Part shown: positions 1 through 64,000 of the stretch, one piece after another
Position numbering within the stretch: the first letter of the stretch is position 1
Layout: every line of letters begins with the position of its first letter
Assembly: GCF_003918875.1 (NCBI RefSeq)
Contig: NW_025765443.1
Coordinates: forward strand, 62,001-126,000
DNA length: 64,000 bases
Reading direction: 5' to 3'
DNA from: Haliotis rubra
Lineage: Eukaryota
Translations under genes and position numbers: made by a program
Notes under the pieces: generated by a model
What the model saw: only the letters and a program-made list of their open reading frames with translations
What the model was told of the DNA's origin: nothing
The model's database searches: none

Positions 1-404
1 TAGCTGATGTCAAATGTCAACAAGAACTGACAGGAAACAACCTCAATATAGAGAACAGCAATTATCTCACATTCTGCGAGGTGCAGATATTTGGTAGGTA
101 AACATACACCTGTTAGCTGAACATTTTAATTTATTCTAACGTTGTTATAAAAAGTAATTCAGTTAGGTCACAAGCTGCCTAATCAACTACAGATAGGTTT
201 GCAGTTATTTTTCCTCATTGTGCTGTTTGTTTTACCCGGTAGACTGGAATGAACTGTTTCCACAGTTTTGTTCATCATTAATGAACGTGAGTTATGTATT
301 CATTTCATGTTCATTTTCAGTTTGCAGTGACGGCTGGTTTGGTGAGGACTGTGAAAAACAGTGTCACTGTTCACTAAACACAGAAATATGCGACAAGATC
401 ACTG

Positions 405-1010
405 CTAATATAACTACAATAGATTCAGCAGTAAAAACAGAACTTCCATTAGTTAATCTGAGGGAAAGGGTGTCTTCATCAGCGGCTGCTGATACCTTAT
501 CCGTGTAAAGGCTTTGGTAAGAGGAGTATTTATCTTTAATTTCTAAGAATGCTTGTGGGTACAATAAGGTATTTGTAACAGCTTTCTTCAGTCTCGCCAT
601 GTCTAAATTAACATCCGGCTGAATGGACTACCAAGGCGGTATTTCTGGAATGTTAAATGTTGATATGTTCTCAAGATTTAAATGAGCATCCCTGATATGG
701 GACTGTATAGGTATACCAAGAGGTGGGGTTGAGTTTGATTAATTATCATTTAAATCCTTGTAGGAAGGATTCAATGCACAGTTTAAACCTGGGTTAGATG
801 GATTTGAGTGAAGTTTAGCAGTATATTGAAGTGCGAGTTTCATTCTCCTTAACTTTAAACATGGTTCGTTTGCTTCAACATTCATACTCTCGACTGGGGA
901 AGTTCTGAATGCCCCCAGACACATTCTGATACCTTGATTATGAATGGTATGGAGCTCTCTAAGATACGATTTGCGGGTTGAACCATAAATATAAACCTGA
1001 AGTGTGCTTC
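405..1010 (-). mobile_element. Fragment of an I-group LINE (RT C-terminal/RNase H region) inside an EGF exon
   Basis: Minus-strand ORFs contain HNQGIRMCLGAFRTSPVES and SVFTAE, matching ORF2 motifs of the LINE at 43702-49960. Confidence 0.8.
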
Positions 1011-1420
1011 TCACTATATATTAAGCATCTCTTCTTTTCCCGGAATAACCGCGTGTGAGGTTTTTCTTTGCTCTCAGGTTTTACTTTTTGTAAGTAAGAC
1101 CTCTTCCCTGGTCTTACTTTTTCCTAACTCTGTATGAACATCAACATTCAAATGATATATGAGTGGTTGAAATCAACTGAAAAATATCGTTCAAGATCAA
1201 TTTCAAAGTGCAAATGGTTTTGCTAACAGGATTAAAACCGCTTCTTTCAGATTAATAAGCGGACACTCTACCTCACGGCCACCTAGCCGCCGAAGCCGTT
1301 TTGGTTGAATTATCTATTTATAGTTACTGTCTTTAAATTGATTTTACTTGCGCTCCAGTTATTGTTATGTAGCTTCATTAAATGATCATCTATATTGTAA
1401 TTATCCATCATTGACGGTTT

Positions 1421-1562
1421 ATATGTTAGGGAAAACACATCCCCTCGGTTTTGGTAGAGAATGTAAAACCGAGGGAGGAGGGAAATCCCTCGGGCTATTT
1501 CCTCCTCCCTCGGTTTTACATTCTCTACCAAAACCGAGGGAAGTCTTTTCCCCCTAGACATA
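1421..1562. repeat. Near-perfect foldback/MITE-like inverted repeat
   Basis: ccctcggttttggtagagaatgtaaaaccgagggaggagg is followed, after a short loop, by its reverse complement. Confidence 0.75.
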
Positions 1563-2105
1563 AAGCATCCTTAGTCAAGTTTGGATCTGACTTATGATCA
1601 ACCTCACATCGACTCTGTTACACTCAAATAGCGACACGACTTTGATGCACTCATTGAGTTATATGTTTATTTGTACTACACGCTATCTAAACCTGCCAAT
1701 GCCATGTTGATTTATTTATGTCGCATATTGCAAGAATTCCGATTTTGTCTCTTCATAACGGCAATTGCCGCTGATATCAAATCTTCAGGAAGCCTTTGGA
1801 AATTGTTTCGCACAATAAAATCAACTATTAGAAAATGAAAGTCATCCCTTCTGTTATACATTTCATGTTGAAAGTTATTATACATTTGACACAGTTGTTC
1901 AGAATGTTACATTTTGTTTCCTTAACTGCTTCTTTAATATGACTTCAGCTGTCCATGCCTAAAGTAACTTTTGGTTATTTATGTAACCAGGAGAAGTAAA
2001 AGGTATGTGTAAATCTTTATTAGGATAGACAGATAATTGCTGTGGACAACGGAATATTTTCCTTGTATCTTAGCAAAGTGAACATTCTAGACTTAATGTG
2101 AGCAG

Positions 2106-2245
2106 CTTGTCAGAAGAGACGCTATGGTATGAACCGTGCGTCAAAGTGTGGAAACTGTTTTCATAATCATTTGTGGAATAAGTTCACAGGAATATTCTGA
2201 GTGGGATGTACAAGAGAATGCTACCCGTGTTCAAATGTGGTACAG
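2106..2245 (+). pseudogene. Decayed EGF pseudo-exon of unit A
   Basis: cag|ct tgt cag aag aga cgc tat ggt atg aac cgt gcg tca aag tgt gga aac tgt = ACQKRRYGMNRASKCGNC, followed by Cys losses and TGA. Confidence 0.6.
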
Positions 2246-2543
2246 CTACGAGGCAAATGGTGCTTGAATATTGAAGGAGTTGTGAATGAGTGAATTAATA
2301 TTTAGCTTCACACAGGCAATATTTCAGATATTTCGTGACGAGATCAAATTACGCATTACCACAATTACATGTATTTTTTAAACCGGTCACGAAGGTACAG
2401 TAACACAACTACATTAACATCATACATTCAGCTGTCGGCAATTTTGACAAAATTAGCCATGAATTAAAGGAACATATATTCCACGATTAAAACTGTGATC
2501 TGATTAAATATGATTTGTTTGTGTTTCGGTTTCATTAATGGCC

Positions 2544-2749
2544 GACCCGTGAAGGTCCGGGTTAGAATGAACTTTCAGTAACCCAAGCTGGTCGTAAGAG
2601 GCGACTAACGGGATCGGGTGGTCAGGCTCGGTGGCTTGTTTGACACTTGTCATCGGTCCCCAATTGCGCAGATAGATGCTCATAATTTTGATCACTGGAT
2701 TGTCTGGTCCAGACTCGATTATTTACAGACTGCCGCCATATAGCTGGAT
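2544..2749 (+). mobile_element. SINE-like family S1 (head GACCCGTGAAGG; no tRNA head), 3' truncated
   Basis: Dispersed repeat; at least seven copies in the window share gtcgtaagaggcgactaacgggatc and ggattgtctggtccagactcga. Confidence 0.8.
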
Positions 2750-4720
2750 AACAGTATAATATAAAACATGTGGTCAAGGGACACAAGAGGCACGATCAGT
2801 TCAGTGGTAGTTAAAACGCATTTTAATGCTGTAGTCACTCAGACATACATCGATGAAACCATTGGCGACAAACTTAAGTCACTTAATCATTAATGGCCAA
2901 CTATTGAGCTAACGATAAAATTATGTGTACGTTTGTTAATTACTATACTGTTGTAATCTGCATGTGGTCAACAAATTTCTCTTTCACATTGCTCGGTCCC
3001 TTTGCCACCCTGGAAATAGAGGACGTTAAATGCAAACAATATTGACATCATGAAACATTTATATGCGTACACAGCATGTCCAGATGGTTACTATGGTCCT
3101 AACTGTGGCGTCCAGTGTGGCAACTGTGTGGATGGTGATGTTTGCATCAAGACAAATGGAACATGCCCTGGAGGATGTGCACCAGGATGGTTCAACGAAA
3201 AGTGTAATCAGCGTAAGTCAGCTGCAGTTATTGATAGCGGTAACAACACTATGGTATTTTTTTATGTCTTATGTGTGACTATTCAACAGGAACATTAGCA
3301 AACATATTCCAAATGTACTCTTACGTCTGTGGTGACGGGGAGAAAATATCAAACTACGTCGGTACAACCAAGGTGTAAACAATTGGAGAGCTCTGAAGTT
3401 TGGATACCTCTCGTTCAGATTTGACTTTATCGTGTATCACCATAGGAAATTCCTGGTTAGCATGAACAAGCTTTCAGCAATCATCAAATCAACGTATATA
3501 TACATAGGAACTTGAGCAAACATGTCACGAGTAATGGACAATATGCCCCAAATGTCCTTGACATTTGGTGTTGTATGCATCCTGTTCACACAACAGACAC
3601 ATTTCAACTGCATCACCGAGGCTTATTATTGTTCACTGGGACGTGTTTATGTAACAGCATGCCCAGATGGACGTTATGGTGCCAATTGTGCGTGTCCGTG
3701 TGGTCACTGTCTGGACACTGACGTCTGTGACAAGGTGACGGGGGCATGTCCTGGAGGAAGATGTCAGTCTGGATGGTGGCCAGATTTCTGTTCACAAGGT
3801 TGGTATTAAATCTTCACTTGTTCCTGTTAATATGTCTTAAACGCTTTGTCTTGTCGTTAATGGTTAATAATACTTTACAGCTTGCAGTGACGGTCGTCAT
3901 GGACACCGCTGTTAGTCTGAGTGTGGCCAATGTAAAGGAAACCTGCCTTGTAACAAGGTCAATGGAACATGTCAACAAGGATGTCGGCCAGGGTTTCAAG
4001 AACCCTTTTGTAAAGGTGGGATGCAATTTTGAATGTGACGGAAGTTGTAATTTTTCTACCCTGTCCACTGTCCTGCTTTCTCTTTATATATCTCTTGAGG
4101 GTAACTTGGTAAGACATCAAGGCAGCTGATATGAACCCCTTATTTATGTTTTGAAAGGTTGTACAGAGTGCCCGGCAACGCCAGGATACTCAAACCAAGT
4201 AGTGCCAGTTGCAGCAACACTTGGTACACTTCTCATCTTGGCTCTCATCGCTCTGTTGACATCCATCATTTACATTAGAAGGTACGGGGATGATAAGGTA
4301 TAAACTATATACATTGATATTCACTACGGGGAATGACATTTTGTGCCAATTTGACCAGAGATTATACATTGGAATTCATTTCTTACGGAGAATGATATAA
4401 TGTCTACATCATAATTGTAAGGATTAAAACATTGCAGACTGAAGATTCAACTGGATGCCTCACAAAAGAAACCCGAAGACAACTACATATCCCTAGACGA
4501 GAGAACCAGGGATCCAGTTGTGGAGAACACATATGAATACACTGACAATTCCAATCCTTATGTTAATGCAGTGGAAGTCCCCCAGGGCCGAATTTAAACT
4601 GAATTGTTGCATAAAGCGTCGTGTCTTAATGTACATTGATATAGAGTAGTCTTGTGCAAAGTAAATTGTTCTGAGTGTAGACAAGCGTAGTTTCTCACTT
4701 TAGGTCACTTTTAGAGTATA

Positions 4721-4966
4721 GACCCGTGAAGGTCCAGGTTAGAATCAACCTTCAGTAACCCATGCTTGTCGTAAGAGGCGACTAACGGGATCGGGTGGTC
4801 AGATTCGCTGACTTGGTTGACACATGTCATTGTATCGCACCGTGTAGATCGATGCTCATGCTGCTGATCACTCGATTGTCTGGTCCAGACTCGATTATCT
4901 ACAGACCGCCGCCATATAGCTGGAATATTGCTGACTGCGGCGTAAAGCTCAACTCACTCACTCACT
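4721..4966 (+). mobile_element. SINE-like family S1, full length with (ACTC)n tail
   Basis: Matches other S1 copies and is absent from the paralogous 3' UTR of unit C (~35255). Confidence 0.85.
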
Positions 4967-5155
4967 ATTAGTGTACAACTCAAGCAAGTCGTGCTCTGGC
5001 GTGAAATATCTGCAATATCACGATTGTGAATATGGTTAGTCAGCCTGTATCTTTTATCAAATACAATGATTTGAGTCCTCCTTTCAACAGTTATTGCATC
5101 CGACGTATTGTTACCTCAACGCTTGTTAACACGTCTTGCCATCGGTCTGGTGAAG

Positions 5156-5583
5156 TGAGTGAGTGAGTGAGTTATTATTTAACGTCACATCGGCAATATT
5201 TCAGCCATATCGTGACGAGAACACTTGACATTGAAATAGAATATGTATAGTGATTATAAAACCTGCCGACAAAAGACAGTAAAGCAACTAGAGTATCACA
5301 GATAGATATGTAAAACTAGTAATAGAATCTTAAACAGTTAAACTATAGGGGACAACACAATATAAATATTGGCTATAGATCGCTAACAACTGAAGATAGA
5401 TCACCATACTAGGGACCATGGGGACTTACAGTACATTTGCTTCCTGCATGGGCCCTAGCTGGATTTACATCATCCCCTCAGTTGTTAGCAATTAAGATAT
5501 ATCTAGCCATACATTAAAATTACACATATTCTACAATTAAAAAACGAAAAGTTGAAATTTGAATGTTTTGGGACTTACGTACC
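5156..5583 (-). mobile_element. 5'-truncated 3' UTR of the Nimb-like LINE
   Basis: Reverse complement of the LINE 3' end, with (GAGT)n tail and 13-bp TSD cggtctggtgaag. Confidence 0.9.
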
Positions 5584-7079
5584 CGGTCTGGTGAAGGAAA
5601 TGTGACTTTTTAGTTAATTGGGTCCACTGTCCACCGCTAGTGTAGTCCGCAACTCTGGCGACATCGATATTGAAACTGAGAAGTTGCCATCACCATTGGC
5701 GGTCTTGTTGGGAACCTTGCATGAACGCAGTAGAAGCGTAGACATTCTCGGACTATCCTTGCAGATACGCCTCCGTTGCGAGGGATAGTACGGACTGTGA
5801 GAGGTGCTGAATCGATGTCTTGTCCAGCGGTTGTCACAGGTTAGCAGCACATGTGGGGCCAGTTTCTGATGCAGTTCTTCAGTTGATATCATCCCAAAAA
5901 CTGCAACCATGTGACTTTGACATTCCTGACGCTGCAAATATCTCGCCATCATTTTCATTTAGGTGCGACATAGTAAAGCTTAACCAAAACACCAAAAGTA
6001 TTGCTTATTGAACTCAGCACCTTTGAATATAGCTCGTTATTGTACAGTGTATGACCTTTTGTAAATATTATTTGAAATATTTCTCCCTGAATAACTGTTT
6101 CCTGTTGAAACGTTTGCTTATCCACCCGAATATGTAACTTTGAAGGGGTACATCATGTGAAGTCTCCTGTTCCTCGATATTAGGTTGAAAGTTGTACAAA
6201 GCTATGTTACTTGAACCATATTAAATACCAAACATACTTATTTAATATAGTATTCAGACATTGTTTGAAACATTAAAAAATCAATCACTTTTGAAGCGTT
6301 TCTTTTTTACCAGGAAGATGTAAGTTTGATTCACAGAATGGGTGAAGTCTGTTCTTAGTGTTGTTTGTTGTGGCAAAGTGTTAGCAAATTGCACAAAACT
6401 ATGTTACTTTAACAACATTCCTGCACTGAAATGCATCACCTCAAAATTGTATATACTAGGAATAATGTTAATATCGTTTCATAGATATCTAACGTTTACA
6501 CATGTCAGTATGTACATATTTCACTGACATCTTTTTTCATGAATGTCAAACATATTACCAATAATGAGCCTCAAGCACCTATAGTTTCATATGTGTCGAA
6601 CTTGCCCTATGTAAATGCGTTATTGTATACGTGTCAAATATACCACTGAGAGGTGCTTTGTAAGATCAAAACCGCGGCATGCTGGTATGTTCATATCTCA
6701 CTGACACCTTTTTTCATGACTGCCAAATATTTTTCAGCGCATCACAAATAATAAGCCTTCGTCATATTGTAGTAAATTATATGTTCTGTCATCTCATGGT
6801 TTGCTCTTTCCAAATGATATTGTTTTAATTTGTAACATATATGTATCCAAATGAACAACACGCTGTTTTTTCCATAACGCGGATTTAGAGCGTCTGGGGT
6901 CTCCCTCACATCCATTTAAATGAATATACAGCATGGTTGTGCACATGAGCTTACATTTCATTTTCATTTGTATAGCAAATGTATGTAGACTATGTCGCCT
7001 GGTAGCAAGTAAACCAGGCTATGTTTGCACAAAGCACGACAGGACGAGACTATAATGTTTCCCATACGTGTTTCATTTA

Positions 7080-8687
7080 AACAACTTCCTGGTAGCCTGG
7101 ATATGTACTGGTGTTCAGACAGGCGACTGTGGGTTGTTGACGAGAGGTGAGTAGCGCAGGGACATAGTTTAGCTCTTACCCGTTGTATACTGAGTCAAAA
7201 AAGAAACTTCACAAAATGTATTTGAAAAATAATGGGTAATTTTTCTCTGATGATACATCTATGTATCCGAAATTGGATCCCTATCTTTCGACTCTAGAAA
7301 AACGTTAGCAAAACCCACTCAAACCCATCCATACGTCTTGCAAATTACGTTAGTGCCAAATCAGGTTTTGCATGTGCAGTCGACCCCTGAACTCGTGCCT
7401 TTCATGGCGGCTCATGGCCCAGGTCTACAGTTCCAGCATGATAATGTTCGGCCGCATACCGCGATGTTGACACGAAATCTCCTTCAAAACGCTGGAATCA
7501 ACGTCATGGACTGGCAATCGAGGTCCCCTGACCTTAGTCCAATAGATCACGTCACGTTTGGGATGCACTTGAGAGAAGGCTTCGTGGTCTTAGGAACCAA
7601 CCTCAGAATTTGCAGGAACTTGACGCTGCCTTGCAAGAGCAATGGCGCAGAATCCCCAACCACGTGTTCACAAGCATCAGGCAGTCGATGAGGAGACGTT
7701 GTTTGGCAGTGGTGAATGGGCGGGGCGGCCATACACGAAATTGAACTGAGAAATTTCGCATTTTTATTCTTGTGACTTGACATTCTGACCTCAGACCAGC
7801 AACCCGCATCTGATGGCGCTGGTGGAGAAATTACATGTTTTATCTATCGGGCTGTTGAAACATATTCAATTAGAACGGGTATTGCAGCAGTGAACTAAAC
7901 ATTTTGCACCGATCTATTAGGACTCTTAACATTAAGTATAATCCTGTTATTACTTAAATTCAATGCCCAGTGAGGTTTTCTTTATTGAATTGTTCATCTT
8001 TTCAACAACAATGAAAAATGTATCTATCCATCAACTGTATTCATTCAGTAGAGTATACCACAGGCCCATGATACAATAGCAAAACTGGAGTCCACGTCTC
8101 ACGGTGCCTGTTTGTTTCTAATCCACATTACTATGTATATATCAATGGTAAGCGTATTGACCGTGCATTCGTTCGTGTACGCCATTAACAGATTGACTTG
8201 GTGTTATCCAAATTTTCACACAAATGGTAATATTTGAACGTACTGAATCGTCTTTGTAGGCCATACATGGTGTCATGGTTGTTCGTCTGTGTCCTGCGCT
8301 GAGAATGTGGGTTGGAATAACGGATGGGACTCAACACACAACAACACTAAAATGTGTACTTTGTTTAGAAATTTTAATCTTAAATATAACATATGTTATG
8401 TTACATTTAACAACTTTTTGAAAGAAAATGTGTATTCATGTTTGAGTTGGCGAATATGTTTTATCAAAGTGTTAGGTTATAAATGCATTACATACAGTTC
8501 TACATTATGTATATGGTGACTTTATCTGAAAATGTCAACCAATTATCAGTTTGCAGTGATGAGTGGTTTTCTGAAGATTGTGACAAAGAGTGCAGGTGCC
8601 TTAGCAGTGCTGATGTATGTGACAAGCCCACTGGTCGCTGTTCTAGGGGATGTCTCCCAGGATATTATGGAACCGACCGCCAAACAG
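7080..8687 (+). pseudogene. Unit B remnant: putative non-coding first exon (donor after 7146), Tc1-associated deletion, then a single EGF exon 8550-8687
   Basis: The 7000-7180 region parallels 39030-39215 upstream of unit D. Sequence from ~7833 matches the intron after the FTP C-exon (19643+). The exon reads VCSDEWFSEDCDKECRC...GTDRQT. Confidence 0.65.
7189..7832 (+). mobile_element. Internally deleted Tc1-family element
   Basis: TA-tactgagtcaaaaaagaaact terminus; transposase remnant FQHDNVRPH...WQSRSPDLSPIDHV...GGHT. Confidence 0.8.
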
Positions 8688-8726
8688 GTTTGAGCATAGC
8701 TAGAATTTTAGTTAAATTTGATAAAG

Positions 8727-8971
8727 TGAGTGAGTGAGTTTAGTTTTACGCCACACTCAGCAATATTACAGCTATATGGCGGCGGTCTGAAAATAATCGA
8801 GCCTGGACCATACAATCCAGTGATCAACAGCATGGGCATCGATCTGCGCAATTGGGAACCGATGACATCCGTCAACCAAGTCAGCGAGCCTGACCACGCG
8901 ATCCAGTTAGTCGCCTCTTACAACAAGCATGGGTTACTGAAGATCAATATTCTAACCCGGACCTTCACGGG
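8727..8971 (-). mobile_element. SINE-like family S1
   Basis: Reverse-complement S1 with TSD ttaaatttgataaag; duplicated at 20553-20796. Confidence 0.85.
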
Positions 8972-9028
8972 TTAAATTTGATAAAGAGTCTGCATATGCG
9001 TCAGATGTATGTTTCCTTTCCTGAATGA

Positions 9029-9101
9029 GTCCACACGGGGGTTGAAAGGCTCTTAGCGTTACCCAGCACGCACCACGAGGAGGTGGCTCTTCACGGGTGC
9101 C
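9029..9101 (-). ncRNA. Isolated LINE 5' head containing an HDV-like ribozyme
   Basis: Reverse complement GGCACCC G TGAAGAGCC ACC TCCTCGT GGT GCGTGCT GG GTAAC GCTAA GAGCCTTTCA is homologous to 22607-22665, with one P1 mismatch. Confidence 0.7.
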
Positions 9102-9880
9102 TCATGCTTCATTTATTCACTTCCTGGTAATTCATACCGGTATAGCTGTACAGTGTATTGAACAACTGTCAGATTCTGTATGTGATAACATCCTACGATC
9201 CTGTTAGTCAGATATTGGTCATTAACATACATCGTTACCTGCTCTTTCCTACACAGTGATTTATGAACTAGACCATATCTTAGTCTTGAAAAACATTTCT
9301 TCAGAACAATTTCAATTACGTATTTCAATAGAACCGCCCTCCTCTGCTTTTTTTCATATGTATATGAAGGGAACGTGACTCTGCTCACCGTGACCTAGAT
9401 TTACGCAGGATTTTAGATGCATACAAACTGCAAAATGGACTTAGGACTATGTATAACAAAGCAATATCGCGTTTAATGCACAGCGAATGTAAACATTTCA
9501 CGATCACACCACAGTTGCACTGCGCTTTGTTCAGACATATCTCCACGACCGTACACTGAATATAAACCTATAACTGCATTTGGCTATGCGTACTATTCTT
9601 AATATATCCCCAGCTAGCTGCTATGAAAGCCTCTTTCTATCCTCGTAGTCTGTGTAAACGCGTCAAGTTGTCGATTGTGCCACAGTATCTGATAAAAACG
9701 AGTTTCTGTTTATTACAACGAATTTCTATGGCTATTGAATGTCTACATACAGCAGAGCATAAAGATGTTACAATCGAGTGCATACATGCTTGAGCGAATT
9801 ATGAATCAGTGTTAAGCTATATGAATCCTGAAATTTCCTTCCTTCTGAAATGTCGGTTACAGAACGAATTGAGATATATA

Positions 9881-11445
9881 TACTCCTCAAAGTTTGATAA
9901 GGATCATATTTTTCAGCACTTGTAAAACTGTCAACAAAGGTGAATGACAACCAACACAGAGTGATTTATGTTCAGAAATGTTTACTTCAAGAAATTGTGA
10001 CAGAAAAATTTGGCAAACATGACATTTCATCGCGTACTCCTAAGGTAAAGGGAGAGTACCATAAAAAGCATGGTAATTTCATGATCACGAAATTGTTTAA
10101 ACTCTGCACATTCCATTTCACACTGCACAAACAAGTGTCAATAGCGGGTATGGCCTCCGTTAGCTCCAATGACAGCTTGGCAACGTCGTCTATGCTTCCA
10201 ACGAGGTTTTGAATGGACGCAAGAGAGAGATTGTTCCATTCTTGGATCAGAACATTTTCAAGTTCCTGGAGGGTGGTTGGTTGTACAGGACGACGTGAAA
10301 TCGCTACCTGAAGCATATTCCAGACATGCTCGATAGGGTTGAGGTCTGGAGAACGAGCTGGCCAGTCCATACGAACAATTGTCTCACGTTCCAGGTACTC
10401 GTCCACCACCCTAGCACGATGTGGACGTGCATTATCGTCCATGAGGGTGAAGTCAGGACCAACAGCACCAGCATATGGTCTCACGTACACATCCAGGACT
10501 TCATCCCTGTAGCGGACTCCCGGTCATCGTGCCTCGCCTTAGGACATGGAGATCAGTTCGTCCAGCTCGACTGATTCCTCCCCAAATCATCAACGACCCA
10601 CCACCATATCTGTCGTGTTCAGCAACATTAGCGTCCTGATATCGTTCTCCTGCCCTTCTCCACACACGACGATCTGTGAAGTCAACACAAAACCTCGACT
10701 CGTCTGTGAAAAGTACAGGGGCCCAATCAACAACCCTCCAATTCACATGAGCCCTGGCCCAATTCAAACGATCTTGTCTGTGTCGCTGAGTAAGAGGAAT
10801 GCGAATACAGGCTCTCCGGGAACGAAGACCAGCTTCATGAAAACGATTACGCACAGTTTGCGTGGAAATGTTAACTCCAGTTGCATTCAGAAGATCATTT
10901 CTAAGCGCAGTCGCCGTTGCAAACCGATGACGTCGTGCTGAAATCAAGAGAAAACGGTCACCTTGCTGCGTGGTGGACCTTTCTCTGCCGCCTCCATGTC
11001 GATGAGAAGCTGAACCATGAGATTGATACCGGTTCCAAGCTCTGCAAACAACGCTCTGACTGACACCCAATAGCTCTGCAACGTGACGTTGTCTTGCACC
11101 ATTTTCGAGCATTCCTATGCATCTGGCCAATTCTTCAACAGTCAAACGACGTCTTTGACGTTGTGGAGGCATTTTCATAGAGTAACAGTGACTTAAACGA
11201 TGTCAGATGTAAAGACAATGCCCAAATTCAAATCAACGACAAGCACTCAGAAATGTGAAAAATGTGGGTACCATGCTTCACGTGCTACTCATGATCATTG
11301 CAGCATGCATTTCCCTACCTAACCTGTGTTTTGAGGCTCAAGAGGGGTCAGTCCAACATTGTGATGAAATTTGCGTGTCATATCAATTCATATATTGATT
11401 TTATAATGTAAGAACTATATGATCCTTATCAAACTTTGAGTAGTA
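9881..11445 (-). mobile_element. Tc1-family DNA transposon, frameshifted transposase (11178-10501, 10490-~10145)
   Basis: ~29-bp TIRs tact(c/a)ctcaaagtttgataaggatcatat with TA flanks; motifs FTDESRF, DDNARPH and WPARSPDLNPIEHVW; empty paralogous site at ~22160. Confidence 0.95.
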
Positions 11446-11571
11446 TATATAACAATTAGAACAATATATCCTTTCCCACTTTTTCCTAGCATTCATAGCC
11501 GTTCTGCAATCATCGGTATATCAAGGCGTATGTACACGTGGATTTGTCGAGGTGCTTTGATGAAGGCGGAT

Positions 11572-13720
11572 GAAACAAAGAATCAGTGGATTTGTATTTT
11601 GACACCGCATATTCGTTATACTATGAGTAACATTGATAAAAAATTAGGTCCTTTGCGTTTCTATCTAATTCATTTTCACTAACAAACAAAAGCTGCATAG
11701 CCCTTGCCACATTCATACGAATATCTCCATATTCAATATAGTTATATTCATGGGTCCTCTAAATGCAACATGGATAAAAACCAGACATGTATATATTAAT
11801 TTACTGTTACACTTGTAAAATAATTTCTATATACAGTATCCAGCTTGGGCCCATGCAGGGAGGAAAAGCAATAGCCCATTTTTATACTGTACTGTTAAAG
11901 TGTTTATGGTTATATGTTTTTAGTGTACATTTGTGATAGACTAGTTATTTTACTGTCTTTCGCAGACAGATAAATTTTTTTATATATATAATGCACACAT
12001 TAAAATTTAAATTTCCAAGGTTAGTTTCAGCGACTGGAAACTACCGGAAACCAACAAAGTTAGTTTCCAGAATCGGAAATTTAAAGTAAAGTCACATTGG
12101 TAGTTTCCATTTCATAAAGCAGCTGGAAACCATCATTGATGGGAACGTCAATGAAACGAACGTAGAGGAAATTACTCCATATATACCAGTATGTACAGCA
12201 TATAACCGACATTAACCTACGCTAAACTGTCTATGTATTCCATGTATATAAGTTTAGTGATCTGTGTTTTTGTACACCAGAATTCAAATAAAAGATACTG
12301 TCACATGAAAGAAGAATAATTTCAGGAAAAGTTAAGCCATATTACGGAAGCTTAAGCTTCTACTTTGTCTCCTTAACGGTTTGTTAGGTACACTCACAGA
12401 TGCCTTAAACTTTTAAATTACTGAAGCCGATAAGGCTCCATTAGGTTTCAGTTACCCATTGGCTTTCCATTTGTTTTTCTCAAAGTGATACTACTAATAC
12501 AACTAACTGGGAGTGGTTATGCACATAACACGGCGGGTGAAACAAAGAATCAGTGGATTTGTATTTTGACACCGCATATTCGTTATACTAAGATTAAAAT
12601 TGATCAAGAATTAGGTCATGTGCGTTTCTATCTAATTCAGTTTCACTAACAAACAGAAGCTGCAAAGCCCTTGCCACATTCATAAGAATATCTCCATATT
12701 CAATATAGTTATATTCATGGGTCCTCTAAATGCAACATGGATAAAAACCAGACATGTATATATTAATTTACTGTTACACTTGTAAAATAATTTCTATATA
12801 CAGTATCCAGCTTGGGCCCATGCAGGGAGGAAAAGCAATAGCCCATTTTTATACTGTACTGTTAAAGTGTTTATGGTTATATGTTTTTAGTGTACATTTG
12901 TGATAGACTAGTTATTTTACTGTCTTTCGCAGACAGATAAATTTTTTTATATATATAATGCACACATTAAAATTTAAATTTCCAAGGTTAGTTTCAGCGA
13001 CTGGAAACTACCGGAAACCAACAAAGTTAGTTTCCAGAATCGGAAATTTAAAGTAAAGTCACATTGGTAGTTTCCATTTCATAAAGCAGCTGGAAACCAT
13101 CATTGATGGGAACGTCAATGAAACGAACGTAGAGGAAATTACTCCATATATACCAGTATGTACAGCATATAACCGACATTAACCTACGCTAAACTGTCTA
13201 TGTATTCCATGTATATAAGTTTAGTGATCTGTGTTTTGTACACCAGAATTCAAATAAAAGATACTGTCACATGAAAGAAGAATAATTTCAGGAAAAGTTA
13301 AAAGTTATATTACGGAAGCTTAAGCTTCTACTTTGTCTCCTTAACGGTTTGTTAGGTACACTCACAGATGCCTTAAACTTTTAAATTACTGAAGCCGATA
13401 AGGCTCCATTAGGTTTCAGTTACCCATTGGCTTTCCATTTGTTTTTCTCAAAGTGATACTACTAATACAACTAACTGGGAGTGGTTATGCACATAACACG
13501 GCGGGTGAAACAAAGAATCAGTGGATTTGTATTTTGACACCGCATATTCGTTATACTAAGATTAAAATTGATCAAGAATTAGGTCATGTGCGTTTCTATC
13601 TAATTCAGTTTCACTAACAAACAGAAGCTGCAAAGCCCTTGCCACATTCATAAGAATATCTCCATATTCAATATAGTTATATTCATGGGTTGTCCAAATG
13701 CAACATGGATAAAAACCAGA
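11572..13720. repeat. Tandem duplication, ~967-bp unit, about 2.2 copies
   Basis: gaaacaaagaatcagtgg recurs at 11572, 12539 and 13507 with near-identical intervening sequence. Confidence 0.9.
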
Positions 13721-13790
13721 AATGTCATTGTCACTTCATCGACCTTAAAGCAAACGTAACAAAACTTGACACACATCGCTACCATGCATA

Positions 13791-15327
13791 TACTGAACCG
13801 CAAAAGAAACGCAAGTTACTATTTTCAAAACATACGTTCCAAATGCATTCCTTTTAGGACAACAAAGTATACCATTATAGAACCAGGCATTCGAAGATGG
13901 TTTTGCCGTTGTTGCCGCTGATTCTTGACCATATCGCCCAAACGCAATCATTTTTATGTTTTTCGTGTTTTTTGCATGAAGTTTTTGTGTTTCACACAAA
14001 AATGCGTGTATTTCACTCCAGTTTGAAGCTTTATAAGGCAGGTCATTCAAAAAACACCATAGAACACAAAATTGACTGTGACAACGCGGAGAAAACATCC
14101 CACGTCTAACTGAACAGCAACGATAAATCGCCGTTGGAATGTTGCAGACCGGATCCACACCAACTAAAGTGGCCAGGCACTTCAGATGTCACGTGACAAC
14201 AATCACAAGACTATCTGCAAGGCATCGTCAAACCGGTAATGTTCCAGACCGACCACGTTCAGGACGTCCCAGGGTAACAACGCCAGCGCAAGATCGTCAC
14301 ATCCGGGTTACTCATCTGCGTAACCGACAGCAACGAGCAACACAGACAGCTGCAACCATTCAAGGGCCACAACGTCACATCTCTGCAGACACTGTTCGTC
14401 GTCGTCTGAGGGCAGCATGGATCAGATGTCGCCGTCCTTACGTCGGACCGATTCTGACGCAACGTCACCGCCAAAATCGTTTACAGTGGGCGCGACAACA
14501 CCAGCGTTGGCGACGTCAACAATGGCAACAACTGTTGTTTTCTGATGAGTCCAGATTCAACTTGTCCCACGCCGATGGCCGATTACGTGTATGGAGACGA
14601 CGTAATGAACGTTACGCCAACTGTTGTGCTGTGGAAGATGACCGCTGGGGAGGTGGAAGACTCATGGTACGGAGTGGCTTCAGCTACCACCACAGAACAC
14701 GTTTACACGTGTTTCGTCAACGTGTGACTGCTGTAGTCTACAGAGACCAGGTCTTTCAACACCACGTTGTACCGCTCTTCCAGGCCCAACCTCAGCTCCA
14801 GGCGTTCCAGCAGGACAATGCTCGTCCTCACACTGCACGGGTCTCTATGGACTTCCTCAGAGGGAACAACATTGCTGTACTGCCCTGTCCCTCTCTGTCC
14901 CCGGATATGGCACCAATCGAGCATGTGTGGGATGAAATTGGTACACGGATACAGACAGCTGCTCAACCTCAAAACCTTAGAGATTTGGAAGCCAGATTGG
15001 TCAGGGAATGGAATCAAATTCCCCAAGCCTTCTTTCAGACACTTGTTGACTCGATGAGACGTCGTTGTGCTGCCTGCATTGCAGCCAATGGTGGTCACAC
15101 GCGCTACTGATTGACACACTGTTTCGTGACATTTTTGGTGTGTGAGGGTGGAGTGATAACATATGCTTTTACAGTAAACTTGAGTGTTGTTTTCACCAGA
15201 GATCACGACTCATTTCTTCAACAATCACTTGTCTGTTGTTTTTTTCGTAGTGTTAAGATTGTTTGTTCCACAGATTCAGAAATATTGACATTTCTAAATC
15301 AACTTGCGTTTCTTTTGCGGTTCAGTA
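13791..15327 (+). mobile_element. Tc1-family (DD34E) DNA transposon, near-intact
   Basis: Perfect 27-bp TIRs tactgaaccgcaaaagaaacgcaagtt with TA flanks. Confidence 0.95.
14139..15110 (+). CDS. Tc1 transposase (DD34E); the native N-terminus appears damaged (ATC in place of ATG, then TAA upstream)
   Basis: RPRSGRP, FSDESRF, QQDNARPH, 34 residues to SPDMAPIEHVW, C-terminal GGHTRY. Confidence 0.9.
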   Translation: MLQTGSTPTKVARHFRCHVTTITRLSARHRQTGNVPDRPRSGRPRVTTPAQDRHIRVTHLRNRQQRATQTAATIQGPQRHISADTVRRRLRAAWIRCRRPYVGPILTQRHRQNRLQWARQHQRWRRQQWQQLLFSDESRFNLSHADGRLRVWRRRNERYANCCAVEDDRWGGGRLMVRSGFSYHHRTRLHVFRQRVTAVVYRDQVFQHHVVPLFQAQPQLQAFQQDNARPHTARVSMDFLRGNNIAVLPCPSLSPDMAPIEHVWDEIGTRIQTAAQPQNLRDLEARLVREWNQIPQAFFQTLVDSMRRRCAACIAANGGHTRY

Positions 15328-15329
15328 TA

Positions 15330-15767
15330 AACAAAACGCATTGATTTATGGTCCGAGTTCGGTCTCTGTCACATTATGTAATTACACAGACAGGCAGATG
15401 TGAAACTTAAACACATGACATGTTATGATGTCTGTTGATTGCAAAATGCTATACACAAAAAATGAGCATGTATTTACAAAGACCAACATCTCTATCTATA
15501 CACACACAATGAGCCGTGAGGGCGTCTGCAAATGAACCAGCCGTTACACTTGAGTGCACACCCATCCGCTCTGACTGGGTTCGGTATTCCGGCTGCTTCG
15601 TTTCTTGGGAAGTAAACCCAAGTACACAATATTGCACTTTTGATTTGCGATTGTACGCTTATAATTTTGTTTATATGTTTTTTCATAACCAGCAAGGTAT
15701 ATTATATGTCATGAATAAGTGATAAATGTGTTTTAATTATGTTTGATATTTTGGTTGCATGTGACCT
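15330..15767 (-). mobile_element. One arm of a Kolobok-like (TTAA-flanked, AG...CT) element, displaced by inversion
   Basis: Ends in gttgcatgtgacct-TTAA joined to LINE 3' UTR sequence; the same terminus occurs at ~17890-17907. Confidence 0.55.
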
Positions 15768-15770
15768 TTA

Positions 15771-16038
15771 AGCTTTCCGGATTTTTAAACGTATTACTTA
15801 TCATCTTTTAAACTTCGGCTAATTGTTTCCTGCAATCGCCAGCAGCTGAAAGGACGGTGTAATTCCAACTAGGGTCGATCCATGCAGGTAGCAAAAGCAC
15901 TACAAGTCCCCATGGTCCCAAGTATGGTGATCTACATTCAGTTGCATTGGCGATCAATAGCCCATTTTCACATTGCATTGTCCAAAATAGTTTTCTACTT
16001 GCCGAGGTGACGTTACATTTTAACTTTCTCACTCACTC
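15771..16038 (+). mobile_element. LINE 3' UTR fragment; its other half lies inverted at ~17908-17965
   Basis: Matches 49562-49960 and ends in actcactc. Confidence 0.75.
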
Positions 16039-16209
16039 TTTGGTGACATGCTGTTCTAAAAGCGTCATAATTGGGTGACTTTGTCCATTCCTTTTGCATT
16101 TGATCATGCTTTGTGACAACAACCCATGAATTACACAAAATAAATGAGTGTCATTTGCTTGCACCGTTTGACACTACCACTACCATTTTAATCGTATGGA
16201 TGAACTCAC

Positions 16210-17246
16210 AGTCGTCGCCACGTAGATAAAGCCTGATGTGTTGTATCTTCTCTAGAACTGAAGTGTTCAGGTTCACAGTCCAGGTGGGATTTGTCTCAAT
16301 CATTGTATGAGCACATGTCAATGGAGAGCGATGGGCATCTGTTGTGGCTCTGCCGTCAACACCCAGTCCTGCTCCATAATCGTTTGCATTATTGTATAGA
16401 TTACTACTCTGACTACACGAGCTTCGCAGAGCAATATTTTCTGAAAACAGGAACACAACATAAGCATGACAAGTGGAATGAACACATACTAGTGACACGT
16501 TGACATGGCAATACCTATATGCATCTTCCTATACTCTAGTTTCTGACAGTACAGACCAAACCATCCCCTCTGACACATGTCCTCACCATCCATCTGACTA
16601 CAGGGAGTTGAGAGGAACGTGTCACAGAGCTCTGTGGTACTGCAGTGACAATGGATATCTGTTTGAAAAACATAGTTCTCCTTGTTACTTGGCATATTTA
16701 AAGCTCCATGCAGGTAGCAAAAGTAATGTAAGTCCCCATGGTTACTAGTATGGTGATCTACCTTCAGATGCTGGCGATCTATAGCTGTGTTTTATATTAT
16801 ATTGTCTTCTGTAATTACACTGATTTAGTTTTAACATGCTAGTTTTATGTTCATATCTGTGATACTCTAGTATTTGTACTGCACATCTTTGACAGGTTTA
16901 ACAGTTGACAATGTTTTCATTTTTGTATTGTATGAATTGTTTTCGTCACGATATGGCTGAGATATTGCCGATGTGACGTTAAATATTAACTCACTCACTC
17001 ACTCATATTTATAGGTTTGCTTGAGAACATAGTGGTAGGATTCGTGTGAGTCAGGTATGATTTATAGTCACATCGGCAATATTTCAGCCATATCGTGGAT
17101 GGGATTCGAGGATAGCAAAGTATTTGTGATTCAAGACTACAAATCTGCATATAGTTACACTTGTTTTACATTTCGTGAATAACGTCCCTACAAATGAGGG
17201 CCGGGGTGACACAGACCACAAGCAGTCCCACCCAGCACCATTCCAT
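16210..17246 (-). pseudogene. Unit B2, inverted 5' exons: signal peptide 17246-17192, Cys/EGF 16658-16539 (donor lost), FTP N-half 16440-16210
   Basis: MEWCWVGLLVVCVTPALI; CHCSTTELCDTFLSTPCSQ..CQRGWFGLYCQK; NIALRSSCSQSS..GVDG..CAHT..NPTWTVNL..RLYLRGDD. It is the inverted counterpart of 28090-29525. Confidence 0.9.
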
Positions 17247-17589
17247 GTTGGATATCTAAAACAGAGGCAAAGAAAGTGAAACTTTCCTGGTCATAGTCTC
17301 CTGACAACAAATATATTAACATGAGGGTCAGCATTTCATAAAACTTTGTAATTTTAGTGAATCCAAATGATATCAAAACAGGATTTGTGATACCTTTCAA
17401 GGCGCGGACATGTAGTCGGGATGCGATTGATCTAAATAATAAGAGTGCCAATTTCGTAAATATCAAGATGTTTGAATGACCGAAAGTTCACAGTACTTCA
17501 CGTATGCCAATAACAATTGCCATCTTATCTCTTACCATAACTGTAATGAAACAATCCCAATTGTTAAGTTGATATTTTACATTAGATAT

Positions 17590-17903
17590 CAACAAAACAT
17601 TAGGAAAATAGCTCTCACCATAGCCTTCCCCGAGTATTCACCGGACAGCCCACTTCCAAGTTGCGCGAACCTATTTCACTGCGCACGTGCTATGAGCGCA
17701 GCCCAGCTGTTGAAACCAGTTTTCCCCCGAAAAGTCGGGGGAACATTAGTGAATCGTTTGAACTCCGATTTCGCGCGGGTTTTTTCATCGCGTTATTTTT
17801 CAACTTTATAAGTTGAATTTGCATTTTTGATGATTTGTTTCGGTAAGTCCATACCGAAAGGTAGCAGAATCTGCAAAGTTGTGGTTTACGTTGCATGTGA
17901 CCT
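17590..17903 (+). mobile_element. Other arm of the Kolobok-like element
   Basis: Ends in gttgcatgtgacct-TTAA followed by the reverse-oriented continuation of the same LINE 3' UTR. Confidence 0.55.
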
Positions 17904-19380
17904 TTAAACTTAACTTTGAAAGTTTTGGGACTAAAGTACCCTCTCATGAGTACAATAATTTTACTTTACTTTAACCTCCTGTGAGGATACAGCCAATAAC
18001 ATTCACAGTTGCTAATTTATACTACAATGTTTAAAATACATTTATCTATTTACAAAACATATTATTCAAAATGTATCTAATAATTCTATTTCCTTTAAAC
18101 AATCAATTATTAAATTATAATTAACATTATGAAAAAGATCTTTGACTGTTTTGACATTGAAATATTTATCCCTTGTGATGGAAAAGCGTGTCACAAATGA
18201 AACATGTGAGAACAAAACATATTTATAATGAAACAAAATGCTTACAGAATGCTATGTAGTTCACATTGTTGTAATTCGTTAGCTACTTGGGGTACTTACA
18301 AAGTAGCACTATTGTTACGAAAAAACCAAGAGACTGAAATGAAAAATAGCCTCGTAATACCGAACGAATGACTTACAGACTGAGTGAATTAAACAGATGG
18401 ATAACATAAACCCTTAAGTGTTTCAAACTGAGAATCAACGACAATCACTCTGTCATTATGCCTGCTTGATAATAACAGGTCACAATGATTACACAAGCCA
18501 CGTTCAAATAGTTTCTGATTAATGATTTTCAAATTCCAAACCAATCTTTTTTCTTGTTTTAATTTAATGTACAGTCATATTATACTAGATAGACATCTAT
18601 TCATCTATTTTGGGAATTAACAAATCAATTTAAATTCACTTGTTAAATCAGTAATGGATACAGCAGCTTACACATTTCACACTGTGTCCTATCGCTATTT
18701 CTCATACGAAAAGGCAAAGTCATGTGCTCACAGTTTTGCATATAGTATTAACTATAAGGGCAAAGAAGACACGTAAACTTCCGAATTGAAACAAAAGCTA
18801 ACCAATAGTTCAGTATCTGTATCTTGTCCATGTACATGCTTATATCTTATAAAGTGTTTTCATAACAAGAGATGACAATCTGTCCAGAACAGCAGCATTT
18901 CACAGTCCCTGCTTTCAATGAAATACCATGTGATATTTTTGTTGACTTAGTTTTCTTTGCATGTACATGATATGCTTTAGAAATACTTCATGGTAATCTT
19001 GTACTTTAGCCGTGTGATTTCTTCAGATCCTTAAGATGAACTGATGAAGTCGGTAGGTTTCCCATGCCCTTTTAATATGAACCACGATCCCCAGGTTCAT
19101 AAGTTTTAAGAAATCTCGTTTAAAAAATCTCACCTATGTCTTACAATTCGTGCATTTGTACAGAATCCAAGTAATCTATCATTGTAAAACCAGATATATT
19201 TTTAAAAAATCAAACTACAAACCTCGGAATTAAAAATGATAACGAATCTTTAGTGCACTGATACACTGGATGTGAAGCCTCATAAGTTTTAACTTTTACC
19301 AACTTGAGTTTATATGCATCATGTCCCTGGTCAAACGGTTGAGATTCTCTGCTTATCATATGTGTCTTTCATCTGTGCAG

Positions 19381-20513
19381 TTCAGGAGAAGGCAACGGCA
19401 TGGAGATACTTGTGGGCAACCAGATGTGCTACAGCTGGTCGTCTACTGAACATCCCCCTCCTATAGCTAACGTCACCTGCCGCCAGCCACTGACAGGAAC
19501 CACGGTCACTATACGGATACCTGGTCCACTGAAATTCCTTACTTTGTGTGAAGTGCAGATATTTGGTATGTCATGGCTATGTGGATTTACATAGTTGGAT
19601 ATGTTGTTCATTGGTATGAACTAGAAAAGGTTTCACTATGGATACATGTATTATCTATCGGGCTGTTGAAACATATTAAATTTGAATGGATATTGCAGCG
19701 ATGAGCTAAACATTTTGCACCCATCTTTAGGACTCTTAACATTAAGTATAATCCTGTTATTACTTAAATTCAATGCCCAGTGAGGTTTTCTTTATTAAAT
19801 TGTTCATCTTTTCAACAACAATGAAAATTGTATCTATCAATCAACTGTATTCATTCAGTAGAGTATACCACAGGCCTATGATACAATAGCAAAACTGGAG
19901 TCGACGTCTCACGGTGCCTGTTTGATTCTAATCCACATTACTATGTATATACCAATGGTAAGCTTTTTGACCATGCATTCGTTCGTGTACGCCATTAATA
20001 GATTGACTTGGTGTTATCCAAATTTTCACACAAATGGTAATATTTGAACGTACTGAATCGTCTTTGTAGGTCATACATGGTGTCATGGTTGTTCGTCTGT
20101 GTCCTATGAAAGAGATACCTTGCGCTGAGAATGTGGGTTGGAATAACGGATGGGACTCAACACACAACAACACTAAAATGTGTACTTTGTTTAGAAATTT
20201 TAATCTCAAATATAACATATGTTATGTTACATTTAACCACTTCCTGAAAGAAAATATGTATTCATGTTTGAAGTGGCGCATATGTTTTATCAAGGTTTTA
20301 GGGTATAAATGCATTACATACAGTTCTACATTATGTATATGGTGACTTTATCTGAAAATGTCAAACAATTATCAGTTTGCAGTGATGGGTGGTTTTCTGA
20401 AGATTGTGACAAACGGTACAGGTGCCTTAGCAGTGCTGATGTATGTGACAAGCTCACTGGTCGCTGTTCTGGGGGAAGTCTCCCAGGATATTATGGAACC
20501 GACTGCCAAACAG
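19381..20513 (+). pseudogene. Unit B2, non-inverted exons: FTP C-half 19381-19565 (1-nt frameshift) and EGF 20376-20513 (two Cys lost)
   Basis: GMEILVGNQMCYSWSSTEHPPPIANVTCRQPLTGTTVTIRIPGPLKFLTLCEVQIF; 185 nt versus 186 nt in C and D. Confidence 0.85.
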
Positions 20514-20552
20514 GTTTGAGCATAGCTAGAATTTTAGTTAAATTTGATAAAG

Positions 20553-20796
20553 TGAGTGAGTGAGTTTAGTTTAAGTCGCACTCAGCAATATTACAGCTAC
20601 ATGGCGGCGGTCTGAAAATAATCGAGCCTGGACCATACAATCCAGTGATCAACAGCATGAGCATCGATCTGCGCAATTGGGAACCGATGACATCCGTCAA
20701 CCAAGTCAGCGAGCCTGACCACGCGATCCAGTTAGTCGCCTCTTACAACAAGCATGGGTTACTGAAGATCAATATTCTAACCCGGACCTTCAAGGG
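20553..20796 (-). mobile_element. SINE-like family S1 (segmental duplicate of 8727-8971)
   Basis: Same insertion site and TSD as 8727-8971. Confidence 0.85.
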
Positions 20797-20853
20797 TTAA
20801 ATTTGATAAAGAGTCTGCATATGCGTCAGATGTATGTTTCCTTTCCTGAATGA

Positions 20854-20926
20854 GTCCACACGGGGGTTGAAAGGCTCTTAGCGTTACCCAGCACCCACCA
20901 CGAGGAAGTGGTTCTTCACGGGTGCC
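20854..20926 (-). ncRNA. Isolated LINE 5' head containing an HDV-like ribozyme
   Basis: Reverse complement GGCACCC G TGAAGAACC ACT TCCTCGT GGT GGGTGCT GG GTAAC GCTAA GAGCCTTTCA. Confidence 0.7.
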
Positions 20927-21767
20927 TCATGCTTCATTTATTCACTTCCTGGTAGTTCATACCGGTATAGCTGTACAGTGTATTGAACAACTCTGAGCTG
21001 TGGGTGTAAGAGGTGAGTAGAGCCACGGTTTTGTTCATAATGCTCTAATCCATTCTGTCTATATAAATGAAAGATCATCACGTGATTAATAACAGTGTAT
21101 CGGCGTCAGATTCTGTATGTGATAACATCCTACGATCCTGTTAGTCAGATATTGGTCATTAACATACATCGTTACCCGTTCTTTCCTACACAGTGATTTA
21201 TGAGCTAGACCATATCTTAGTCTTGAAAATAATTACTTCAGAACAATTTCAATTACGTATTTCAATAGAACCGCACCTCATCTGCTTTTTTTCATATGTA
21301 TATGAAGGGAACGTGACTCTGCTCACCGTGACCTAGATTTATGCAGGATTTAAGATGTATACAAACTGCACAATGGACTCAGGACTGTGTATAACAAAGC
21401 AATATCGCGTTCAATGCACAGCGAATGTAAACATTTCACGATCACACCACAGTTGCACTGCGCTTTGTTCAGACATTTCTCCACGACCGTACATTGAATA
21501 AAACCATATAACTGCATTTGGCTATGCGTACTATTCTAAATATATCCCCAACTAGCTGCTATGAAAACCTCTTTCTATCCTCGTAGTCTGTGTAAACGCG
21601 TCGAGTGAGTGAGTTTAGTGTTAAGCCGCACTCACCAATATTCCAGCTATATGGCTATTGAATGACTACGTACAACAGAGTATAAAGATGTTACAATCAA
21701 GTGCATACATGCTTGAGCAAATTATGAATCAGTGGTTGGCTATATGAATCCAAAATTTACTTCCTTC

Positions 21768-22116
21768 TGACCCGCCTCTGTGGTGTAGTGGTTAGAGCGT
21801 CCGCCCGGAGAGCGGAAGGTCGCGGGTTCGATCCCCGACCGCGTCATACCAAAATACGTTAAAATATGGTACTTGTTTGTTCCTGCCTGGCGCTTGGCAT
21901 TAATGGGTACAACAAAGACTGGTCGGCTCGGAGTCAGTATAGTGTGTCTGAGTGGGGTATCCATGCTTCACTGCGGCCTGGTATCTCAGTGGGCTAGCAC
22001 TATAAAACCAGCTTGTCTGCGCTAGTACAAGCAGCCGCACATACACATACACACGCATGCACGTCGTGATATGAGCGAAATATTCTCTAGCACGACGTTA
22101 AACCCAATTTCACCTC
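21768..22116 (+). mobile_element. tRNA-derived SINE (family S3) whose central domain resembles the Meta/MESC type
   Basis: A box tagtggttagagc, B box ggttcgatccc, then gtcataccaaaa..aaaatatggtac; TSD acttccttc; absent at the paralogous site ~9835. Confidence 0.85.
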
Positions 22117-22606
22117 ACTTCCTTCCGTCCGAAATGGCGGTTACAGAGCGAATTGAGATACAACAATTAGAACATTTGGAAGCACCCATATGATACATGG
22201 CTGAAAACAGTAAAAGTGAACGTCATGTTTAAAATGTCACCTATTAAATGAGTGAGTGATATATCCCTTCCCACTTCTTTTAACATTCAAAGCCTTTCTG
22301 CAAATATCAGTATACCAAGGCGTATGTACACTAGCATTTGTCGAGGTGCTTTGGCGAAGGAGGGTGAAACAAAGAATCAGTGGATTTGTATTTTGACACC
22401 GAATATTCGTTATACTAAGGTTAACATTGATCTAGAATTAGGTCATGTGCGTTTCTATCTAATTCATTTCCACTTACAAACAAAAGCTGCAAAGCCCTTG
22501 CCAGATTCATAAGAATATCTCAATAGTCAACATAGTTATATTCATGGGTCGTCTAAATGCAACATGGATAAAAAACAGAAATGTCATTGTCACTTCGTCG
22601 ACCTTA

Positions 22607-22665
22607 GGCACCCATGAAGGGCCACCTCCTCGTGGTGGGTGCTGGGTCACGCTAAGCGCCTTTCA
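22607..22665 (+). ncRNA. HDV-like self-cleaving ribozyme at the LINE 5' end (predicted)
   Basis: P1 GGCACCC/GGGTGCT (G1-U wobble), P3 ACC/GGT, L3 TCCTCGT, P1.1 CC/GG, J4/2 GCTAA, P2 TGAAGGGCC/GCGCCTTTCA. G1 is the first base after the TSD. Confidence 0.8.
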
Positions 22666-25600
22666 CCCCCCCCGTTGTGGACCCGGGGGCATATTAGGTC
22701 CACCAACCCGTTTGCCGTGGGTTGCGCCCCTGTGTCGGTGGAGGACGGGAGGCTGGTGGTTGAGGGCACTGGGAGCCTGGAACCGTGTTCCTTTTGCCCA
22801 ACACACCACTTCGCCCCTTACTTCACCTAGACGGGTGGTAGAACTGGTCCGGTTCTATCAATCGGCTGGTCATGTCATGCCCTGAGTATGGACAGCGTGT
22901 TGTTAACGGCTATTGTTCACAGTAGGTCTATCTAACACTACTTACCAGTAATTTTTGTGTTTTGTTAAATTGCCTAGAGTCCAATGCCAGAAGGCGGTGG
23001 CTCATGGGCCAATCTGGATATACGAACCTCTGACTTCTGTATTTCTTGGGAAAAGTGTCATGGGCCGAACCAGCCTGGCATTTCTTCTTTTAGTCATTGC
23101 AGCTTTTCATGTTTTTATATCTGGAGTATAACGCTCCTGTAACCCTAATGTTGCAGATTGGTCTCCGCTGCAACATTGTCCTTGTTGACACTCCATGGTG
23201 GATGGGGAACAGAGGTGTCGAATCACATTACTATAACCATGGCTCACAATACCTTTCCTTGTTCATTAAAGCACAAACGCCGTCATGTTGATGGTTTATC
23301 ATCTGACGAAGAAATCCTTCAAAACGTCACAGATTCTTGGCCGAGATTTCTCATCATTGCATCTGAGGATGGCAATCCGTTAAAACTTAATCCCTTTGTC
23401 ATTGCTAAAGGCATCAAAGGTGTCTGTGGCGATGTTAAGAATGTTTCACGTCTCCGAGGTGGTTCTATCCTAGTGGAGTGTGCAAGGAGACAACAATCAG
23501 TTAATCTGCTGTCCTTAAAACATTTTGTTAACACTACAGTTGTTGTCTCGGAGCACAAGACACTGAACTCATGTCGAGGAATAATCAGGGACCGAGCTCG
23601 TTGTCTGTCAGACATGAGCGAGGAAGAAATTGCAGCTGAACTAAAGAATCAAGGAGTTACGGCCGTTAAACGCTTTACCAGAAAACAAAATGATGAAGTT
23701 GTCAAAACAAACACTTATCTCTTTACTTTTGGCCTTGCAGTCCTTCCAAAATCAATCAAAGCTGGGTATTTCAATATCGGTGTGGACGTTTATGTTCCAA
23801 ATCCTCTCCGGTGCAAAAATGCCAGCGATTTGGACATGGAACAAAAACTTGCAGAAATAACACGGTGTGTTACCGTTGCAGTGGTAACCATGAAAGCACT
23901 GAGTGAACAAATGTTATCAAGTGCGCTCACTGCAATGGAGAGCATTTGGCCTCCTCAAAAACTTGTTCCTTTTTCCAACGAGAATCTGAAATTCGTAAAA
24001 TCAAATATACCCAAAATATTTTTTTCTTGAAGCCAAAAAATAGGTTCCAAATCCTTCTGCAACTCCTACCATCAAATATTCAACTGTCATTTCTTCCCCA
24101 CCTCCAGTCACTAAAGTTGTCACAACCTCCGTCATGTGTCAGACATCAATTTCCTGGGTTACAAACCAACTCATTCTATATGATGTTTCTCAGATGTCAA
24201 CAAAACAGATAGACACATCTGTGTCGTGTTCTCAGACAGAGAAATTGTCGGAACCCTTAAGTGACGTCACGTCTGAACCAGATTTGCAAAATGGTAAAGA
24301 TGCATGCAGCAGCCATAAACATTTATCAAACAGTGAAAAGAAAAACACTAAAGAAAAAGACCAGGGCTCTCCAGCACGTCGAGGTGCCTCCTGGGACATC
24401 TGTTGTAGAGGTTCACAATCCATTTGAACCTTTAGAGATGGAGGTCAGTCCCACAACCCCAGTAGATGGGAATAGACCCCACTCCCGATCACGAACTCCA
24501 ATTAAGCCTCCATGAGCTCTACAACCATTATTCAGTGAAATTGTAGGGGACTACGGAATAATCTTAATGATTTACATTTACTTATACAAGATTTTAGACC
24601 GTCAGCATTTTGTTTACAGGAAACCTATTTCAAAGAAAACGATCAATTTGATGTACGACAGTATAATTCATACAATTATTATTCTCCCCCAGGGCCAAAA
24701 GCCACTGGAGGGGCTTCGATATTAGTGAGGCAAGACATAATACACAGTCCTGTTCCTCTGAAAACTACACTTCAATCTGTTGCTGTACGTGTGACCATGC
24801 ACATTGTTTTTACTTTGTGCTCACTGTATGTGCCCCCTTCTTCTTCTCTCCAACCTGCTGATCTTCAAGAACTCTACGACCAGCTTACCAAACCTTGTAT
24901 CATCATGGGAGACTTGAATGGCCACAATCCCCTTTGGGTAAGTCCACATACAAACTGTAAAGGGAAAGTACTAGAAGACTTTCTTTCTAACAACAATCTA
25001 TATCCCTTTAATGATAACTCTAACACATATTTACATCCTGGAATGGGTACATATTCTTCTCTCGATTTATCCATAACAGACTCTGATCTCCTGAATGAGT
25101 TTGATTGGTCAGTCAATGACGACCTATGTGGAAGTGACCATTTTCCAACCATTGTAAAAGCTGTAACTCCGTCTGATGTTCCTCCATGTTCCAAATGGAA
25201 TTTCTCAAAAGCTAACTGGCCTTTGTTTGAAATAATGTCATCTAACAAATTAAAACCTGAACTCTTTAGAGATGTTTCCGACCCTGTGCAATTCTTTTCT
25301 GATGAACTAAACAAAATTGCTGACGAATGCATTCCAAAGTCCTCTACAAATCCTCACATACGTAAACCGTGGTTTAACAATGCCTGAAAGCAAGCTAGGA
25401 AAGCACGGAAAAAGGCTGAACACTATTTCCGTCGCCATCCAACGGTGCATAATTTGAATAAATATAAAATTTCTAACGCTAAAGCCCGACGTACAATTAA
25501 GCACAATAAACGCCAATCCTGGCGAAATTATGTGTCGAAAATCAATTCACGAACGCCTATGTCCAAGGTATGGAACATGATACAAAGAATTAAAGGTAAG

Positions 25601-27889
25601 GGTACTAAATCCAGCATCCACCATCTTAACCATGGAGATCAATTATTGACCAATAAGTCCGATATTGCGAATAAACTGGGCGAAACTCTTGCTAAACACT
25701 CTTCCTCTTCTAACTATGTGCCTCACTTTCAAAAATATCAAAAACAACAAGAGAAGAAAAATATAAATTTCAATTCAGATAATGGAGAAGATTATAATGA
25801 AATCTTTACTATTCATGAGCTCCATGATGCTCTTGAACAAGCTCATAATACTGCTACAGGAGCTGATAACATCCATTATCAACTCCTGAAACATTTACCA
25901 GAAACATGCTTACAAACCTTGTTAAATATATTTGATGATATTTGGACATCTGGTACATTCCCATCATCATGGCGTGATGCCATAGTTGTGCCCATTCCAA
26001 AACCTGGACGGGTTCATACTGATCCCTCAAATTATCGACCCATTTCCTTGACTAGTTGCGTTTGTAAAACCGTGGAACGAATGATCAACAATAGATTAAT
26101 ATGGTATTTGGAATCCAACAATTTAATTACAAATATTCAATGTGGATTTCGGAAAAATCGAAGTATTGTTGACCATTTCGATTTAGAAAAAGCATATGAC
26201 ACTACGTGGAAATATGGCATTTTAAAAGATCTACATGATTTTGGATTACGAGGCCGTTTGCCTCATTTCATATCCAACATTTTAACTGACAGGCAATTTC
26301 AAGTCCGAGTGGGTTCGACCCTATCTGATCATTATCATCAGGATCAGGGTGTGCCACAAGGCAGTATTTTGTCTGTCACTTTATTTAGTATCAAAATTAA
26401 CAGTTTATCTAAAGTTTTAAATGATTCCCTTGATGGGTCACTTTTTGTGGATGATTTTAATATTTCTTGTCGTGGTAAAAATATGCGTACTATTGAACGG
26501 CAAATGCAGTTGTGTTTAAACAAAATAGATAAATGGTGTCTTGAAAACGGCTTTAAATTTTCTAAATCCAAAACTAATTGTATACATTTCTGCCGTAGGT
26601 GGCCGATGGTGGCGCGGTTGCTTTTGCCACTGTCATTGGGTCCAAAACAATCTCTTCTTGCAGAAGCAAACGCAATACTAACAGCTCTTAAATATATTAA
26701 AAAACACCGTAAATATAAACAATATATAATATTTTCAGACTCTCTTTCTTGCCTTCAGGCCATTAAAAATATTTCTTGTAAACATCCACTTTTAATAGAA
26801 ATTACAGAATTATAAAATGATCTTGCAACTGGCCAATACGACATCGTCCTCTGCTGGTTACCCAGCCACGTTGGCATTTCTGGGAACACGATGGCTGATA
26901 TTGCTGCTAAGGCAGCACTCAACAAATCTGTGACACCACTTCTGATCCCATACTCTGATTATAAAGCCAGCATTAGAACATACATCCGCGATCTGGTGCA
27001 AAAGAAGTGGGATGCCCAAGAAGGTATCAATAAATTACATGCAATCAAACCAACTATAGGTTACACCTACTTGGGTTGTCAGTCCAGATTCGAAGAGGTC
27101 ATCATACGACGATGTCGTATTGGCCACACAAGATATATTCATGAGTACCTATTGAAAGGTGAGGAACCTCCGTTTCGTATCCCTTGTGATGAAAGAATCA
27201 CGGTCAAGCATGTCCTGCTGGACTGTGTTGAATATTCCATCACAAGGGATAAGTATTTTAATGTCAAAACATTGAAGGATCTTTTTTATAATGTTAATTA
27301 TCATTTAATAGTTTTTTAAAATTAAATTTTTAATAGAATTAGATTTGTTAACTGATTTGTAAATAGATAAATATTTTATTATTGGTAATTTACATTAGTC
27401 ACTGAGATTGTTAGTGGCTGTACCCTCAAAGGGGTTGACGTAGCGTAAAATTATTGTCCTCCTGAGAGGGTACGTAAGTCCCAAAACTTTCAAAGTAAAA
27501 CATAAATTATCACATTTTAAACGTAGTATTTTTGTTATTTTAACTATTGGCTAAATTTTCCTACAATCGTCAGCGGCTGAAGGGATGGTGTAAATCCAAC
27601 TAGGATCCATGCAGGTAGCAAAAGTAATGTAAGTCCCCATGGCTCCTAGCATGGTGATCTACCTTCAGTTGGTAGCGATCTATAGCCCATTTTTATATTG
27701 TGTTATAGGTTAAAAGGTTGTAGATTCAATAACTAGTTTTACATGTATATCTGTGATACTCTAGTTCTTTTACTGTCCTTCGTCGGCAGGTGTTTTATAA
27801 TATATATATATTTTATTTCAATATCAAATGTTCTCGTCACGATATGGCTGAAATATTGCCGATGTGACGTTAAATAATAACTCACTCAC
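22607..27889 (+). mobile_element. Full-length but decayed I-group (Nimb-like) LINE: ORF1 with zinc knuckles, ORF2 APE-RT-RNase H
   Basis: 12-bp TSD tcgtcgacctta (22595-22606 / 27890-27901); empty site at ~13735; GDLNGH, SDHFP, YRPISLTS, QGVPQGSILS, FVDD; stops and internal deletions; (ACTC)n tail. Confidence 0.95.
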
Positions 27890-28468
27890 TCGTCGACCTT
27901 AAAGCAAACGTTACAAAACTTGACACACATCGCTACCATGCGATAATACAACGACGTTCTAAAGAATTGCCCAAATGTATGAAGAATCAAAGCCATCAAA
28001 ACACCTTCAAATGGCCATCAATTATCCCGCCATCAAACAAGTTTCCTTTGCGTCTGAACACAACGCGTTCTATTGTATTTATCTTCCAGTTAATGTTAAA
28101 TATTAACTTAACAATTGGGATTGTTTCAATACAGGTATGGTAAGAGATAAGATGGCAATAGTTATTGGCATACATAAAGTACTGTGCAATTTCGGTCATT
28201 AAAACATCTTGATATTTACGAAATTGCCACTCTTATTATTTAAATCAATCGCATCCCATCTACATGCCCGAGCCTTGAAAGGTATCACATATCCTGTTTT
28301 GATATCCTTTGGATTCACTAAATTTTCACATTTTTCACATTTTTATGAAATGGAAACACTGTTGACTTTGTCATGCTGACCTTCATGTTGATATATTTGT
28401 TGTCAGGAGACATTCTGTTGAGACTGACTATGACCAGGACTTTTAAAATTCTGTTTTAGATATCCAAC

Positions 28469-31400
28469 ATGGAATGGTGCTGGGTGGGGATGCTTTTGGT
28501 CTGTGTCACTGTGGTCCTCACTGGTAGGGACGTTATTCATGGAATGTAAAACAAGTGTAAACATTTGCAGATCTGGGCCTAGATTTTCGAGGCTCTCTGA
28601 GAGCTAAGATAGTCGTAAGTCAATGTTAATGTATGGCACTTACGACTATCTTGGCGCTAAGAGAGCTTCGAAAATCCAGGCCCTCTGTAGTCTTGATTCA
28701 CAAATACTTTGCTATTTTCGAATCATTTCACTATGTTCTGAAGGTAAACCTTTACAAATGATACGTAACAAGTTTTTTTAAGCAGATGCAGAATGCCACT
28801 GCACTACATCAGAACTCTGTGACAAGTACCCCTCAACTCCCTGTGGTCAGGGCATGTGTTTGCAGGGATGGTTTGGAATGTACTGTCAGAAACGTGAGTA
28901 TGACGTAGATGCTTATAGATAAATCTATGTCAACGTGTCACTAGTATTTGTTCATTCCACTTGTCATGCTTATGTTGTGTTCCTGTTTTCAGAAAATATT
29001 GCTCTCCGAAGATCGAGTAGCCAGAGTAGTACACTAAATGGCAACTATGGAGCAGGACTGGGTGTTGACGGCAGAGCCACAACAGATGCAGGGAGCCAGC
29101 CATTGACATGTGCTCATACAATGCGTGAGACAAATCCCACCTGGACTGTGAACCTGAATACACCAGTTACAGAGAAGATACAACACATCAGACTTTATCT
29201 TCGCAACGACCGTGAGTTGACCCATACGATCAATGTTATACTGGTAACATGAAACGGTGAAAGCAAATGACACTCACATATACTCATAGAAACGAATAAG
29301 GGAACACCTGAATGTACAAGTGTTCCTTTATTTATTTCCAGACTGTTACTCACAGTCCGGACACTTGTGCTTTCATGTGTTCCCTTATTTGTTTCCATGA
29401 GTATATTTTGTGTAGTTCATGAGTTGTTCTCACAAAGGATGTGAGCAAATGCAAAATTATTCCAAAATTTTAGTGGAATTGACATATTATCCATATTAGG
29501 ACGCATTCAGACTAGCATGTCACCAATGTAACATGTGAGAACAAAACATTTATAATGAAACAAAATGCTTACAAAATGCTTTGTATTTCACATTGTTAAT
29601 CGTTAGATACTTGGGGTACTTACAAAGTAGTCATTTGCTACGAACAAACCAAGAGACTGAAATAAAAAATAGCCTCATAATACGAAACGAATGAGTTACA
29701 GTGAATTATAACAGACGGAAAAAAATATACTCCTGTATGTTTCAGGTTGAGAATCGACGACATTCATAATGTTAATATACCTGCTTGATAATAAAACAGT
29801 TTTAGATCAAAATGATTAGAGAAGCCACGTTCAACTAGTTTCTGATCAGAGATTTTCAAATTCCAAACCAATCTATTTTCTTGTCTTAATTTTATATACA
29901 GTCATGTTATACTAGATGGACATCTATTCATCTATTTTAGGAATTAACAAAACAATTCAAATTCACTTGTTAAATCAGCAATGGATACAGCAGCTTACAC
30001 ATTTCAGACTGTGTCGTATCGCTATTTCTCATACGAAAAGGCGACGTCATGTGTTCACGGTTTTGCATTTAATATTAATCATACAATAGTCTGAAATGGT
30101 ACAAGTAATAAATTGAGATCGATGAAAATGTAGATAATTCCATGATGGTTAACCGAGGTGTGGGAAGTCTGAAGTGAGAGAAGGGTGGAGTAGTATTTTA
30201 AACGTGATGCTCACCAGTAAATGTTTGAATTAAGAAGATCTCACAAAGTGTCTTCACCTGTCAGTTTTTTACCGACATGACAATCCGTTTTGTAGACAAG
30301 TATAATCAGTCCATACAAACAATACATGACATTCCTTACCTGCTTTGCGCAGTGCATTACGCTATAAAATCATGTCATAATATTGTTCTTCGTGTGCTGA
30401 AGTGTGGCAGACTGGGCAGTCTGGGCAGTCAACGCCGTGGCATATAATGGCATGAACTGACCATTCTTATCCCTAGTTGATACAGTTAAGTGAGTGGACT
30501 CACTCACTCACTCACTAAGATATTGAGGGACACGTTTCAAATTTGACGACAAATATGCTAGAAGTACATTTCCAATGATTGATATTCAATATCAGAAAGG
30601 AGAGAATACACACCTGTTGAAATCTGTCTTATAAAACACGTCCTGGTAATCTGTGTCACCATCAGTAAATCTAACATGTCGGGGGAATTAGCTCAGGCCT
30701 AGGGCGAAGAATACGCGTGAATTTCCAAATTGAAACAGTAAGTTAACTGATAGTTCAGTATGTACATCTTGTCCACGTATATGGTTATATCTTATAAAAT
30801 GTTTGCATAACAAGAAATTCCGTTAAGAACAGCAGCAGTTCAAAGTCCCTTCTTTCAATGAAATTACAAGTGATAATTTTCTTGACTTGTTATTCTTTGT
30901 ATGTGTATGAAATGCTTTAGAAATAGTTCATGGTGATCTTGTATTTTAGCTGTATGATTTCTTCATATCCCTAGGATTAAATCATGAAGTCGGTAGGTTT
31001 CCCTTGCCCTTTTCATATAGAACACAATCACCAGGCTCATGATTTTTTTTACATATCTCGATTAAAAATTGTCACCTATGTCTTACAAATCGTGCATTTG
31101 TACAGAATCCTAGTGATCATTGTAAAACCAGATATATTTAAAACAAATCAAACTACAAACCTCGGAATTTTAAAATATTAACGAACCTTAAGTGCACTGA
31201 TACATTCGATGTGAAGCCTCATAGGTTTTAACTTTTATCAACTTGAGTTTATATGCATCATGTCCCTGGTCAAACATATCATATGTGTCTGCCATCTGTG
31301 CAGTTCAGGAGAGAAACAACGGCATGGAGATACTTGTGGGCAAACAGATGTGCTACAACTGGTCGTCTTCTGAACATCCCCCTCCTATAGCTAACGTCAC

Positions 31401-34400
31401 CTGCCGCCAGCCACTGACAGGAACCACGGTGACCATACGGATACCTGGTCCACTGAAATTCCTTACTTTGTGTGAAGTGCAGATATTTGGTATGTCATGG
31501 CTATGTGGATTTACATAGTTGGATATATTGTTCATTGGTATGAACTAGAAAAGGTTTCACTATGGATACATGTATTATCTATCGGGCTGTTGAAACGTAT
31601 TAAATTTGAATGGATATTGCAGCGATGAACTAAACACTTTCCACCCATCTATTAGGACTCTTAACATTAAGTATAATCCTGTTATCACTTGAATTCAATG
31701 CCAAGTGAGGTTTTCTTTATTGAATTGTTCAATCTTGTCAACAACAATGAAAAATGTATCTATCCATCAACTGTATTCATTCAGTAGAGTATACCACAGG
31801 CCCATGATACAATAGCAAAACTGGAGTCCACGTCTCACGGTGCCTGTTTGATTCTAATCCACATTACTATGTATATATCAATGGTAAGCGTTTTGACCGT
31901 GCAATCGTTCGTGTACGCCATTAATAGATTGACTTGATGTTATCCAAATTTTAACACCAATGGTAATATTTGAAGGTACTGAATCGTCTTTGTAGGTCAT
32001 ACATGGTGTCATGGTTGTTCGTCTGTGTCGTATGAAAGAGATACCTTGCGTTGAGAATGTGGGTCGGAATAACGGATGGGACTCAACACACAACAACACT
32101 AAAATGTGTACTTTGTTTAGAAATTTTAATCTCAAATATAACATATGTTATGTTACATTTAACCACTTCCTGAAAGAAAATGTGTATTCATGTTTGAAGT
32201 GACGCATATATTTTATCAAAGTGTTAGGGTATAAATGCATCACATACAGTTCTACATTATGTGTATGGTGGCCATATCTGAAAATGTCAACCAATTATCA
32301 GTTTGCAGTGATGGATGGTTTTCTGAAGATTGTGACAAAGAGTGCAGTTGCCGTAGCAGTGCTGATGTATGTGACAAGATCACTGGTCGCTGTTCTAGGA
32401 GATGTCTCCCAGGATATTATGGAACCAACTGCCAAACAGGTTTGAGCATAGTTACAATTTTAGTCAGATGCATTTGATAATACGTCAGATGCATGTTTCC
32501 TTTCCCGAATGAGTTTTTGAGTTAAGTGACCAGTCGTACATTGTATATGTGGAAACAAATAAGTCTCATGGCCAAAATGGACCCATACGCTACTAAACAT
32601 TGACGGTAACACCCCAAAAGGTATGTGCCGAAACAGACAGAACAGATACCATGGTAGCGGTTGGGAGGATCTCATACTTACAATTAATTTGAAGAAAAAA
32701 AACACTTTTGAGTAACGATAGTGGTTGGTTGGGTTGGGCTGGGTAGCGGTTAATTTGGTAGTGGTGGTGGTGGTAGTAGCAGTGGTGGTAGTGGTAGTGA
32801 ATGTGTATTTGTATGTGTGTGTGCGTGCGTATGTGTACGTGTTTGGGGAACGGGGACTTTGTTTCTGTCAATGTATGTCATCGAATAGATACAAAACGTA
32901 TAAACTTCTTCACCAATAGTCAAAAACCAAAACGACTATAGCTTTGTATTTTGTGTTATGATAAACAGGAGTGACTAAACAGGCGATTAAACGGATACCA
33001 AAAGGGGAAAGTTTGAATAACTTTCATAAAGGCAGACGAATAAGTTTGAAAACTATCTGAATTGAATTTATAAAGGAAATCAATGTATATGCGCAACGTG
33101 CAGTCTGGTCATGTTTTCGGATACTCTGTGGTTAAACTAACAGTATTCATGTAGAACCTGTAGAAGTTTGTTCTCATGTGTGACGAGATTTAACATTGAG
33201 AACACTTCCTTGCATTTTTATTGATAATATATACTGTTTTTGACTGTGTGTTACCTTTCCCTCAATATCCAGTGAATGAACTTCATCAAGTGTCATAACG
33301 TTCTTATTTGTTAGGCTAGAATAGGTTGCCACAGCATCAGATTAACTGTGGATGTGGCTAGCCATATTGAAGAGTTCCTCAAAAAACAATTCGTTTATGT
33401 ACACAGCATGTCCAGATGGTTACTATGGTCTGGCCTGTGGCTTCCAGTGTGGCAACTGTGTGGATGGTGACGTTTGCATCAAGACAAATGGAACATGTCC
33501 TGGAGGATGTGTAGCAGGGTGGATTTACGGCAGGTGTAGTCAGCGTAAGTCAATTGCAATGATAACATCAGCAGCAAGATCATGATAGCTTTTAGATCTT
33601 ATGTCTGACTATTCAACAGAACATTGCGGAACATATTCTAAATGAACTGTTGTGTCTGTGGTGACGTCAGGGAGAATACATGACCAAATCTGGTGGTGCA
33701 TCTCAGGGTTGAAAAAATTAAAATAAGTCGGTTCAACCAAGGTGTAAAACATCGGAGAGCTCTGAAGTGGGGATAACTCTTGTTCAGAATGTGACTTTAT
33801 CGTTTATCTCCATGGGAAATTCCTGGTTTGCATGAACAAACTTTTAGCAATGATTATAACAACCTACATAATATACATAGGAACCTCAGCGGACATGCCA
33901 AGAGTAAAGAGCAATATTCCCTAAATGCCCCTGACATTTGATATTGAAATGTTAACTGCATCACAGAGGCTTACACTTGCTTAGACTATTCTTCACCGGC
34001 AGGTGTTAATTTTACATTATACAACATGTCCCGAAGGACATTATGGTGCCAATTGTGCCTCTCCGTGTGGTCACTGTCTGGACACTGGCGTCTGTGACAA
34101 GGTTACAGGCAAATGTCCTGGAGGATGCCAGCCTGGATGGTGGCCAGATTTCTGTTCACAGGGTAGATACTTAATCGCCACTTGTTCCTGCATATCTTAA
34201 ATGTTTTGTCTTTTTGTTAATGGTTAATGATATGTTTATAGCTTGCAGTGACGGTCGCCATGGACTCCACTGTCAGTCTGAGTGTGGCCAATGTAAAGGA
34301 AACCTGCCTTGTAACAAGATCAATGGGACATGCAATCAAGGATGTCAGCCAGGGTTTCAAGAACCCCTTTGTACAGGTGGGATGCATTTTGAATGTGATG

Positions 34401-35149
34401 GCAGTTATAATTTCTCATTATATCGCGGACGCCTGGCAGTTAGATGAAAAATGTATCTTCTCTACTCCCCAGAATGCGTTGATGGAATGTACGGTGATGA
34501 CTGCATGTCACGATGTGGTCAGTGTAAAGACGGCTTAACCTGTGATAAGTCCAGCGGAGAATGTCCCGAAGGATGTCAGGGTAACTTCATGAAAAGCAAT
34601 AAGAAATAATGTATTCTTTCGACCATATGCAAAGGTTTGCTCAGTCATCAAGACGACAGGCAGCTAGATAACTGCTGTTGAAATTCTTATTTTCTATTGA
34701 TATAATGAATGAAGGTAACTTGGTAAGATATCAAGGCAGATGATATGAACCCCTTTTTATGTTCTGAAAGGTTGTACAGAGTGCCCGGCAACGCCAGGAT
34801 ACTCAAACCAGGTGGTGCCAGTTGCAGCAACACTTGGGACACTACTCGTCTTGGCTCTCATCGCTCTGCTGACAGCCATCATTTACAACAGAAGGTAAGG
34901 GGAAGATACTTGATACTTAAGAACAGCGATTGACATTTTGTGCTATATTAACCACATAATCTTATGTATAGGAACGCATTTCTATATTAGAATCATAAGA
35001 ATTGAAACATTTCCGTATATTACAGACTGAGGGTTCAACTGGATGCGTCAGAAAAGAAACACGAAGATAACTACTTGTCTTTAGACGAGAGGACCAAGGA
35101 TCCAGTTGTGGAGAACACATATGAGCACATCGACAATACCACCGAATAA
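28469..35149 (+). CDS. Unit C: F-type lectin/multi-EGF/TM/ITAM-like receptor, best candidate for an intact copy. Exons 28469-28523, 28786-28893, 28993-29211, 31304-31489, 32302-32439, 33407-33544, [34025-34162 acceptor lost], 34242-34376, 34473-34580, 34771-34894, 35026-35149
   Basis: Signal peptide MEWCWVGMLLVCVTVVLT; FTP motifs NIAL..QSS..VDG..CAHT..PTWTVNL..R-x-D..R..LTLCEVQIF; consistent phase-1 junctions; TM VVPVAATLGTLLVLALIALLTAIIY; tail DNYLSL-x12-YEHI. Confidence 0.85.
28575..28683. mobile_element. Palindromic MITE (GGGCC...GGCCC termini, 3-bp TSD tct; PIF/Harbinger-like)
   Basis: Long hairpin; absent in the inverted paralog near 17140. Confidence 0.75.
29281..29403. mobile_element. 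Tc1/mariner-type MITE
   Basis: TIR tactcat(a/g)gaaac(g/a)aataagggaacac with TA flanks; absent in the paralog near 16140. Confidence 0.8.
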
Positions 35150-38100
35150 GTGCATAAAGCGTCCTGTCGTGATGTATATGGATATAAAGTAGTCTTTTGT
35201 ATTAGTAGTAAATTGTTCTTAGTGTGGACAAACGTAGTTTCTCATTTCAGGTCACTTATCAGAGTACAACTCGAGCAAGTCGTGTTCTGGCTTAAATATC
35301 GACAATGTAACGATTATGAAAATGGTTAATCAGCGTTTATCTTTTATCAACTGCAAGCATCAAAAGCAGTGTTTATTGAACTCAGCACTCTCGAATATAG
35401 CTCATGTTATGTGATTCAGTGCATGACCTTTTGTAAGTATGTTGTATTATTTTGAATATTTCTCTATGAATAAATGTTTGCGGTTGACACGTTCGCTTGT
35501 CGCCCTGATTATATAAAAGTTTGATTCACAGCTGTGAAGCCAAGTGCTGTGTGTCTCGATAATACGTGTGGGTTGAAAGATGCATAAAATTATGTTACTT
35601 TTTACCATGGTATTGCACTGAAATACAACACATGTTTATTCAGTAAAGTAATTAGATACTGTTTGAAACATTTCAAAAGTTCAAACACGGTTGAATCGTT
35701 TCCTTATTACGCTGCACATGTAAGTTTTGATTCACAGCATGGGTGAAGTCAGTTCCTTCTTCCTTGTTGTGGCATAAGGTTTGCAAATTGCGCCAAACTA
35801 TGTCACTTTAACAACATTCCTGGACTGATATATATTAGCTTAAAGTTACATATACCCGGAGAAACATTGATATCGTTTCTTATATGTCGAACGTTTATGC
35901 ATGTCTCTATGTACATATTTCACTGACACCTCTCTTCATGAATGTCAAACATATCACAAATAATAAGCCTCATGTGCCTATAATTTCATATATGTAGAAC
36001 CTTCAGACTTGCCCGTGTGTACATTCGTCATTATATAAATGTCAAGATACCACCGATAGCTGGTTTGTTAGTGCAAAACCGTGGTATGTTTCTTTGGAAG
36101 GTCACATGCACCTCATCATATCGTAGTAAATTATGATACAAACTATATGTACTGTCACCTCATGTTTTTACTCTTTCCAAATGATTTGATTTGTAACATA
36201 AATGATATCCACTTGAACAACATGTTTTTTTCCCACTATATTTCACGTCGGCCATTTACGCCTATTTGTATTGTATTTCCTTATTTCTAAACCTGCGGCA
36301 AGTGAGCAAGAAAATATAAATAACCCTGACGTTGTTATCTAGCAGCAACCTTTCAGGTTGTACTGAGAGTCGCCATTGGCCATGTTCACTATATGCGGAT
36401 TAGCAATGCAATATTTTTTTGCAGTTACAAATTTCATTACCTACGAGGGCGAAACTATTGGGATTCAGATTTTTCATACTATGCCCTAAGGCAAAATATC
36501 ACTTAGTCACGGTGACATAACGCAATGAACAATGCCGTGACGTCACGTTTTTCTATGACGTTGCGTTCTACATGCGGCGACGGCAGGTAGCCAGCCTATG
36601 TTTGAAAGTAGATTTGGGTTTACTTTCCTCAATTTGACGACTTCGTTAATAAATAGAGCATTATATTCGTGCCCATATCACATTTGTGCCTAAAGATCGG
36701 TATATCACTCGCCCTCGCTCGGGAAATAGCAACATTTAGGCACTCGTGGCGTAAACATAGTATGACATGGGCACATATCCACTATTTAGTTTGTCTGTCT
36801 GACTCTATGATTTCTTTAATGAGATAAGTGCTGTGTGTTCATCAGTAAAGTATGCAGTTATGCATCATTGCTATTTTCTATGAATTGTGTTTGCCTACTT
36901 CATATTCCTCATCGATTATGAGTCCCTATGGTTCCTAGTATGGTGATCTACCTTCAGTTGTTGGCGATCATTAGCCCGTGTTTTATATTGTATTGTCTTC
37001 TTTTAGTTTTACATGCTAGTTTTGTGTTCATATATGTGATACTATTTTTACTGTCCATCATCGACAGGTTTTACTCTCTAAAATGTTATTATTTTTTATT
37101 GTATAAATTCCTCACGATATGGCTGAGATATTGCCGATGTCACGTTAAATGTTAACTTGCTCATCCACTGCTCAATTATGAACATTTTGCGGATATTTAA
37201 CAAGATTAGGACTGGTAGCGGGTTCCAGGATTGAAATGAACCCCTGCAACATATACTTATCGTAAAGGAGAACATAAAAAACAGCCAAGCTGACTTTTGC
37301 GCAGAACTGTGGTGAATAGTTGTGTAGCTTTCGTTGTCGAAGTAATAACAAGGTTGTTCGCAATATAAGAAATTACTTTGCAATTTTTCTGTTGGCATTG
37401 GTGTCGGTTAATGACTAGCTTCATGTTTGTATTACAATAGCTGTGTGCAGTTACCTTTCTACAGATATTGACGTTAGTTTTTGGCTTGTTACCATGAGTT
37501 AGTTTTGTTTATTAAGCCTACATTGTGTAAACATTTCAGGTTACAGATACATATTAATGATACATATTTGATGAAGGGACATTGTAATGTCGATGCAAAG
37601 AATAAAATGTTCTTATCCACCAATGTGTCACCTATTCATTGTCGGATGAAGTGTACAGACTGGGGGATGAGTACATGAGTAAAATATGCATGCTTCCAAG
37701 TGATTATTTAAGTGGATTGTGAGATGTTGGCAAATACCAAAGGATGGTTGTATGTAATATTCAATGGTTTCACTGATTTATGTCTAAACGGCTACAGCAG
37801 TAAAATACGTTTTAACCACCACTGGACACAGTTCCTCAACTGTCCCTTGACGACATGTTTTATATTATACATTTATCCCTTATCAATGTCAAATTGGATT
37901 TCGTCACGAAATGGTTGAAATATTACCGATGTGACAATAAATACACACACACTCGCTCGCTCGCTCATAATGCCTCTTTGTGCTTTATAGCTGGGGCATT
38001 GTACGGCATATGTCGTCGCGAGAATTTGTTTTATGTTGCGAAAATACACTATTAAAAACCCAAAGAAGTAAAACCCAAAGGCGAAATTAGAACAATATAC

Positions 38101-39269
38101 TCTGTTCAATATGCTGACTATAGTTCATTTAGTTTGATTGAAACTATACATGGCGGTAGCTACACGTCCTGTCCACCTGTGGGCAGGCTTAATACGACTA
38201 CGCCATGGAAAGACTTAGTGTTTAAATTATGAAGGGAGTCAGCAGTGACACGAGCTCTATATGTTCTCTCACTTTGAATAATGACAAGAATGTGGCATGA
38301 ATGATTTGGTCGATGTTCCGATGTTTTGGTCACATTCCATAGAACCACCACCAAGTAAAATCTCCGTTTGAAGGATTGGCCTCCCCATACCATCACAACA
38401 CAGAATATGTTGACCGCCAACGAATCCATCGATTTGTCCCAAACAGCTCGGTGACAAACATTAATAGCAATGTCAGTGGACATACTGTCCTCTCTCTCAT
38501 CCAGCTAGGGCCCATGCAGGAAGTAAATGTACTGTACGTCCCGATGGTCCCTAGTATGTTGATATACTAATTACTATGTATAAACTTCATTGTTCTCGTC
38601 ATGAAATGGCTGAAATATTGCCGATGTGACGATACATTTTAACTCACTCACTCACTCCTCTCTCGCGGCTATGGATTCATCACCGAAGCAGACCCGCCAA
38701 ACAGAGCCTTACAGTCCCTATCTGTACGTACGGCGTTGCTCTATAGTGTTAGTAGTCGTCGAAGCAGATGTATGTTGTGTGGGTGTGGGTGTGGGTGTGG
38801 GTGTGGGGGGGGGGCTGGAGTTTCCTCCCCACTCCCTCACAACCACTCAAATAAAGATCAAGGACGGTTGTGCACATGGGCTTACATTTCATTTTCTCTT
38901 TTTCCCGTTGCCTTATCATGTGTGGACGGTATGCGGCTAGGGTACTATAGAGTACAGAAGTTTAGACCATTGTATCTACATGTACACGTAACAAAGCAGT
39001 TTCGCAGGTGTATGAATTGTATAGACAATTTGTGTAGACTGTATCGCCCGGTTTGCACAAAGCATGACAGGAGACTATATCTATTTTATGTTTTCAATAC
39101 GTGTTTTATTTAAACAACTTCCTTGTTGCCGAATTGTATTGGTGTTCAGACAGGCGACTGTGGGCTGTTGATGTGAGAGGTGAGTAGCGCAGAGACATAG
39201 TTTAGCTCTTATCCGGAGTAGGTATGTGAGTGAAAGATCTGGCATCCCCACTCTTGTACATTGGCCATG

Positions 39270-39481
39270 TCTTCAGTAACCCATGCTTGTCGTAAGAGGC
39301 GACTAAAGGGATCGGGTCGCCAGGGTCGCCGACTTGGTTTACACATGCCATAGGTTCTCAATTGCGCAGATCGATACTGTTTATCACTGGATTGTCTGGT
39401 CCAGACTCGATTATTTACAGACCGCCGCGATATAATTGGACTATTGCTGAGTCCGGCGTAAATATAAACTCACTCACTCAC
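39270..39481 (+). mobile_element. SINE-like family S1, 5' truncated
   Basis: cttcagtaacccatgcttgtcgtaagaggcgactaa...actcactca. Confidence 0.8.
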
Positions 39482-39663
39482 CCTCAGAATGCAGTGTCAT
39501 TTAGTTTTGATTGATTTTGCGATATCGAGAAACGAGGTCGTACCAAATGTCTTTGCAAGCATGACATTATCTGTCCACAGGTTTTGTTTCGTAAGTGTAT
39601 ATTTATCTGTTATGCTAACCCCGGTGTTGATACATTTGCTCTCATCCCTTTGCCTCTTTTCAG

Positions 39664-42600
39664 GAATCTAACATCGGAAGGTGCTGGGTGGGATTGCTTG
39701 TGATCTGTGTCACCGTGAACCTCACCGGTAGGGACGTTATTCACTTAATGTAAAACAAGAGTAGCTATGTGTAGGGAAGAGGGCTTACTTTTCAATAATG
39801 CCCAAGGGTCATGTTATATCCAACTTATAAACCGATCGAAGATATACTTTAGATATAATTTCAATACTTAGTATTTACTGTTGAAATCAACTGGGATGAG
39901 ACTGGCAGCCGACGCCTCGCAATGCACGTGCTCCGCGCTACCGTTTCCCTGCACGATAATGTCATATTTTAAGATCGCATTCAGTGATGGCAAGACAAAG
40001 TCGTATCAATCTTCAAAACAAGTAATAATTCAAAGTCAAGGGCTATTCCTCAGAAAAGCCCGAGGCAGAGGGACGTTATTAAGATAATGCCCTGGGCACA
40101 GGGACGTTATTAAGATAATTGCCAGGGGCACAGGGACGTTATTAAGATAATTGCTCGAGGAAGCGAGATTGTATCAGATTTGAGGGATATTACGAGAAAA
40201 AAAGTGTCCCCTAAGAACAATGGAGTGACGTAACTGTCGGTTTATAAGTGCATATAGTGTTTGGACTTGATGAACAAACACTCACTTAGCTATCACTGAA
40301 TGCTAACAATACTGTATTGTATATTTCTAACTGAGTAACAAGCGGAGCCATGTTTTTTGAAACAAATGCAGAATGCCACTGTAATACCACAGAGCTCTGT
40401 GACAAGTTCCCCTCAACTCCCTGTAGTCAGATGGATGGTCAGGACATGTGTCAGGAGGGATGGTTTGGTCCGTGTTGTCAGAAACGTGAGTGTGGAGTTG
40501 ATTGGTAGATGTGGTGAATACACAAAGTTATGAATATGTACATGAGTGGGGGTAGATGAGTAGACGGGTATATGTAAAACAATGATTGCAAGTCACCGAT
40601 ACTTGTGATACTAATTATGTATCTAAATTTCAGAAAACATTGCTTTGCGGAGATCTAGCAGCCAGAGTAGCACACTGACCAATTTTCCAAATCTGTATGG
40701 AGCAGCACTTGGTGTGGACGGCAGAGCCACCACAAATGTCTATAGCTCACCACGGACATGTGCTCATACAAAGAAAGAGACAAATCCAACCTGGACTGTG
40801 AACCTGAACACTTCAGTTCCAGAGAAGATACAACACATCAGACTCTATCTACGTGACGACCGTGAGTGCACGCAGGCACGCACACACGCACGCACGAACG
40901 CACTGTACAGTATAGGATATTTTGTGAGAGGATTATTTAAGGGTGACAACATCCGACACTGCAAGAAATGGCCTCTTTTGAAGGGAATGACAATTTGGCC
41001 TTTCAGTTGGCAACCTTAACATGTACAGCTAAATTCGAAATCAACGAAACGTAACTGAATAAGATTTTAGTGAGCCAGAATGTTTATTATTGTATCGATT
41101 TGTAATAGATTGTTAAGGATGTTTTTTACACACGAATGGTTCCCTTTCAAGAGTCATATTTTGTATTCATCTGAATTTACGTCGAACAAGGTATAGCCTC
41201 ATCAGAAAGGTACAGATTGTTCTGTCCCCATCTGAGTGAAGTAATATGGTTTTGCACCATCTTTAGCAATATTCCAGCAATATTACGTGAATCTCACCTG
41301 AATTAAGCTCATACTCTGTACCATATGAGGTATCGAATCCGGGTTTTAATGCATGACGAGCGGTCGTTTTGACCATTAATGTACGTCATTACATTATAAC
41401 AGTATATATAAATAGCACAAAATAGTTGTGCACTTTCAGTTTCAGACTGAAAGTTATCAAACACGTGAAAATCAACCTCTTCGCATCATACTATGTTGCA
41501 CGTGCAGTACCTATTGCGCTGTCACTGCAGACGTTGTGTCTCTATGTTAAAGATGTAAGCAACTTTCTTGCACTGATGGTCTAAAAATAGCCAACTGCAG
41601 ATATTGTTGGGTACAGAGTATTCATTATCATGTACTGTACTGACATATTGTAGACTATTTAAGTTATTTTACAATTGGTCGTCCTCATTTTAAGACGGGG
41701 CGATGGGGTAGCCAAGTGATTAAAGCGTTCGCCCGTCACGCCGTCAACCCCACATGGGCACGATGTGTGAAGCCCATTTCTGATAAACACCGTAGCAACT
41801 GGTTTTCTATGTTAATGTACAATAATATCAACGGGCATCACTGTATCACTTTGTATTAACTACACACAACACATTAATATAATCAGTACGATAGTTGCTA
41901 ATTGAGCACCTTTGGTTATACAGAAATACATGAAAATTCATGAAATACATGTCCTCATCATCAGTTAACCATTTCGGCAGCAGCAGATGTTGACGAAACG
42001 TGATGAATACAAATACTGTTTCTGTGATGTGACAGATCCACATAGATGTAAACTTTAGCGAAGTCAGTAATAATAATGGCATGCTCTAAAACGCAAACAG
42101 CGTATGTGCCTTTCATGTGTTGTGTGGATATAGTGACACTGTGTTGTCTATGTTATGTGTTCATTGTGTCTGTAAGTCTGTAAAACCCGTGGTTAGAATA
42201 TTGCCCTTCAACATGCTGGTTTCAGCAACCCGTGCTTGTCGTAAGAGGCGACTAACGGGATCGGGTGGTCAGGGGTCGCTGACTTGGTTGACACATGTCA
42301 TCGGTTCCCAATAGCGTAGATCGATGCTCATGCTGTTGATCACTGGATTGTCTGGTCCAGACTCGATTATTTACAAATCGCCGACATATAGCTGGAATAG
42401 TGCGGCGTAAAACTAAACTCACTCACTCACTGTTAGTCTGTAATTTGTGCCTGCATGCGCGCGCGTGCGTTTTATGCGTGTTGTGTTGCGTGTATGTGTG
42501 TCTAATGTGCGTGTGCAAGCGCGTGAGTGTGTGTGTGTGTTAGGCTTATATGTGCGTATATTGTGTTGATGTCTTTTCTGGAAAAATGTTAGTGTAAAGC

Positions 42601-45600
42601 GTTGGTGGCTAGTCTGACAGGTAAAACTGAATTATGCGGTAAGATTTGAACTGCATACGATTCGCTTTACCGTGGTTCATATCCGAGCTTGCAAAGCAGA
42701 ATTTGTGTTATCTTTCATAACTCAAGTCATCTATGTTCATTTAACGTGTTCCACTGATGCAACACAATTAATACTTATGACATTTCTCAATCATTTTTTA
42801 ACAGTTCAGGAGAGAAGCAACGGCATGGAGATACTTGTGGGCAGCCAGATGTGCTACAACTGGTCATCAACTGAACATCCTCCTCCTATAGCTAACGTCA
42901 CCTGCCGCCAGCCACTGACAGGAACCACGGTCACTATACGGATACCTGGTCAACTGAAATATCTTACTTTGTGTGAAGTGCAGATATTTGGTATGTCATT
43001 AATAGGTATATGAACAGATACCAAAAGAATAATAATGAACTGACAACAAACTATATCGGAAAACGCCACCCAACATTTGCAATTCAGGCCACGTTCATTG
43101 TTTATAACACTGACGTTAGATCGGATTAATCGATCCTTCTTCCGCAATGAAATATGAAAAACAGTAAATGCTGTTAGAAATTACATCAGCATATTCCGTC
43201 TTTTACATCTTTTAGGTTCATCATGAATGCATGTAAATCAAAATCTTATAGTTTAACTGTAATTCTGTGTTGAACAATACAAGTTTGCAGTAACGGATGG
43301 TTTTCTAAAGATTGTGATAAATACTGCCGCTGCCTTAACAGTACTGATGTATGTGACAAGATCAGTGGTCACTGTTCTAGTGGATGTTTCCCTGGTTATC
43401 ATGGCACTGACTGCCAAACAGGTATGTGCTGAAAATACAAAAATAGCAACTAGACTGTGTACAAAGTATATAATTTTAGTTCAAATAAACGGTTTATCAA
43501 GTTATTATCCTTTATTGTTTAGACTCTTGTGAAGACTGTGCAAATAATTTCGGATTTCCAATACGACGATTTACGCAAAACAGAAATGTGAACTGGACTT
43601 TTATTTGTAAGGCTATCCCCTCTTGTGCATGAGGGGATGTGCATTTGCATGGATTTGAATGACGACACAATGTTATGTCTACAACGTTAGTACTGATATC
43701 TGGCACCTATGAAGGGCCACCTCCTCGTGGTGGGTGCTGGGTCATGCTAAGCGCCCTTCAACTCCCCGTTGTGGACCCGTGGGGATATTTGGGCAACCAA
43801 CCCGTTTGCCGTGGGTTGCGCCCCTGTGTCGGTGGAGGACGGGTGGCTGGTGGTTGAGGGCACTGGTTCCAGGAACAGTGTTCCTTTGCCCAACACACCA
43901 CTTCGCCCCTTACTTCACCTAGACGGGTGGTTGAACTGGCCCGGTTCAATCAATCGTCTGGTCACGCCAAGCCCTGTGCTACAACTGTAAAATGTTGCAC
44001 AAAATTTGAGAATTATTATATGATATTTTTAAATCTTGGCAATTTTTGAACTTTGAATTTTTGAATTTCAACTGCACAATTTCATGTAAGTTTTTGCCTA
44101 GAGTCGTATGCCCAGAAGGCGGTGGCTCATTGGCCAATCTGGTGGATTCATTAATCTTTTAATTTTCTGTTGGAGTATGTCATCCGGGTATCCTTGGTGC
44201 TGCAAGTCGGAGATCCGCTTGTTTTTAGCATCGTCCTTGTGATACTCCATGGTGGGTGGGGAGCTCGGATGATGAAATCTAACACAATAACCATGGCTTA
44301 CGAAACCCCAACAAAAGAACCAAACGTCCTCTTGACAATGACCCGGTTGATGATGACCACAGACTGCCTAAGTCGATTGAGTATTGGCCACGTTTCCTTG
44401 TGATCGAGACTCTAGACAAGAGTCCATTAAAGTTGAACCCTTTTGCAGTATCTAAGGGTATTCAAGGTATTGCTGGGGATGTAAAGAACATTAAACGTCT
44501 CCGTTCAGGTGCGCTGCTAGTTGAATGTGCGAAAAAATCGCAATCAACAAACTTGATGAATACAGAATTGTTCGTTGGCATTCAGGTCTCGGTCTCTGCT
44601 CACAAAACTTTGAACACAAGTAAAGGAAACGTCAGAGACCGGGACAGATTGTTTGATGATATGTCAGAACTTGACATAGTATCAGAAATGAAAGATCAAG
44701 GTGTTCTTTACGTTAAGCGCTTTACAACCCGAAAAAACATTGAAACTTTCAGAACGAATACCTATCTGTTTTCCTTTTCATCTCCAAATGCTCCCAAATC
44801 GCTGAAGGCAGGTTGCTGTAACATTCCCGTTGACACCTACATCCCTAACCCACTCAGGTGTTTTAAATGCCAGAAATATGGACACGGTGTAAATACTTGT
44901 ACATTGTCTGTTGTGTGTGCTCACTGTGGTGAGAAGACACACACAACAGAAGATTGTAACAGTACTTTTAAAAAATGCACCAACTGCTCGGGCGACCATT
45001 CAGCTTTTTCTAAAGAGTGTCCCATTTGGAAAGAGCAAATGGCAATTAACAAAATCAAATTTACCCAAAATATCACTTTTTCTGAGGCAAAAAAACTGGT
45101 AAAGAGATCCGATCTTCCAGAGAGTTGTGCTGCAGTAGCCAAAACACCATCTGAGTCTAGCTCTAAAATAACAAAATCATCCACTAGCTGCCAAACAACC
45201 TTGACTTGGGTCAAAGGGGACTTTCCAAAGAATTTGTACCCTGAGATATCGTCTCAGACTGAAGAATCACTTCCTGGTACGTCAAAATCTTCTTCTGATC
45301 ATAAATCTTCCTCTCAATCACGCTCACTCACTCAATCGTCATCTGAAAATCAACAAATTGTTCAAAGTAAAGGTAAGCCTAAGCCTGATGCTAACAAGAA
45401 ACAAAGTGGCAGAGCTCCAGAGGGGTCGCAAAATAAAATTCAGTTGTTTAACAAATATGGATCTCTTGAGGACATGGACGTATCTGAAAACGTCCATTCT
45501 AGGGCACATAGCTTGTCGCCCTCAAAACAAGTGCGGGGTAGATCCCGAATAAATCCCCCCAAAAGATAATGTCTTCTATTAATCTTGTACAGTGGAACTG

Positions 45601-48600
45601 CAGAGGACTAAGGAAAAATTTCAATGATTTGCAGCTATTAGTCCAGGACTTCACACCATCAGCCATTTGTCTCCAGGAGACATACTTAAAACAGACGGAT
45701 ACATTCGATTTACGTTATTTCAATGCATACCATTCCTTTTCACCTCCAGGTGATCGGGCCACTGGAGGATCTTCGATCCTTATCAAGCAAAATGTTATCC
45801 ATAGCCCTGTTATACTTACTACTGGTTTCCAGGCGGTTGCCGTACGACTGAGGTTACATGTTGCGTTCACATTATGCTCTTTGTACATCTCCCCATCTTC
45901 AACTCTTCAGAAGACTGACCTTCAATATTTATATGACCAACTCCCGAAACCTTGTATCATTATGGGAGATTTAAATGGCCACAACCCGCTCTGGGGTGGT
46001 ACAACTACTAATGCTAAAGGTAAACTATTAGAAGAGTTTTGTTCAGACAATGATTTATGCATATATACTGACGGTTCTAGCACATATTTACATCCTGGTA
46101 CAGGAACTTATTCAGCTCTTGATTTATCAATTACTGACCCAGACTTATTTCATGAATTCGAGTGGTCAGTCCACGACGACCTGTGTGGAAGTGACCATTT
46201 CCCAACAATACTAAAACCCGTGAATCCATCTGATGTTCCTCCATCATCAAGATGGAACTTTAAGAAGGCTAACTGGCCTTTATATGAAACTTTCTGTACT
46301 GACAAACTGAAACCCGAACTTTTTCGTGATCTTCCTGATGCCATCAAATGTTTTTCAGATGAGCTCAGACACATAGCTGACAAGTGTATCCCCAAATCCT
46401 CTGCAGTTCCTCATGTACGTAAACCATGGTTTAACGCTGAATGCAAACAAGCTCGCAAGGCACGGAAAAAGCTGAAAATTATTTCCGTTGTCATCCTATG
46501 GTCCACAATTTAAACAAATTTAGAATTTTAAACGTCAAAGCACGGCATACTTTTAAACAAAATAAACGCCAATCTTGGCGAAGTTATGTCTCAAACATCA
46601 ATTCGCGCACGCCGATATCAAAGGTGTGGAACATGATTCAGAAAATAAGGTAAGGGCTCTAAATCTAGCATTAAGCATCTAAAAAGTGGAAATGAATTAT
46701 TAACTGATAAATCTGACATAGCAAATACTGACTGAGTTTAGTTTTACGCCGCTTTTAGCAATATTCCAGCAATATCACGGCGGGGGACACCAGAAATGGG
46801 CTTAACACATTGTGCCCATGTGGGGAATCGAACCCGGGCCTTCGGCGTGACGAGCCAACGCTTTAACCACGAGGCTACCCCACCGCCCCACATAGCAAAT
46901 AAACTTGGAGAAACTTTGGCCAAACATTCTTCCTCATCTAACTATGTACCTGAATTCCAGAAATATCAAAGACAGCAGGAAAAGAAATCTATTAATTTCA
47001 ATTCAGACAATGGGGAAGACTACAATGAAACCTTTTCGATACATGAGCTTCATACTGCTCTTGACCAAGCTCACGATACTGCTTCAGGAGCTGATGGCAT
47101 ACATTATCAACTCCTGAAGCACTTGCCTGAATCATGTTTAGAGACGCTCCTATCTATTTTTGATGACATTTGGACATCTGAACAATTTCCTTCGTCGTGG
47201 CGCGATGCTATAATTGTGCCCATCCCTAAACCTGGACGTGATCATACTGATCCTTCCAGTTATAGGCCAATTTCATTAACTAGCTGTGTTTGCAAGACCA
47301 TGGAACGCATGATAAAAAATCGACTTGTTTGGTACTTGGAAACCAATAACCTTATAACTAATATACAATGTGGTTTCCGTAAAAACCGTAGTACCATCGA
47401 TCATTTAGTGCGCTTAGAATATTTTGTGAAAAATGCCATAATTAATAAACAACATGCAGTGTCGATCTTTTTCGATTTAGAAAAAGCATACGACACAACA
47501 TGGAAACATGGGATTTTAAAAGATTTACATGACTTTGGATTACGAGGCCGTTTGCCTCGCTTTATATCCAACTTTTTAAATAACAGGCAATTACAAGTCC
47601 GAGGGGGTTCAACCCTGTCTGACCATTCTAATCAGGAACAGGGAGTCCCGCAAGGCAGTATTTTGTCTGTAACACTCTTTAGCATCAAGATTAACAGTTT
47701 ATCAAAGGTTTTAAAAGATTATATTACTGGATCTCTTTTTATGGATGATTTTAATATTTCTTGTCGCGGTAAAACTATGCATACTATTGAACGGCAAATG
47801 CAGCTGTGTTTAAATAAAATACATAAATGGTGTCTTGAAAACGGCTTTAAATTTTCTAAATCCAAAACTAATTGGATACACTTTTGTAGAAAATATAAAC
47901 CGCGTAAAGACCCGGAACTGTTCCTCAATGGCACTCCCATCAAAATTGTGAAGGAGGCCCGGTTCTTGGGCTTAATTTTTGACTCGCATCTGACTTTTCT
48001 TCCCCATATCAAGTCACTAAAAACTAAATGCTTGAAGTCACTTGACTTGTTGAAAGTCGTTGTCAATTCTAAGTGGGGAGGGGATCAAGCTACCCTCCTA
48101 CAATTATATCGATCATTGGTACGTTCCAAACTTGATTATGGCTCCATCGTTTATGGTGGAGCCTGCAACAGTAATCTAAAACTTTTAGATTCTGTCCACC
48201 ACCAAGGTCTAAGACTAGGTCTTGGTTCCTTTAGAACTTCACCTGTTGACAGCCTTTACGTCGAGGCTGATGAGCCATCTCTTACACAACGCCGTATAAA
48301 AGTAACTTTACAGTATATTACAAAACTTTATTCCAATGAGTTAAACCCTGCATATAACCGTGTCTTTAATCCACTATATGAAGATCTGTATAACAAGAAG
48401 CCTTCTCTTGTTCCGCCTCTGGGATAAGAGTGAAACCTTTCCTTTCTGCTGCTGGCATTGAGCTAGAACATATAGCTCCTTCCCGTTTTCTTTCTTCTCC
48501 GCCTTGGCAGTTGGTTAGGCCACAAGTTGACCTAACATTAATTACATTTAAAAAATCAGAAACAAATGAATTGCAGTATAAACAAGAATTTAGTCAATTA

Positions 48601-51600
48601 AGAATTAAATATAATACATACAAATCCTTATTTGCAGATGGGTCCAAGGATGGTGGCGCAGTAGCATGTGCCACTGTCATTGGATCCCGAACAATATCTT
48701 CTAGAATACCGGATAACAGCTCTATATTTACAGCAGAAGCAAACGCCATCTTAACAGCTCTTAAATATATTAATAAACACCGTAAATTTAAACAATATAT
48801 CATCTTTTCAGATTCTCTTTCGTGTCTTCAGGTTATTAAAAATCTTTCTTGCAAACATCCACTTTTATTAGAAATTATTGAATTGTACAATGAACTTGCT
48901 ACTGGCCAATGCGACTTGTTGGTTGCCCAGCCACGTTGGCATTTCTGGGAACACGATGGCTGATATTGCTGCTAAGGCAGCCCTCAACAAATCTGTGACA
49001 CCACATCGTATCCCATACTCTGATTATAAAGCCAGCATTAGAACATACATCCGCGATCTAATGCAAAAGAAGTGGGGCACCCAAGTAGGTATTAATAAAT
49101 TACATGCAATAAACCCTACATTGGTTACGCCTACTAGGGTTGTCAGTCCAGATTTGAAGAGGTCATTATGCGACGATGTCGCATTGGCCACACTAGATAT
49201 ACTCACCAATATTTACTGAAAGGCGAAGATCCTCCGTTTTGCATCCCTTGTGATGAAAGAATCACAGTCAAGCATGTCCTGCTTGACTGTGTTGAATATT
49301 CCATCACAAGGGATAAGTATTTTTAATTTCAAGACATTGAAGGATCTTTTTCATAATGTTAATTATCATTTAATAGTTGAATTTTTAAGAGAATTAGATT
49401 TGTGGACTGATCTGTAAATAGTTAAATATTATATTATTGGTAGTTTCTATTAGTAACTGAGATTGTTAGTGGATGTACCCTTAAAGGGGGTTGACGTAGC
49501 GTAAAATTATTGTCCTCCTGAGAGGGTACGTAAGTCCCAAAACCTTCAAAGTAAATTTAAACTTGCCAGGATTTTTAAACGTAGTATTCTTGTTCTATTA
49601 ATTTTGGCTAACATTTCTTCCAATCGCCAGCAGCTGAAGGGATGGTGTAAATCCAGCTAGGGCCCATGCAGGTAGCAAAAGTAATGTAAGTCCCCATGGT
49701 CCCTAGTATGGTCATCTACCTTCAGTTGTTGGCGATCTATTGCCTATTTTTATATTGTGCTGTCCCCTAAAGTTAAAAAGTTTTAGATTTAATTACTAGT
49801 TTTACATGTATATCTGTGATATTCTAGTTGTTTCACTGTCCTTCGTCGGCAGGTTTTTTATGATATCTGTATATATATTCTATTTAAATGTCAAATGTTC
49901 TCGTCACGATATGGCTGAAATATTGCCGATGTGACGTTAAATATTAACTCACTCACTCACTAGTACTGATATCTTAGTACGATATTGATAAATGGATATT
50001 TGTCAACAAACGTAATAATTTATAATTTGAGTCCATACCGACGGGGTGAACAGTAAATATCTGTGTGTTTGTGCAGCTTGTCTAGGTGGTTCTTATAGAA
50101 CTAACTGTGCCTCCAAGTGTGGAAGCTGCCTTAATGGTATCATATGTAGTAAGACAAACGGAATATGTCCTGGAAGATGTGCCTCAGGGTGAATGAGGGA
50201 CAACACTATGTTATGTCTGCAGCGTGAGTTCTTGGAAAAGTTGCATTTGGAAAGTTGCATTTGAAGTCAAATAGATATTGACTGAAAGGTATTAGCTGTG
50301 GTAGAACAAACGGTCCTGGGGAATGTCCATCAGAATGGCAGAGAGCCTACGAAGTAAGTCTGTATGATTAAAAGAAGGTTAAGCTTGTAGTTTACTACTA
50401 CATATTGTTTTTGTGTTTGCAGGATGTCCAGATGGTTCCTATGGTAGCAACTGCTCCTTTCAGTGTGGAAACTGTCTCAGTGGTGTCAGCTGTGACAAGA
50501 CAAACGGTACCTGTCCTGGAGGATGTGCAGCAGGATGGCAGAGTGATACAACATGTCTACAAGGTGGGTCTGTACGATTTGAAGAGATTGCTAACCCTGC
50601 AGAATACTGTTACTGGATGACTTCATTATGTGTATGTGTGTGTTTGCAGCATGTCCAGATGGTTCTTATGGTATCAACTGCTCCTCCCGGTGTGGAAACT
50701 GTCTGGATGGTGTCAGCTGTGACAAGGCCTTGGGAACATGCCCTGGAGGATGTGCAGCAGGATGGATGAATGACGGCACGTGTCTACAACGTGAGTAACA
50801 ATGGCGTATATTGCACTTAAGGGATATATATATAACAATTAGGTTAATGAACTGAAATTCAAATCTATAGCATATGTACACTCATGTGCCAAAATTGTTT
50901 CAATTTTCAAGATGGCAGATATTTCGGTCTCGTCCGGTTATGGATAATAAAGAATGTGTTGCTTACCTTATCGGTGTCCTGTTGCTTTTTCACATAGTTT
51001 TTCAACATACCAAACATTTTTTATTGGGTTAAAATCTGGACTCTGTGCTGGCCATGGTAGCTGAGGAATGTCATTCCTGCGTTTCCATGTTTCCGTCTCA
51101 AGGGACCGATGCATCGGTGCATTATCATCTTGAAACAGCCATGGTTTGTCAAGGAAATGCTTTACTACAACAGGCCACAAAAAGTTGTCAAGTGTATCAA
51201 TATACTTAGCACTGTTCATGTTCCCATCGACAAACACCAAACACCCCACACCGTAATACGTAATGCACCCCCACATCATCAACTTCATAGACAGCCCTAT
51301 TCCCTGAGTGAAATACCCGAGACACTCGACCCTCCATCTTTCTGATCACTTTCGCCACACTTTCACTCTTCTATCAGGTTTAGCAACAATAGTCATTTCA
51401 TCGGTAAAGATGACCCTTTTCCAGTCCCTATCAACATTCCAACGAATTTTTTCTCTACACCATGCCACAAGTTTTTTCCTGTTGACCTTTCGTATTCCCA
51501 GCTTTTTGCAAACAGTCCGTCGAACAAATCCCAGTGAATGTAAATTTCGTTGAACATGTTCTTTTTGGAAAAGGTTGTTGCACAGACTGATTAAAAATGT

Positions 51601-54600
51601 GAGTAATATCCTCCAAAGATTTCCGGCGATTAACTTTAACGATCCTCGAAAGTTGATAACTCCCCCGTGCTGTGATTTTTGCAGGTCTACCAGAATGACG
51701 TCTGCTTTCAATATTTTCACGTTTTCGATATCTTTTCAAAAATTTGCAAATAGTAGAAGGATGGATGCCCAATACTCTGAAACATCGGCTGACCTATATC
51801 CACCATTTATCATATTGATAATGGCCTGTTTTGTGTCATTACTCATCTCTTTTCCGTGTCCGGACATCAAATCCGTAACATATGCAGCTACTTTTTTCTT
51901 GTCAATTTAACCTACCATGAACCTTACAAGGAAAACCGTCGTGCATCATTGCCTATTGCATAAAGTGAGCTCATGACCTCACCATGTGTCCAGATAGGCT
52001 TTATCTTCAGCATTAGCATGTGCACTTGTAAATAACAGGGAAGGACAGAGTGTGACGAGGTGAAATACGAGGGGCGTCCTAAAAGTAGTCGGCCTAACTA
52101 TATTCTCAATGTCCAATGTTAGAAAAGCTTCCATTTCTGTTGGAAGAATCATTAGCAAATTTCACATATGTGGGTACAGTGGTTAACGAGATACTAGTCA
52201 TCACAATACATTAGGGTATAATATTTCTTTAAACATTTCAGAAAGTGAAAAATGATCTGTTAATTTGTACCTCTTGGAAAACGGTATGCCCTCAGATAAT
52301 ATGATATATAATATGTTCAGTATAGTATTTGATGACTGCCCGTCATAATCAGAATTCAAAGATTTGGATTGCTTGAATTATATTTAGACGGGGCTGTTTT
52401 TAAAGGACACCTCAAGTTTACTCTTTCAAAAGCATTGTGTCCAGATATTTAGGGTGGCACCGTTTACAATATATTGAGTGCTGACACTTGTGTGACCATT
52501 CAGAATTTAGTTTGAACTCTTTGAATCATGTATGAATAAGTGAAAACATTAAAATAAATTATGTCCGTATAATTACGTCATCTGAAAGGGGTTGGGTAGT
52601 GAATATCATGGGGGGAGTCACTTTAACAAGCGATTGTAGTTTCTAATTGCATTATTATGCACTTTAATATCTACGTTTGATTCTAGAGGACTTCTGCCTA
52701 TCTAATGTTTCATGCATACTTTGTTTCCTGAAGTTTATGATGCATGTATTGCAGATTTTGCGTTTTGGGGGATATAAAGATAAAGAGTCAAACAGAATGG
52801 GGATTGTGAGGCTGGAACATGTCAAATGCAATTTGCTTGAGGTAGACAGATAATATGTAGAAAAATAAAACTAGTGTCTGATTGTGGTCAATCCAGCCTG
52901 GCATGAAGCTTAGTCAATGGCACTCATGTAAAGAGCTGCCAGCAGCCATATCAAGAGACAGGCTATACAAACAAGGCCATAAACATTCCCGAAACAGGGG
53001 TAATATGAAAACTTGAACGTTATTATTATATAGTGTCGTAACGTTCTTTGTTTGATTCAAAGAATCATGTGCTGGACACCTAATGTACAGATACCTTATA
53101 TCAAAAACGACACTCGTAATTGTTTTGATCGGCATTCTAGAAGTTGGTGAGTAAATATGAAACATACAACTTTATGGATGACAAAGTGAGTTGTATGTTT
53201 CATAATACGATACTCGTACTTTGAACGATTTCATACTTTTTCTTACAGAGTGTGCCGTGGGAATGCATGGGATTAACTGTACAACAGATTGTGGGTGTAA
53301 GGAATGTAAGGCTTGTGACGCATACAGTGGTGAGACGATGCAACATATAACCTTACACAATGAAATGACTCGACCTACCAAACTGTAGCTTTATTTTATT
53401 GCATTAGTTTGGAATGATGGTTATTTTAAACTACTTCTCTATGTTTTAGATTTACGTTATAAATGCAACCTGCAAGGGTCACTATGTCTGATTTGATGAA
53501 ATGAAAACGGAAATGTCACGCACAATGCTACTTCAGATTGATACCTTATGCATACAGCTTTATAACAAGATTTCAAAGTCGGTTGTCTTTTCAAATATTT
53601 TTCTATTTTGTAACCTATGATTTGTTGTCCAAATTTTGTTAACCAAATTTAACTTTGAAAGGGTAATTTAAGATAAGGTTTAAGAATATGTACATGTTTA
53701 TGCATGAAATAATAAAGTCATTTTGATAACTATATGTTATGTATGTTCATATGGTTACAACGAAGATGAATTTCTCCACTAACTTGGGGGAAACATCTGC
53801 AAACCTTACGCAGATTAATTGCACGAGGATCGTGCATCAAATTGCTGAAAAGCATGTGCCACTATCGTGCATGTGAACAGCTGCGTTTTGGTGTAAAGTT
53901 TGATAAAAAATCGCCATTTCTCACCGAGTCTCATCATTTATTGAACACATGACAATAAAGTTTTCAACGTCACGAATTTGTTTTACAATACATCAGCTCA
54001 TGTATAAACAGTACCTTTGAAGTGTATGGGTTATTTTGCAAAATTTAGTTCAGAACAGTTGACTGAAGTAAGTGGCTACATTTACACTAGTTAGTCTAAA
54101 CGTTTGATGGGGAGTATATTAAATGACTTTGAGCTTCCACAATTTACAAAAGCTTTCAAAGTGATATAAACATTGTTGTAGATAGTCAGGCGTTTCAGCA
54201 AATAGAACAATATCATCTGCATACAACAGAACTAGCAACTTTATATATACATTCAAATCATTCTCAACCAACATATTTACAGTAGCAAGCCCATCTACGT
54301 TCGTTTGAAAGTAGCTCTACATCGTTTAAATAAATAGCAAAAAGAAATGGTGACAAGTTCTCGCCTTGTCTTACTCCTATCTTACATGGGGAAAAATATG
54401 TTAATTTACCATTATGTGGAATACGTGACTTTATTTGTTGATACTTATTAAAGATAAATTTGAAACATTTTCCGCGTATATTACTTTGTATCATTTTGAG
54501 GCAAACGCCATGTCCCCTTCTGTATCAAAAACATTACAAAATCAATAAAAGCGCAATAAAGGTTTTTATTGTAATTTTGATAATATCAAATAGAGCTTTG

Positions 54601-56561
54601 AGAGTATAGACATGGTCAATTGTTGAGTAATTTTGGCGAAAGCCAGCTTGAGCTTCACACATAATCTAAATAGATTTATAAATTACATTCACAGTTCTCT
54701 ATTTATCTGACCACATTTGTGTGTTTTTTCTGACCCCTACAGAGAAGTGTTCCGGCTGGGGAATCCCAGTGACAGCTGTTCTTGGTGTGTTGCTGATCTG
54801 CACAGTGACTGGTGGAACCATATACATCAGACGGTAGTATATTTTGCCTCTTTCGTACAAATACCCACATGTTTCCGAACAGCATTGTATATTGAAATAG
54901 TATCTTGCGGCTATGTAATCACCTGATAGGAATGATAGGCAATGGTTCGTTAAACTATACTTAACTGTGACACAAACGTTTCTTAAGAGAATGCTAACAG
55001 TCATTTTAAACATTGTGCTGAAAAATATGTTTAAGTGATAGCCTCTTCTTGAGCAAGCAAACACTTATGTTTTATCCTCTTTACATGCCGATCCAATTAG
55101 CTATGCAGTGTCAAATATAAAGTTATTTTGTGTTGCCCATTCTTGTTGGATTGGTTCTTTGTGCATTAAATCGTAATTTCTGCTCTGATTGGCGAACTCA
55201 GAACTTGGTCCAAGTAGGCTTCAAGTATACTGATGATCTGTTTTGTTCAATACCCACACAAGCGACAAATATAACTTCTTCTCCAGCGTGTCCAAATGAA
55301 ATACTTTAGAGTACAATTTTACCAACAAGATCTGATTCTTTCTCCGAAGTTGTTGGATTCAGGTTGCAGCATTCGGGGCCTTAGTACAGTCTTCGAAATG
55401 TTTCATGGTAAACATTTAGATGCCCTTTCCAAATTTGACGCTTAGACGAAAATGATGCCCCATGCACGCAGTTCCTTATTTTGTACCACATGTTCCACGT
55501 TTGTAAGTGAACACTTGTCTCTGCAGGTGTTTGCTGCAGGTGCACTGGTGTGGAATGATAGGCTCACCTTTTCACCTGTTACTAGCTGGTATAATATACA
55601 TTCGATAGTAATTCAGAAACACAGGCTGTTGATATTGTCGGAACCGCACAATCAACTCGAGTCGACTGTCCAGATTTCGTATGAATATAGAAAGGCTTTC
55701 GCCGCTTGTGAAACAATATTTCAGAGGTTTGCAAACATTCCAAAATATCTGGTGCACACAGCAAAAACGACTCGACCCCGTCCTAATTCATTTGGCTGAG
55801 AACACCCTTTGACAATATGCTGTTTTGGTTTCAAAATAATAGAGTTCATCTGCATGGACTCTCAGTTTGCAATGTGTAAATAATTTGTTTATGTAGTGAA
55901 GTGATTATGGGTACAACTTCATCGCCATACTGAATGAACTTTGACTTTAGATATTCGTGATGTCAGAAAATCATTCTTCCTCCGGGAAAACCTAACTCTT
56001 GCAAGAAATAGGGCTCCAAACTTTGCATTCATAAGGTATTTCCTATTCTAAATGGTTGTGCACTAGTTCTTGCAGAACATTTCAGAATTCTTTGAGCTTC
56101 AGCTTCTAGATTTAAGGACGGGATCCATTATTAGCAGGTGTCGGGCGAACATTCACAAATAAAAAACGTTTGAAATCATAAAGTATACAATACCTACATT
56201 TCTTAACCTATTAAGATCCTTTTTGAGCCGTTGACCTACACAATACTTTCATGTACTATTAGCCTCAGTGTCTAAGTTTTGTTTTAACTGTGACACAATA
56301 TAAAAGTTTCCACAGCTTAAATCAAGGGCCTTTTTGTTTGTTTCACGTTAGGGTTCTGTTTTCTGAATTTTACCAAATAGCAATAACTATTTTCCCGTCA
56401 AATTACTGAAACACCTGGAGAGCTTGAAGACAAAAAAGAGAGCGGAACACTATGTGACACTTGATGAGAGGACAAAGACAACAGAAAGTACCTACGAACA
56501 TATCGACAATGCAACGCCTTACTACAATACAGTCAATCATCTTCAGGATGAAACTTTATGA
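39664..56561 (+). CDS. Unit D: F-type lectin/multi-EGF/TM/ITAM-like receptor (start codon uncertain). Exons 39664-39727, 40372-40485, 40634-40861, 42805-42990, 43284-43421, [50077-50223 with TGA], 50423-50563, 50650-50790, 53249-53329, 54743-54833, 56381-56561
   Basis: Paralogous exons with AG/GT borders and matching phases; TM WGIPVTAVLGVLLICTVTGGTIYIRR; tail EHYVTL-x10-YEHI..PYYNTV. Functionality depends on skipping 50077-50223 and on an upstream ATG. Confidence 0.75.
40060..40160. repeat. Minisatellite, ~30-bp unit x3
   Basis: ggca(g/c)agggacgttat(t)aagataat(t)gc repeated. Confidence 0.8.
42185..42431 (+). mobile_element. SINE-like family S1
   Basis: S1 body and actcactcac tail. Confidence 0.8.
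43702..43760 (+). ncRNA. HDV-like self-cleaving ribozyme at the LINE 5' end (predicted)
   Basis: GGCACCT A TGAAGGGCC ACC TCCTCGT GGT GGGTGCT GG GTCAT GCTAA GCGCCCTTCA; differences from 22607 preserve pairing. Confidence 0.8.
46728..46889 (-). mobile_element. tRNA-derived SINE (family S2) nested in LINE ORF2
   Basis: 12-bp TSD acatagcaaata; head ggggcggtggggtagcctcgtggttaaagcg...ggttcgattccc. Confidence 0.9.
50877..52060 (-). mobile_element. Decayed Tc1-family element
   Basis: Frameshifted fragments SGRP, IFTDE, FQDDNAPMH, WPAQSPDFNPIKNVW; right boundary uncertain. Confidence 0.85.
53900..54660 (-). mobile_element. Decayed LINE reverse-transcriptase fragment (different clade; CR1/RTEX-like)
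   Basis: QAGFRQNYSTIDH, GVRQGENLSPFLFAIYLND and LLYADDIVL on the minus strand. Confidence 0.75.
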
Positions 56562-57496
56562 AAGGACAAAGGTTCCAGCAACAGAAAGTACACACGGACA
56601 TGTTAACAATGCTATACCATACTTCAATGTAGTCGATCATCTTCAGGGTGAAACATGGTGATTTTAGCATTAACGATAAAGGGCACAATGCATCACTGAA
56701 GAAATACATGTATATATTGTATATATATTACCAACATAGTACTTCGTAAATAAGTATCACAAAGTGTGACACATTATTGTGGACGTTTAGTACACGACAA
56801 AAAGTATGCTTATGCTATATAGATAAGAATCATAATGTATATCACATTACAAATACTTGTCATATATAAGTTCTCAGTCAACTAGTATCTAATTAATGTA
56901 GCTTTATCATCATTCACTGAGTGACACTGTTTCTCATGCTTAGTTCACCCAACCTCAATCAACGCATCGTGTCATTTTGTGACGGTCACTCAGACCTGAT
57001 AACACAGTTCTTTATGCACATGTCGCTATACATTGTTGACATATACAGTGAAGATGTTAGTTAAATGAACTCACATGGACATTTTTTGTTGTATCTAATC
57101 TGAATATGATTAGCCAGCACATCACACAAAGTGAAGAATGGTGGAACGTTTATCACAGATAATTGGTATATAGTGTGTACATGCCAGGTATGTCAGCTGT
57201 ACATGTTTCATTTAAATATATCTATTTCGCGTTTAAAAAATCATGTCTTATACGAAATATTTAGAAATTGAAACGTAGTACGAATTCTTGATTATAGCTA
57301 TACCCTGAACCTCGATATTTAACGTGTTTGAAACTAAGTAAACTTGAAACTTAAACAAACTAAATTTGGCACTATCCTATGGTTATTAATTCTGGCGTTC
57401 AATCGTTTGTAACAGTTTCCCTGCAGTGAATGATGTTGGTGGCGACAATTGGCGGCCCCTTCGAAGCATGAGACTCTATCATAAGGATATACAATA

Positions 57497-57749
57497 GTGA
57501 GTGAGTTAAAATGTCGGCAATATGTCAGCCCTATCGTGACGAGAGAACCTAATACAGCAATAAAAAGTATGAAAAATATTTAAAGGTTATAAAATCCTGT
57601 CGGAAAGTACAACAACTAGTATATCACATGTTTTTAAAAAACTAGTTAGGGAGCATATAAAATAGTACTGTTAAGTGACAACACAATATAAAAATGGGCA
57701 ATAGATCGCTAACAACTGAAGTTAAACCACCATACTAGGGACCATGGGG
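57497..57749 (-). mobile_element. 5'-truncated LINE 3' end
   Basis: Reverse complement of the LINE 3' UTR; TSD aaggatatacaata. Confidence 0.85.
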
Positions 57750-57929
57750 AAGGATATACAATAAAGATTTAGTCCAAACTGACATGTTTTTGTTGTTAAT
57801 TCATACCTATATGACTTAAAGTGTGAAGCTAGAAGTTAACATTATTATTATGCACAGTTAAGAACTACGTAGACATCAAGTAAATGAACAAGTAATGACA
57901 AACTTGATCAAAACAATGTGAGATCACTT

Positions 57930-58098
57930 GGGGGCGGTGGGGTTGCCTTGTGGTTAAAGCGTTCGCTCGTCATGCCGAAGACCCGGGTTCGATTTCCCAC
58001 ATGGGTACAATGTGTGAAGACCATATATGGTGTCCCTCGCCGTGATATTGCTGGAATAATGCTGAAAGCGGCGTTAAAACGAACTCACATACTCGCTT
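57930..58098 (+). mobile_element. tRNA-derived SINE family S2
   Basis: Matches 46728-46889. More decayed copies lie at ~41233-41375 (-), ~41697-41785 (+) and ~62905-63057 (-). Confidence 0.85.
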
Positions 58099-59273
58099 AT
58101 CACTAGACAATTTAAAATCTAAATTGTATTTTCCATTCGGCTAAGCATAATTTCATACGCAAATATAACGATTTGTTCTAACCTTTCAAGAGATATATAA
58201 CTAGTTTAGGCATTATGATCAGGGTACACTGTACACAGGACGCGTATGCTTGTGCTTGTGCGTGTGCGTGCGTGTGTGCGTGTGTGTGTCTGTGTGTGTG
58301 CAGCATGTCTTCCCGTGGCCATCGTGCTGAAGCTTTCAATTCCATCTCATAATAGTTAAGCTCTAGTAACTAGAACGTGAAAATGTGACAGTGTCACCCT
58401 GTGTGCGTATGCGTAGCTACGTGTGTGACCGATCAGTATAACATAGACATTCCTCATATTCATTAAATACTCTCAGCTAAAATGTGGCTTTCTATTTAAA
58501 CTTATTCACATCGGGTAATACCTGTTTTACACGCATTTGTATGAAGGATTATAGAAAGTAGTCGACATCAGTGATAACAACTAAAACGTCAGGGTCACAT
58601 CATTTTCCTAAAAGCCTAGTTTAATCTTAGAGGAACGTGTGCTTTAGAAAGTTATGCATTGCTTTTTGTAACTGGATCACTTTCTCAGAGGCACACACTC
58701 GCGATATAGACGATGTTTATACCATGTTTTTGTACAATTTTTAAACAATTTTGTCGCTTATAAACACAGTTCTCTCACGTGCTCATTATGATTTCATGGG
58801 AGATAGAAACTATATTCATACTGTAAAAGAAACCGCATAGAAGTTAATTAAACATTTTAATAAATAAAAAATATATAACTGCTCGGTGAACAGAGGGAAC
58901 TGATGAACAAACTCACGTGTCACTTGTACTTCGTTACTGATCTAATAACTGCAAATTCTTTCGAAGTGACAACACTGGATGAATATAGTGATGAATGTTT
59001 CATTTTGTTTCATTCAATGTAAATAAAACTCGAAAAAGTCGAAGGGACTTACGTGTACGCTTCTAGTTAGTCAAGGTTCGACACATCCGTGAAATGATGA
59101 CTAAAGGAGGAACGCGCAGGGACACAACTGTTACTGAAACAACCGTTCAATCGATACAAGAGTGTTTGCATACGCCTTTCATTACCGACAATTTATGTTT
59201 GGTTTCATCAGCAAACCTTTGAAAATATGTTCCATGAAATTTGTGTTTTACTGGTTTAGTGGATTCAATGCAA

Positions 59274-59439
59274 CTGAGTGAGTGAGTGAGTTTGGTTTTC
59301 GCCGCTTTAAGCAATATTCCAGCAATATCACGGCGGGGGACACCAGGCATTGGCTTCACGCATTTTCGCCGGGGGGAATCGAACCCGAGTCTTCAGCGTG
59401 ACGAGCGAACGCATTAACCACTAAGCTACCCCACAGCCC
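59274..59439 (-). mobile_element. tRNA-derived SINE family S2
   Basis: (GAGT)n tail; TSD ggattcaat(g/a)caa. Confidence 0.85.
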
Positions 59440-60283
59440 GGATTCAATACAAAGTTTGTTTATCTACGGAATCATCTGTTTAGAGACATATACATGTATG
59501 TCAACCTTCCATATCAACATGTAAATGGTATATTCAGTGTCAATGGTCATATGTTTATATTGCTCTATCTAGTCAGATAACAATAGCACGGCAATGTGTT
59601 TTCCAGCATCAGAAAGAGCAGAAAGAGAGACATTGTGAGAACCAATATTTGTTCATCATACACCCGAGCCTTTAAGGCTTTACAATTTCAATTGCAGTGC
59701 ATGTTTAAGTGCACCGCCTTCAATGTATACAGGAAAACCTTTTGTATTGATCATGTGATCTGTCATGCGTGCCATCCTCTTCCTGGTTGCCGTACACTGA
59801 GATCGTGCTCGATGCGCGATGGCCGTGTGCATAGTGAGTACTTGAATATATTGTGTTTGACGACTTCTCAGTGTATATCCACGACAGACTAAATGTTTTA
59901 TATTAGATTCATATTGCTTGACGCTAATCATGTTTATATTCCCTCAACGGAGCACCGTGTGTACGTTTAAACTGCAGTGAACAGCTATCTCATTGCTCAG
60001 ACCGACATAGGACGTTTAACGGCTCTTCAGGTGTACAATGAAAGCTGAGTGTCGTCATAGGCGACACATAACGGTAATAGCTATGTCGTCATCATGCGTA
60101 TGACGTTAAGCAGTTAGTGACAATAGCGGGAGACGTAAAACGTAGTCATGGGTGACAGTAAGGTTACGTTTGTGACGTCATCGTGTTTTTGACGTCATAG
60201 TTAGAAACAATAGTGGTGGACGTGTATGCATTATGGTTTCAGTGCACAAATACATACTGAGTTACATTGAGAAAGTTACAAAA

Positions 60284-60900
60284 TTATACTTTTGTATTAA
60301 GCTTAGGTTTAAACAGCCTTATGAACATTTGTTCTTTTTCCATCCGTAATTGTTTATCATTGTTAAACAATTGATAAAACGGAAAGATAGTAAACTGGCC
60401 ATTCCCGCATTCATCAATGTGTTTGCTTACATTTATACATCGCACATTAGGATCTCGAATTTGTTGTCTGTGTACAGTGACTCGGTCCTTTAGTTGCATT
60501 CCAGTTTCTCCAATATAATACTCACCACATCCCGCACATGTTAAAACATATATAACATTTTTGCTGCGGCAGTTCATGTTGGTTTTGATAGTAAATAGTT
60601 TGTCTTCACAAAATGTAAATTTACAGTCTTCAGTTATGATTGAACAAGTTCCACATCGAGGTGTGTGACATTTTGTTACACTGACAGCGTTTGTATCTTG
60701 TGAATATTTAGATGGACAAAGGATTTGTTTTAGATTTTTAGGCTGCCTAGTGCTTCGTATAAATTTAGTCTTGGATAAACCTTTTTTCATAGTTTCACTT
60801 TTATACAAAATTGGAAGATTTGCTTTTATAATGGGCATAATTGTACAGTTATTAGGATTGTAGGTACAAACAAATGGAAGAATGTCCACCTCACCTCTGT
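60284..60900 (-). mobile_element. Penelope-like element 3' fragment (Zn-finger linker + GIY-YIG endonuclease)
   Basis: LPFVCTYNP..RQPKNLKQIL..CHTPRCGTC..NVIYVLTCAGCGEYYIGETG..R..H..LN. Confidence 0.85.
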
Positions 60901-61075
60901 TTCTTTGGTTTACTGTGTCTCTCTTTATGAACTGCATTTTCAACATACCCCACGTGGATATCCTTGTAGCTGAAGATACGTCTTCAATTCTTCTAATCTT
61001 GCACTTCTTGTGTCCACATCCGAAACAATAGTACATTCTGGTTTTATTTATCTATGTGATATATATATATATATT

Positions 61076-61118
<43 letters not shown>

Positions 61119-61985
61119 ATATATATCGTGGAGTAGCGAGCAAATAGCCAAAATAACGAGAAAATACTTAATATTCCAAGAACGTGACTGAATTAACGAG
61201 AAAATTTAGTTGAAGTAGTAATTAAGAAATTACCGCAAAACCGATGGCAATCATGTTCCAAAGTCAACAGCTTCGAGTTCCCCTCAAACGTAAAGTACAT
61301 GTGCAACAATGATAAAACAGTTTTCCTGTAAACGCTTGTTGATGTTCGGAGTCGCCCTTACAGGAAAAGAAATGTTAGTGGTCAAGATACACGAGCGCCA
61401 AGTTCCTCGGAGCTTGATCTGTACAATGCATTTACATCATGCATGTACATGATAGATGTTTGTAAACGAACGAGGTGAACGTGACATGTAACTCCGCCTC
61501 TCTTTATTTATATTAGTATATTAAGGGTTTGCTCGTTGTTTAATCCAACACTCATCATGAGTATTTGAGCGTGTGAGTTTTAACTCATTAGAAAGTCATC
61601 ACCTGAGTCAACATTTGTTTGTTTGTTATTAAACTCAGCAATTTTTCAGTTATTTGGCAGCGATCTGTAAATAATCGAGACATTCCAGTAACTGACATCA
61701 TAAGCATAGCTCTATACAGCTGGGATACGATGACATGCATCAACTATGTTAACCAGTCTGACCACTCGATCCTGTTAGTCGCCTTATACGACAAGCATGG
61801 GTTTGCTTAAAATCCAATTACAGTATCTTAAGTGCTTTGGGATAGTATTGCATATTATTAATATTTCGAATTTGTCTCTCAGACTAAAAGAATGTTTCAA
61901 TATTCGAGTACTGAAAGCCTAAAGCTCATCAAATCAGGTTTGTCTGTGTTTTTATCACGATTATAAATGTTTGTTTTTCATTTAG

Positions 61986-62588
61986 GTACACGGCATCGGT
62001 TGGTTCTGGAAAGGACTACTAGCGGTTTGTGTCTTTGTGACTCTCACTGGTAAGGACTTTATTTACAGAATATGAAAGTGTAAATATCTCATATATTTGT
62101 TGGCAGGTATTAATAAGTAGTAATCACTTTCAATCGGGTTAATGTATCTCTTTTCAAACAGATGCCGAGTGTCAATGTAACACCACTACTGCCTGTGCCG
62201 TGTTCCCCTCTACTCCCTGTAGCCAGGTCGGTGATCCAGACAGATGTCAGGAAGGATGGTTCGGTAACTACTGCCAGAAACGTGGGTGTGGGGTAGATTG
62301 GTAGATGTAGTATCACGTTAAGAAGCCGCCGATATTTGTGAGACGCATTATGTATATATATTTCAGAAAACACTGCTTTGCGGAGATCTTGTAACCAGAG
62401 TAGCACATTGTGGAATAATGCAGGCCGGCATGGAGCCGGAGTTGGTGTAGACGGCATTGTCACCACAGATGCCAGGAACGAGCCATGTGCCCATACAAAT
62501 AATGAGTCAAATCCCACCTGGACTGTGAAACTGAACACTTCAGTTCCAGAGAAGATACAACACATCAGACTCTATATCCGTGAAATGC
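61986..62588 (+). CDS. Unit E: 5' exons of another receptor paralog (61986-62049 signal, 62162-62281 Cys/EGF, 62367-62588 FTP N-half); continues beyond the window
   Basis: GIGWFWKGLLAVCVFVTLT; DAECQCNTTTACAVFPSTPC..CQEGWFGNYCQK; NTALRRSCNQSS..GVDG..CAHT..RLYIREM; open frames and intact splice sites; start codon not located. Confidence 0.8.
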
Positions 62589-63084
62589 GTGAGTACACAT
62601 GTTTCAAGAAGCTATTTAAAGGTGACAAAATTCGAAAAGTCTCTTGAACATCGTGAGATTGACAATTTCGTCTTTCAACTAACAACTTTAACTTGTACAG
62701 CTAAATTCGAAACTTATTAACTTAAAAGATATTAATGAGCCAGAATATTTATTATTGTATCGATTTGAGACAGATTTCTGGGGATGTTTTACTCACGAAT
62801 GTTTACTTTTCAAGAGTCAAATGTTATATTCATCTAAACGGCATGGAGTAAGGTATAGCGTCATTAGAATAGTACAGGATGTTATGTCCCATTTGATGGA
62901 GTGATTGGTTTTACACGATTTGTTTTAGCAAAATTCCAGCAATCTCATGGTAGGGACACCAGAACTGAGCTTCACACACTGACTTAAATATAGGGAATAG
63001 AACCCGGGTCTTCAGCATGGCGATCACACGCTGTAACCATTAGGCTACCCCAACGCCTCTGTCCCATTTTAAAGATTGATTAAA

Positions 63085-63600
63085 TTACAACAGTATTTAT
63101 TAATGGCATAAAATAGTTTTCCACATTCTGTTTCAGATTGAAAGTTATCGTACACTGTAAAAACCAATCGTTTCACATCATACTATGTTGCGCGTGTAGT
63201 ACGTGTTTGCGCTGCTACTGCAGATGTTGTCTCTCTATATTAAAGATGTAAGCAGCTTTCTTGCACTGATGGGTCTAAAAATAGCCAACTGCAGATATTG
63301 TTGGGTGCATTGTCATGTACTGTACTGACATTACATTATAACAGTATATATTAATAGCATAAAATAGGTGTGCGCTTTCAGTTTCAGACTGAAAGTTAAG
63401 AAACACGGGAAACTCAAACTTTTCACATCATACTATGTTGCACGTGCAGTACGTGTTTGCGCTGTTACTGCAAATGTTGTGTCGCCTCGTTACAGATGTC
63501 AGCAACTTTCTTCCAGTGATGGTGGTAAAAGTAGCAAACAGCAGATATTGTTGGGTACAGAGTATTCATTTTCACGTACCGTATTGGCATAGTGTAGATT
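63085..63600. repeat. Local ~255-bp direct duplication in the unit E intron (single copy in unit D at ~41400-41660)
   Basis: catcatactatgttgc...gcagatattgttgggt occurs twice. Confidence 0.75.
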
Positions 63601-64000
63601 ATTTTTAGCTATTTTATAAATTTAAAAATTTATAGACTATAAATACTTTGTCCCTGTTTTGATCTGCAGAACGTTTTCTTCTTTTTAGCTAAACGGTTGA
63701 AAGGCCTTTGCCTACATGTTTTTTCTATTTTTCACTGGGGTTGTTATTTGGATAATTATGTTGGTTACAGTTCCCTGACTCAACTTTGTAGCATGGTAGG
63801 TCTATGCTTCTGAAAGAAACCCCCCGATTTTTAACGCTTTTTCAAAAGCCCTTCTCAATCAGAACCATACCCCTAAACATATAACTGAAATGTATAGTGA
63901 TAACTTGTTATTAACTGGAATTTGTACACAATTTGATATTTCTACTAAGGATGGATGATATTGCAGCAGTTTGTAACTTATCTTGGAGGAGCAACAAGGA

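What the first reader, a model, noticed from the sequence alone, without database searches (positions are those of the whole stretch)
1..62588. Tandem family of F-type-lectin/EGF/ITAM-like membrane receptors, a candidate diversified glycan-sensing immune receptor system
Seen: six head-to-tail paralogous units share one exon plan (signal, Cys/EGF, two-exon FTP domain, EGF stalk, TM, Tyr-motif tail), in states from apparently intact (C) to truncated or inverted. Known: F-type lectins bind fucose via a His/Arg/Arg triad and are mostly soluble; Draper/MEGF10/CED-1 engulfment receptors combine EGF stalks with ITAM signalling but use an N-terminal EMI domain. Inference: a lectin head on a Draper-like stalk and tail, evolving by birth and death, suggests a phagocytic or self/non-self recognition family. 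Automated annotation would probably just call it MEGF10-like.
Basis: partly seen in the sequence, partly recalled or inferred. Interest (0 to 1): 0.85.

Follow-up and report, generated by a model that had tools for sequence, protein, structure and literature searches.

The report
Abalone lectin-EGF-ITAM receptor gene array
This stretch of blacklip abalone DNA holds six tandem, mostly damaged copies of a gene for a membrane receptor that joins a fucose-lectin head with variable binding loops to a Draper/MEGF10-like stalk and an ITAM signalling tail, a plausible but untested sugar-sensing receptor family that databases label only as "MEGF10-like".

Summary
The window is Haliotis rubra contig QXJH01001496.1. 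It carries six paralogous units (A, B, B', C, D, E) built on one exon plan: signal, small EGF-like module, F-type lectin domain (FTLD) split over two exons, 8-Cys EGF stalk, TM, and a short Tyr-motif tail.

The head is a true FTLD:
- It matches MsaFBP32 by sequence (E=1.5e-17).
- The AlphaFold model (pLDDT 95.5) has F-type lectins as its 11 best PDB matches (TM 0.82-0.87).
- The His/Arg/Arg triad is conserved.
- Paralogues vary almost only in loops CDR1, CDR2 and CDR4 around the sugar pocket.

The tail fits the ITAM consensus in 25 of 26 distinct Haliotis family tails. There is no EMI domain and no NPxY motif.

Every unit in this window has at least one lesion, including "intact" C. NCBI annotates only truncated models here. 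Full-length paralogues elsewhere confirm the link from FTLD to TM and tail. At least 45 Haliotis proteins belong to the family, named MEGF10/11/6, draper-like and similar. Some relatives carry tyrosine-phosphatase tails.

An immune or phagocytic role is inferred only; no RNA run was listed. The scan noted this family before on other DNA of this genome (s1-328016, s1-341745). I rate it a new variant of known kinds, of moderate interest.

The parts
1..93 (+). Unit A, lectin exon 2 (E4), 3' part only, cut by the window start
   Evidence: tblastn; donor GT at 94. The peptide resembles the 'IADV' subfamily (P0170, P0054).
321..402 (+). Unit A, EGFa exon (E5); only the 5' half is recognisable and the 3' half with its cysteines is lost
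3075..3212 (+). Unit A, stalk EGF exon E6 (AG/GT, phase 1/1)
3658..3798 (+). Unit A, stalk EGF exon E7
3881..4015 (+). Unit A, stalk EGF exon E8 with an in-frame TAG at 3913
4158..4281 (+). Unit A, transmembrane exon
   Evidence: 92% identical to unit C
4438..4597 (+). Unit A, tail exon. It has YISL, but the second motif is YEYT, so there is no ITAM match; PYVN is present
8550..8687 (+). Unit B, solo EGFa exon with its last Cys changed to Arg, inside the duplicated block 7832-9848
16145..18183 (-). Unit B', inverted block holding E1 (17246-17192), E2 (16661-16539; donor TA instead of GT) and E3, lectin exon 1 (16440-16210). This is NCBI LOC124270065 (P0004, 154 aa)
19381..19565 (+). Unit B', lectin exon 2 (E4) with a 1-nt deletion near its start (frameshift)
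20376..20513 (+). Unit B', EGFa exon (E5) with two cysteines lost; no stalk, TM or tail exons follow
28469..28523 (+). Unit C E1: ATG plus signal peptide, donor GT
28786..28893 (+). Unit C E2: 6-Cys EGF-like module. The conserved acceptor gives a start at 28786; an alternative AG 3 nt upstream would start the exon at 28783
28993..29211 (+). Unit C E3: lectin exon 1, with CDR1, CDR2, His and the first Arg
31304..31489 (+). Unit C E4: lectin exon 2, with the second Arg and the near-invariant half of the domain
32302..32439 (+). Unit C E5: EGFa
33407..33544 (+). Unit C E6: stalk EGF. NCBI's model P0177 reads through its donor and stops in the intron
34025..34162 (+). Unit C E7: stalk EGF whose acceptor is AA instead of AG (AG in units A and D)
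34242..34376 (+). Unit C E8: stalk EGF
34473..34580 (+). Unit C E9: stalk EGF. The normal 3' end seen in P0164 and P0054 has decayed to a stop, leaving only a cryptic GT donor at 34581
34771..34894 (+). Unit C E10: transmembrane exon
35026..35149 (+). Unit C E11: tail with the ITAM match YLSL-x12-YEHI; the stop comes before the PYxN motif of paralogues
39673..39727 (+). Unit D E1: signal-peptide exon in which the conserved ATG is ATC
40363..40485 (+). Unit D E2: the conserved acceptor CAG is CAA, and an in-frame AG lies 6 nt downstream. NCBI's gene call starts at the internal ATG at 40431
40634..40861 (+). Unit D E3: lectin exon 1
42805..42990 (+). Unit D E4: lectin exon 2
43284..43421 (+). 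Unit D E5: EGFa
50077..50223 (+). Unit D stalk EGF exon G1 with an in-frame TGA at 50190
50423..50563 (+). Unit D stalk EGF exon G2
50650..50790 (+). Unit D stalk EGF exon G3
53249..53329 (+). Unit D short E9-like EGF exon (AG/GT, phase 1/1); its use is uncertain
54743..54833 (+). Unit D transmembrane exon
56402..56561 (+). Unit D tail with the ITAM match YVTL-x10-YEHI plus PYYN. The conserved acceptor is lost, and an in-frame AG allows a start at 56423
61995..62049 (+). Unit E E1: the conserved ATG is ATC
62159..62281 (+). Unit E E2: EGF-like module
62367..62588 (+). Unit E E3: lectin exon 1; the rest of the unit lies beyond the window
22607..27891 (+). LINE copy between B' and C, with broken ORF1, endonuclease and RT ORFs
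43702..49961 (+). LINE copy filling intron 5 of unit D, with ORF1, APE endonuclease, RT and RNase H ORFs
50968..51772 (-). Tc1/mariner remnant in a stalk intron of unit D

Best explanation
The window is part of an old tandem array in the blacklip abalone genome. Its paralogous genes encode type-I membrane receptors with this layout: signal peptide, one small EGF-like module, one F-type lectin domain (FTLD), a stalk of MEGF/laminin-type 8-Cys EGF modules (one phase-1/1 exon each), one TM helix, and a cytoplasmic tail of 40-55 residues carrying an ITAM-consensus motif.

Shown:
- The architecture and the FTLD fold.
- Conservation of the fucose-binding His/Arg/Arg triad.
- A CDR4 loop like that of the fucose-binding C-terminal domain of MsaFBP32: one residue shorter than in the eel lectin AAA, with Leu or Phe in place of the Cys-Cys bridge.
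- Variability confined to the loops around the sugar pocket.
- ITAM conservation across deep subfamilies.
- Decay of the local copies.

Inferred mechanism: the head binds terminal fucose-like sugars, and the variable CDR1, CDR2 and CDR4 loops give each paralogue a different extended glycan specificity. Multivalent ligands cluster the receptor. A Src-family kinase phosphorylates the two ITAM tyrosines, and a Syk/Shark-type tandem-SH2 kinase docks and drives uptake or cell activation. Relatives with a similar ectodomain but tyrosine-phosphatase tails could oppose this signal.

In this window the array is mostly a graveyard. Only C, and possibly D, could still make a receptor, and then only by skipping damaged in-frame exons.
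For: Organism and annotation.

Units and exon plan. The unit C model has canonical splice sites. Its E2-E6 junctions equal NCBI's P0177. It is colinear with the full-length paralogue P0164, 81% identical over 470 aa.

Lectin head:
- phmmer against PDB gives 3CQO at E=1.5e-17 and 1K12 at 2e-4, with the triad aligned.
- The AlphaFold model has pLDDT 95.5.
- The top 11 Foldseek hits are all F-type lectins, TMq 0.82-0.87.
- H43 and R72 are invariant and R78 nearly invariant in 38 sequences.

Variation: column entropy is 1.8-2.1 bits in the CDR1, CDR2, post-His and CDR4 loops against 0.4-1.0 elsewhere. pN/pS is 0.88 in the loops against 0.14 in the framework.

Tail: the ITAM pattern occurs in 25 of 26 distinct tails, against 0.35 expected from shuffles. 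The consensus follows PMC6219719. ITAM-Syk signalling has been shown in a mollusc (PMC6994640).

Fucose binding by a CDR4 without the Cys-Cys bridge is described in PMC5712786.

Phosphatase-tailed relatives.
Against: - There is no expression evidence: no RNA run was listed.
- NCBI's models in the window are truncated and lack signal peptides (P0004, P0177, and a 379-aa call for D).
- Every unit has a lesion.
- Pfam PF22633 stays below its gathering score for this subfamily (24-25 bits against 27.8).
- The canonical motif with R-x-D-x4-R and the Cys-Cys bridge is not met.
- A loop pN/pS near 1 fits relaxed constraint as well as diversifying selection.
- YxxL/I motifs can also be endocytic sorting signals.
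- The ITAM spacing of 10-12 residues in this subfamily is at the upper limit of the consensus.
- No ligand, cell type or kinase partner is known.
Confidence: 0.6

Rival explanations
1. The local array is non-functional. All six units in this window are pseudogenes or fragments, working family members lie elsewhere in the genome, and the window only records birth-and-death turnover.
For: Each unit carries lesions:
- A: nonsense codon at 3913, loss of the E5 3' half, and a broken second ITAM motif.
- B: a solo exon.
- B': inversion, a TA donor and a frameshift.
- C: an AA acceptor, a decayed E9 end and a shortened tail.
- D: ATG changed to ATC, two lost acceptors, and a nonsense codon at 50190.
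- E: ATG changed to ATC.

In addition, dN exceeds dS with lost cysteines in the EGFa exons of B and B', and NCBI annotates only truncated products here.
Against: - The damaged exons of C and D are phase 1/1, so skipping them keeps the frame.
- C keeps its ATG, signal peptide, head, TM and ITAM.
- The framework pN/pS of 0.14 among the units shows long purifying selection.
- D and E may start translation in an upstream exon, as P0010 appears to do.
Confidence: 0.35
2. The family is real but not an ITAM-signalling immune receptor. It would be an endocytic, scavenger or adhesion receptor, or a sensor of dietary, settlement or gamete glycans, and its YxxL/I motifs would act as AP-2 sorting signals.
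For: - YxxL/I is also the YxxPhi sorting motif (general knowledge).
- The tails are short and lack NPxY.
- F-type lectins in oysters serve as sperm bindins that also vary in their loops (PMC5712786).
- Abalone graze on fucose-rich brown algae (general knowledge).
- No immune expression data exist.
Against: Two tyrosine motifs are kept at ITAM spacing in 25 of 26 tails, across subfamilies whose intervening sequence differs (8 against 10-12 residues). Relatives with phosphatase tails point to phosphotyrosine signalling. A YxN motif is present in 20 of the 26 tails.
Confidence: 0.25
3. The head no longer binds sugar. Like discoidin/FA58C domains, it would use the jelly-roll fold for protein or lipid contacts.
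For: - The canonical CDR4 (R-x-D, Cys-Cys) is absent.
- Only some calcium-site residues are recognisably conserved.
- Pfam scores are sub-threshold.
- Bivalve relatives P0203 and P0210 have lost the His.
Against: His, Arg and Arg are kept in all 38 aligned domains. The CDR4 length and its hydrophobic residue match the MsaFBP32 C-domain, which binds fucose in the crystal.
Confidence: 0.15

Closest known systems
F-type lectins AAA (1K12) and MsaFBP32 (3CQO)
   Same: Same jelly-roll fold (TMq 0.85-0.87) and the same His/Arg/Arg triad. Variability is concentrated in CDR1 and CDR2, as in the eel isoforms. The CDR4 resembles that of the MsaFBP32 C-domain.
   Different: Those lectins are soluble serum proteins made of one or two lectin domains. 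Here there is a single domain at the tip of an EGF stalk on a membrane receptor. There is no Cys-Cys bridge. The gene has an intron inside CDR4, between the two arginines.
Draper / MEGF10 / CED-1 engulfment receptors
   Same: Type-I receptors with many 8-Cys atypical EGF modules, a single TM and an ITAM-consensus tail (as in Draper). Databases name the abalone proteins after them.
   Different: The N-terminal EMI domain is replaced by an EGF-like module plus an F-type lectin domain. There is no NPxY motif. The tail is much shorter. The family is tandemly expanded rather than single-copy.
Oyster sperm bindin (F-type lectin repeats)
   Same: A mollusc F-type lectin family with strong diversification of binding-site loops and conservation of the triad in many isoforms.
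   Different: Bindin is a secreted acrosomal protein made of lectin repeats. It has no EGF stalk, TM or tyrosine-motif tail.
Oyster CgIgR (ITAM receptor that signals through CgSyk; PMC6994640)
   Same: A mollusc type-I receptor with an ITAM tail. It shows that ITAM-Syk signalling and phagocytosis control exist in the phylum.
   Different: Its ectodomain is five Ig domains, not lectin plus EGF. The two are not homologous.
Drosophila Furrowed/CG9095 and other mosaic membrane F-type lectins
   Same: An F-type lectin domain on a transmembrane protein, combined with other modules.
   Different: The partner modules are CCP and C-type lectin domains. No MEGF-type stalk or ITAM tail, and no tandem expansion, is reported for them.

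Membership tests
F-type lectin domain (FTLD) | F-type jelly-roll fold | tested here: met
   The AlphaFold model of unit C's domain has pLDDT 95.5. Foldseek ranks 1-11 are all F-type lectins: 3CQO TMq 0.87 with rmsd 1.7, and 1K12 TMq 0.85.
F-type lectin domain (FTLD) | Significant sequence similarity to established members | tested here: met
   phmmer against PDB gives MsaFBP32 at E=1.5e-17 (both of its domains) and AAA at E=2.2e-4.
F-type lectin domain (FTLD) | Curated profile hit above threshold (Pfam PF22633/PF00754) | tested here: inconclusive
   The window's subfamily scores 23-25 bits against a cut-off of 27.8 (P0010, P0008, P0164). Single exons score 19 bits. More distant relatives pass: P0199 32.5, P0197 45.3 and P0201 73.8 bits.
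F-type lectin domain (FTLD) | His/Arg/Arg triad that binds the fucose 4-OH | tested here: met
   H43 and R72 are invariant and R78 is at least 90% conserved in the 38-sequence alignment A2. They align with His52, Arg79 and Arg86 of AAA.
F-type lectin domain (FTLD) | Canonical CDR4 motif R-x-D-x4-R/K with adjacent Cys-Cys | tested here: not met
   The two Arg are 6 residues apart, not 7. There is no Cys-Cys, and the Asp is variable. The length and the hydrophobic Leu/Phe match the MsaFBP32 C-domain, which still binds fucose.
F-type lectin domain (FTLD) | Fucose binding | not testable with these tools
   This needs recombinant protein tested on glycan arrays or by fucose inhibition.
MEGF10 / Draper / CED-1 | N-terminal EMI domain | tested here: not met
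   No EMI hit appears in any family member scanned. Its place is taken by an EGF-like module plus the lectin domain.
MEGF10 / Draper / CED-1 | Stalk of atypical 8-Cys EGF repeats | tested here: inconclusive
   The Cys pattern fits. Pfam EGF_PEAR1L, EGF_STAB1-2 and laminin-EGF hits are sub-threshold. The best solved relative is the Tie2 EGF region, E=1e-7.
MEGF10 / Draper / CED-1 | NPxY motif for CED-6/GULP | tested here: not met
   None of the 26 distinct tails has NPxY.
ITAM-bearing receptors | YxxL/I-x6-12-YxxL/I in the cytoplasmic tail | tested here: met
   25 of 26 distinct Haliotis tails match, against 0.35 expected from shuffles. Units C and D match; unit A does not.
ITAM-bearing receptors | Tyrosine phosphorylation and recruitment of a tandem-SH2 kinase | not testable with these tools
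   This needs biochemistry. The precedent in molluscs is CgIgR-CgSyk (PMC6994640).

The most novel reading that the evidence does not exclude
Abalone, and perhaps molluscs generally, have a germline-diversified paired-receptor system. Tandem genes would share a lectin/EGF ectodomain with hypervariable sugar-binding loops and couple it either to an ITAM tail (activating) or to tyrosine-phosphatase domains (inhibiting). That would be a glycan-reading analogue of vertebrate paired immune receptors, built from a Draper-like chassis.
Probability: 0.15. Interest if true: 0.8.

Novelty: new variant of a known kind. Interest (0 to 1): 0.55.

Why it matters
F-type lectins are known mainly as soluble opsonins or sperm bindins, and Draper/MEGF10 as single-copy corpse-engulfment receptors with an EMI head. 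Here the two are fused and tandemly expanded. The sugar-binding triad is kept while the surrounding loops differ between paralogues, and an ITAM is conserved across subfamilies.

If the proteins work as the architecture suggests, this would be a membrane-bound, germline-diversified glycan recognition system wired directly to phosphotyrosine signalling. That bears on how molluscs, which lack antibodies, achieve recognition breadth, and on disease resistance in farmed abalone.

There is also a practical point. Genome annotation hides the family under names such as MEGF10/11/6, draper-like, PEAR1-like, delta-like and fucolectin-5-like. Immunome surveys that rely on names or on Pfam thresholds will therefore miss or misfile it.

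Tried and rejected
- **RNA evidence.** The look-up of sequencing runs listed no RNA run for unit C. Read laying could therefore not be used, and no splice junction is confirmed by reads.
- **Pfam on single exons.** This gave only weak hits because the lectin domain is split over two exons. Database paralogues and NCBI's own model of unit C were used instead.
- **Rfam.** A scan of the whole window at gathering threshold found nothing.
- **Second locus.** An exact look-up of P0010's locus failed.
- **Whole-exon dN/dS.** Values among the units (0.1-0.6, one pair at 1.0) give no exon-wide positive selection. Only the loop versus framework partition was informative.
- **Variable heads spliced to shared constant exons.** I considered this because P0008 joins the head of one unit to the stalk and phosphatase exons of the next. 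I set it aside for this window: B' is partly inverted, and C and D each have their own TM and tail exons.
- **Haplotig of the 897-kb contig.** I considered whether the window is an alternative copy of that contig. P0168 is very like unit C, but the binding loops differ too much for alleles. This is left open.
- **Shell-matrix role.** The one abalone shell protein annotated with a fucolectin domain is a different CCP/chitin-binding protein.

Full report
**Origin of the window.** A lectin-exon peptide from the window retrieved proteins that are exact products of this DNA. P0004 (XP_046561041, LOC124270065) and P0177 (253 aa, named 'fucolectin-5-like') are both Haliotis rubra proteins on a contig of 168,535 nt. 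The contig is QXJH01001496.1 of GCA_003918875.1, and window position equals record position minus 62,000. The window contains no N.

**Checking the observation.** I compared candidate exon peptides (tblastn), the window against itself (blastn), and unit C's exons against the window. The results show:
- four copies of lectin exon 1 (16440-16210 on the minus strand; 28993-29211; 40634-40861; 62367-62588);
- four copies of lectin exon 2 (1-93, 19381-19565, 31304-31489, 42805-42990);
- five copies of the first EGF exon after the lectin domain (EGFa);
- three stalk clusters;
- transmembrane and tail exons, three of each (the copies in unit D were found by frame scanning).

**Gene model of unit C.** Unit C has 11 exons with canonical AG/GT sites, with one exception described below. 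Exons E2 through E9 both begin and end in phase 1. E1 starts at the ATG, the TM exon ends in phase 2, and the tail exon ends at the stop. The result is a type-I membrane protein of about 445-490 residues. NCBI's model P0177 uses the same E2-E3-E4-E5-E6 junctions. The whole model is colinear with the annotated full-length paralogue P0164, at 81% identity over 470 residues, through to the transmembrane segment and tail.

**State of the copies**:
- **A.** It has lost the 3' half of EGFa, has a TAG at 3913 in a stalk exon, and its second ITAM motif reads YEYT.
- **B.** It is a single EGFa exon inside a recent duplicate (7832-9848, 89-95% identical to 19643-21770) and has lost a cysteine.
- **B'.** Its first three exons lie in an inverted block (16145-18183). 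It also has a TA donor, a 1-nt deletion in lectin exon 2, and lost cysteines in EGFa. It has no 3' exons.
- **C.** It keeps the ATG, signal peptide, head, TM and ITAM. However, the acceptor of E7 is AA (AG in A and D), the normal 3' end of E9 has decayed into a stop, and the tail ends before the PYxN motif of its paralogues.
- **D.** It has ATC at the conserved start and CAA at the conserved E2 acceptor, with an in-frame AG 6 nt downstream. It has a TGA at 50190 in the first stalk exon and has lost the tail acceptor. A LINE (43702-49961) and a Tc1 remnant (50968-51772) lie in its introns.
- **E.** It has ATC at the start and is cut by the window end.

All damaged stalk exons are phase 1/1, so skipping them preserves the frame. 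The annotation has a 379-aa gene call that starts at the ATG at 40431 in unit D. My reconstruction without the stop-bearing exon gives 372 residues. The 7-residue difference equals the segment just upstream of the alternative tail acceptor. That match is an inference, not a look-up.

No unit is demonstrably intact, so the window is mostly the decaying part of a live family.

**The head.** Separate exons give only weak Pfam hits, and full-length relatives score 23-25 bits on PF22633 against a cut-off of 27.8. Other tests are clear:
- The domain matches the solved F-type lectin MsaFBP32 at E=1.5e-17 and the eel lectin AAA at 2e-4.
- An AlphaFold model of unit C's domain, built from a 38-sequence alignment, has pLDDT 95.5.
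- Its 11 best PDB matches are all F-type lectins, with TMq 0.82-0.87.
- The residues aligned with His52 and Arg79 of AAA are invariant in the 38 sequences, and the one aligned with Arg86 is conserved in at least 90%.

CDR4 is one residue shorter than in AAA and lacks the Cys-Cys bridge. Its length and its hydrophobic Leu or Phe match the C-terminal domain of MsaFBP32. In that domain Phe220 replaces the bridge, and L-fucose is still bound in the crystal (PMC5712786).

**Variation between paralogues.** Among 21 Haliotis domains, column entropy is 1.8-2.1 bits in the segments that align with CDR1, CDR2, the loop after the His, and CDR4. It is 0.4-1.0 bits elsewhere. These loops encircle the sugar pocket in AAA and also vary among eel and oyster isoforms (PMC5712786).

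For five lectin exon 1 sequences (four from the window, one from the second locus L002), pooled pN/pS is 0.88 in the loops and 0.14 in the framework. That shows a strong difference in constraint. It does not prove positive selection.

Lectin exon 2 is an island of 94-96% identity inside introns that do not align, and its dS is low (0.16 against 0.65 for exon 1 in the C-D pair). This suggests exon-limited gene conversion or constraint on synonymous sites.

The phase-1 intron lies inside CDR4, between the two arginines.

**Stalk and tail.** Each stalk exon encodes one 8-Cys EGF module. The nearest solved relative is the Tie2 EGF region. No EMI domain is found. The ITAM consensus, as defined for Draper in PMC6219719, occurs in 25 of 26 distinct Haliotis tails, against 0.35 expected from shuffled tails. 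The spacing is 10-12 residues in the window's subfamily and 8-9 in the more distant Haliotis relatives. No tail has NPxY, and 20 of the 26 have a YxN motif. These tails are related to one another, so the count reflects conservation, not independent origins.

**The wider family.**
- A search with P0010 found 47 Haliotis entries (of 63 hits in all) from four species. In H. rubra there are about 23 clusters on at least 11 contigs. Their names include MEGF10/11/6, draper-like, PEAR1-like, CED-1-like and delta-like.
- In the chromosome-level assemblies, several members sit on a single chromosome.
- A tree of the lectin domain places B', C, D and E in one subfamily that has members from all four species. 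Unit E groups with two H. asinina genes (SH-aLRT 98), so the array predates speciation. Unit A's fragment resembles a second subfamily.
- Bivalve 'MEGF10/CED-1-like' proteins (P0203, P0210) have a degenerate jelly-roll head without the His, an EGF stalk and a similar tail. The chassis is therefore older than gastropods.
- Some relatives carry tyrosine-phosphatase domains in place of the short tail: P0008 in H. rubra, and others in Potamilus, Mizuhopecten and Plakobranchus. The P0008 model itself joins one unit's head to the next unit's stalk and phosphatase exons. However, a second head lies about 7 kb upstream of those stalk exons, which precede the phosphatase exons.

**Interpretation.** The architecture, the lectin identity, the loop-focused variability, the ITAM conservation and the birth-and-death state of the array are shown. 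The following steps are inferred:
- fucose-type binding;
- paralogue-specific glycan specificity;
- clustering-driven ITAM phosphorylation;
- Syk-type recruitment leading to uptake or activation.

ITAM-Syk signalling does exist in a mollusc (PMC6994640). Rival readings remain open: the window's copies may all be dead, the tyrosine motifs may be sorting signals in an endocytic or adhesion receptor, or the head may no longer bind sugar.

**Novelty.** Five full-text searches found no paper that describes this family. The library searched covers only open-access papers and bioRxiv preprints. Mosaic and transmembrane F-type lectins are known in general (PMC5712786). First-stage notes of this scan describe the same architecture, and an ITAM-versus-phosphatase pairing, on other pieces of this genome (s1-328016, s1-341745). 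My protein-level results agree with those notes. I file the finding as a new variant of known kinds and rate its interest as moderate.

Noticed in passing
window 31304-31489 and 42805-42990 (also 19381-19565): Lectin exon 2 is 94-96% identical between units, while the flanking introns do not align. Its dS (0.16) is a quarter of that of lectin exon 1 (0.65) for the same gene pair. The cause may be exon-limited gene conversion or constraint on synonymous sites.
   Followed up: partly
window 29211/31304 (and the same junction in B' and D): The phase-1 intron that splits the lectin domain lies inside CDR4, between the two sugar-binding arginines. In the fish MsaFBP32 gene the introns lie at the bottom of the barrel (PMC5712786).
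   Followed up: no
L002:10001-58805 (H. rubra contig QXJH01000466.1): P0008 (1155 aa, 'receptor-type tyrosine-protein phosphatase mu-like') combines this family's head and EGF stalk with two phosphatase domains. The model takes its head from one unit (about 23.7-26.9 kb) and its stalk and phosphatase exons from the next (46-59 kb), where a second head sits at 39-42 kb. It may be chimeric or may reflect alternative heads.
   Followed up: partly
window 22607-27891 and 43702-49961: Two diverged copies (72-88% identical) of one LINE family.
   Followed up: partly
window 9987-11178 (-), 14139-15110 (+), 50968-51772 (-): Three Tc1/mariner copies. The one at 14139-15110 has an uninterrupted 323-aa transposase ORF with HTH_Tnp_Tc3_2 and DDE_3 hits.
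   Followed up: partly
window 60284-61036 (-): A 250-aa ORF with a GIY-YIG nuclease domain (E=4e-8), as found in Penelope-like retroelements.
   Followed up: partly
window 11565-13725: A tandem duplication of a unit of about 968 bp, with copies 98% identical, between units B and B'. A related copy lies at 22259-22606.
   Followed up: no
window 2544-2748, 4721-4966, 8725-8972, 20551-20797, 39270-39481, 42220-42437, 61633-61811: A dispersed repeat of about 210 bp (SINE- or MITE-like) found seven times in both orientations. Most copies lie in introns of the receptor units.
   Followed up: no
P0009 (H. asinina XP_067684846): A gene model named 'putative nuclease HARBI1' begins with this family's signal, EGF-like and lectin exon 1 sequence and then runs into a HARBI1-like transposase. 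It is probably a transposon insertion into a family member.
   Followed up: no
P0203 (Mizuhopecten), P0210 (Ostrea): Bivalve proteins named MEGF10 or CED-1-like also have an N-terminal jelly-roll head that lacks the sugar-binding His, followed by an EGF stalk, a TM helix and a tail with YxxL motifs, including a YETLDERTR stretch close to the abalone tail. The chassis therefore looks mollusc-wide.
   Followed up: partly

What the first reader, a model, noticed from the sequence alone, without database searches (positions are those of the whole stretch)
4438..56561. Cytoplasmic tails carry ITAM-like dual-tyrosine motifs that differ between paralogs
C: EDNYLSL-x12-YEHI then stop. D: EHYVTL-x10-YEHI plus PYYNTV. 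A: EDNYISL-x12-YEYT (second half-site degenerate) plus NPYVN. YxxL/I-x(6-12)-YxxL/I is the ITAM pattern bound by Syk/Shark-type tandem SH2 kinases, and YxN is the Grb2-SH2 preference. The first tyrosine, DERT and TYE are kept while the rest of the tail diverges. Inference: paralogs differ in signalling output as well as ligand.
Basis: partly seen in the sequence, partly recalled or inferred. Interest (0 to 1): 0.7.

Follow-up and report, generated by a model that had tools for sequence, protein, structure and literature searches.

The report
Abalone lectin-EGF receptor tails, ITAM-like tyrosines
Three neighbouring abalone genes for sugar-binding, EGF-repeat surface receptors end in short tails with a conserved pair of tyrosine motifs that resembles the activation motif of immune and engulfment receptors. 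Its function is untested, and most differences between the three copies sit beside signs of gene decay.

Summary
All quoted motifs sit at the stated coordinates and in the stated frames. Each tail is a last exon entered from a transmembrane exon through a phase-2 intron. For gene C that junction appears in transcript contigs of four runs from one study.

The tail occurs only in abalones (Haliotis rubra, H. cracherodii, H. asinina). Across 15 tails the core ExxYxxLD-(12 residues)-ExTYExI is nearly invariant, usually followed by PYxN, and tail exons show dN/dS of 0.16-0.42. It fits the relaxed ITAM rule (spacing 6-12, as used for Draper) but fails the strict rule (6-8) and gets no Pfam ITAM hit. 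The tail has no NPxY and no detectable similarity to Draper or MEGF10 tails. Binding of Syk or Shark is plausible but untested.

The claim that paralogs differ in signalling output is weakly supported.
- Gene A (YEYT) has a premature stop and a truncated EGF exon.
- Gene D (10-residue spacer) has lost the canonical acceptor of its tail exon and has a stop in one EGF exon.
- Gene C lost the third tyrosine by a deletion, and that short form is expressed.

This scan has noted the same kind of tail before on other DNA of this genome.

The parts
4158..4281 (+). Gene A transmembrane exon (CTECPATPG..., hydrophobic span, ...IIYIR); ends AGA AG|gt, phase 2
4438..4597 (+). Gene A tail exon: Y1 in EDNYISL, 12-residue spacer, Y2 in YEYT (derived, +3 is Thr), Y3 in NPYVN, stop 4595-4597
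3913..3915 (+). In-frame TAG inside gene A EGF exon (about 3878-4015), where relatives have CAG (Gln)
320..403 (+). Gene A first EGF exon, similar to relatives only up to CDKIT; the rest of the domain is missing
28785..34594 (+). Gene C ectodomain exons: Cys-rich head and F-type-lectin-like domain (28785-29207, 31309-31489), then EGF exons 32302-32439, 33403-33544, 34025-34162, 34242-34376 and 34473-about 34594. Lesions relative to transcripts: acceptor AA at 34023-34024 and an in-frame TAA at 34607-34609 in place of the usual exon end
34771..34894 (+). Gene C transmembrane exon; ends AGA AG|gt, phase 2
35026..35149 (+). Gene C tail exon: Y1 in EDNYLSL, 12-residue spacer, Y2 in YEHI, then DNTTE and stop; the third tyrosine site is deleted relative to A and relatives
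40368..50795 (+). Gene D ectodomain exons: 40368-40487, 40633-40857, 42804-42989 (lectin-like), then EGF exons 43277-43420, 50076-50225 (TGA at 50190-50192), 50425-50562 and 50649-50795. A LINE reverse-transcriptase ORF (46742-48424) lies in the long intron
54743..54833 (+). Gene D transmembrane exon; ends AGA CG|gt, phase 2
56381..56561 (+). Gene D tail exon. The canonical start is 56402, but the acceptor at 56400-56401 is AA (AG in three related loci). An in-frame upstream AG (56379-56380) would add 7 residues. Y1 in EHYVTL, 10-residue spacer (2-residue deletion), Y2 in YEHI, Y3 in PYYNTV, stop 56559-56561
56548..56655 (+). Degenerate partial tandem copy of the distal tail in the 3' UTR of D, in another frame, with Y2 changed to His

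Best explanation
The three exons encode the cytoplasmic tails of tandem paralogs of an abalone-only family of single-pass receptors. The architecture is a signal peptide, a Cys-rich head, an F-type-lectin-like domain, MEGF10/Tie2-type EGF repeats, a transmembrane helix and a tail of about 50 residues. The family tail carries a conserved module, ExxY1xxLD-(12)-ExTY2ExI-...-PY3xN, held by purifying selection. The most likely function is phosphotyrosine docking. On clustering by a glycan ligand, a Src-family kinase would phosphorylate Y1 and Y2. The doubly phosphorylated pair would recruit a Syk-family kinase through its tandem SH2 domains, with spacing like Draper (11) or, from my own knowledge, FcgammaRIIA (12). 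pY3-x-N would recruit a Grb2-type adaptor. Shown here: exon structure and frame, expression of the C-type tail, restriction to Haliotis, conservation and low dN/dS. Inferred: phosphorylation, the identity of the readers, and any downstream output. The differences between the three window copies are best read as birth-and-death decay of array members (A and D damaged, B only fragments) plus one real expressed variant (C without Y3), not as tuned signalling outputs.
For: Motifs and frames. The TM-to-tail splice 34894|35026 is seen in four runs, with the C-type stop kept as TAG. A tail-profile search of 1.84 billion representatives returns five true hits, all Haliotis. Further H. asinina and H. 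cracherodii members. In the 15-tail alignment, columns at 85% or more are E, Y1, L, D, T, E, T-Y2-E, I and T; the spacer is 12 in all but window D, and three other tails break a half-site. Tail dN/dS is 0.16-0.42. The lectin-like head matches the fucolectins 1k12 and 3cqo at Z 12.7 and 12.6 with 25-30% identity. The EGF repeats match Tie2. Literature: Draper ITAM YxxI/L-x6-12-YxxI/L at Y934/Y949 binds Shark (PMC6219719); Jedi-1 ITAMs bind Syk (PMC4055271); oyster CgIgR ITAM co-precipitates CgSyk (PMC6994640); ITAM spacing is given as 6-12 (PMC3576117, PMC5557797). Decay.
Against: There is no Pfam ITAM hit and spacing lies outside the strict 6-8 rule. The relaxed pattern arises in 0.3-2.4% of composition-matched shuffles. 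The tail has no NPxY and no detectable similarity to Draper, MEGF10 or Jedi tails. An abalone Syk gene was not examined here; only oyster Syk and a red-abalone TULA entry come from papers (PMC6994640, PMC13344425, PMC10253181). Both Yxx[LI] sites also fit generic YxxPhi sorting signals. The RNA runs are only a guess at RNA and are contigs 90-99% alike, so they may come from a relative or a paralog. The dN/dS values rest on 120-160 bases.
Confidence: 0.5

Rival explanations
1. The conserved tyrosines are YxxPhi sorting signals. YxxL and YExI would bind the mu2 subunit of AP-2 in unphosphorylated form and drive constitutive or ligand-induced endocytosis of a scavenger-type lectin receptor, with no SH2-based signalling.
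For: Both sites fit Y-x-x-[L/I]. The receptors have scavenger or engulfment-type ectodomains. The tail is short with no other recognisable motif. The role of YxxPhi is established knowledge of clathrin adaptor sorting.
Against: Conservation extends well beyond Y and the +3 residue (Glu at -3 of both sites, LD, T-Y-E). The spacer length of 12 is kept in both subfamilies although about half its residues differ. A third conserved Y-x-N has no sorting meaning. Sister genes of the family with tyrosine-phosphatase tails, as annotated next to L003 and in earlier scan notes, point to phosphotyrosine biology.
Confidence: 0.2
2. One reading: the paralogs are functional receptors whose tails have diverged adaptively. 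Under this view C is a pure ITAM, D is an ITAM plus a Grb2 site, and A is a hemITAM-like single site plus a Grb2 site, so each ligand specificity is wired to a different output.
For: The sequence differences are real. The truncated C tail is expressed with its stop retained. The first site of A keeps acidic residues at -3 and -2, partly like a hemITAM (PMC3576117).
Against: A has a premature TAG, a truncated EGF exon and a dead pseudo-exon. D lacks the canonical tail acceptor and has a TGA in an EGF exon. YEYT and the x10 spacer are unique derived states among 15 tails. hemITAMs need three acidic residues at -2 to -4, and here there are two at most.
Confidence: 0.15
3. The ITAM resemblance is coincidental. 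The tail is conserved for another reason, such as binding an abalone-specific partner, a membrane-proximal structure or a dimerisation role, and the tyrosines are not phosphorylated.
For: The relaxed pattern occurs by chance in up to 2.4% of shuffles. The tail is lineage-restricted with no homology to known signalling tails. There is no Pfam ITAM hit.
Against: Both tyrosines and their +3 residues are among the few near-invariant columns in two subfamilies and three species. Copies that lose them also show relaxed constraint or breakage: the L002 upstream copy has omega above 1, and the L004 copy has a stop at Y1.
Confidence: 0.15

Closest known systems
Draper (Drosophila), CED-1, MEGF10 and Jedi-1/MEGF12 engulfment receptors
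   Same: Single-pass receptors with arrays of MEGF/laminin-type EGF repeats. The tail has two Yxx[L/I] sites 15-16 residues apart (Draper Y934/Y949; here Y1 to Y2 is 16), which in Draper and Jedi-1 bind Shark or Syk (PMC6219719, PMC4055271). RefSeq names the abalone proteins MEGF10, draper-like or PEAR1-like.
   Different: The abalone tail is about 50 residues, far shorter than those of Draper and MEGF10 (the Draper tail holds 13 tyrosines, PMC6219719; its length is my own recollection). It has no NPxY site for CED-6/GULP. It is not retrieved with, and does not retrieve, Draper or MEGF10 tails. The N-terminus is an F-type-lectin-like domain; no EMI domain was detected by Pfam. These are not orthologs.
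Canonical ITAM adaptors and receptors (CD3, Ig-alpha/beta, FcR-gamma; FcgammaRIIA as the long-spacer case)
   Same: Two ExxYxx[L/I] half-sites. The 12-residue spacer equals the upper bound quoted for ITAMs (PMC3576117, PMC5557797) and, from my own knowledge, the FcgammaRIIA spacing.
   Different: Spacing lies outside the usual 6-8. There is no Pfam ITAM hit. The motif sits on the ligand-binding chain itself, and binding to a tandem-SH2 kinase is untested.
hemITAM C-type lectin receptors (CLEC-2, Dectin-1, CLEC9A)
   Same: A lectin-type receptor with YxxL preceded by acidic residues (E-D-N-Y in A and C, E-E-H-Y in most D-type relatives). This would allow single-site signalling in a dimer even if the second site is lost, as in A.
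   Different: hemITAMs have three acidic residues at -2 to -4 and sit in N-terminal tails of type II C-type lectins (PMC3576117). Here there are at most two acidic residues, the receptor is type I, and the lectin is F-type-like.
Oyster CgIgR-CgSyk pathway
   Same: A mollusc hemocyte receptor whose tail ITAM co-precipitates with a mollusc Syk and promotes phagocytosis (PMC6994640). It shows that the proposed reader exists in molluscs.
   Different: CgIgR has an Ig-domain ectodomain and what the authors call a classical ITAM. It is a bivalve protein, not a gastropod one, and has no sequence relation to the abalone tail.

Membership tests
ITAM (strict: [DE]xxYxx[LI]-x6-8-Yxx[LI]; Pfam PF02189) | Two Yxx[L/I] half-sites | tested here: met
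   C has YLSL and YEHI; D has YVTL and YEHI. A fails at the second site (YEYT). Twelve of 15 family tails have both sites.
ITAM (strict: [DE]xxYxx[LI]-x6-8-Yxx[LI]; Pfam PF02189) | Spacer of 6-8 residues between half-sites | tested here: not met
   The spacer is 12 (A, C and nearly all relatives) or 10 (window D). It falls within the relaxed 6-12 range used for Draper and in reviews (PMC6219719, PMC5557797).
ITAM (strict: [DE]xxYxx[LI]-x6-8-Yxx[LI]; Pfam PF02189) | Acidic residue upstream of the tyrosines | tested here: met
   Glu at -3 of Y1 is conserved in at least 85% of the 15 tails; window D itself has Ala at -3 and Glu at -2. Glu at -3 of Y2 is present in all three window tails and in at least 85% of the 15.
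ITAM (strict: [DE]xxYxx[LI]-x6-8-Yxx[LI]; Pfam PF02189) | Match to the curated ITAM profile | tested here: not met
   hmmscan of the three tails against Pfam-A at E up to 0.1 found no family.
ITAM (strict: [DE]xxYxx[LI]-x6-8-Yxx[LI]; Pfam PF02189) | Phosphorylation by Src-family kinases and binding of Syk/ZAP-70/Shark tandem SH2 domains | not testable with these tools
   This needs peptide binding or cell assays. The presence of an abalone Syk gene was not examined here.
Draper/CED-1/MEGF10 engulfment receptor family | Array of MEGF/laminin-type EGF repeats and a single transmembrane helix | tested here: met
   Exons show the repeated CPDGxYGxNCxxxCGxC... pattern. P0001 matches the Tie2 EGF region at E 1.5e-07. 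Pfam gives weak EGF_laminin and EGF_PEAR1L hits.
Draper/CED-1/MEGF10 engulfment receptor family | N-terminal EMI domain | tested here: inconclusive
   Pfam finds no EMI in P0001, P0008 or P0009. The head folds as an F-type lectin or galactose-binding-like domain, but the first 50 or so residues are modelled poorly.
Draper/CED-1/MEGF10 engulfment receptor family | NPxY motif for CED-6/GULP in the tail | tested here: not met
   None of the 15 tails contains NPxY. NPYVN in A is N-P-Y, not N-P-x-Y.
Draper/CED-1/MEGF10 engulfment receptor family | Tail homologous to Draper/MEGF10 tails | tested here: not met
   The tail profile against 1.84 billion proteins returns only Haliotis proteins plus one unrelated weak hit.
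hemITAM | Three acidic residues at -2 to -4 of a single YxxL | tested here: not met
   A and C read P/H-E-D-N-Y (two acidic). D-type relatives read R-E-E-H-Y (two). Window D reads R-A-E-H-Y (one). The definition is from PMC3576117.
F-type lectin (fucolectin) domain | F-type lectin fold | tested here: met
   The model of P0008 residues 25-206 matches 1k12_A at Z 12.7 (134 residues aligned, 25% identity) and 3cqo_A at Z 12.6 (30% identity), just above CBM32 and discoidin domains. Caveat: mean pLDDT is 54.7 and only the C-terminal half is confident. Pfam F5_F8_type_C_2 scores E 6.6e-05, below its cutoff.
F-type lectin (fucolectin) domain | Fucose-binding His/Arg/Arg triad | not tested
   No residue-level structural alignment was made.

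The most novel reading that the evidence does not exclude
Abalones evolved a lineage-specific, long-spacer (x12) ITAM on the ligand-binding chain of F-type-lectin/EGF receptors. It recruits Syk and Grb2 on glycan binding. Together with sister genes that carry tyrosine-phosphatase tails on the same kind of ectodomain, it would form a paired activating/phosphatase glycan-sensing receptor system, assembled independently of vertebrate immunoreceptors and of Draper.
Probability: 0.25. Interest if true: 0.65.

Novelty: new variant of a known kind. Interest (0 to 1): 0.38.

Why it matters
If the tail really is a working ITAM, it would be a convergent case of ITAM-Syk wiring placed directly on a lectin-EGF pattern-recognition receptor in a gastropod. 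That would extend the Draper-Shark and oyster IgR-Syk precedents and give a handle on how abalone hemocytes turn glycan recognition into uptake or activation, which is relevant to disease in farmed abalone. As it stands, this is a conserved but untested motif in genes that RefSeq already annotates as MEGF10 or draper-like. In this window it also shows how quickly copies in such arrays decay.

Tried and rejected
1. Pfam on single exons and on full-length relatives gave only sub-threshold EGF_laminin, EGF_PEAR1L and F5_F8_type_C_2 hits and no ITAM. NCBIfam gave nothing.
2. Word-index protein searches are limited by length. The tail region of P0001 found 3 proteins and that of P0003 found 6, so a fuller census of tails was not possible.
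3. The look-up of encoding contigs failed for isoform P0003; the longest isoform P0008 worked.
4. A tyrosine-phosphatase partner gene was looked for in the window by tblastn and none is present.
5. An ITIM or ITSM reading was considered. Y1 has Asp or Glu at -2, so it is not an ITIM. Y2 has Ser at -2 only in D-type tails. This was judged over-reading and not pursued.
6. The paper search for abalone Syk found nothing specific.
7. The structure model of the head was of low confidence, so only the fold-level match is used.
8. Spliced models were never joined for a search. Exons were searched by reference one at a time and the joined step was left out. Frame continuity was checked by phase arithmetic and by the transcript joints.
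Full report
**Observation**

A six-frame search places every quoted string on the + strand at the coordinates given.
- A: EDNYISL 4475-4495, YEYT 4532-4543, NPYVN 4553-4567.
- C: EDNYLSL 35063-35083, YEHI 35120-35131.
- D: EHYVTL 56445-56462, YEHI 56493-56504, PYYNTV 56517-56534.

DERT follows the first site in all three. The open stretches are short (47-64 codons), as expected for terminal exons. tblastn with the three tails finds no fourth tail exon in the window, only a degenerate partial copy just 3' of the D stop at 56548-56655. The window has no N runs and is 39% G+C.

**Frame and splicing**

Each tail follows a transmembrane exon that ends two bases into an Arg codon.
- A: AGA AG|gtacgg, exon end 4281.
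- C: AGA AG|gtaagg, exon end 34894.
- D: AGA CG|gtagta, exon end 54833.

The A and C tail exons start one base before the reading frame, after ...ttgcag (4438) and ...ttacag (35026). I laid contigs of four small runs from one study on 31000-35400. The runs are only a guess at RNA, but their contigs skip introns. All four show a GT..AG joint that, with the stated +2 shift, is exactly 34894|35026. The same contigs run on into the C 3' UTR and keep the stop at the same codon (TAA to TAG at 35149) and YEHI (35131 C>T is synonymous). The short C-type tail is therefore expressed in that organism. Loose ends show a paralogous transcript with the same splice and a long tail reading ...PYINAVEVPQ. The contigs are 90-99% alike, so they may come from a close relative or from paralogs. 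They show the form, not this exact allele.

**What the genes are**

Stop-to-stop ORFs and tblastn with full-length relatives give the layout, all on the + strand.
- Gene A: its 5' end lies before the window; it runs from 3 to 4597.
- B: fragments only (8540-8686, 19394-19564, 20366-20512, and inverted N-terminal exons at 16220-17255). Cysteines are lost and there is no transmembrane or tail exon.
- Gene C: 28785-35149.
- Gene D: 40368-56561, with a 6.6-kb intron holding a LINE reverse transcriptase.
- Gene E: starts at 61986.

Ectodomain exons repeat the MEGF/laminin-type pattern CPDGxYGxNCxxxCGxC...CPGGC. P0001, a 761-residue H. cracherodii relative, matches the Tie2 EGF region in the PDB (E 1.5e-07). 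The head domain of P0008, modelled from an 8-sequence alignment, has low mean confidence (pLDDT 54.7, with the C-terminal half at 70-88). Its best structural matches are the fucolectins 1k12 (Z 12.7, 25% identity) and 3cqo (Z 12.6, 30% identity), just above CBM32 and discoidin domains. Pfam gives a sub-threshold F5_F8_type_C_2 hit. The proteins are thus F-type-lectin-like head, EGF stalk, transmembrane helix and short tail.

**Distribution and conservation of the tail**

A profile of the three tails (A1) was searched against 1.84 billion representative proteins. It returned six hits at E of 0.001 or less. Five are real and all are Haliotis (H. rubra, H. cracherodii and one Logan contig). The sixth is an unrelated repeat protein. 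RefSeq names the abalone proteins 'multiple EGF-like domains protein 10', 'protein draper-like' or 'uncharacterized'. Region-restricted word searches added H. asinina and H. cracherodii members. Genomic loci L001-L004 added further copies.

In the alignment of 15 tails, the columns conserved at 85% or more read L, L, K, E, Y1, L, D, T, E, T-Y2-E, I, T. This amounts to ExxY1xxLD-(12)-ExTY2ExI. Most tails continue with PY3xN. Two subfamilies exist: an A/C type with spacer DERTKDPVVENT and a D type with spacer DEKTKTTATEST. They differ at about half the spacer positions but keep its length at 12.

The exceptions are informative.
- Window A has YEYT.
- P0005 has YENT.
- An H. asinina upstream copy has Y1 shifted, and its omega is above 1 against its relatives.
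- A copy in L004 has a stop at the Y1 codon.
- Window D has a 2-residue spacer deletion.
- Window C and P0005 lack Y3, and P0010 has Asn in its place.

Nei-Gojobori dN/dS for tail exons is 0.16-0.42 for all pairs except those involving the H. asinina upstream copy. These are small samples but consistently below 1.

**How ITAM-like is it?**

Papers on Draper, CLEC-2 and Fc receptors define an ITAM as two Yxx[L/I] sites separated by 6-12 residues (PMC6219719, PMC3576117, PMC5557797). The Draper sites are Y934 and Y949, 15 residues apart, and bind Shark tandem SH2 directly. Jedi-1 ITAMs recruit Syk (PMC4055271). Here Y1 and Y2 are 16 apart, and Glu at -3 is near-invariant before both in the family (window D has it at -2 before Y1), so C and most relatives fit the relaxed rule; window D fits it too, with its 10-residue spacer.

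They fail the strict 6-8 spacing, and the Pfam ITAM model gives no hit. Shuffles of the same composition match the relaxed pattern in 0.3% (C), 1.3% (A) and 2.4% (D) of trials. The pattern alone is therefore weak evidence, and conservation is what counts.

The first site (E-D-N-Y-x-S-L) partly resembles a hemITAM but has two, not three, acidic residues at -2 to -4 (PMC3576117). From my own knowledge of SH2 specificities, pYExI is close to the Src-family optimum pYEEI and pYxN is the Grb2 preference; neither was tested here. The tail has no NPxY and no detectable homology to Draper or MEGF10 tails, so the resemblance is functional or convergent, not orthology. Syk-family kinases and an ITAM-Syk receptor pathway are documented in oysters (PMC6994640, PMC13344425), and a TULA-family protein is listed for red abalone (PMC10253181). 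I could not check for an abalone Syk gene.

**Do the paralogs differ in output?**

The sequence differences are real, but they sit in damaged copies.

Gene A:
- Its first EGF exon is similar to relatives only up to CDKIT (320-403).
- A pseudo-exon at 2108-2239 has a TGA (2198) and lost cysteines.
- The EGF exon at about 3878-4015 has TAG at 3913-3915 where relatives have Gln.

Gene D:
- It has TGA at 50190-50192 in an EGF exon that a homolog's isoform skips.
- The acceptor of its tail exon reads AA at 56400-56401, where H. rubra and both H. asinina loci read AG.
- An in-frame AG 21 bases upstream could rescue the tail with 7 extra residues, but this is untested.

Gene C:
- It has AA instead of AG at 34023-24.
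- One EGF exon ends differently from the transcripts, with an in-frame TAA at 34607-34609.
- An in-frame alternative donor at 34580|34581 and the phase-1 symmetry of EGF exons could still give an open product. That is inference.

YEYT and the x10 spacer are derived and unique among the 15 tails. They are more simply explained by relaxed constraint in a birth-and-death array than by tuned signalling. The loss of Y3 in C is the one difference shown to be expressed.

**Verdict**

The ITAM-like reading is reasonable at the level of the family but unproven. The paralog-specific signalling inference is mostly not supported for this window. Earlier notes of this scan reported the same class of abalone tails on other DNA of this genome and reached similar cautions. 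I re-derived the abalone restriction and the strict-rule failure independently. Novelty is modest: a lineage-specific variant of a known kind of receptor tail, in genes already annotated as MEGF10 or draper-like.

Noticed in passing
window 56548-56655; L002 23728-23832 and 1067-1156: A partial tandem duplicate of the distal tail-coding segment sits just after the stop of D-type genes, in another frame and decaying (Y2 is His in the window copy). It is present in both H. rubra and H. asinina, so the duplication predates their split.
   Followed up: partly
window 46742-48424 (+): A 561-codon ORF with a reverse-transcriptase domain (RVT_1, E 4e-39), a LINE-type insert, lies inside the 6.6-kb intron of gene D.
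   Followed up: partly
window 14127-15107 (+) and 10504-11202 (-): Tc1/mariner-type transposase ORFs (DDE_3 and HTH_Tnp_Tc3_2) lie between the gene fragments of the B region.
   Followed up: partly
window 11440-12212 and 12434-13179: A direct repeat of about 0.8-1 kb whose ORF pieces are 100% identical at the protein level in the self-comparison. A third, more diverged copy lies near 22252-22882.
   Followed up: no
window 8540-8686, 16220-17255 (-), 19394-19564, 20366-20512: Gene fragments ('B'): lectin and first-EGF exons with cysteines replaced, plus inverted N-terminal exons, without transmembrane or tail exons. These are remnants of duplicated array members.
   Followed up: partly
P0010 (H. 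rubra XP model, 1217 aa): This RefSeq model reads through a complete tail-type gene into out-of-frame EGF exons and a tyrosine-phosphatase domain. It looks like an annotation fusion of two neighbouring genes. Its tail has Asn in place of Y3.
   Followed up: no
L004 3099-3248: An H. rubra tail copy with a stop codon exactly at the Y1 position, 23 kb upstream of the intact P0009 tail. It is another dead array member.
   Followed up: no
L001 3500-3655 and 24840-24995: Two tail exons in H. cracherodii, 21 kb apart, encode identical peptides. This points to recent tandem duplication or gene conversion.
   Followed up: no
L003 1-2066: A gene ending in tyrosine-phosphatase domains lies 8 kb upstream of the tail-type gene P0008 in H. 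rubra. This is the same tail-or-phosphatase neighbourhood that earlier scan notes describe.
   Followed up: no

Follow-up and report, generated by a model that had tools for sequence, protein, structure and literature searches.

Tandem genes for putative F-type lectin receptors in the blacklip abalone, with probable positive selection at a few codons of two predicted sugar-binding loops

A cluster of putative lectin receptor genes

The window, the stretch of 64,000 nucleotides analyzed here, comes from Haliotis rubra (blacklip abalone), and its exon content identifies it as a predicted tandem cluster of type-I membrane receptor genes. The receptor unit reads, in order, signal peptide, EGF-like module, F-type lectin domain, MEGF-type EGF repeats, membrane span and ITAM-like tail. 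There are many paralogs, with one F-type lectin domain per gene. A phase-1 intron cuts this domain directly after the R-x-D position. In the 5' exon (hereafter N-half) lie the pocket His, the first of the pocket Arg residues and the loops CDR1 to CDR4; the second Arg and the remaining beta-sandwich are encoded by the 3' exon (C-half). The mid-domain intron is 1.9-2.1 kb long in genes C and D, and this long intron is not alignable between paralogs. Window positions of the features are as follows.

Gene A, 3-92, + strand: end of a more divergent C-half exon, truncated by the window start
Gene A, 320-4014, + strand: EGF repeats
Gene A, 4118-4594, + strand: membrane span and tail
B2, 16210-16440, - strand: N-half exon, 231 nt, phase 1-1
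B2, about 16540-16662, - strand: EGF exon of the 5' fragment
B2, 17193-17246, - strand: signal-peptide exon of the 5' fragment
B, 19381-19565, + strand: C-half exon, 185 nt, on the strand opposite to the B2 N-half exon
Gene C, 28469-28519, + strand: signal-peptide exon
Gene C, ~28785-28900, + strand: EGF-like exon, upstream of the lectin domain
Gene C, 28993-29211, + strand: N-half exon, 219 nt, within RefSeq P0160
Gene C, 31304-31489, + strand: C-half exon, 186 nt, phase 1-1, with the third pocket Arg (QER), two Cys pairs and an LCEVQIF end
Gene C, 32292-32441, + strand: post-lectin EGF exon
Gene C, 33403-34594, + strand: four MEGF-type EGF exons
Gene C, 34773-34895, + strand: membrane span
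Gene C, 35012-35143, + strand: tail exon with YLSL-x12-YEHI
Gene D, 40634-40861, + strand: N-half exon, 228 nt
Gene D, 42805-42990, + strand: C-half exon, 186 nt
Gene D, 43277-43423, 50043-50795 and ~53206, + strand: EGF exons
Gene D, about 43702-49960: LINE insertion between EGF exons
Gene D, 54700-54885, + strand: membrane span
Gene D, 56400-56555, + strand: tail with YVTL-x10-YEHI
E, 61986-62048, + strand: signal-peptide exon
E, 62158-62283, + strand: EGF-like exon
E, 62367-62588, + strand: N-half exon, 222 nt

The four paralogous N-half exons reported in the initial annotation were recovered at their positions, and the residues quoted from them after QSS, VDG and CAHT and at R-x-D (RGDD, RND, RDD and REM in B2, C, D and E) are exact. 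The indels between them are indeed in frame, since every exon length is divisible by three and both ends are in phase 1. Compared with B2 and D, C lacks 3 codons in CDR1; in E, CDR2 has lost 2 codons and REM stands at the R-x-D position. Downstream of the lectin domain, the cysteine pattern of the EGF repeats and the membrane span were seen in the units, and matches to EGF_laminin and other EGF-family profiles were weak. The tail pattern YxxL-x10-12-YxxI is kept across abalone receptor tails. RefSeq names these abalone genes MEGF10/11-like, draper-like or PEAR1-like, and its protein P0160 corresponds to gene C. That all exons are phase 1-1 had suggested a single giant multi-domain gene; this reading was rejected because signal-peptide exon, membrane span, tail and RefSeq model are separate for each unit. 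No sequencing run was recorded as RNA, and the four runs examined cover introns, like genomic DNA. Variants at 29006, 31431 and 31434 in these reads look like paralog contigs rather than alleles. No Rfam family reached its gathering score in the whole window.

B2 and E look like gene fragments. The B2 gene is called at window 16151-17246, and its N-half exon is identical to RefSeq P0001, a model that reads into the intron and then stops. The C-half exon named B, on the other strand, has a 1-nt deletion near its 5' end relative to the 186-nt exons of C and D and cannot be read in frame from the usual acceptor; a RefSeq model of 123 aa begins at ~19400, within it. For E, the RefSeq model P0004 is a read-through model, and no C-half exon was found up to 10 kb downstream at E <= 1e-3, where only EGF exons in scrambled order occur. 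Both N-half exons are free of stops, with a framework omega of 0.15-0.21.

The F-type lectin domain and its variable loops

Both sequence profile and modeled fold place the abalone domain among the F-type lectins. Searches with complete domains used database proteins such as P0160, and separate alignments were made for each exon. A profile built from N-half exons alone matched only F-type lectins in the PDB (FBP32 at E = 7e-8, lectinolysin, the eel agglutinin AAA and SpX), and the whole-domain family profile matched FBP32 at 7.5e-97 and AAA at 1.3e-42. The AlphaFold model of the gene C domain (P0160:13-150) has a pLDDT of 95.4 and a pTM of 0.90. Its eleven best Foldseek matches are all F-type lectins (TM 0.81-0.87), with 3cqo, 2j22, 4gwi and 1k12 at the top (TM 0.82-0.87) and FBP32, AAA and lectinolysin among the best. 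Pfam family PF22633 gave 24.9 bits for the complete gene C domain, below the gathering cut-off of 27.8 (E = 3e-5); searched as single exons, the N-half gave sub-threshold matches only (half-domains, E = 1e-3 to 4e-2) and the C-half gave none.

By alignment, the basic triad His52/Arg79/Arg86 (AAA numbering) is present, with the CAHT His and the LY[LI]R Arg in all four N-half exons of the window. The QER Arg occurs in the C-half of C and of D, and the frameshifted B exon has Gly instead (EGNG); one relative has His at the first triad Arg. The canonical motif is H-X24(26 in AAA)-R-X-D-X4-R/K (PMC5712786). The abalone domains depart from this spacing: the initial annotation read H-x28-R-x-D-x3-R, which is right for C and D when the junction codon C|TT is translated as Leu, a junction that P0160 confirms. 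E lacks the Asp of R-x-D, as do many relatives (RDI, RDR, REI, RQM). AAA provided the reference for the cation site (Asp38, Ser49, Cys146, Glu147) and for the disulfides Cys50-Cys146 and Cys108-Cys124; VDG, the Thr or Pro before Cys, the LCE motif and all four Cys align to these residues. In the cation motif h2DGx, x is Arg or Ile here and not small polar, and the Cys82-Cys83 pair is absent.

The correspondence proposed between the four variable segments and the CDR loops was borne out by alignment to AAA (PMC5712786), in which they fall on CDR1 (apex E26/H27), CDR2 (F45/Y46), CDR3 (after H52) and CDR4 (R79-R86). The loop segments of gene D are located as follows.

40672-40701: CDR1
40723-40758: CDR2
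40768-40779: CDR3
40849-40860: start of CDR4

Variation among the four copies clusters in these loops, as had been claimed. Of the 34 columns homologous to AAA CDR1-4, 24 vary, versus 9 of 42 elsewhere (Fisher p = 2.3e-5). A partition into DSSP coil and regular structure gave p = 0.03, and a partition-free runs test gave only p = 0.09; the partitions were not derived from the abalone sequences themselves. The framework, described earlier as almost invariant, is conserved at the protein level but not in the DNA, where the synonymous difference is 0.17-0.39.

Probable selection on the N-half exon and homogenization of the C-half exon

Site models were fitted to 13 N-half exons from four abalone species with our own implementation of the codon models, for which the check was reproduction of the IQ-TREE M0 likelihood only. 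Omega under M0 was 0.65. M2a was preferred over M1a (2dlnL = 43.7, p = 3e-10), with roughly 9% of codons assigned an omega of about 5, and M8 over M7 (45.2) and M8a (40.2). This single-tree analysis, which ran the dN/dS check proposed earlier, thus rejected neutrality and placed the selected codons inside CDR1, CDR2 and CDR3. Restricting the alignment to gap-free columns gave 40.5. Recombination can inflate site-model tests, and a PHI test (p = 0.014) suggested recombination within the N-half exon. Given a tree of its own, the CDR2-4 segment reached 67.7 (p = 2e-15); the ten complete genes alone gave 38.3 for the whole exon and 48.4 for this segment. The CDR1 segment with its own tree gave a likelihood ratio of 0, and 5.3 (p = 0.07) for the ten complete genes. 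With segment-specific trees, omega > 1 was left only in CDR2 and CDR3, and CDR1 and R-x-D fit neutral or relaxed evolution.

In gene D, the codons with a posterior above 0.94 for omega > 1, by naive empirical Bayes on 10 to 13 sequences, are 40678-80, 40684-86, 40741-43, 40747-49, 40753-55 and 40771-73. Alignment to AAA predicts that the selected sites lie near the sugar pocket, with a putative 4 to 7 selected codons on its rim. The synonymous difference is 0.38 in the loops and 0.38 in the framework, so there is no local mutation excess. Across all pairs, pN/pS of the whole loop partition is about 0.96. In four independent sister pairs it is 1.3 from hand-summed counts, an excess that is not significant (about p = 0.16 by our own estimate). 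The proposal of diversifying selection in the loops is supported for CDR2 and CDR3, but not for CDR1 and R-x-D, nor for the loops taken together.

Site models gave no significant signal of selection in the C-half exon, in line with the suggestion that selection is confined to one exon; the uniformity of the C-half, however, comes partly from homogenization. The C-half exons had been called almost invariant in B2, C and D. They are highly alike, but protein identity is 90-92%, and the exon attributed to B2 is the frameshifted one on the opposite strand. The DNA of the D exon is 93.5-95.1% identical to C and B, whereas the 300 nt on each side are only about 60% alike. Within H. rubra, the synonymous difference is 0.02-0.14 in the C-half versus 0.25-0.42 in the N-half, in five of six pairs (Fisher p = 0.0007-0.008). 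C-half trees group by species and N-half trees by lineage, and the data of each exon reject the tree of the other (AU p = 0.005 and 0.004). The near-invariance of the C-half thus owes much to homogenization within species, in addition to constraint.

The pattern in the N-half could have arisen through relaxed constraint only, with exposed, tolerant loops drifting neutrally and the decay of the B2 and E fragments adding differences, so that adaptive diversification would play no part. The loop-wide pN/pS near 1, a CDR1 segment that on its own tree fits M1a as well as M2a, and R-x-D columns that were not flagged agree with this, as do the inversion that parts B2 from a frameshifted C-half and the lack of a C-half exon in the 10 kb downstream of E. 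We consider it unlikely, since the data reject M1a and M8a, the models that include a neutral class (p about 1e-10; 2e-15 in the CDR2-4 segment). The result also persists with the ten complete genes alone, and the B2 and E frameworks are still constrained and stop-free. An artefact of method is less probable again. Gene conversion or recombination between paralogs, or misaligned indel-rich loops, would impose a wrong single tree and mimic omega > 1; the PHI result and the conflict between the trees of the two exons point this way, and the CDR1 signal did vanish with a segment-specific tree. The CDR2/CDR3 signal, by contrast, rises with such a tree and survives the removal of all gapped columns, and columns 35, 37 and 45 lie in ungapped alignment.

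Selection could also be real and its target something other than foreign glycans, either a self ligand in gamete or cell-cell recognition, or pathogen proteins that exploit the receptor. The F-lectin bindin of oysters shows the same pattern in sperm-egg recognition (PMC5712786). Against this, the membrane anchor, EGF repeats and ITAM-like tail point to receptors of engulfment or immunity more than to an acrosomal protein, and the His/Arg/Arg triad, which contacts fucose in AAA, is retained. We regard such a target as improbable, about on a par with relaxed constraint.

A model for the abalone receptors and its known relatives

The reading that we favor, and hold to be fairly probable, is that these are tandem lectin receptors in which a few rim codons of CDR2 and CDR3 are positively selected, with a constrained and homogenized C-half. 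N-half exons would represent old lineages, some common to several species, whose framework is under strong purifying selection (omega about 0.07). At a few rim positions of CDR2, around the equivalents of AAA F45-G48, and at one CDR3 position two residues past the pocket His, residues would have been replaced repeatedly above the synonymous rate (omega about 5 to 13). CDR1 would change by in-frame indels and roughly neutral substitution. The C-half would be held by constraint and by homogenization among paralogs within a species, through gene conversion or crossing-over in the long mid-domain intron, and paralog differences would lie nearly all in one exon because of this. Selection presumably acts on glycan specificity, that is, on which fucosylated or other glycans are bound, and ligand binding may signal through the ITAM-like tail.

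More tentatively, the intron may split the labor. Old, selected "specificity" exons (CDR1-4), maintained across species as separate lineages, would be recombined repeatedly onto a species-homogenized "scaffold" exon, yielding a combinatorial germline repertoire of ITAM- and phosphatase-coupled glycan receptors. We give this extension a rather low probability; if true, the repertoire would be an innate counterpart, in a mollusc, of variable lectin receptors.

Loop-centered variation and selection have precedents within this lectin family, in the eel and the oyster. In bindin of the oyster Crassostrea gigas, an intron splits the F-lectin domain mid-domain, few positively selected sites lie round the fucose pocket, and recombination in that intron reshuffles the halves (PMC5712786). 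The abalone genes resemble it in their few candidate rim codons, their mid-domain intron and their discordant exon histories. Bindin differs in that it is secreted and acrosomal, carries 1 to 5 lectin repeats in tandem, comes from one or a few genes and owes part of its diversity to alternative splicing, whereas the abalone has a single lectin domain per gene, many membrane paralogs with EGF repeats and a tail, and a 3' half that is homogenized and not diversified. Eel fucolectins (AAA; Anguilla japonica eFL-1 to eFL-7) include isoforms that differ within one animal mainly in CDR1 and CDR2 and keep the triad (PMC5712786). The modeled abalone domain shares their fold (1k12, TM 0.84, rmsd 2.2 Å). 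Unlike it, the eel lectins are soluble and occur in serum, their CDR4 is strictly conserved and they have a Cys82-Cys83 disulfide; the abalone domains have Leu/Phe-Gln in place of this Cys pair, an inter-Arg spacing one residue shorter, a bottom hairpin two residues longer and a variable R-x-D.

Striped bass FBP32 (3cqo) is the best match by profile (E = 7.5e-97) and by fold (TM 0.87, rmsd 1.7 Å) and has a short CDR1, as in gene C, but it is a soluble tandem two-domain lectin without EGF repeats, membrane span or signaling tail. Draper, MEGF10 and CED-1 have MEGF-type EGF arrays, a single membrane span and a short tail with tyrosine motifs, an arrangement that the abalone receptors may share, and Draper carries an ITAM; the abalone receptors differ in their head, an EGF module followed by an F-type lectin domain.

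To our knowledge, molluscs have no antibodies, and the abalone genes bear on how they broaden innate recognition; here, a head of the fucose-lectin type sits on a putative signaling receptor with many paralogs. After oyster bindin, the abalone genes would be the second example in a mollusc of an F-type lectin whose mid-domain intron parts a diversifying half from a conserved one. For abalone farming, they are candidate genes for differences in pathogen recognition, and the codons given above for CDR2 and CDR3 of gene D encode candidate specificity-determining residues.

Lectin exons of the cluster

Four copies of the stretch NPTW...EKIQHIRLY came out of a six-frame search of the window; the copy at ~16.2-16.4 kb is on the minus strand, those at ~29.1, 40.8 and 62.5 kb on the plus strand. 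These copies lie in the N-half exon, the 5' exon of a lectin domain split by a mid-domain intron, and all four exons share the same borders (acceptor ttcag/AA, donor N/GTGAGT). The strings quoted for the four paralogs (B2, C, D and E) in the initial annotation are all exact. The N-half exon meets the 3' (C-half) exon in a C/TT codon (Leu), giving R-N-D-L-Q-E-R in gene C, exactly the junction found in its RefSeq protein (P0160).

Lectin exons in the window
16210-16440, minus strand, N-half exon of B2, 231 nt, phase 1 at both ends
28993-29211, plus strand, N-half exon of C, 219 nt, phase 1 at both ends
40634-40861, plus strand, N-half exon of D, 228 nt, phase 1 at both ends
62367-62588, plus strand, N-half exon of E, 222 nt, phase 1 at both ends
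19381-19565, C-half exon of B
31304-31489, C-half exon of C
42805-42990, C-half exon of D
3-92, more divergent C-half fragment of a fifth gene, A

Genes C and D carry both exons in order. Locus B duplicates locus C, except that its 5' part (16145-17584), which holds the signal peptide, an EGF exon and the N-half exon, lies in the opposite orientation to its 3' part (18185-20550). The inverted part is ~80% identical to C 28091-29276, and the direct part is 85-90% identical to C 29514-32480. One base is missing from the C-half exon of B, and a 123-aa RefSeq model begins within that exon. For E, a C-half exon was undetectable within 10 kb downstream, where EGF exons alone occur, in an odd order, unlike the E-type gene of H. 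asinina, which is complete. Two of the four compared sequences (B2 and E) are therefore probably gene fragments; both are still open, with low framework omega (0.15-0.21).

Searched against the whole PDB, a profile of the N-half exons alone retrieved F-type lectins only: FBP32 (E = 7e-8), followed by lectinolysin, the eel (Anguilla) fucolectin AAA and SpX. A profile built from the complete domains of 41 family members reached 7.5e-97 for FBP32 and 1.3e-42 for AAA. The best Foldseek matches of an AlphaFold model of the gene C domain (P0160:13-150, pLDDT 95.4) were 3cqo, 2j22, 4gwi and 1k12 (TM 0.82-0.87). The His/Arg/Arg triad and four structural cysteines align to F-type lectins. The Cys82-Cys83 pair is absent from the abalone domains, the Asp of R-x-D is variable, and the Pfam PF22633 match falls just below the cut-off. 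Motif spacing is noncanonical, with x28 versus x26 in AAA, because of two extra residues in the bottom hairpin, and x3 versus x4. The x26 taken as canonical in the initial annotation agrees with AAA's own numbering, read off the alignment to 1k12; a review gives the F-type motif as HX24RXDX4(R/K) (PMC5712786).

Variation and selection in the predicted sugar-binding loops

The variable segments had been equated with the CDR1-4 loops around the sugar pocket. HMMER alignment to AAA (PDB 1k12; residue names from PMC5712786) bears this out, and all four segments are coil in the model of the gene C domain.

Variable segments and corresponding AAA residues
Segment 1, after QSS: AAA 22-34, CDR1, apex E26/H27
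Segment 2, after VDG: AAA 40-49, CDR2, F45/Y46
Segment 3, after CAHT: AAA 53-56, CDR3
Segment 4: AAA R79-R86, CDR4

When the four copies in the window are compared, 24 of the 34 columns in these loops vary, versus 9 of 42 elsewhere (p = 2.3e-5). High-entropy columns among 18 Haliotis domains fall in the same four loops; one further variable stretch in the C-half of these domains, PG-x-x-K-[FY], we infer to be CDR5. Pairwise Nei-Gojobori counts gave a pN/pS of ~0.23 in the framework and ~0.96 in the loop partition, with a synonymous difference of 0.38 in each. The similarity of the framework thus reflects constraint, not recent origin, and the loops have no local mutation excess.

Codon site models were fitted with our own code, which reproduced the IQ-TREE M0 likelihood (-1770.88), to 13 N-half and 11 C-half exons of H. 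rubra, H. rufescens, H. cracherodii and H. asinina. Under M2a, omega2 in the N-half exon was 5.3 in 9% of codons, and posteriors exceeded 0.94 at columns 14 and 16 (CDR1), 35, 37 and 39 (CDR2) and 45 (CDR3). Because a PHI test gave a hint of recombination within the N-half exon (p = 0.014), two segments were refitted, each on its own tree.

Likelihood-ratio tests of site models (2dlnL)
N-half, 13 exons, M2a vs M1a: 43.7, p = 3e-10
N-half, 13 exons, M8 vs M7: 45.2, p = 1.5e-10
N-half, 13 exons, M8 vs M8a: 40.2, p = 1e-10
N-half, gap-free columns, M2a vs M1a: 40.5, p = 1.6e-9
C-half, 11 exons, M2a vs M1a: 4.2, p = 0.12
Whole N-half exon, 10 complete genes: 38.3
Columns 0-28 (CDR1), own tree: 13 exons, 0; 10 complete genes, 5.3 (p = 0.07)
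Columns 29-75 (CDR2-4), own tree: 13 exons, 67.7 (p = 2e-15; omega2 ~14); 10 complete genes, 48.4

Columns 35, 37, 39 and 45 were flagged again in the CDR2-4 segment. The R-x-D columns were never significant, in the whole exon or in this segment, and the site models gave no significant signal of positive selection in CDR4. Positive selection is well supported at a few CDR2 and CDR3 positions and only suggestive in CDR1. The concentration of variation seen initially is confirmed, and its interpretation is partly supported: diversifying selection acts on fewer codons than had been claimed for the loops.

Homogenisation of the C-half exon

The confinement of variation to one exon had been attributed to selection; the pattern holds, and selection is not its whole cause. 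In five of six H. rubra gene pairs, synonymous difference was 0.02-0.14 in the C-half versus 0.25-0.42 in the N-half (Fisher p = 0.0007-0.008). The C-half tree clusters by species, with the H. asinina copies asi7 and asi9 together (92% support) and all H. rubra copies together, while the N-half tree clusters by lineage across species (H. rubra E with asi7, 100% support), and the tree of either exon is rejected by the data of the other (AU p = 0.005, 0.004). In the window, identity between the C-half exon of D and its counterparts in C and B is 93.5-95.1%, whereas the 300 nt on each side are only ~60% alike. The C-half exon is thus subject to concerted evolution, which could equally be described as recurrent exchange within the mid-domain intron, and this homogenisation accounts for much of the one-exon pattern.

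Eel fucolectin isoforms vary in CDR1 and CDR2, and oyster bindin shows positive selection at eight pocket sites and carries in each domain a variable mid-domain intron in which recombination occurs (PMC5712786). The abalone genes follow the same scheme in another kind of protein: a receptor anchored in the membrane that combines EGF repeats with a tail of ITAM-like or phosphatase type. In the literature searched, we found no description of abalone F-type lectin membrane receptors with diversified loops. These receptors would extend an already described F-type lectin pattern, with a glycan as candidate ligand.

Receptor architecture and rearrangements

The open stretch around exon D, used as the query in a word search, led to Haliotis proteins. 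By identity, P0001 (H. rubra LOC124270065) is B2 and P0004 (H. rubra LOC124270070) is E; both models read through into the intron and then stop, and both genes lie on contig QXJH01001496.1. A piece of this contig (L001) is an exact match to the window, so that window position is record position minus 62000. Conserved flanking exons and longer relatives give the gene order: signal peptide, one EGF-like exon, the two-exon lectin domain, an EGF exon, several MEGF-type EGF exons, a membrane span and a tail. The tail keeps the pattern YxxL-x10-12-YEHI (more fully Y-x-x-L-D-E-x-T-K ... Y-E-H-I), which is ITAM-like and recurs in relatives P0013, P0034, P0157, P0161-P0164, P0167 and P0169.

Tails in the window
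35012-35143, ITAM-like tail of C
56400-56555, ITAM-like tail of D
4436-4594, tail of A, second motif YEYT

Another relative, P0010 (1155 aa), has the same ectodomain of EGF, lectin domain and EGF repeats, but in place of this tail it carries a pair of tyrosine-phosphatase domains (Pfam Y_phosphatase, E = 1e-123), so that activating-type and phosphatase-type tails occur on one kind of head. A single giant gene was suspected, as every exon is phase 1-1, and was ruled out by the separate signal peptide and tail of each unit. In gene D, the signal-peptide-exon homologue (39673-39726) reads N-I-G-R-C-W versus N-M-E-W-C-W in B2 and C, and hence lacks the usual start codon; the start of the 379-aa RefSeq model of D was not located. 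In H. cracherodii, a C-type lectin gene (L006 25122-27917; Pfam Lectin_C and faint PAN_1) lies ~7 kb downstream of an F-type lectin receptor gene.

A 2-kb segment at 7832-9848 is 89-95% identical to 19643-21770, 3' of the B C-half exon, and has the appearance of a partial duplicate, placed within gene A or behind it; it holds an EGF exon copy (~8540-8689) with one conserved Cys codon changed to Arg. Two related LINE-like insertions (22607-27900 and 43702-49960) contain long ORFs (e.g., 25445-26815 and 46796-48427), and one of them interrupts gene D, separating its first EGF exon from the later ones. Across the window, all Rfam families, HDV-like ribozymes among them, stayed below their gathering scores. 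A dispersed ~200-bp repeat, probably a SINE or MITE, occurs on both strands in introns and spacers of the cluster, with copies 70-88% identical.

Copies of the ~200-bp repeat
2544-2748
4721-4924
8769-8972
20594-20797
39272-39440
42220-42396
61647-61803
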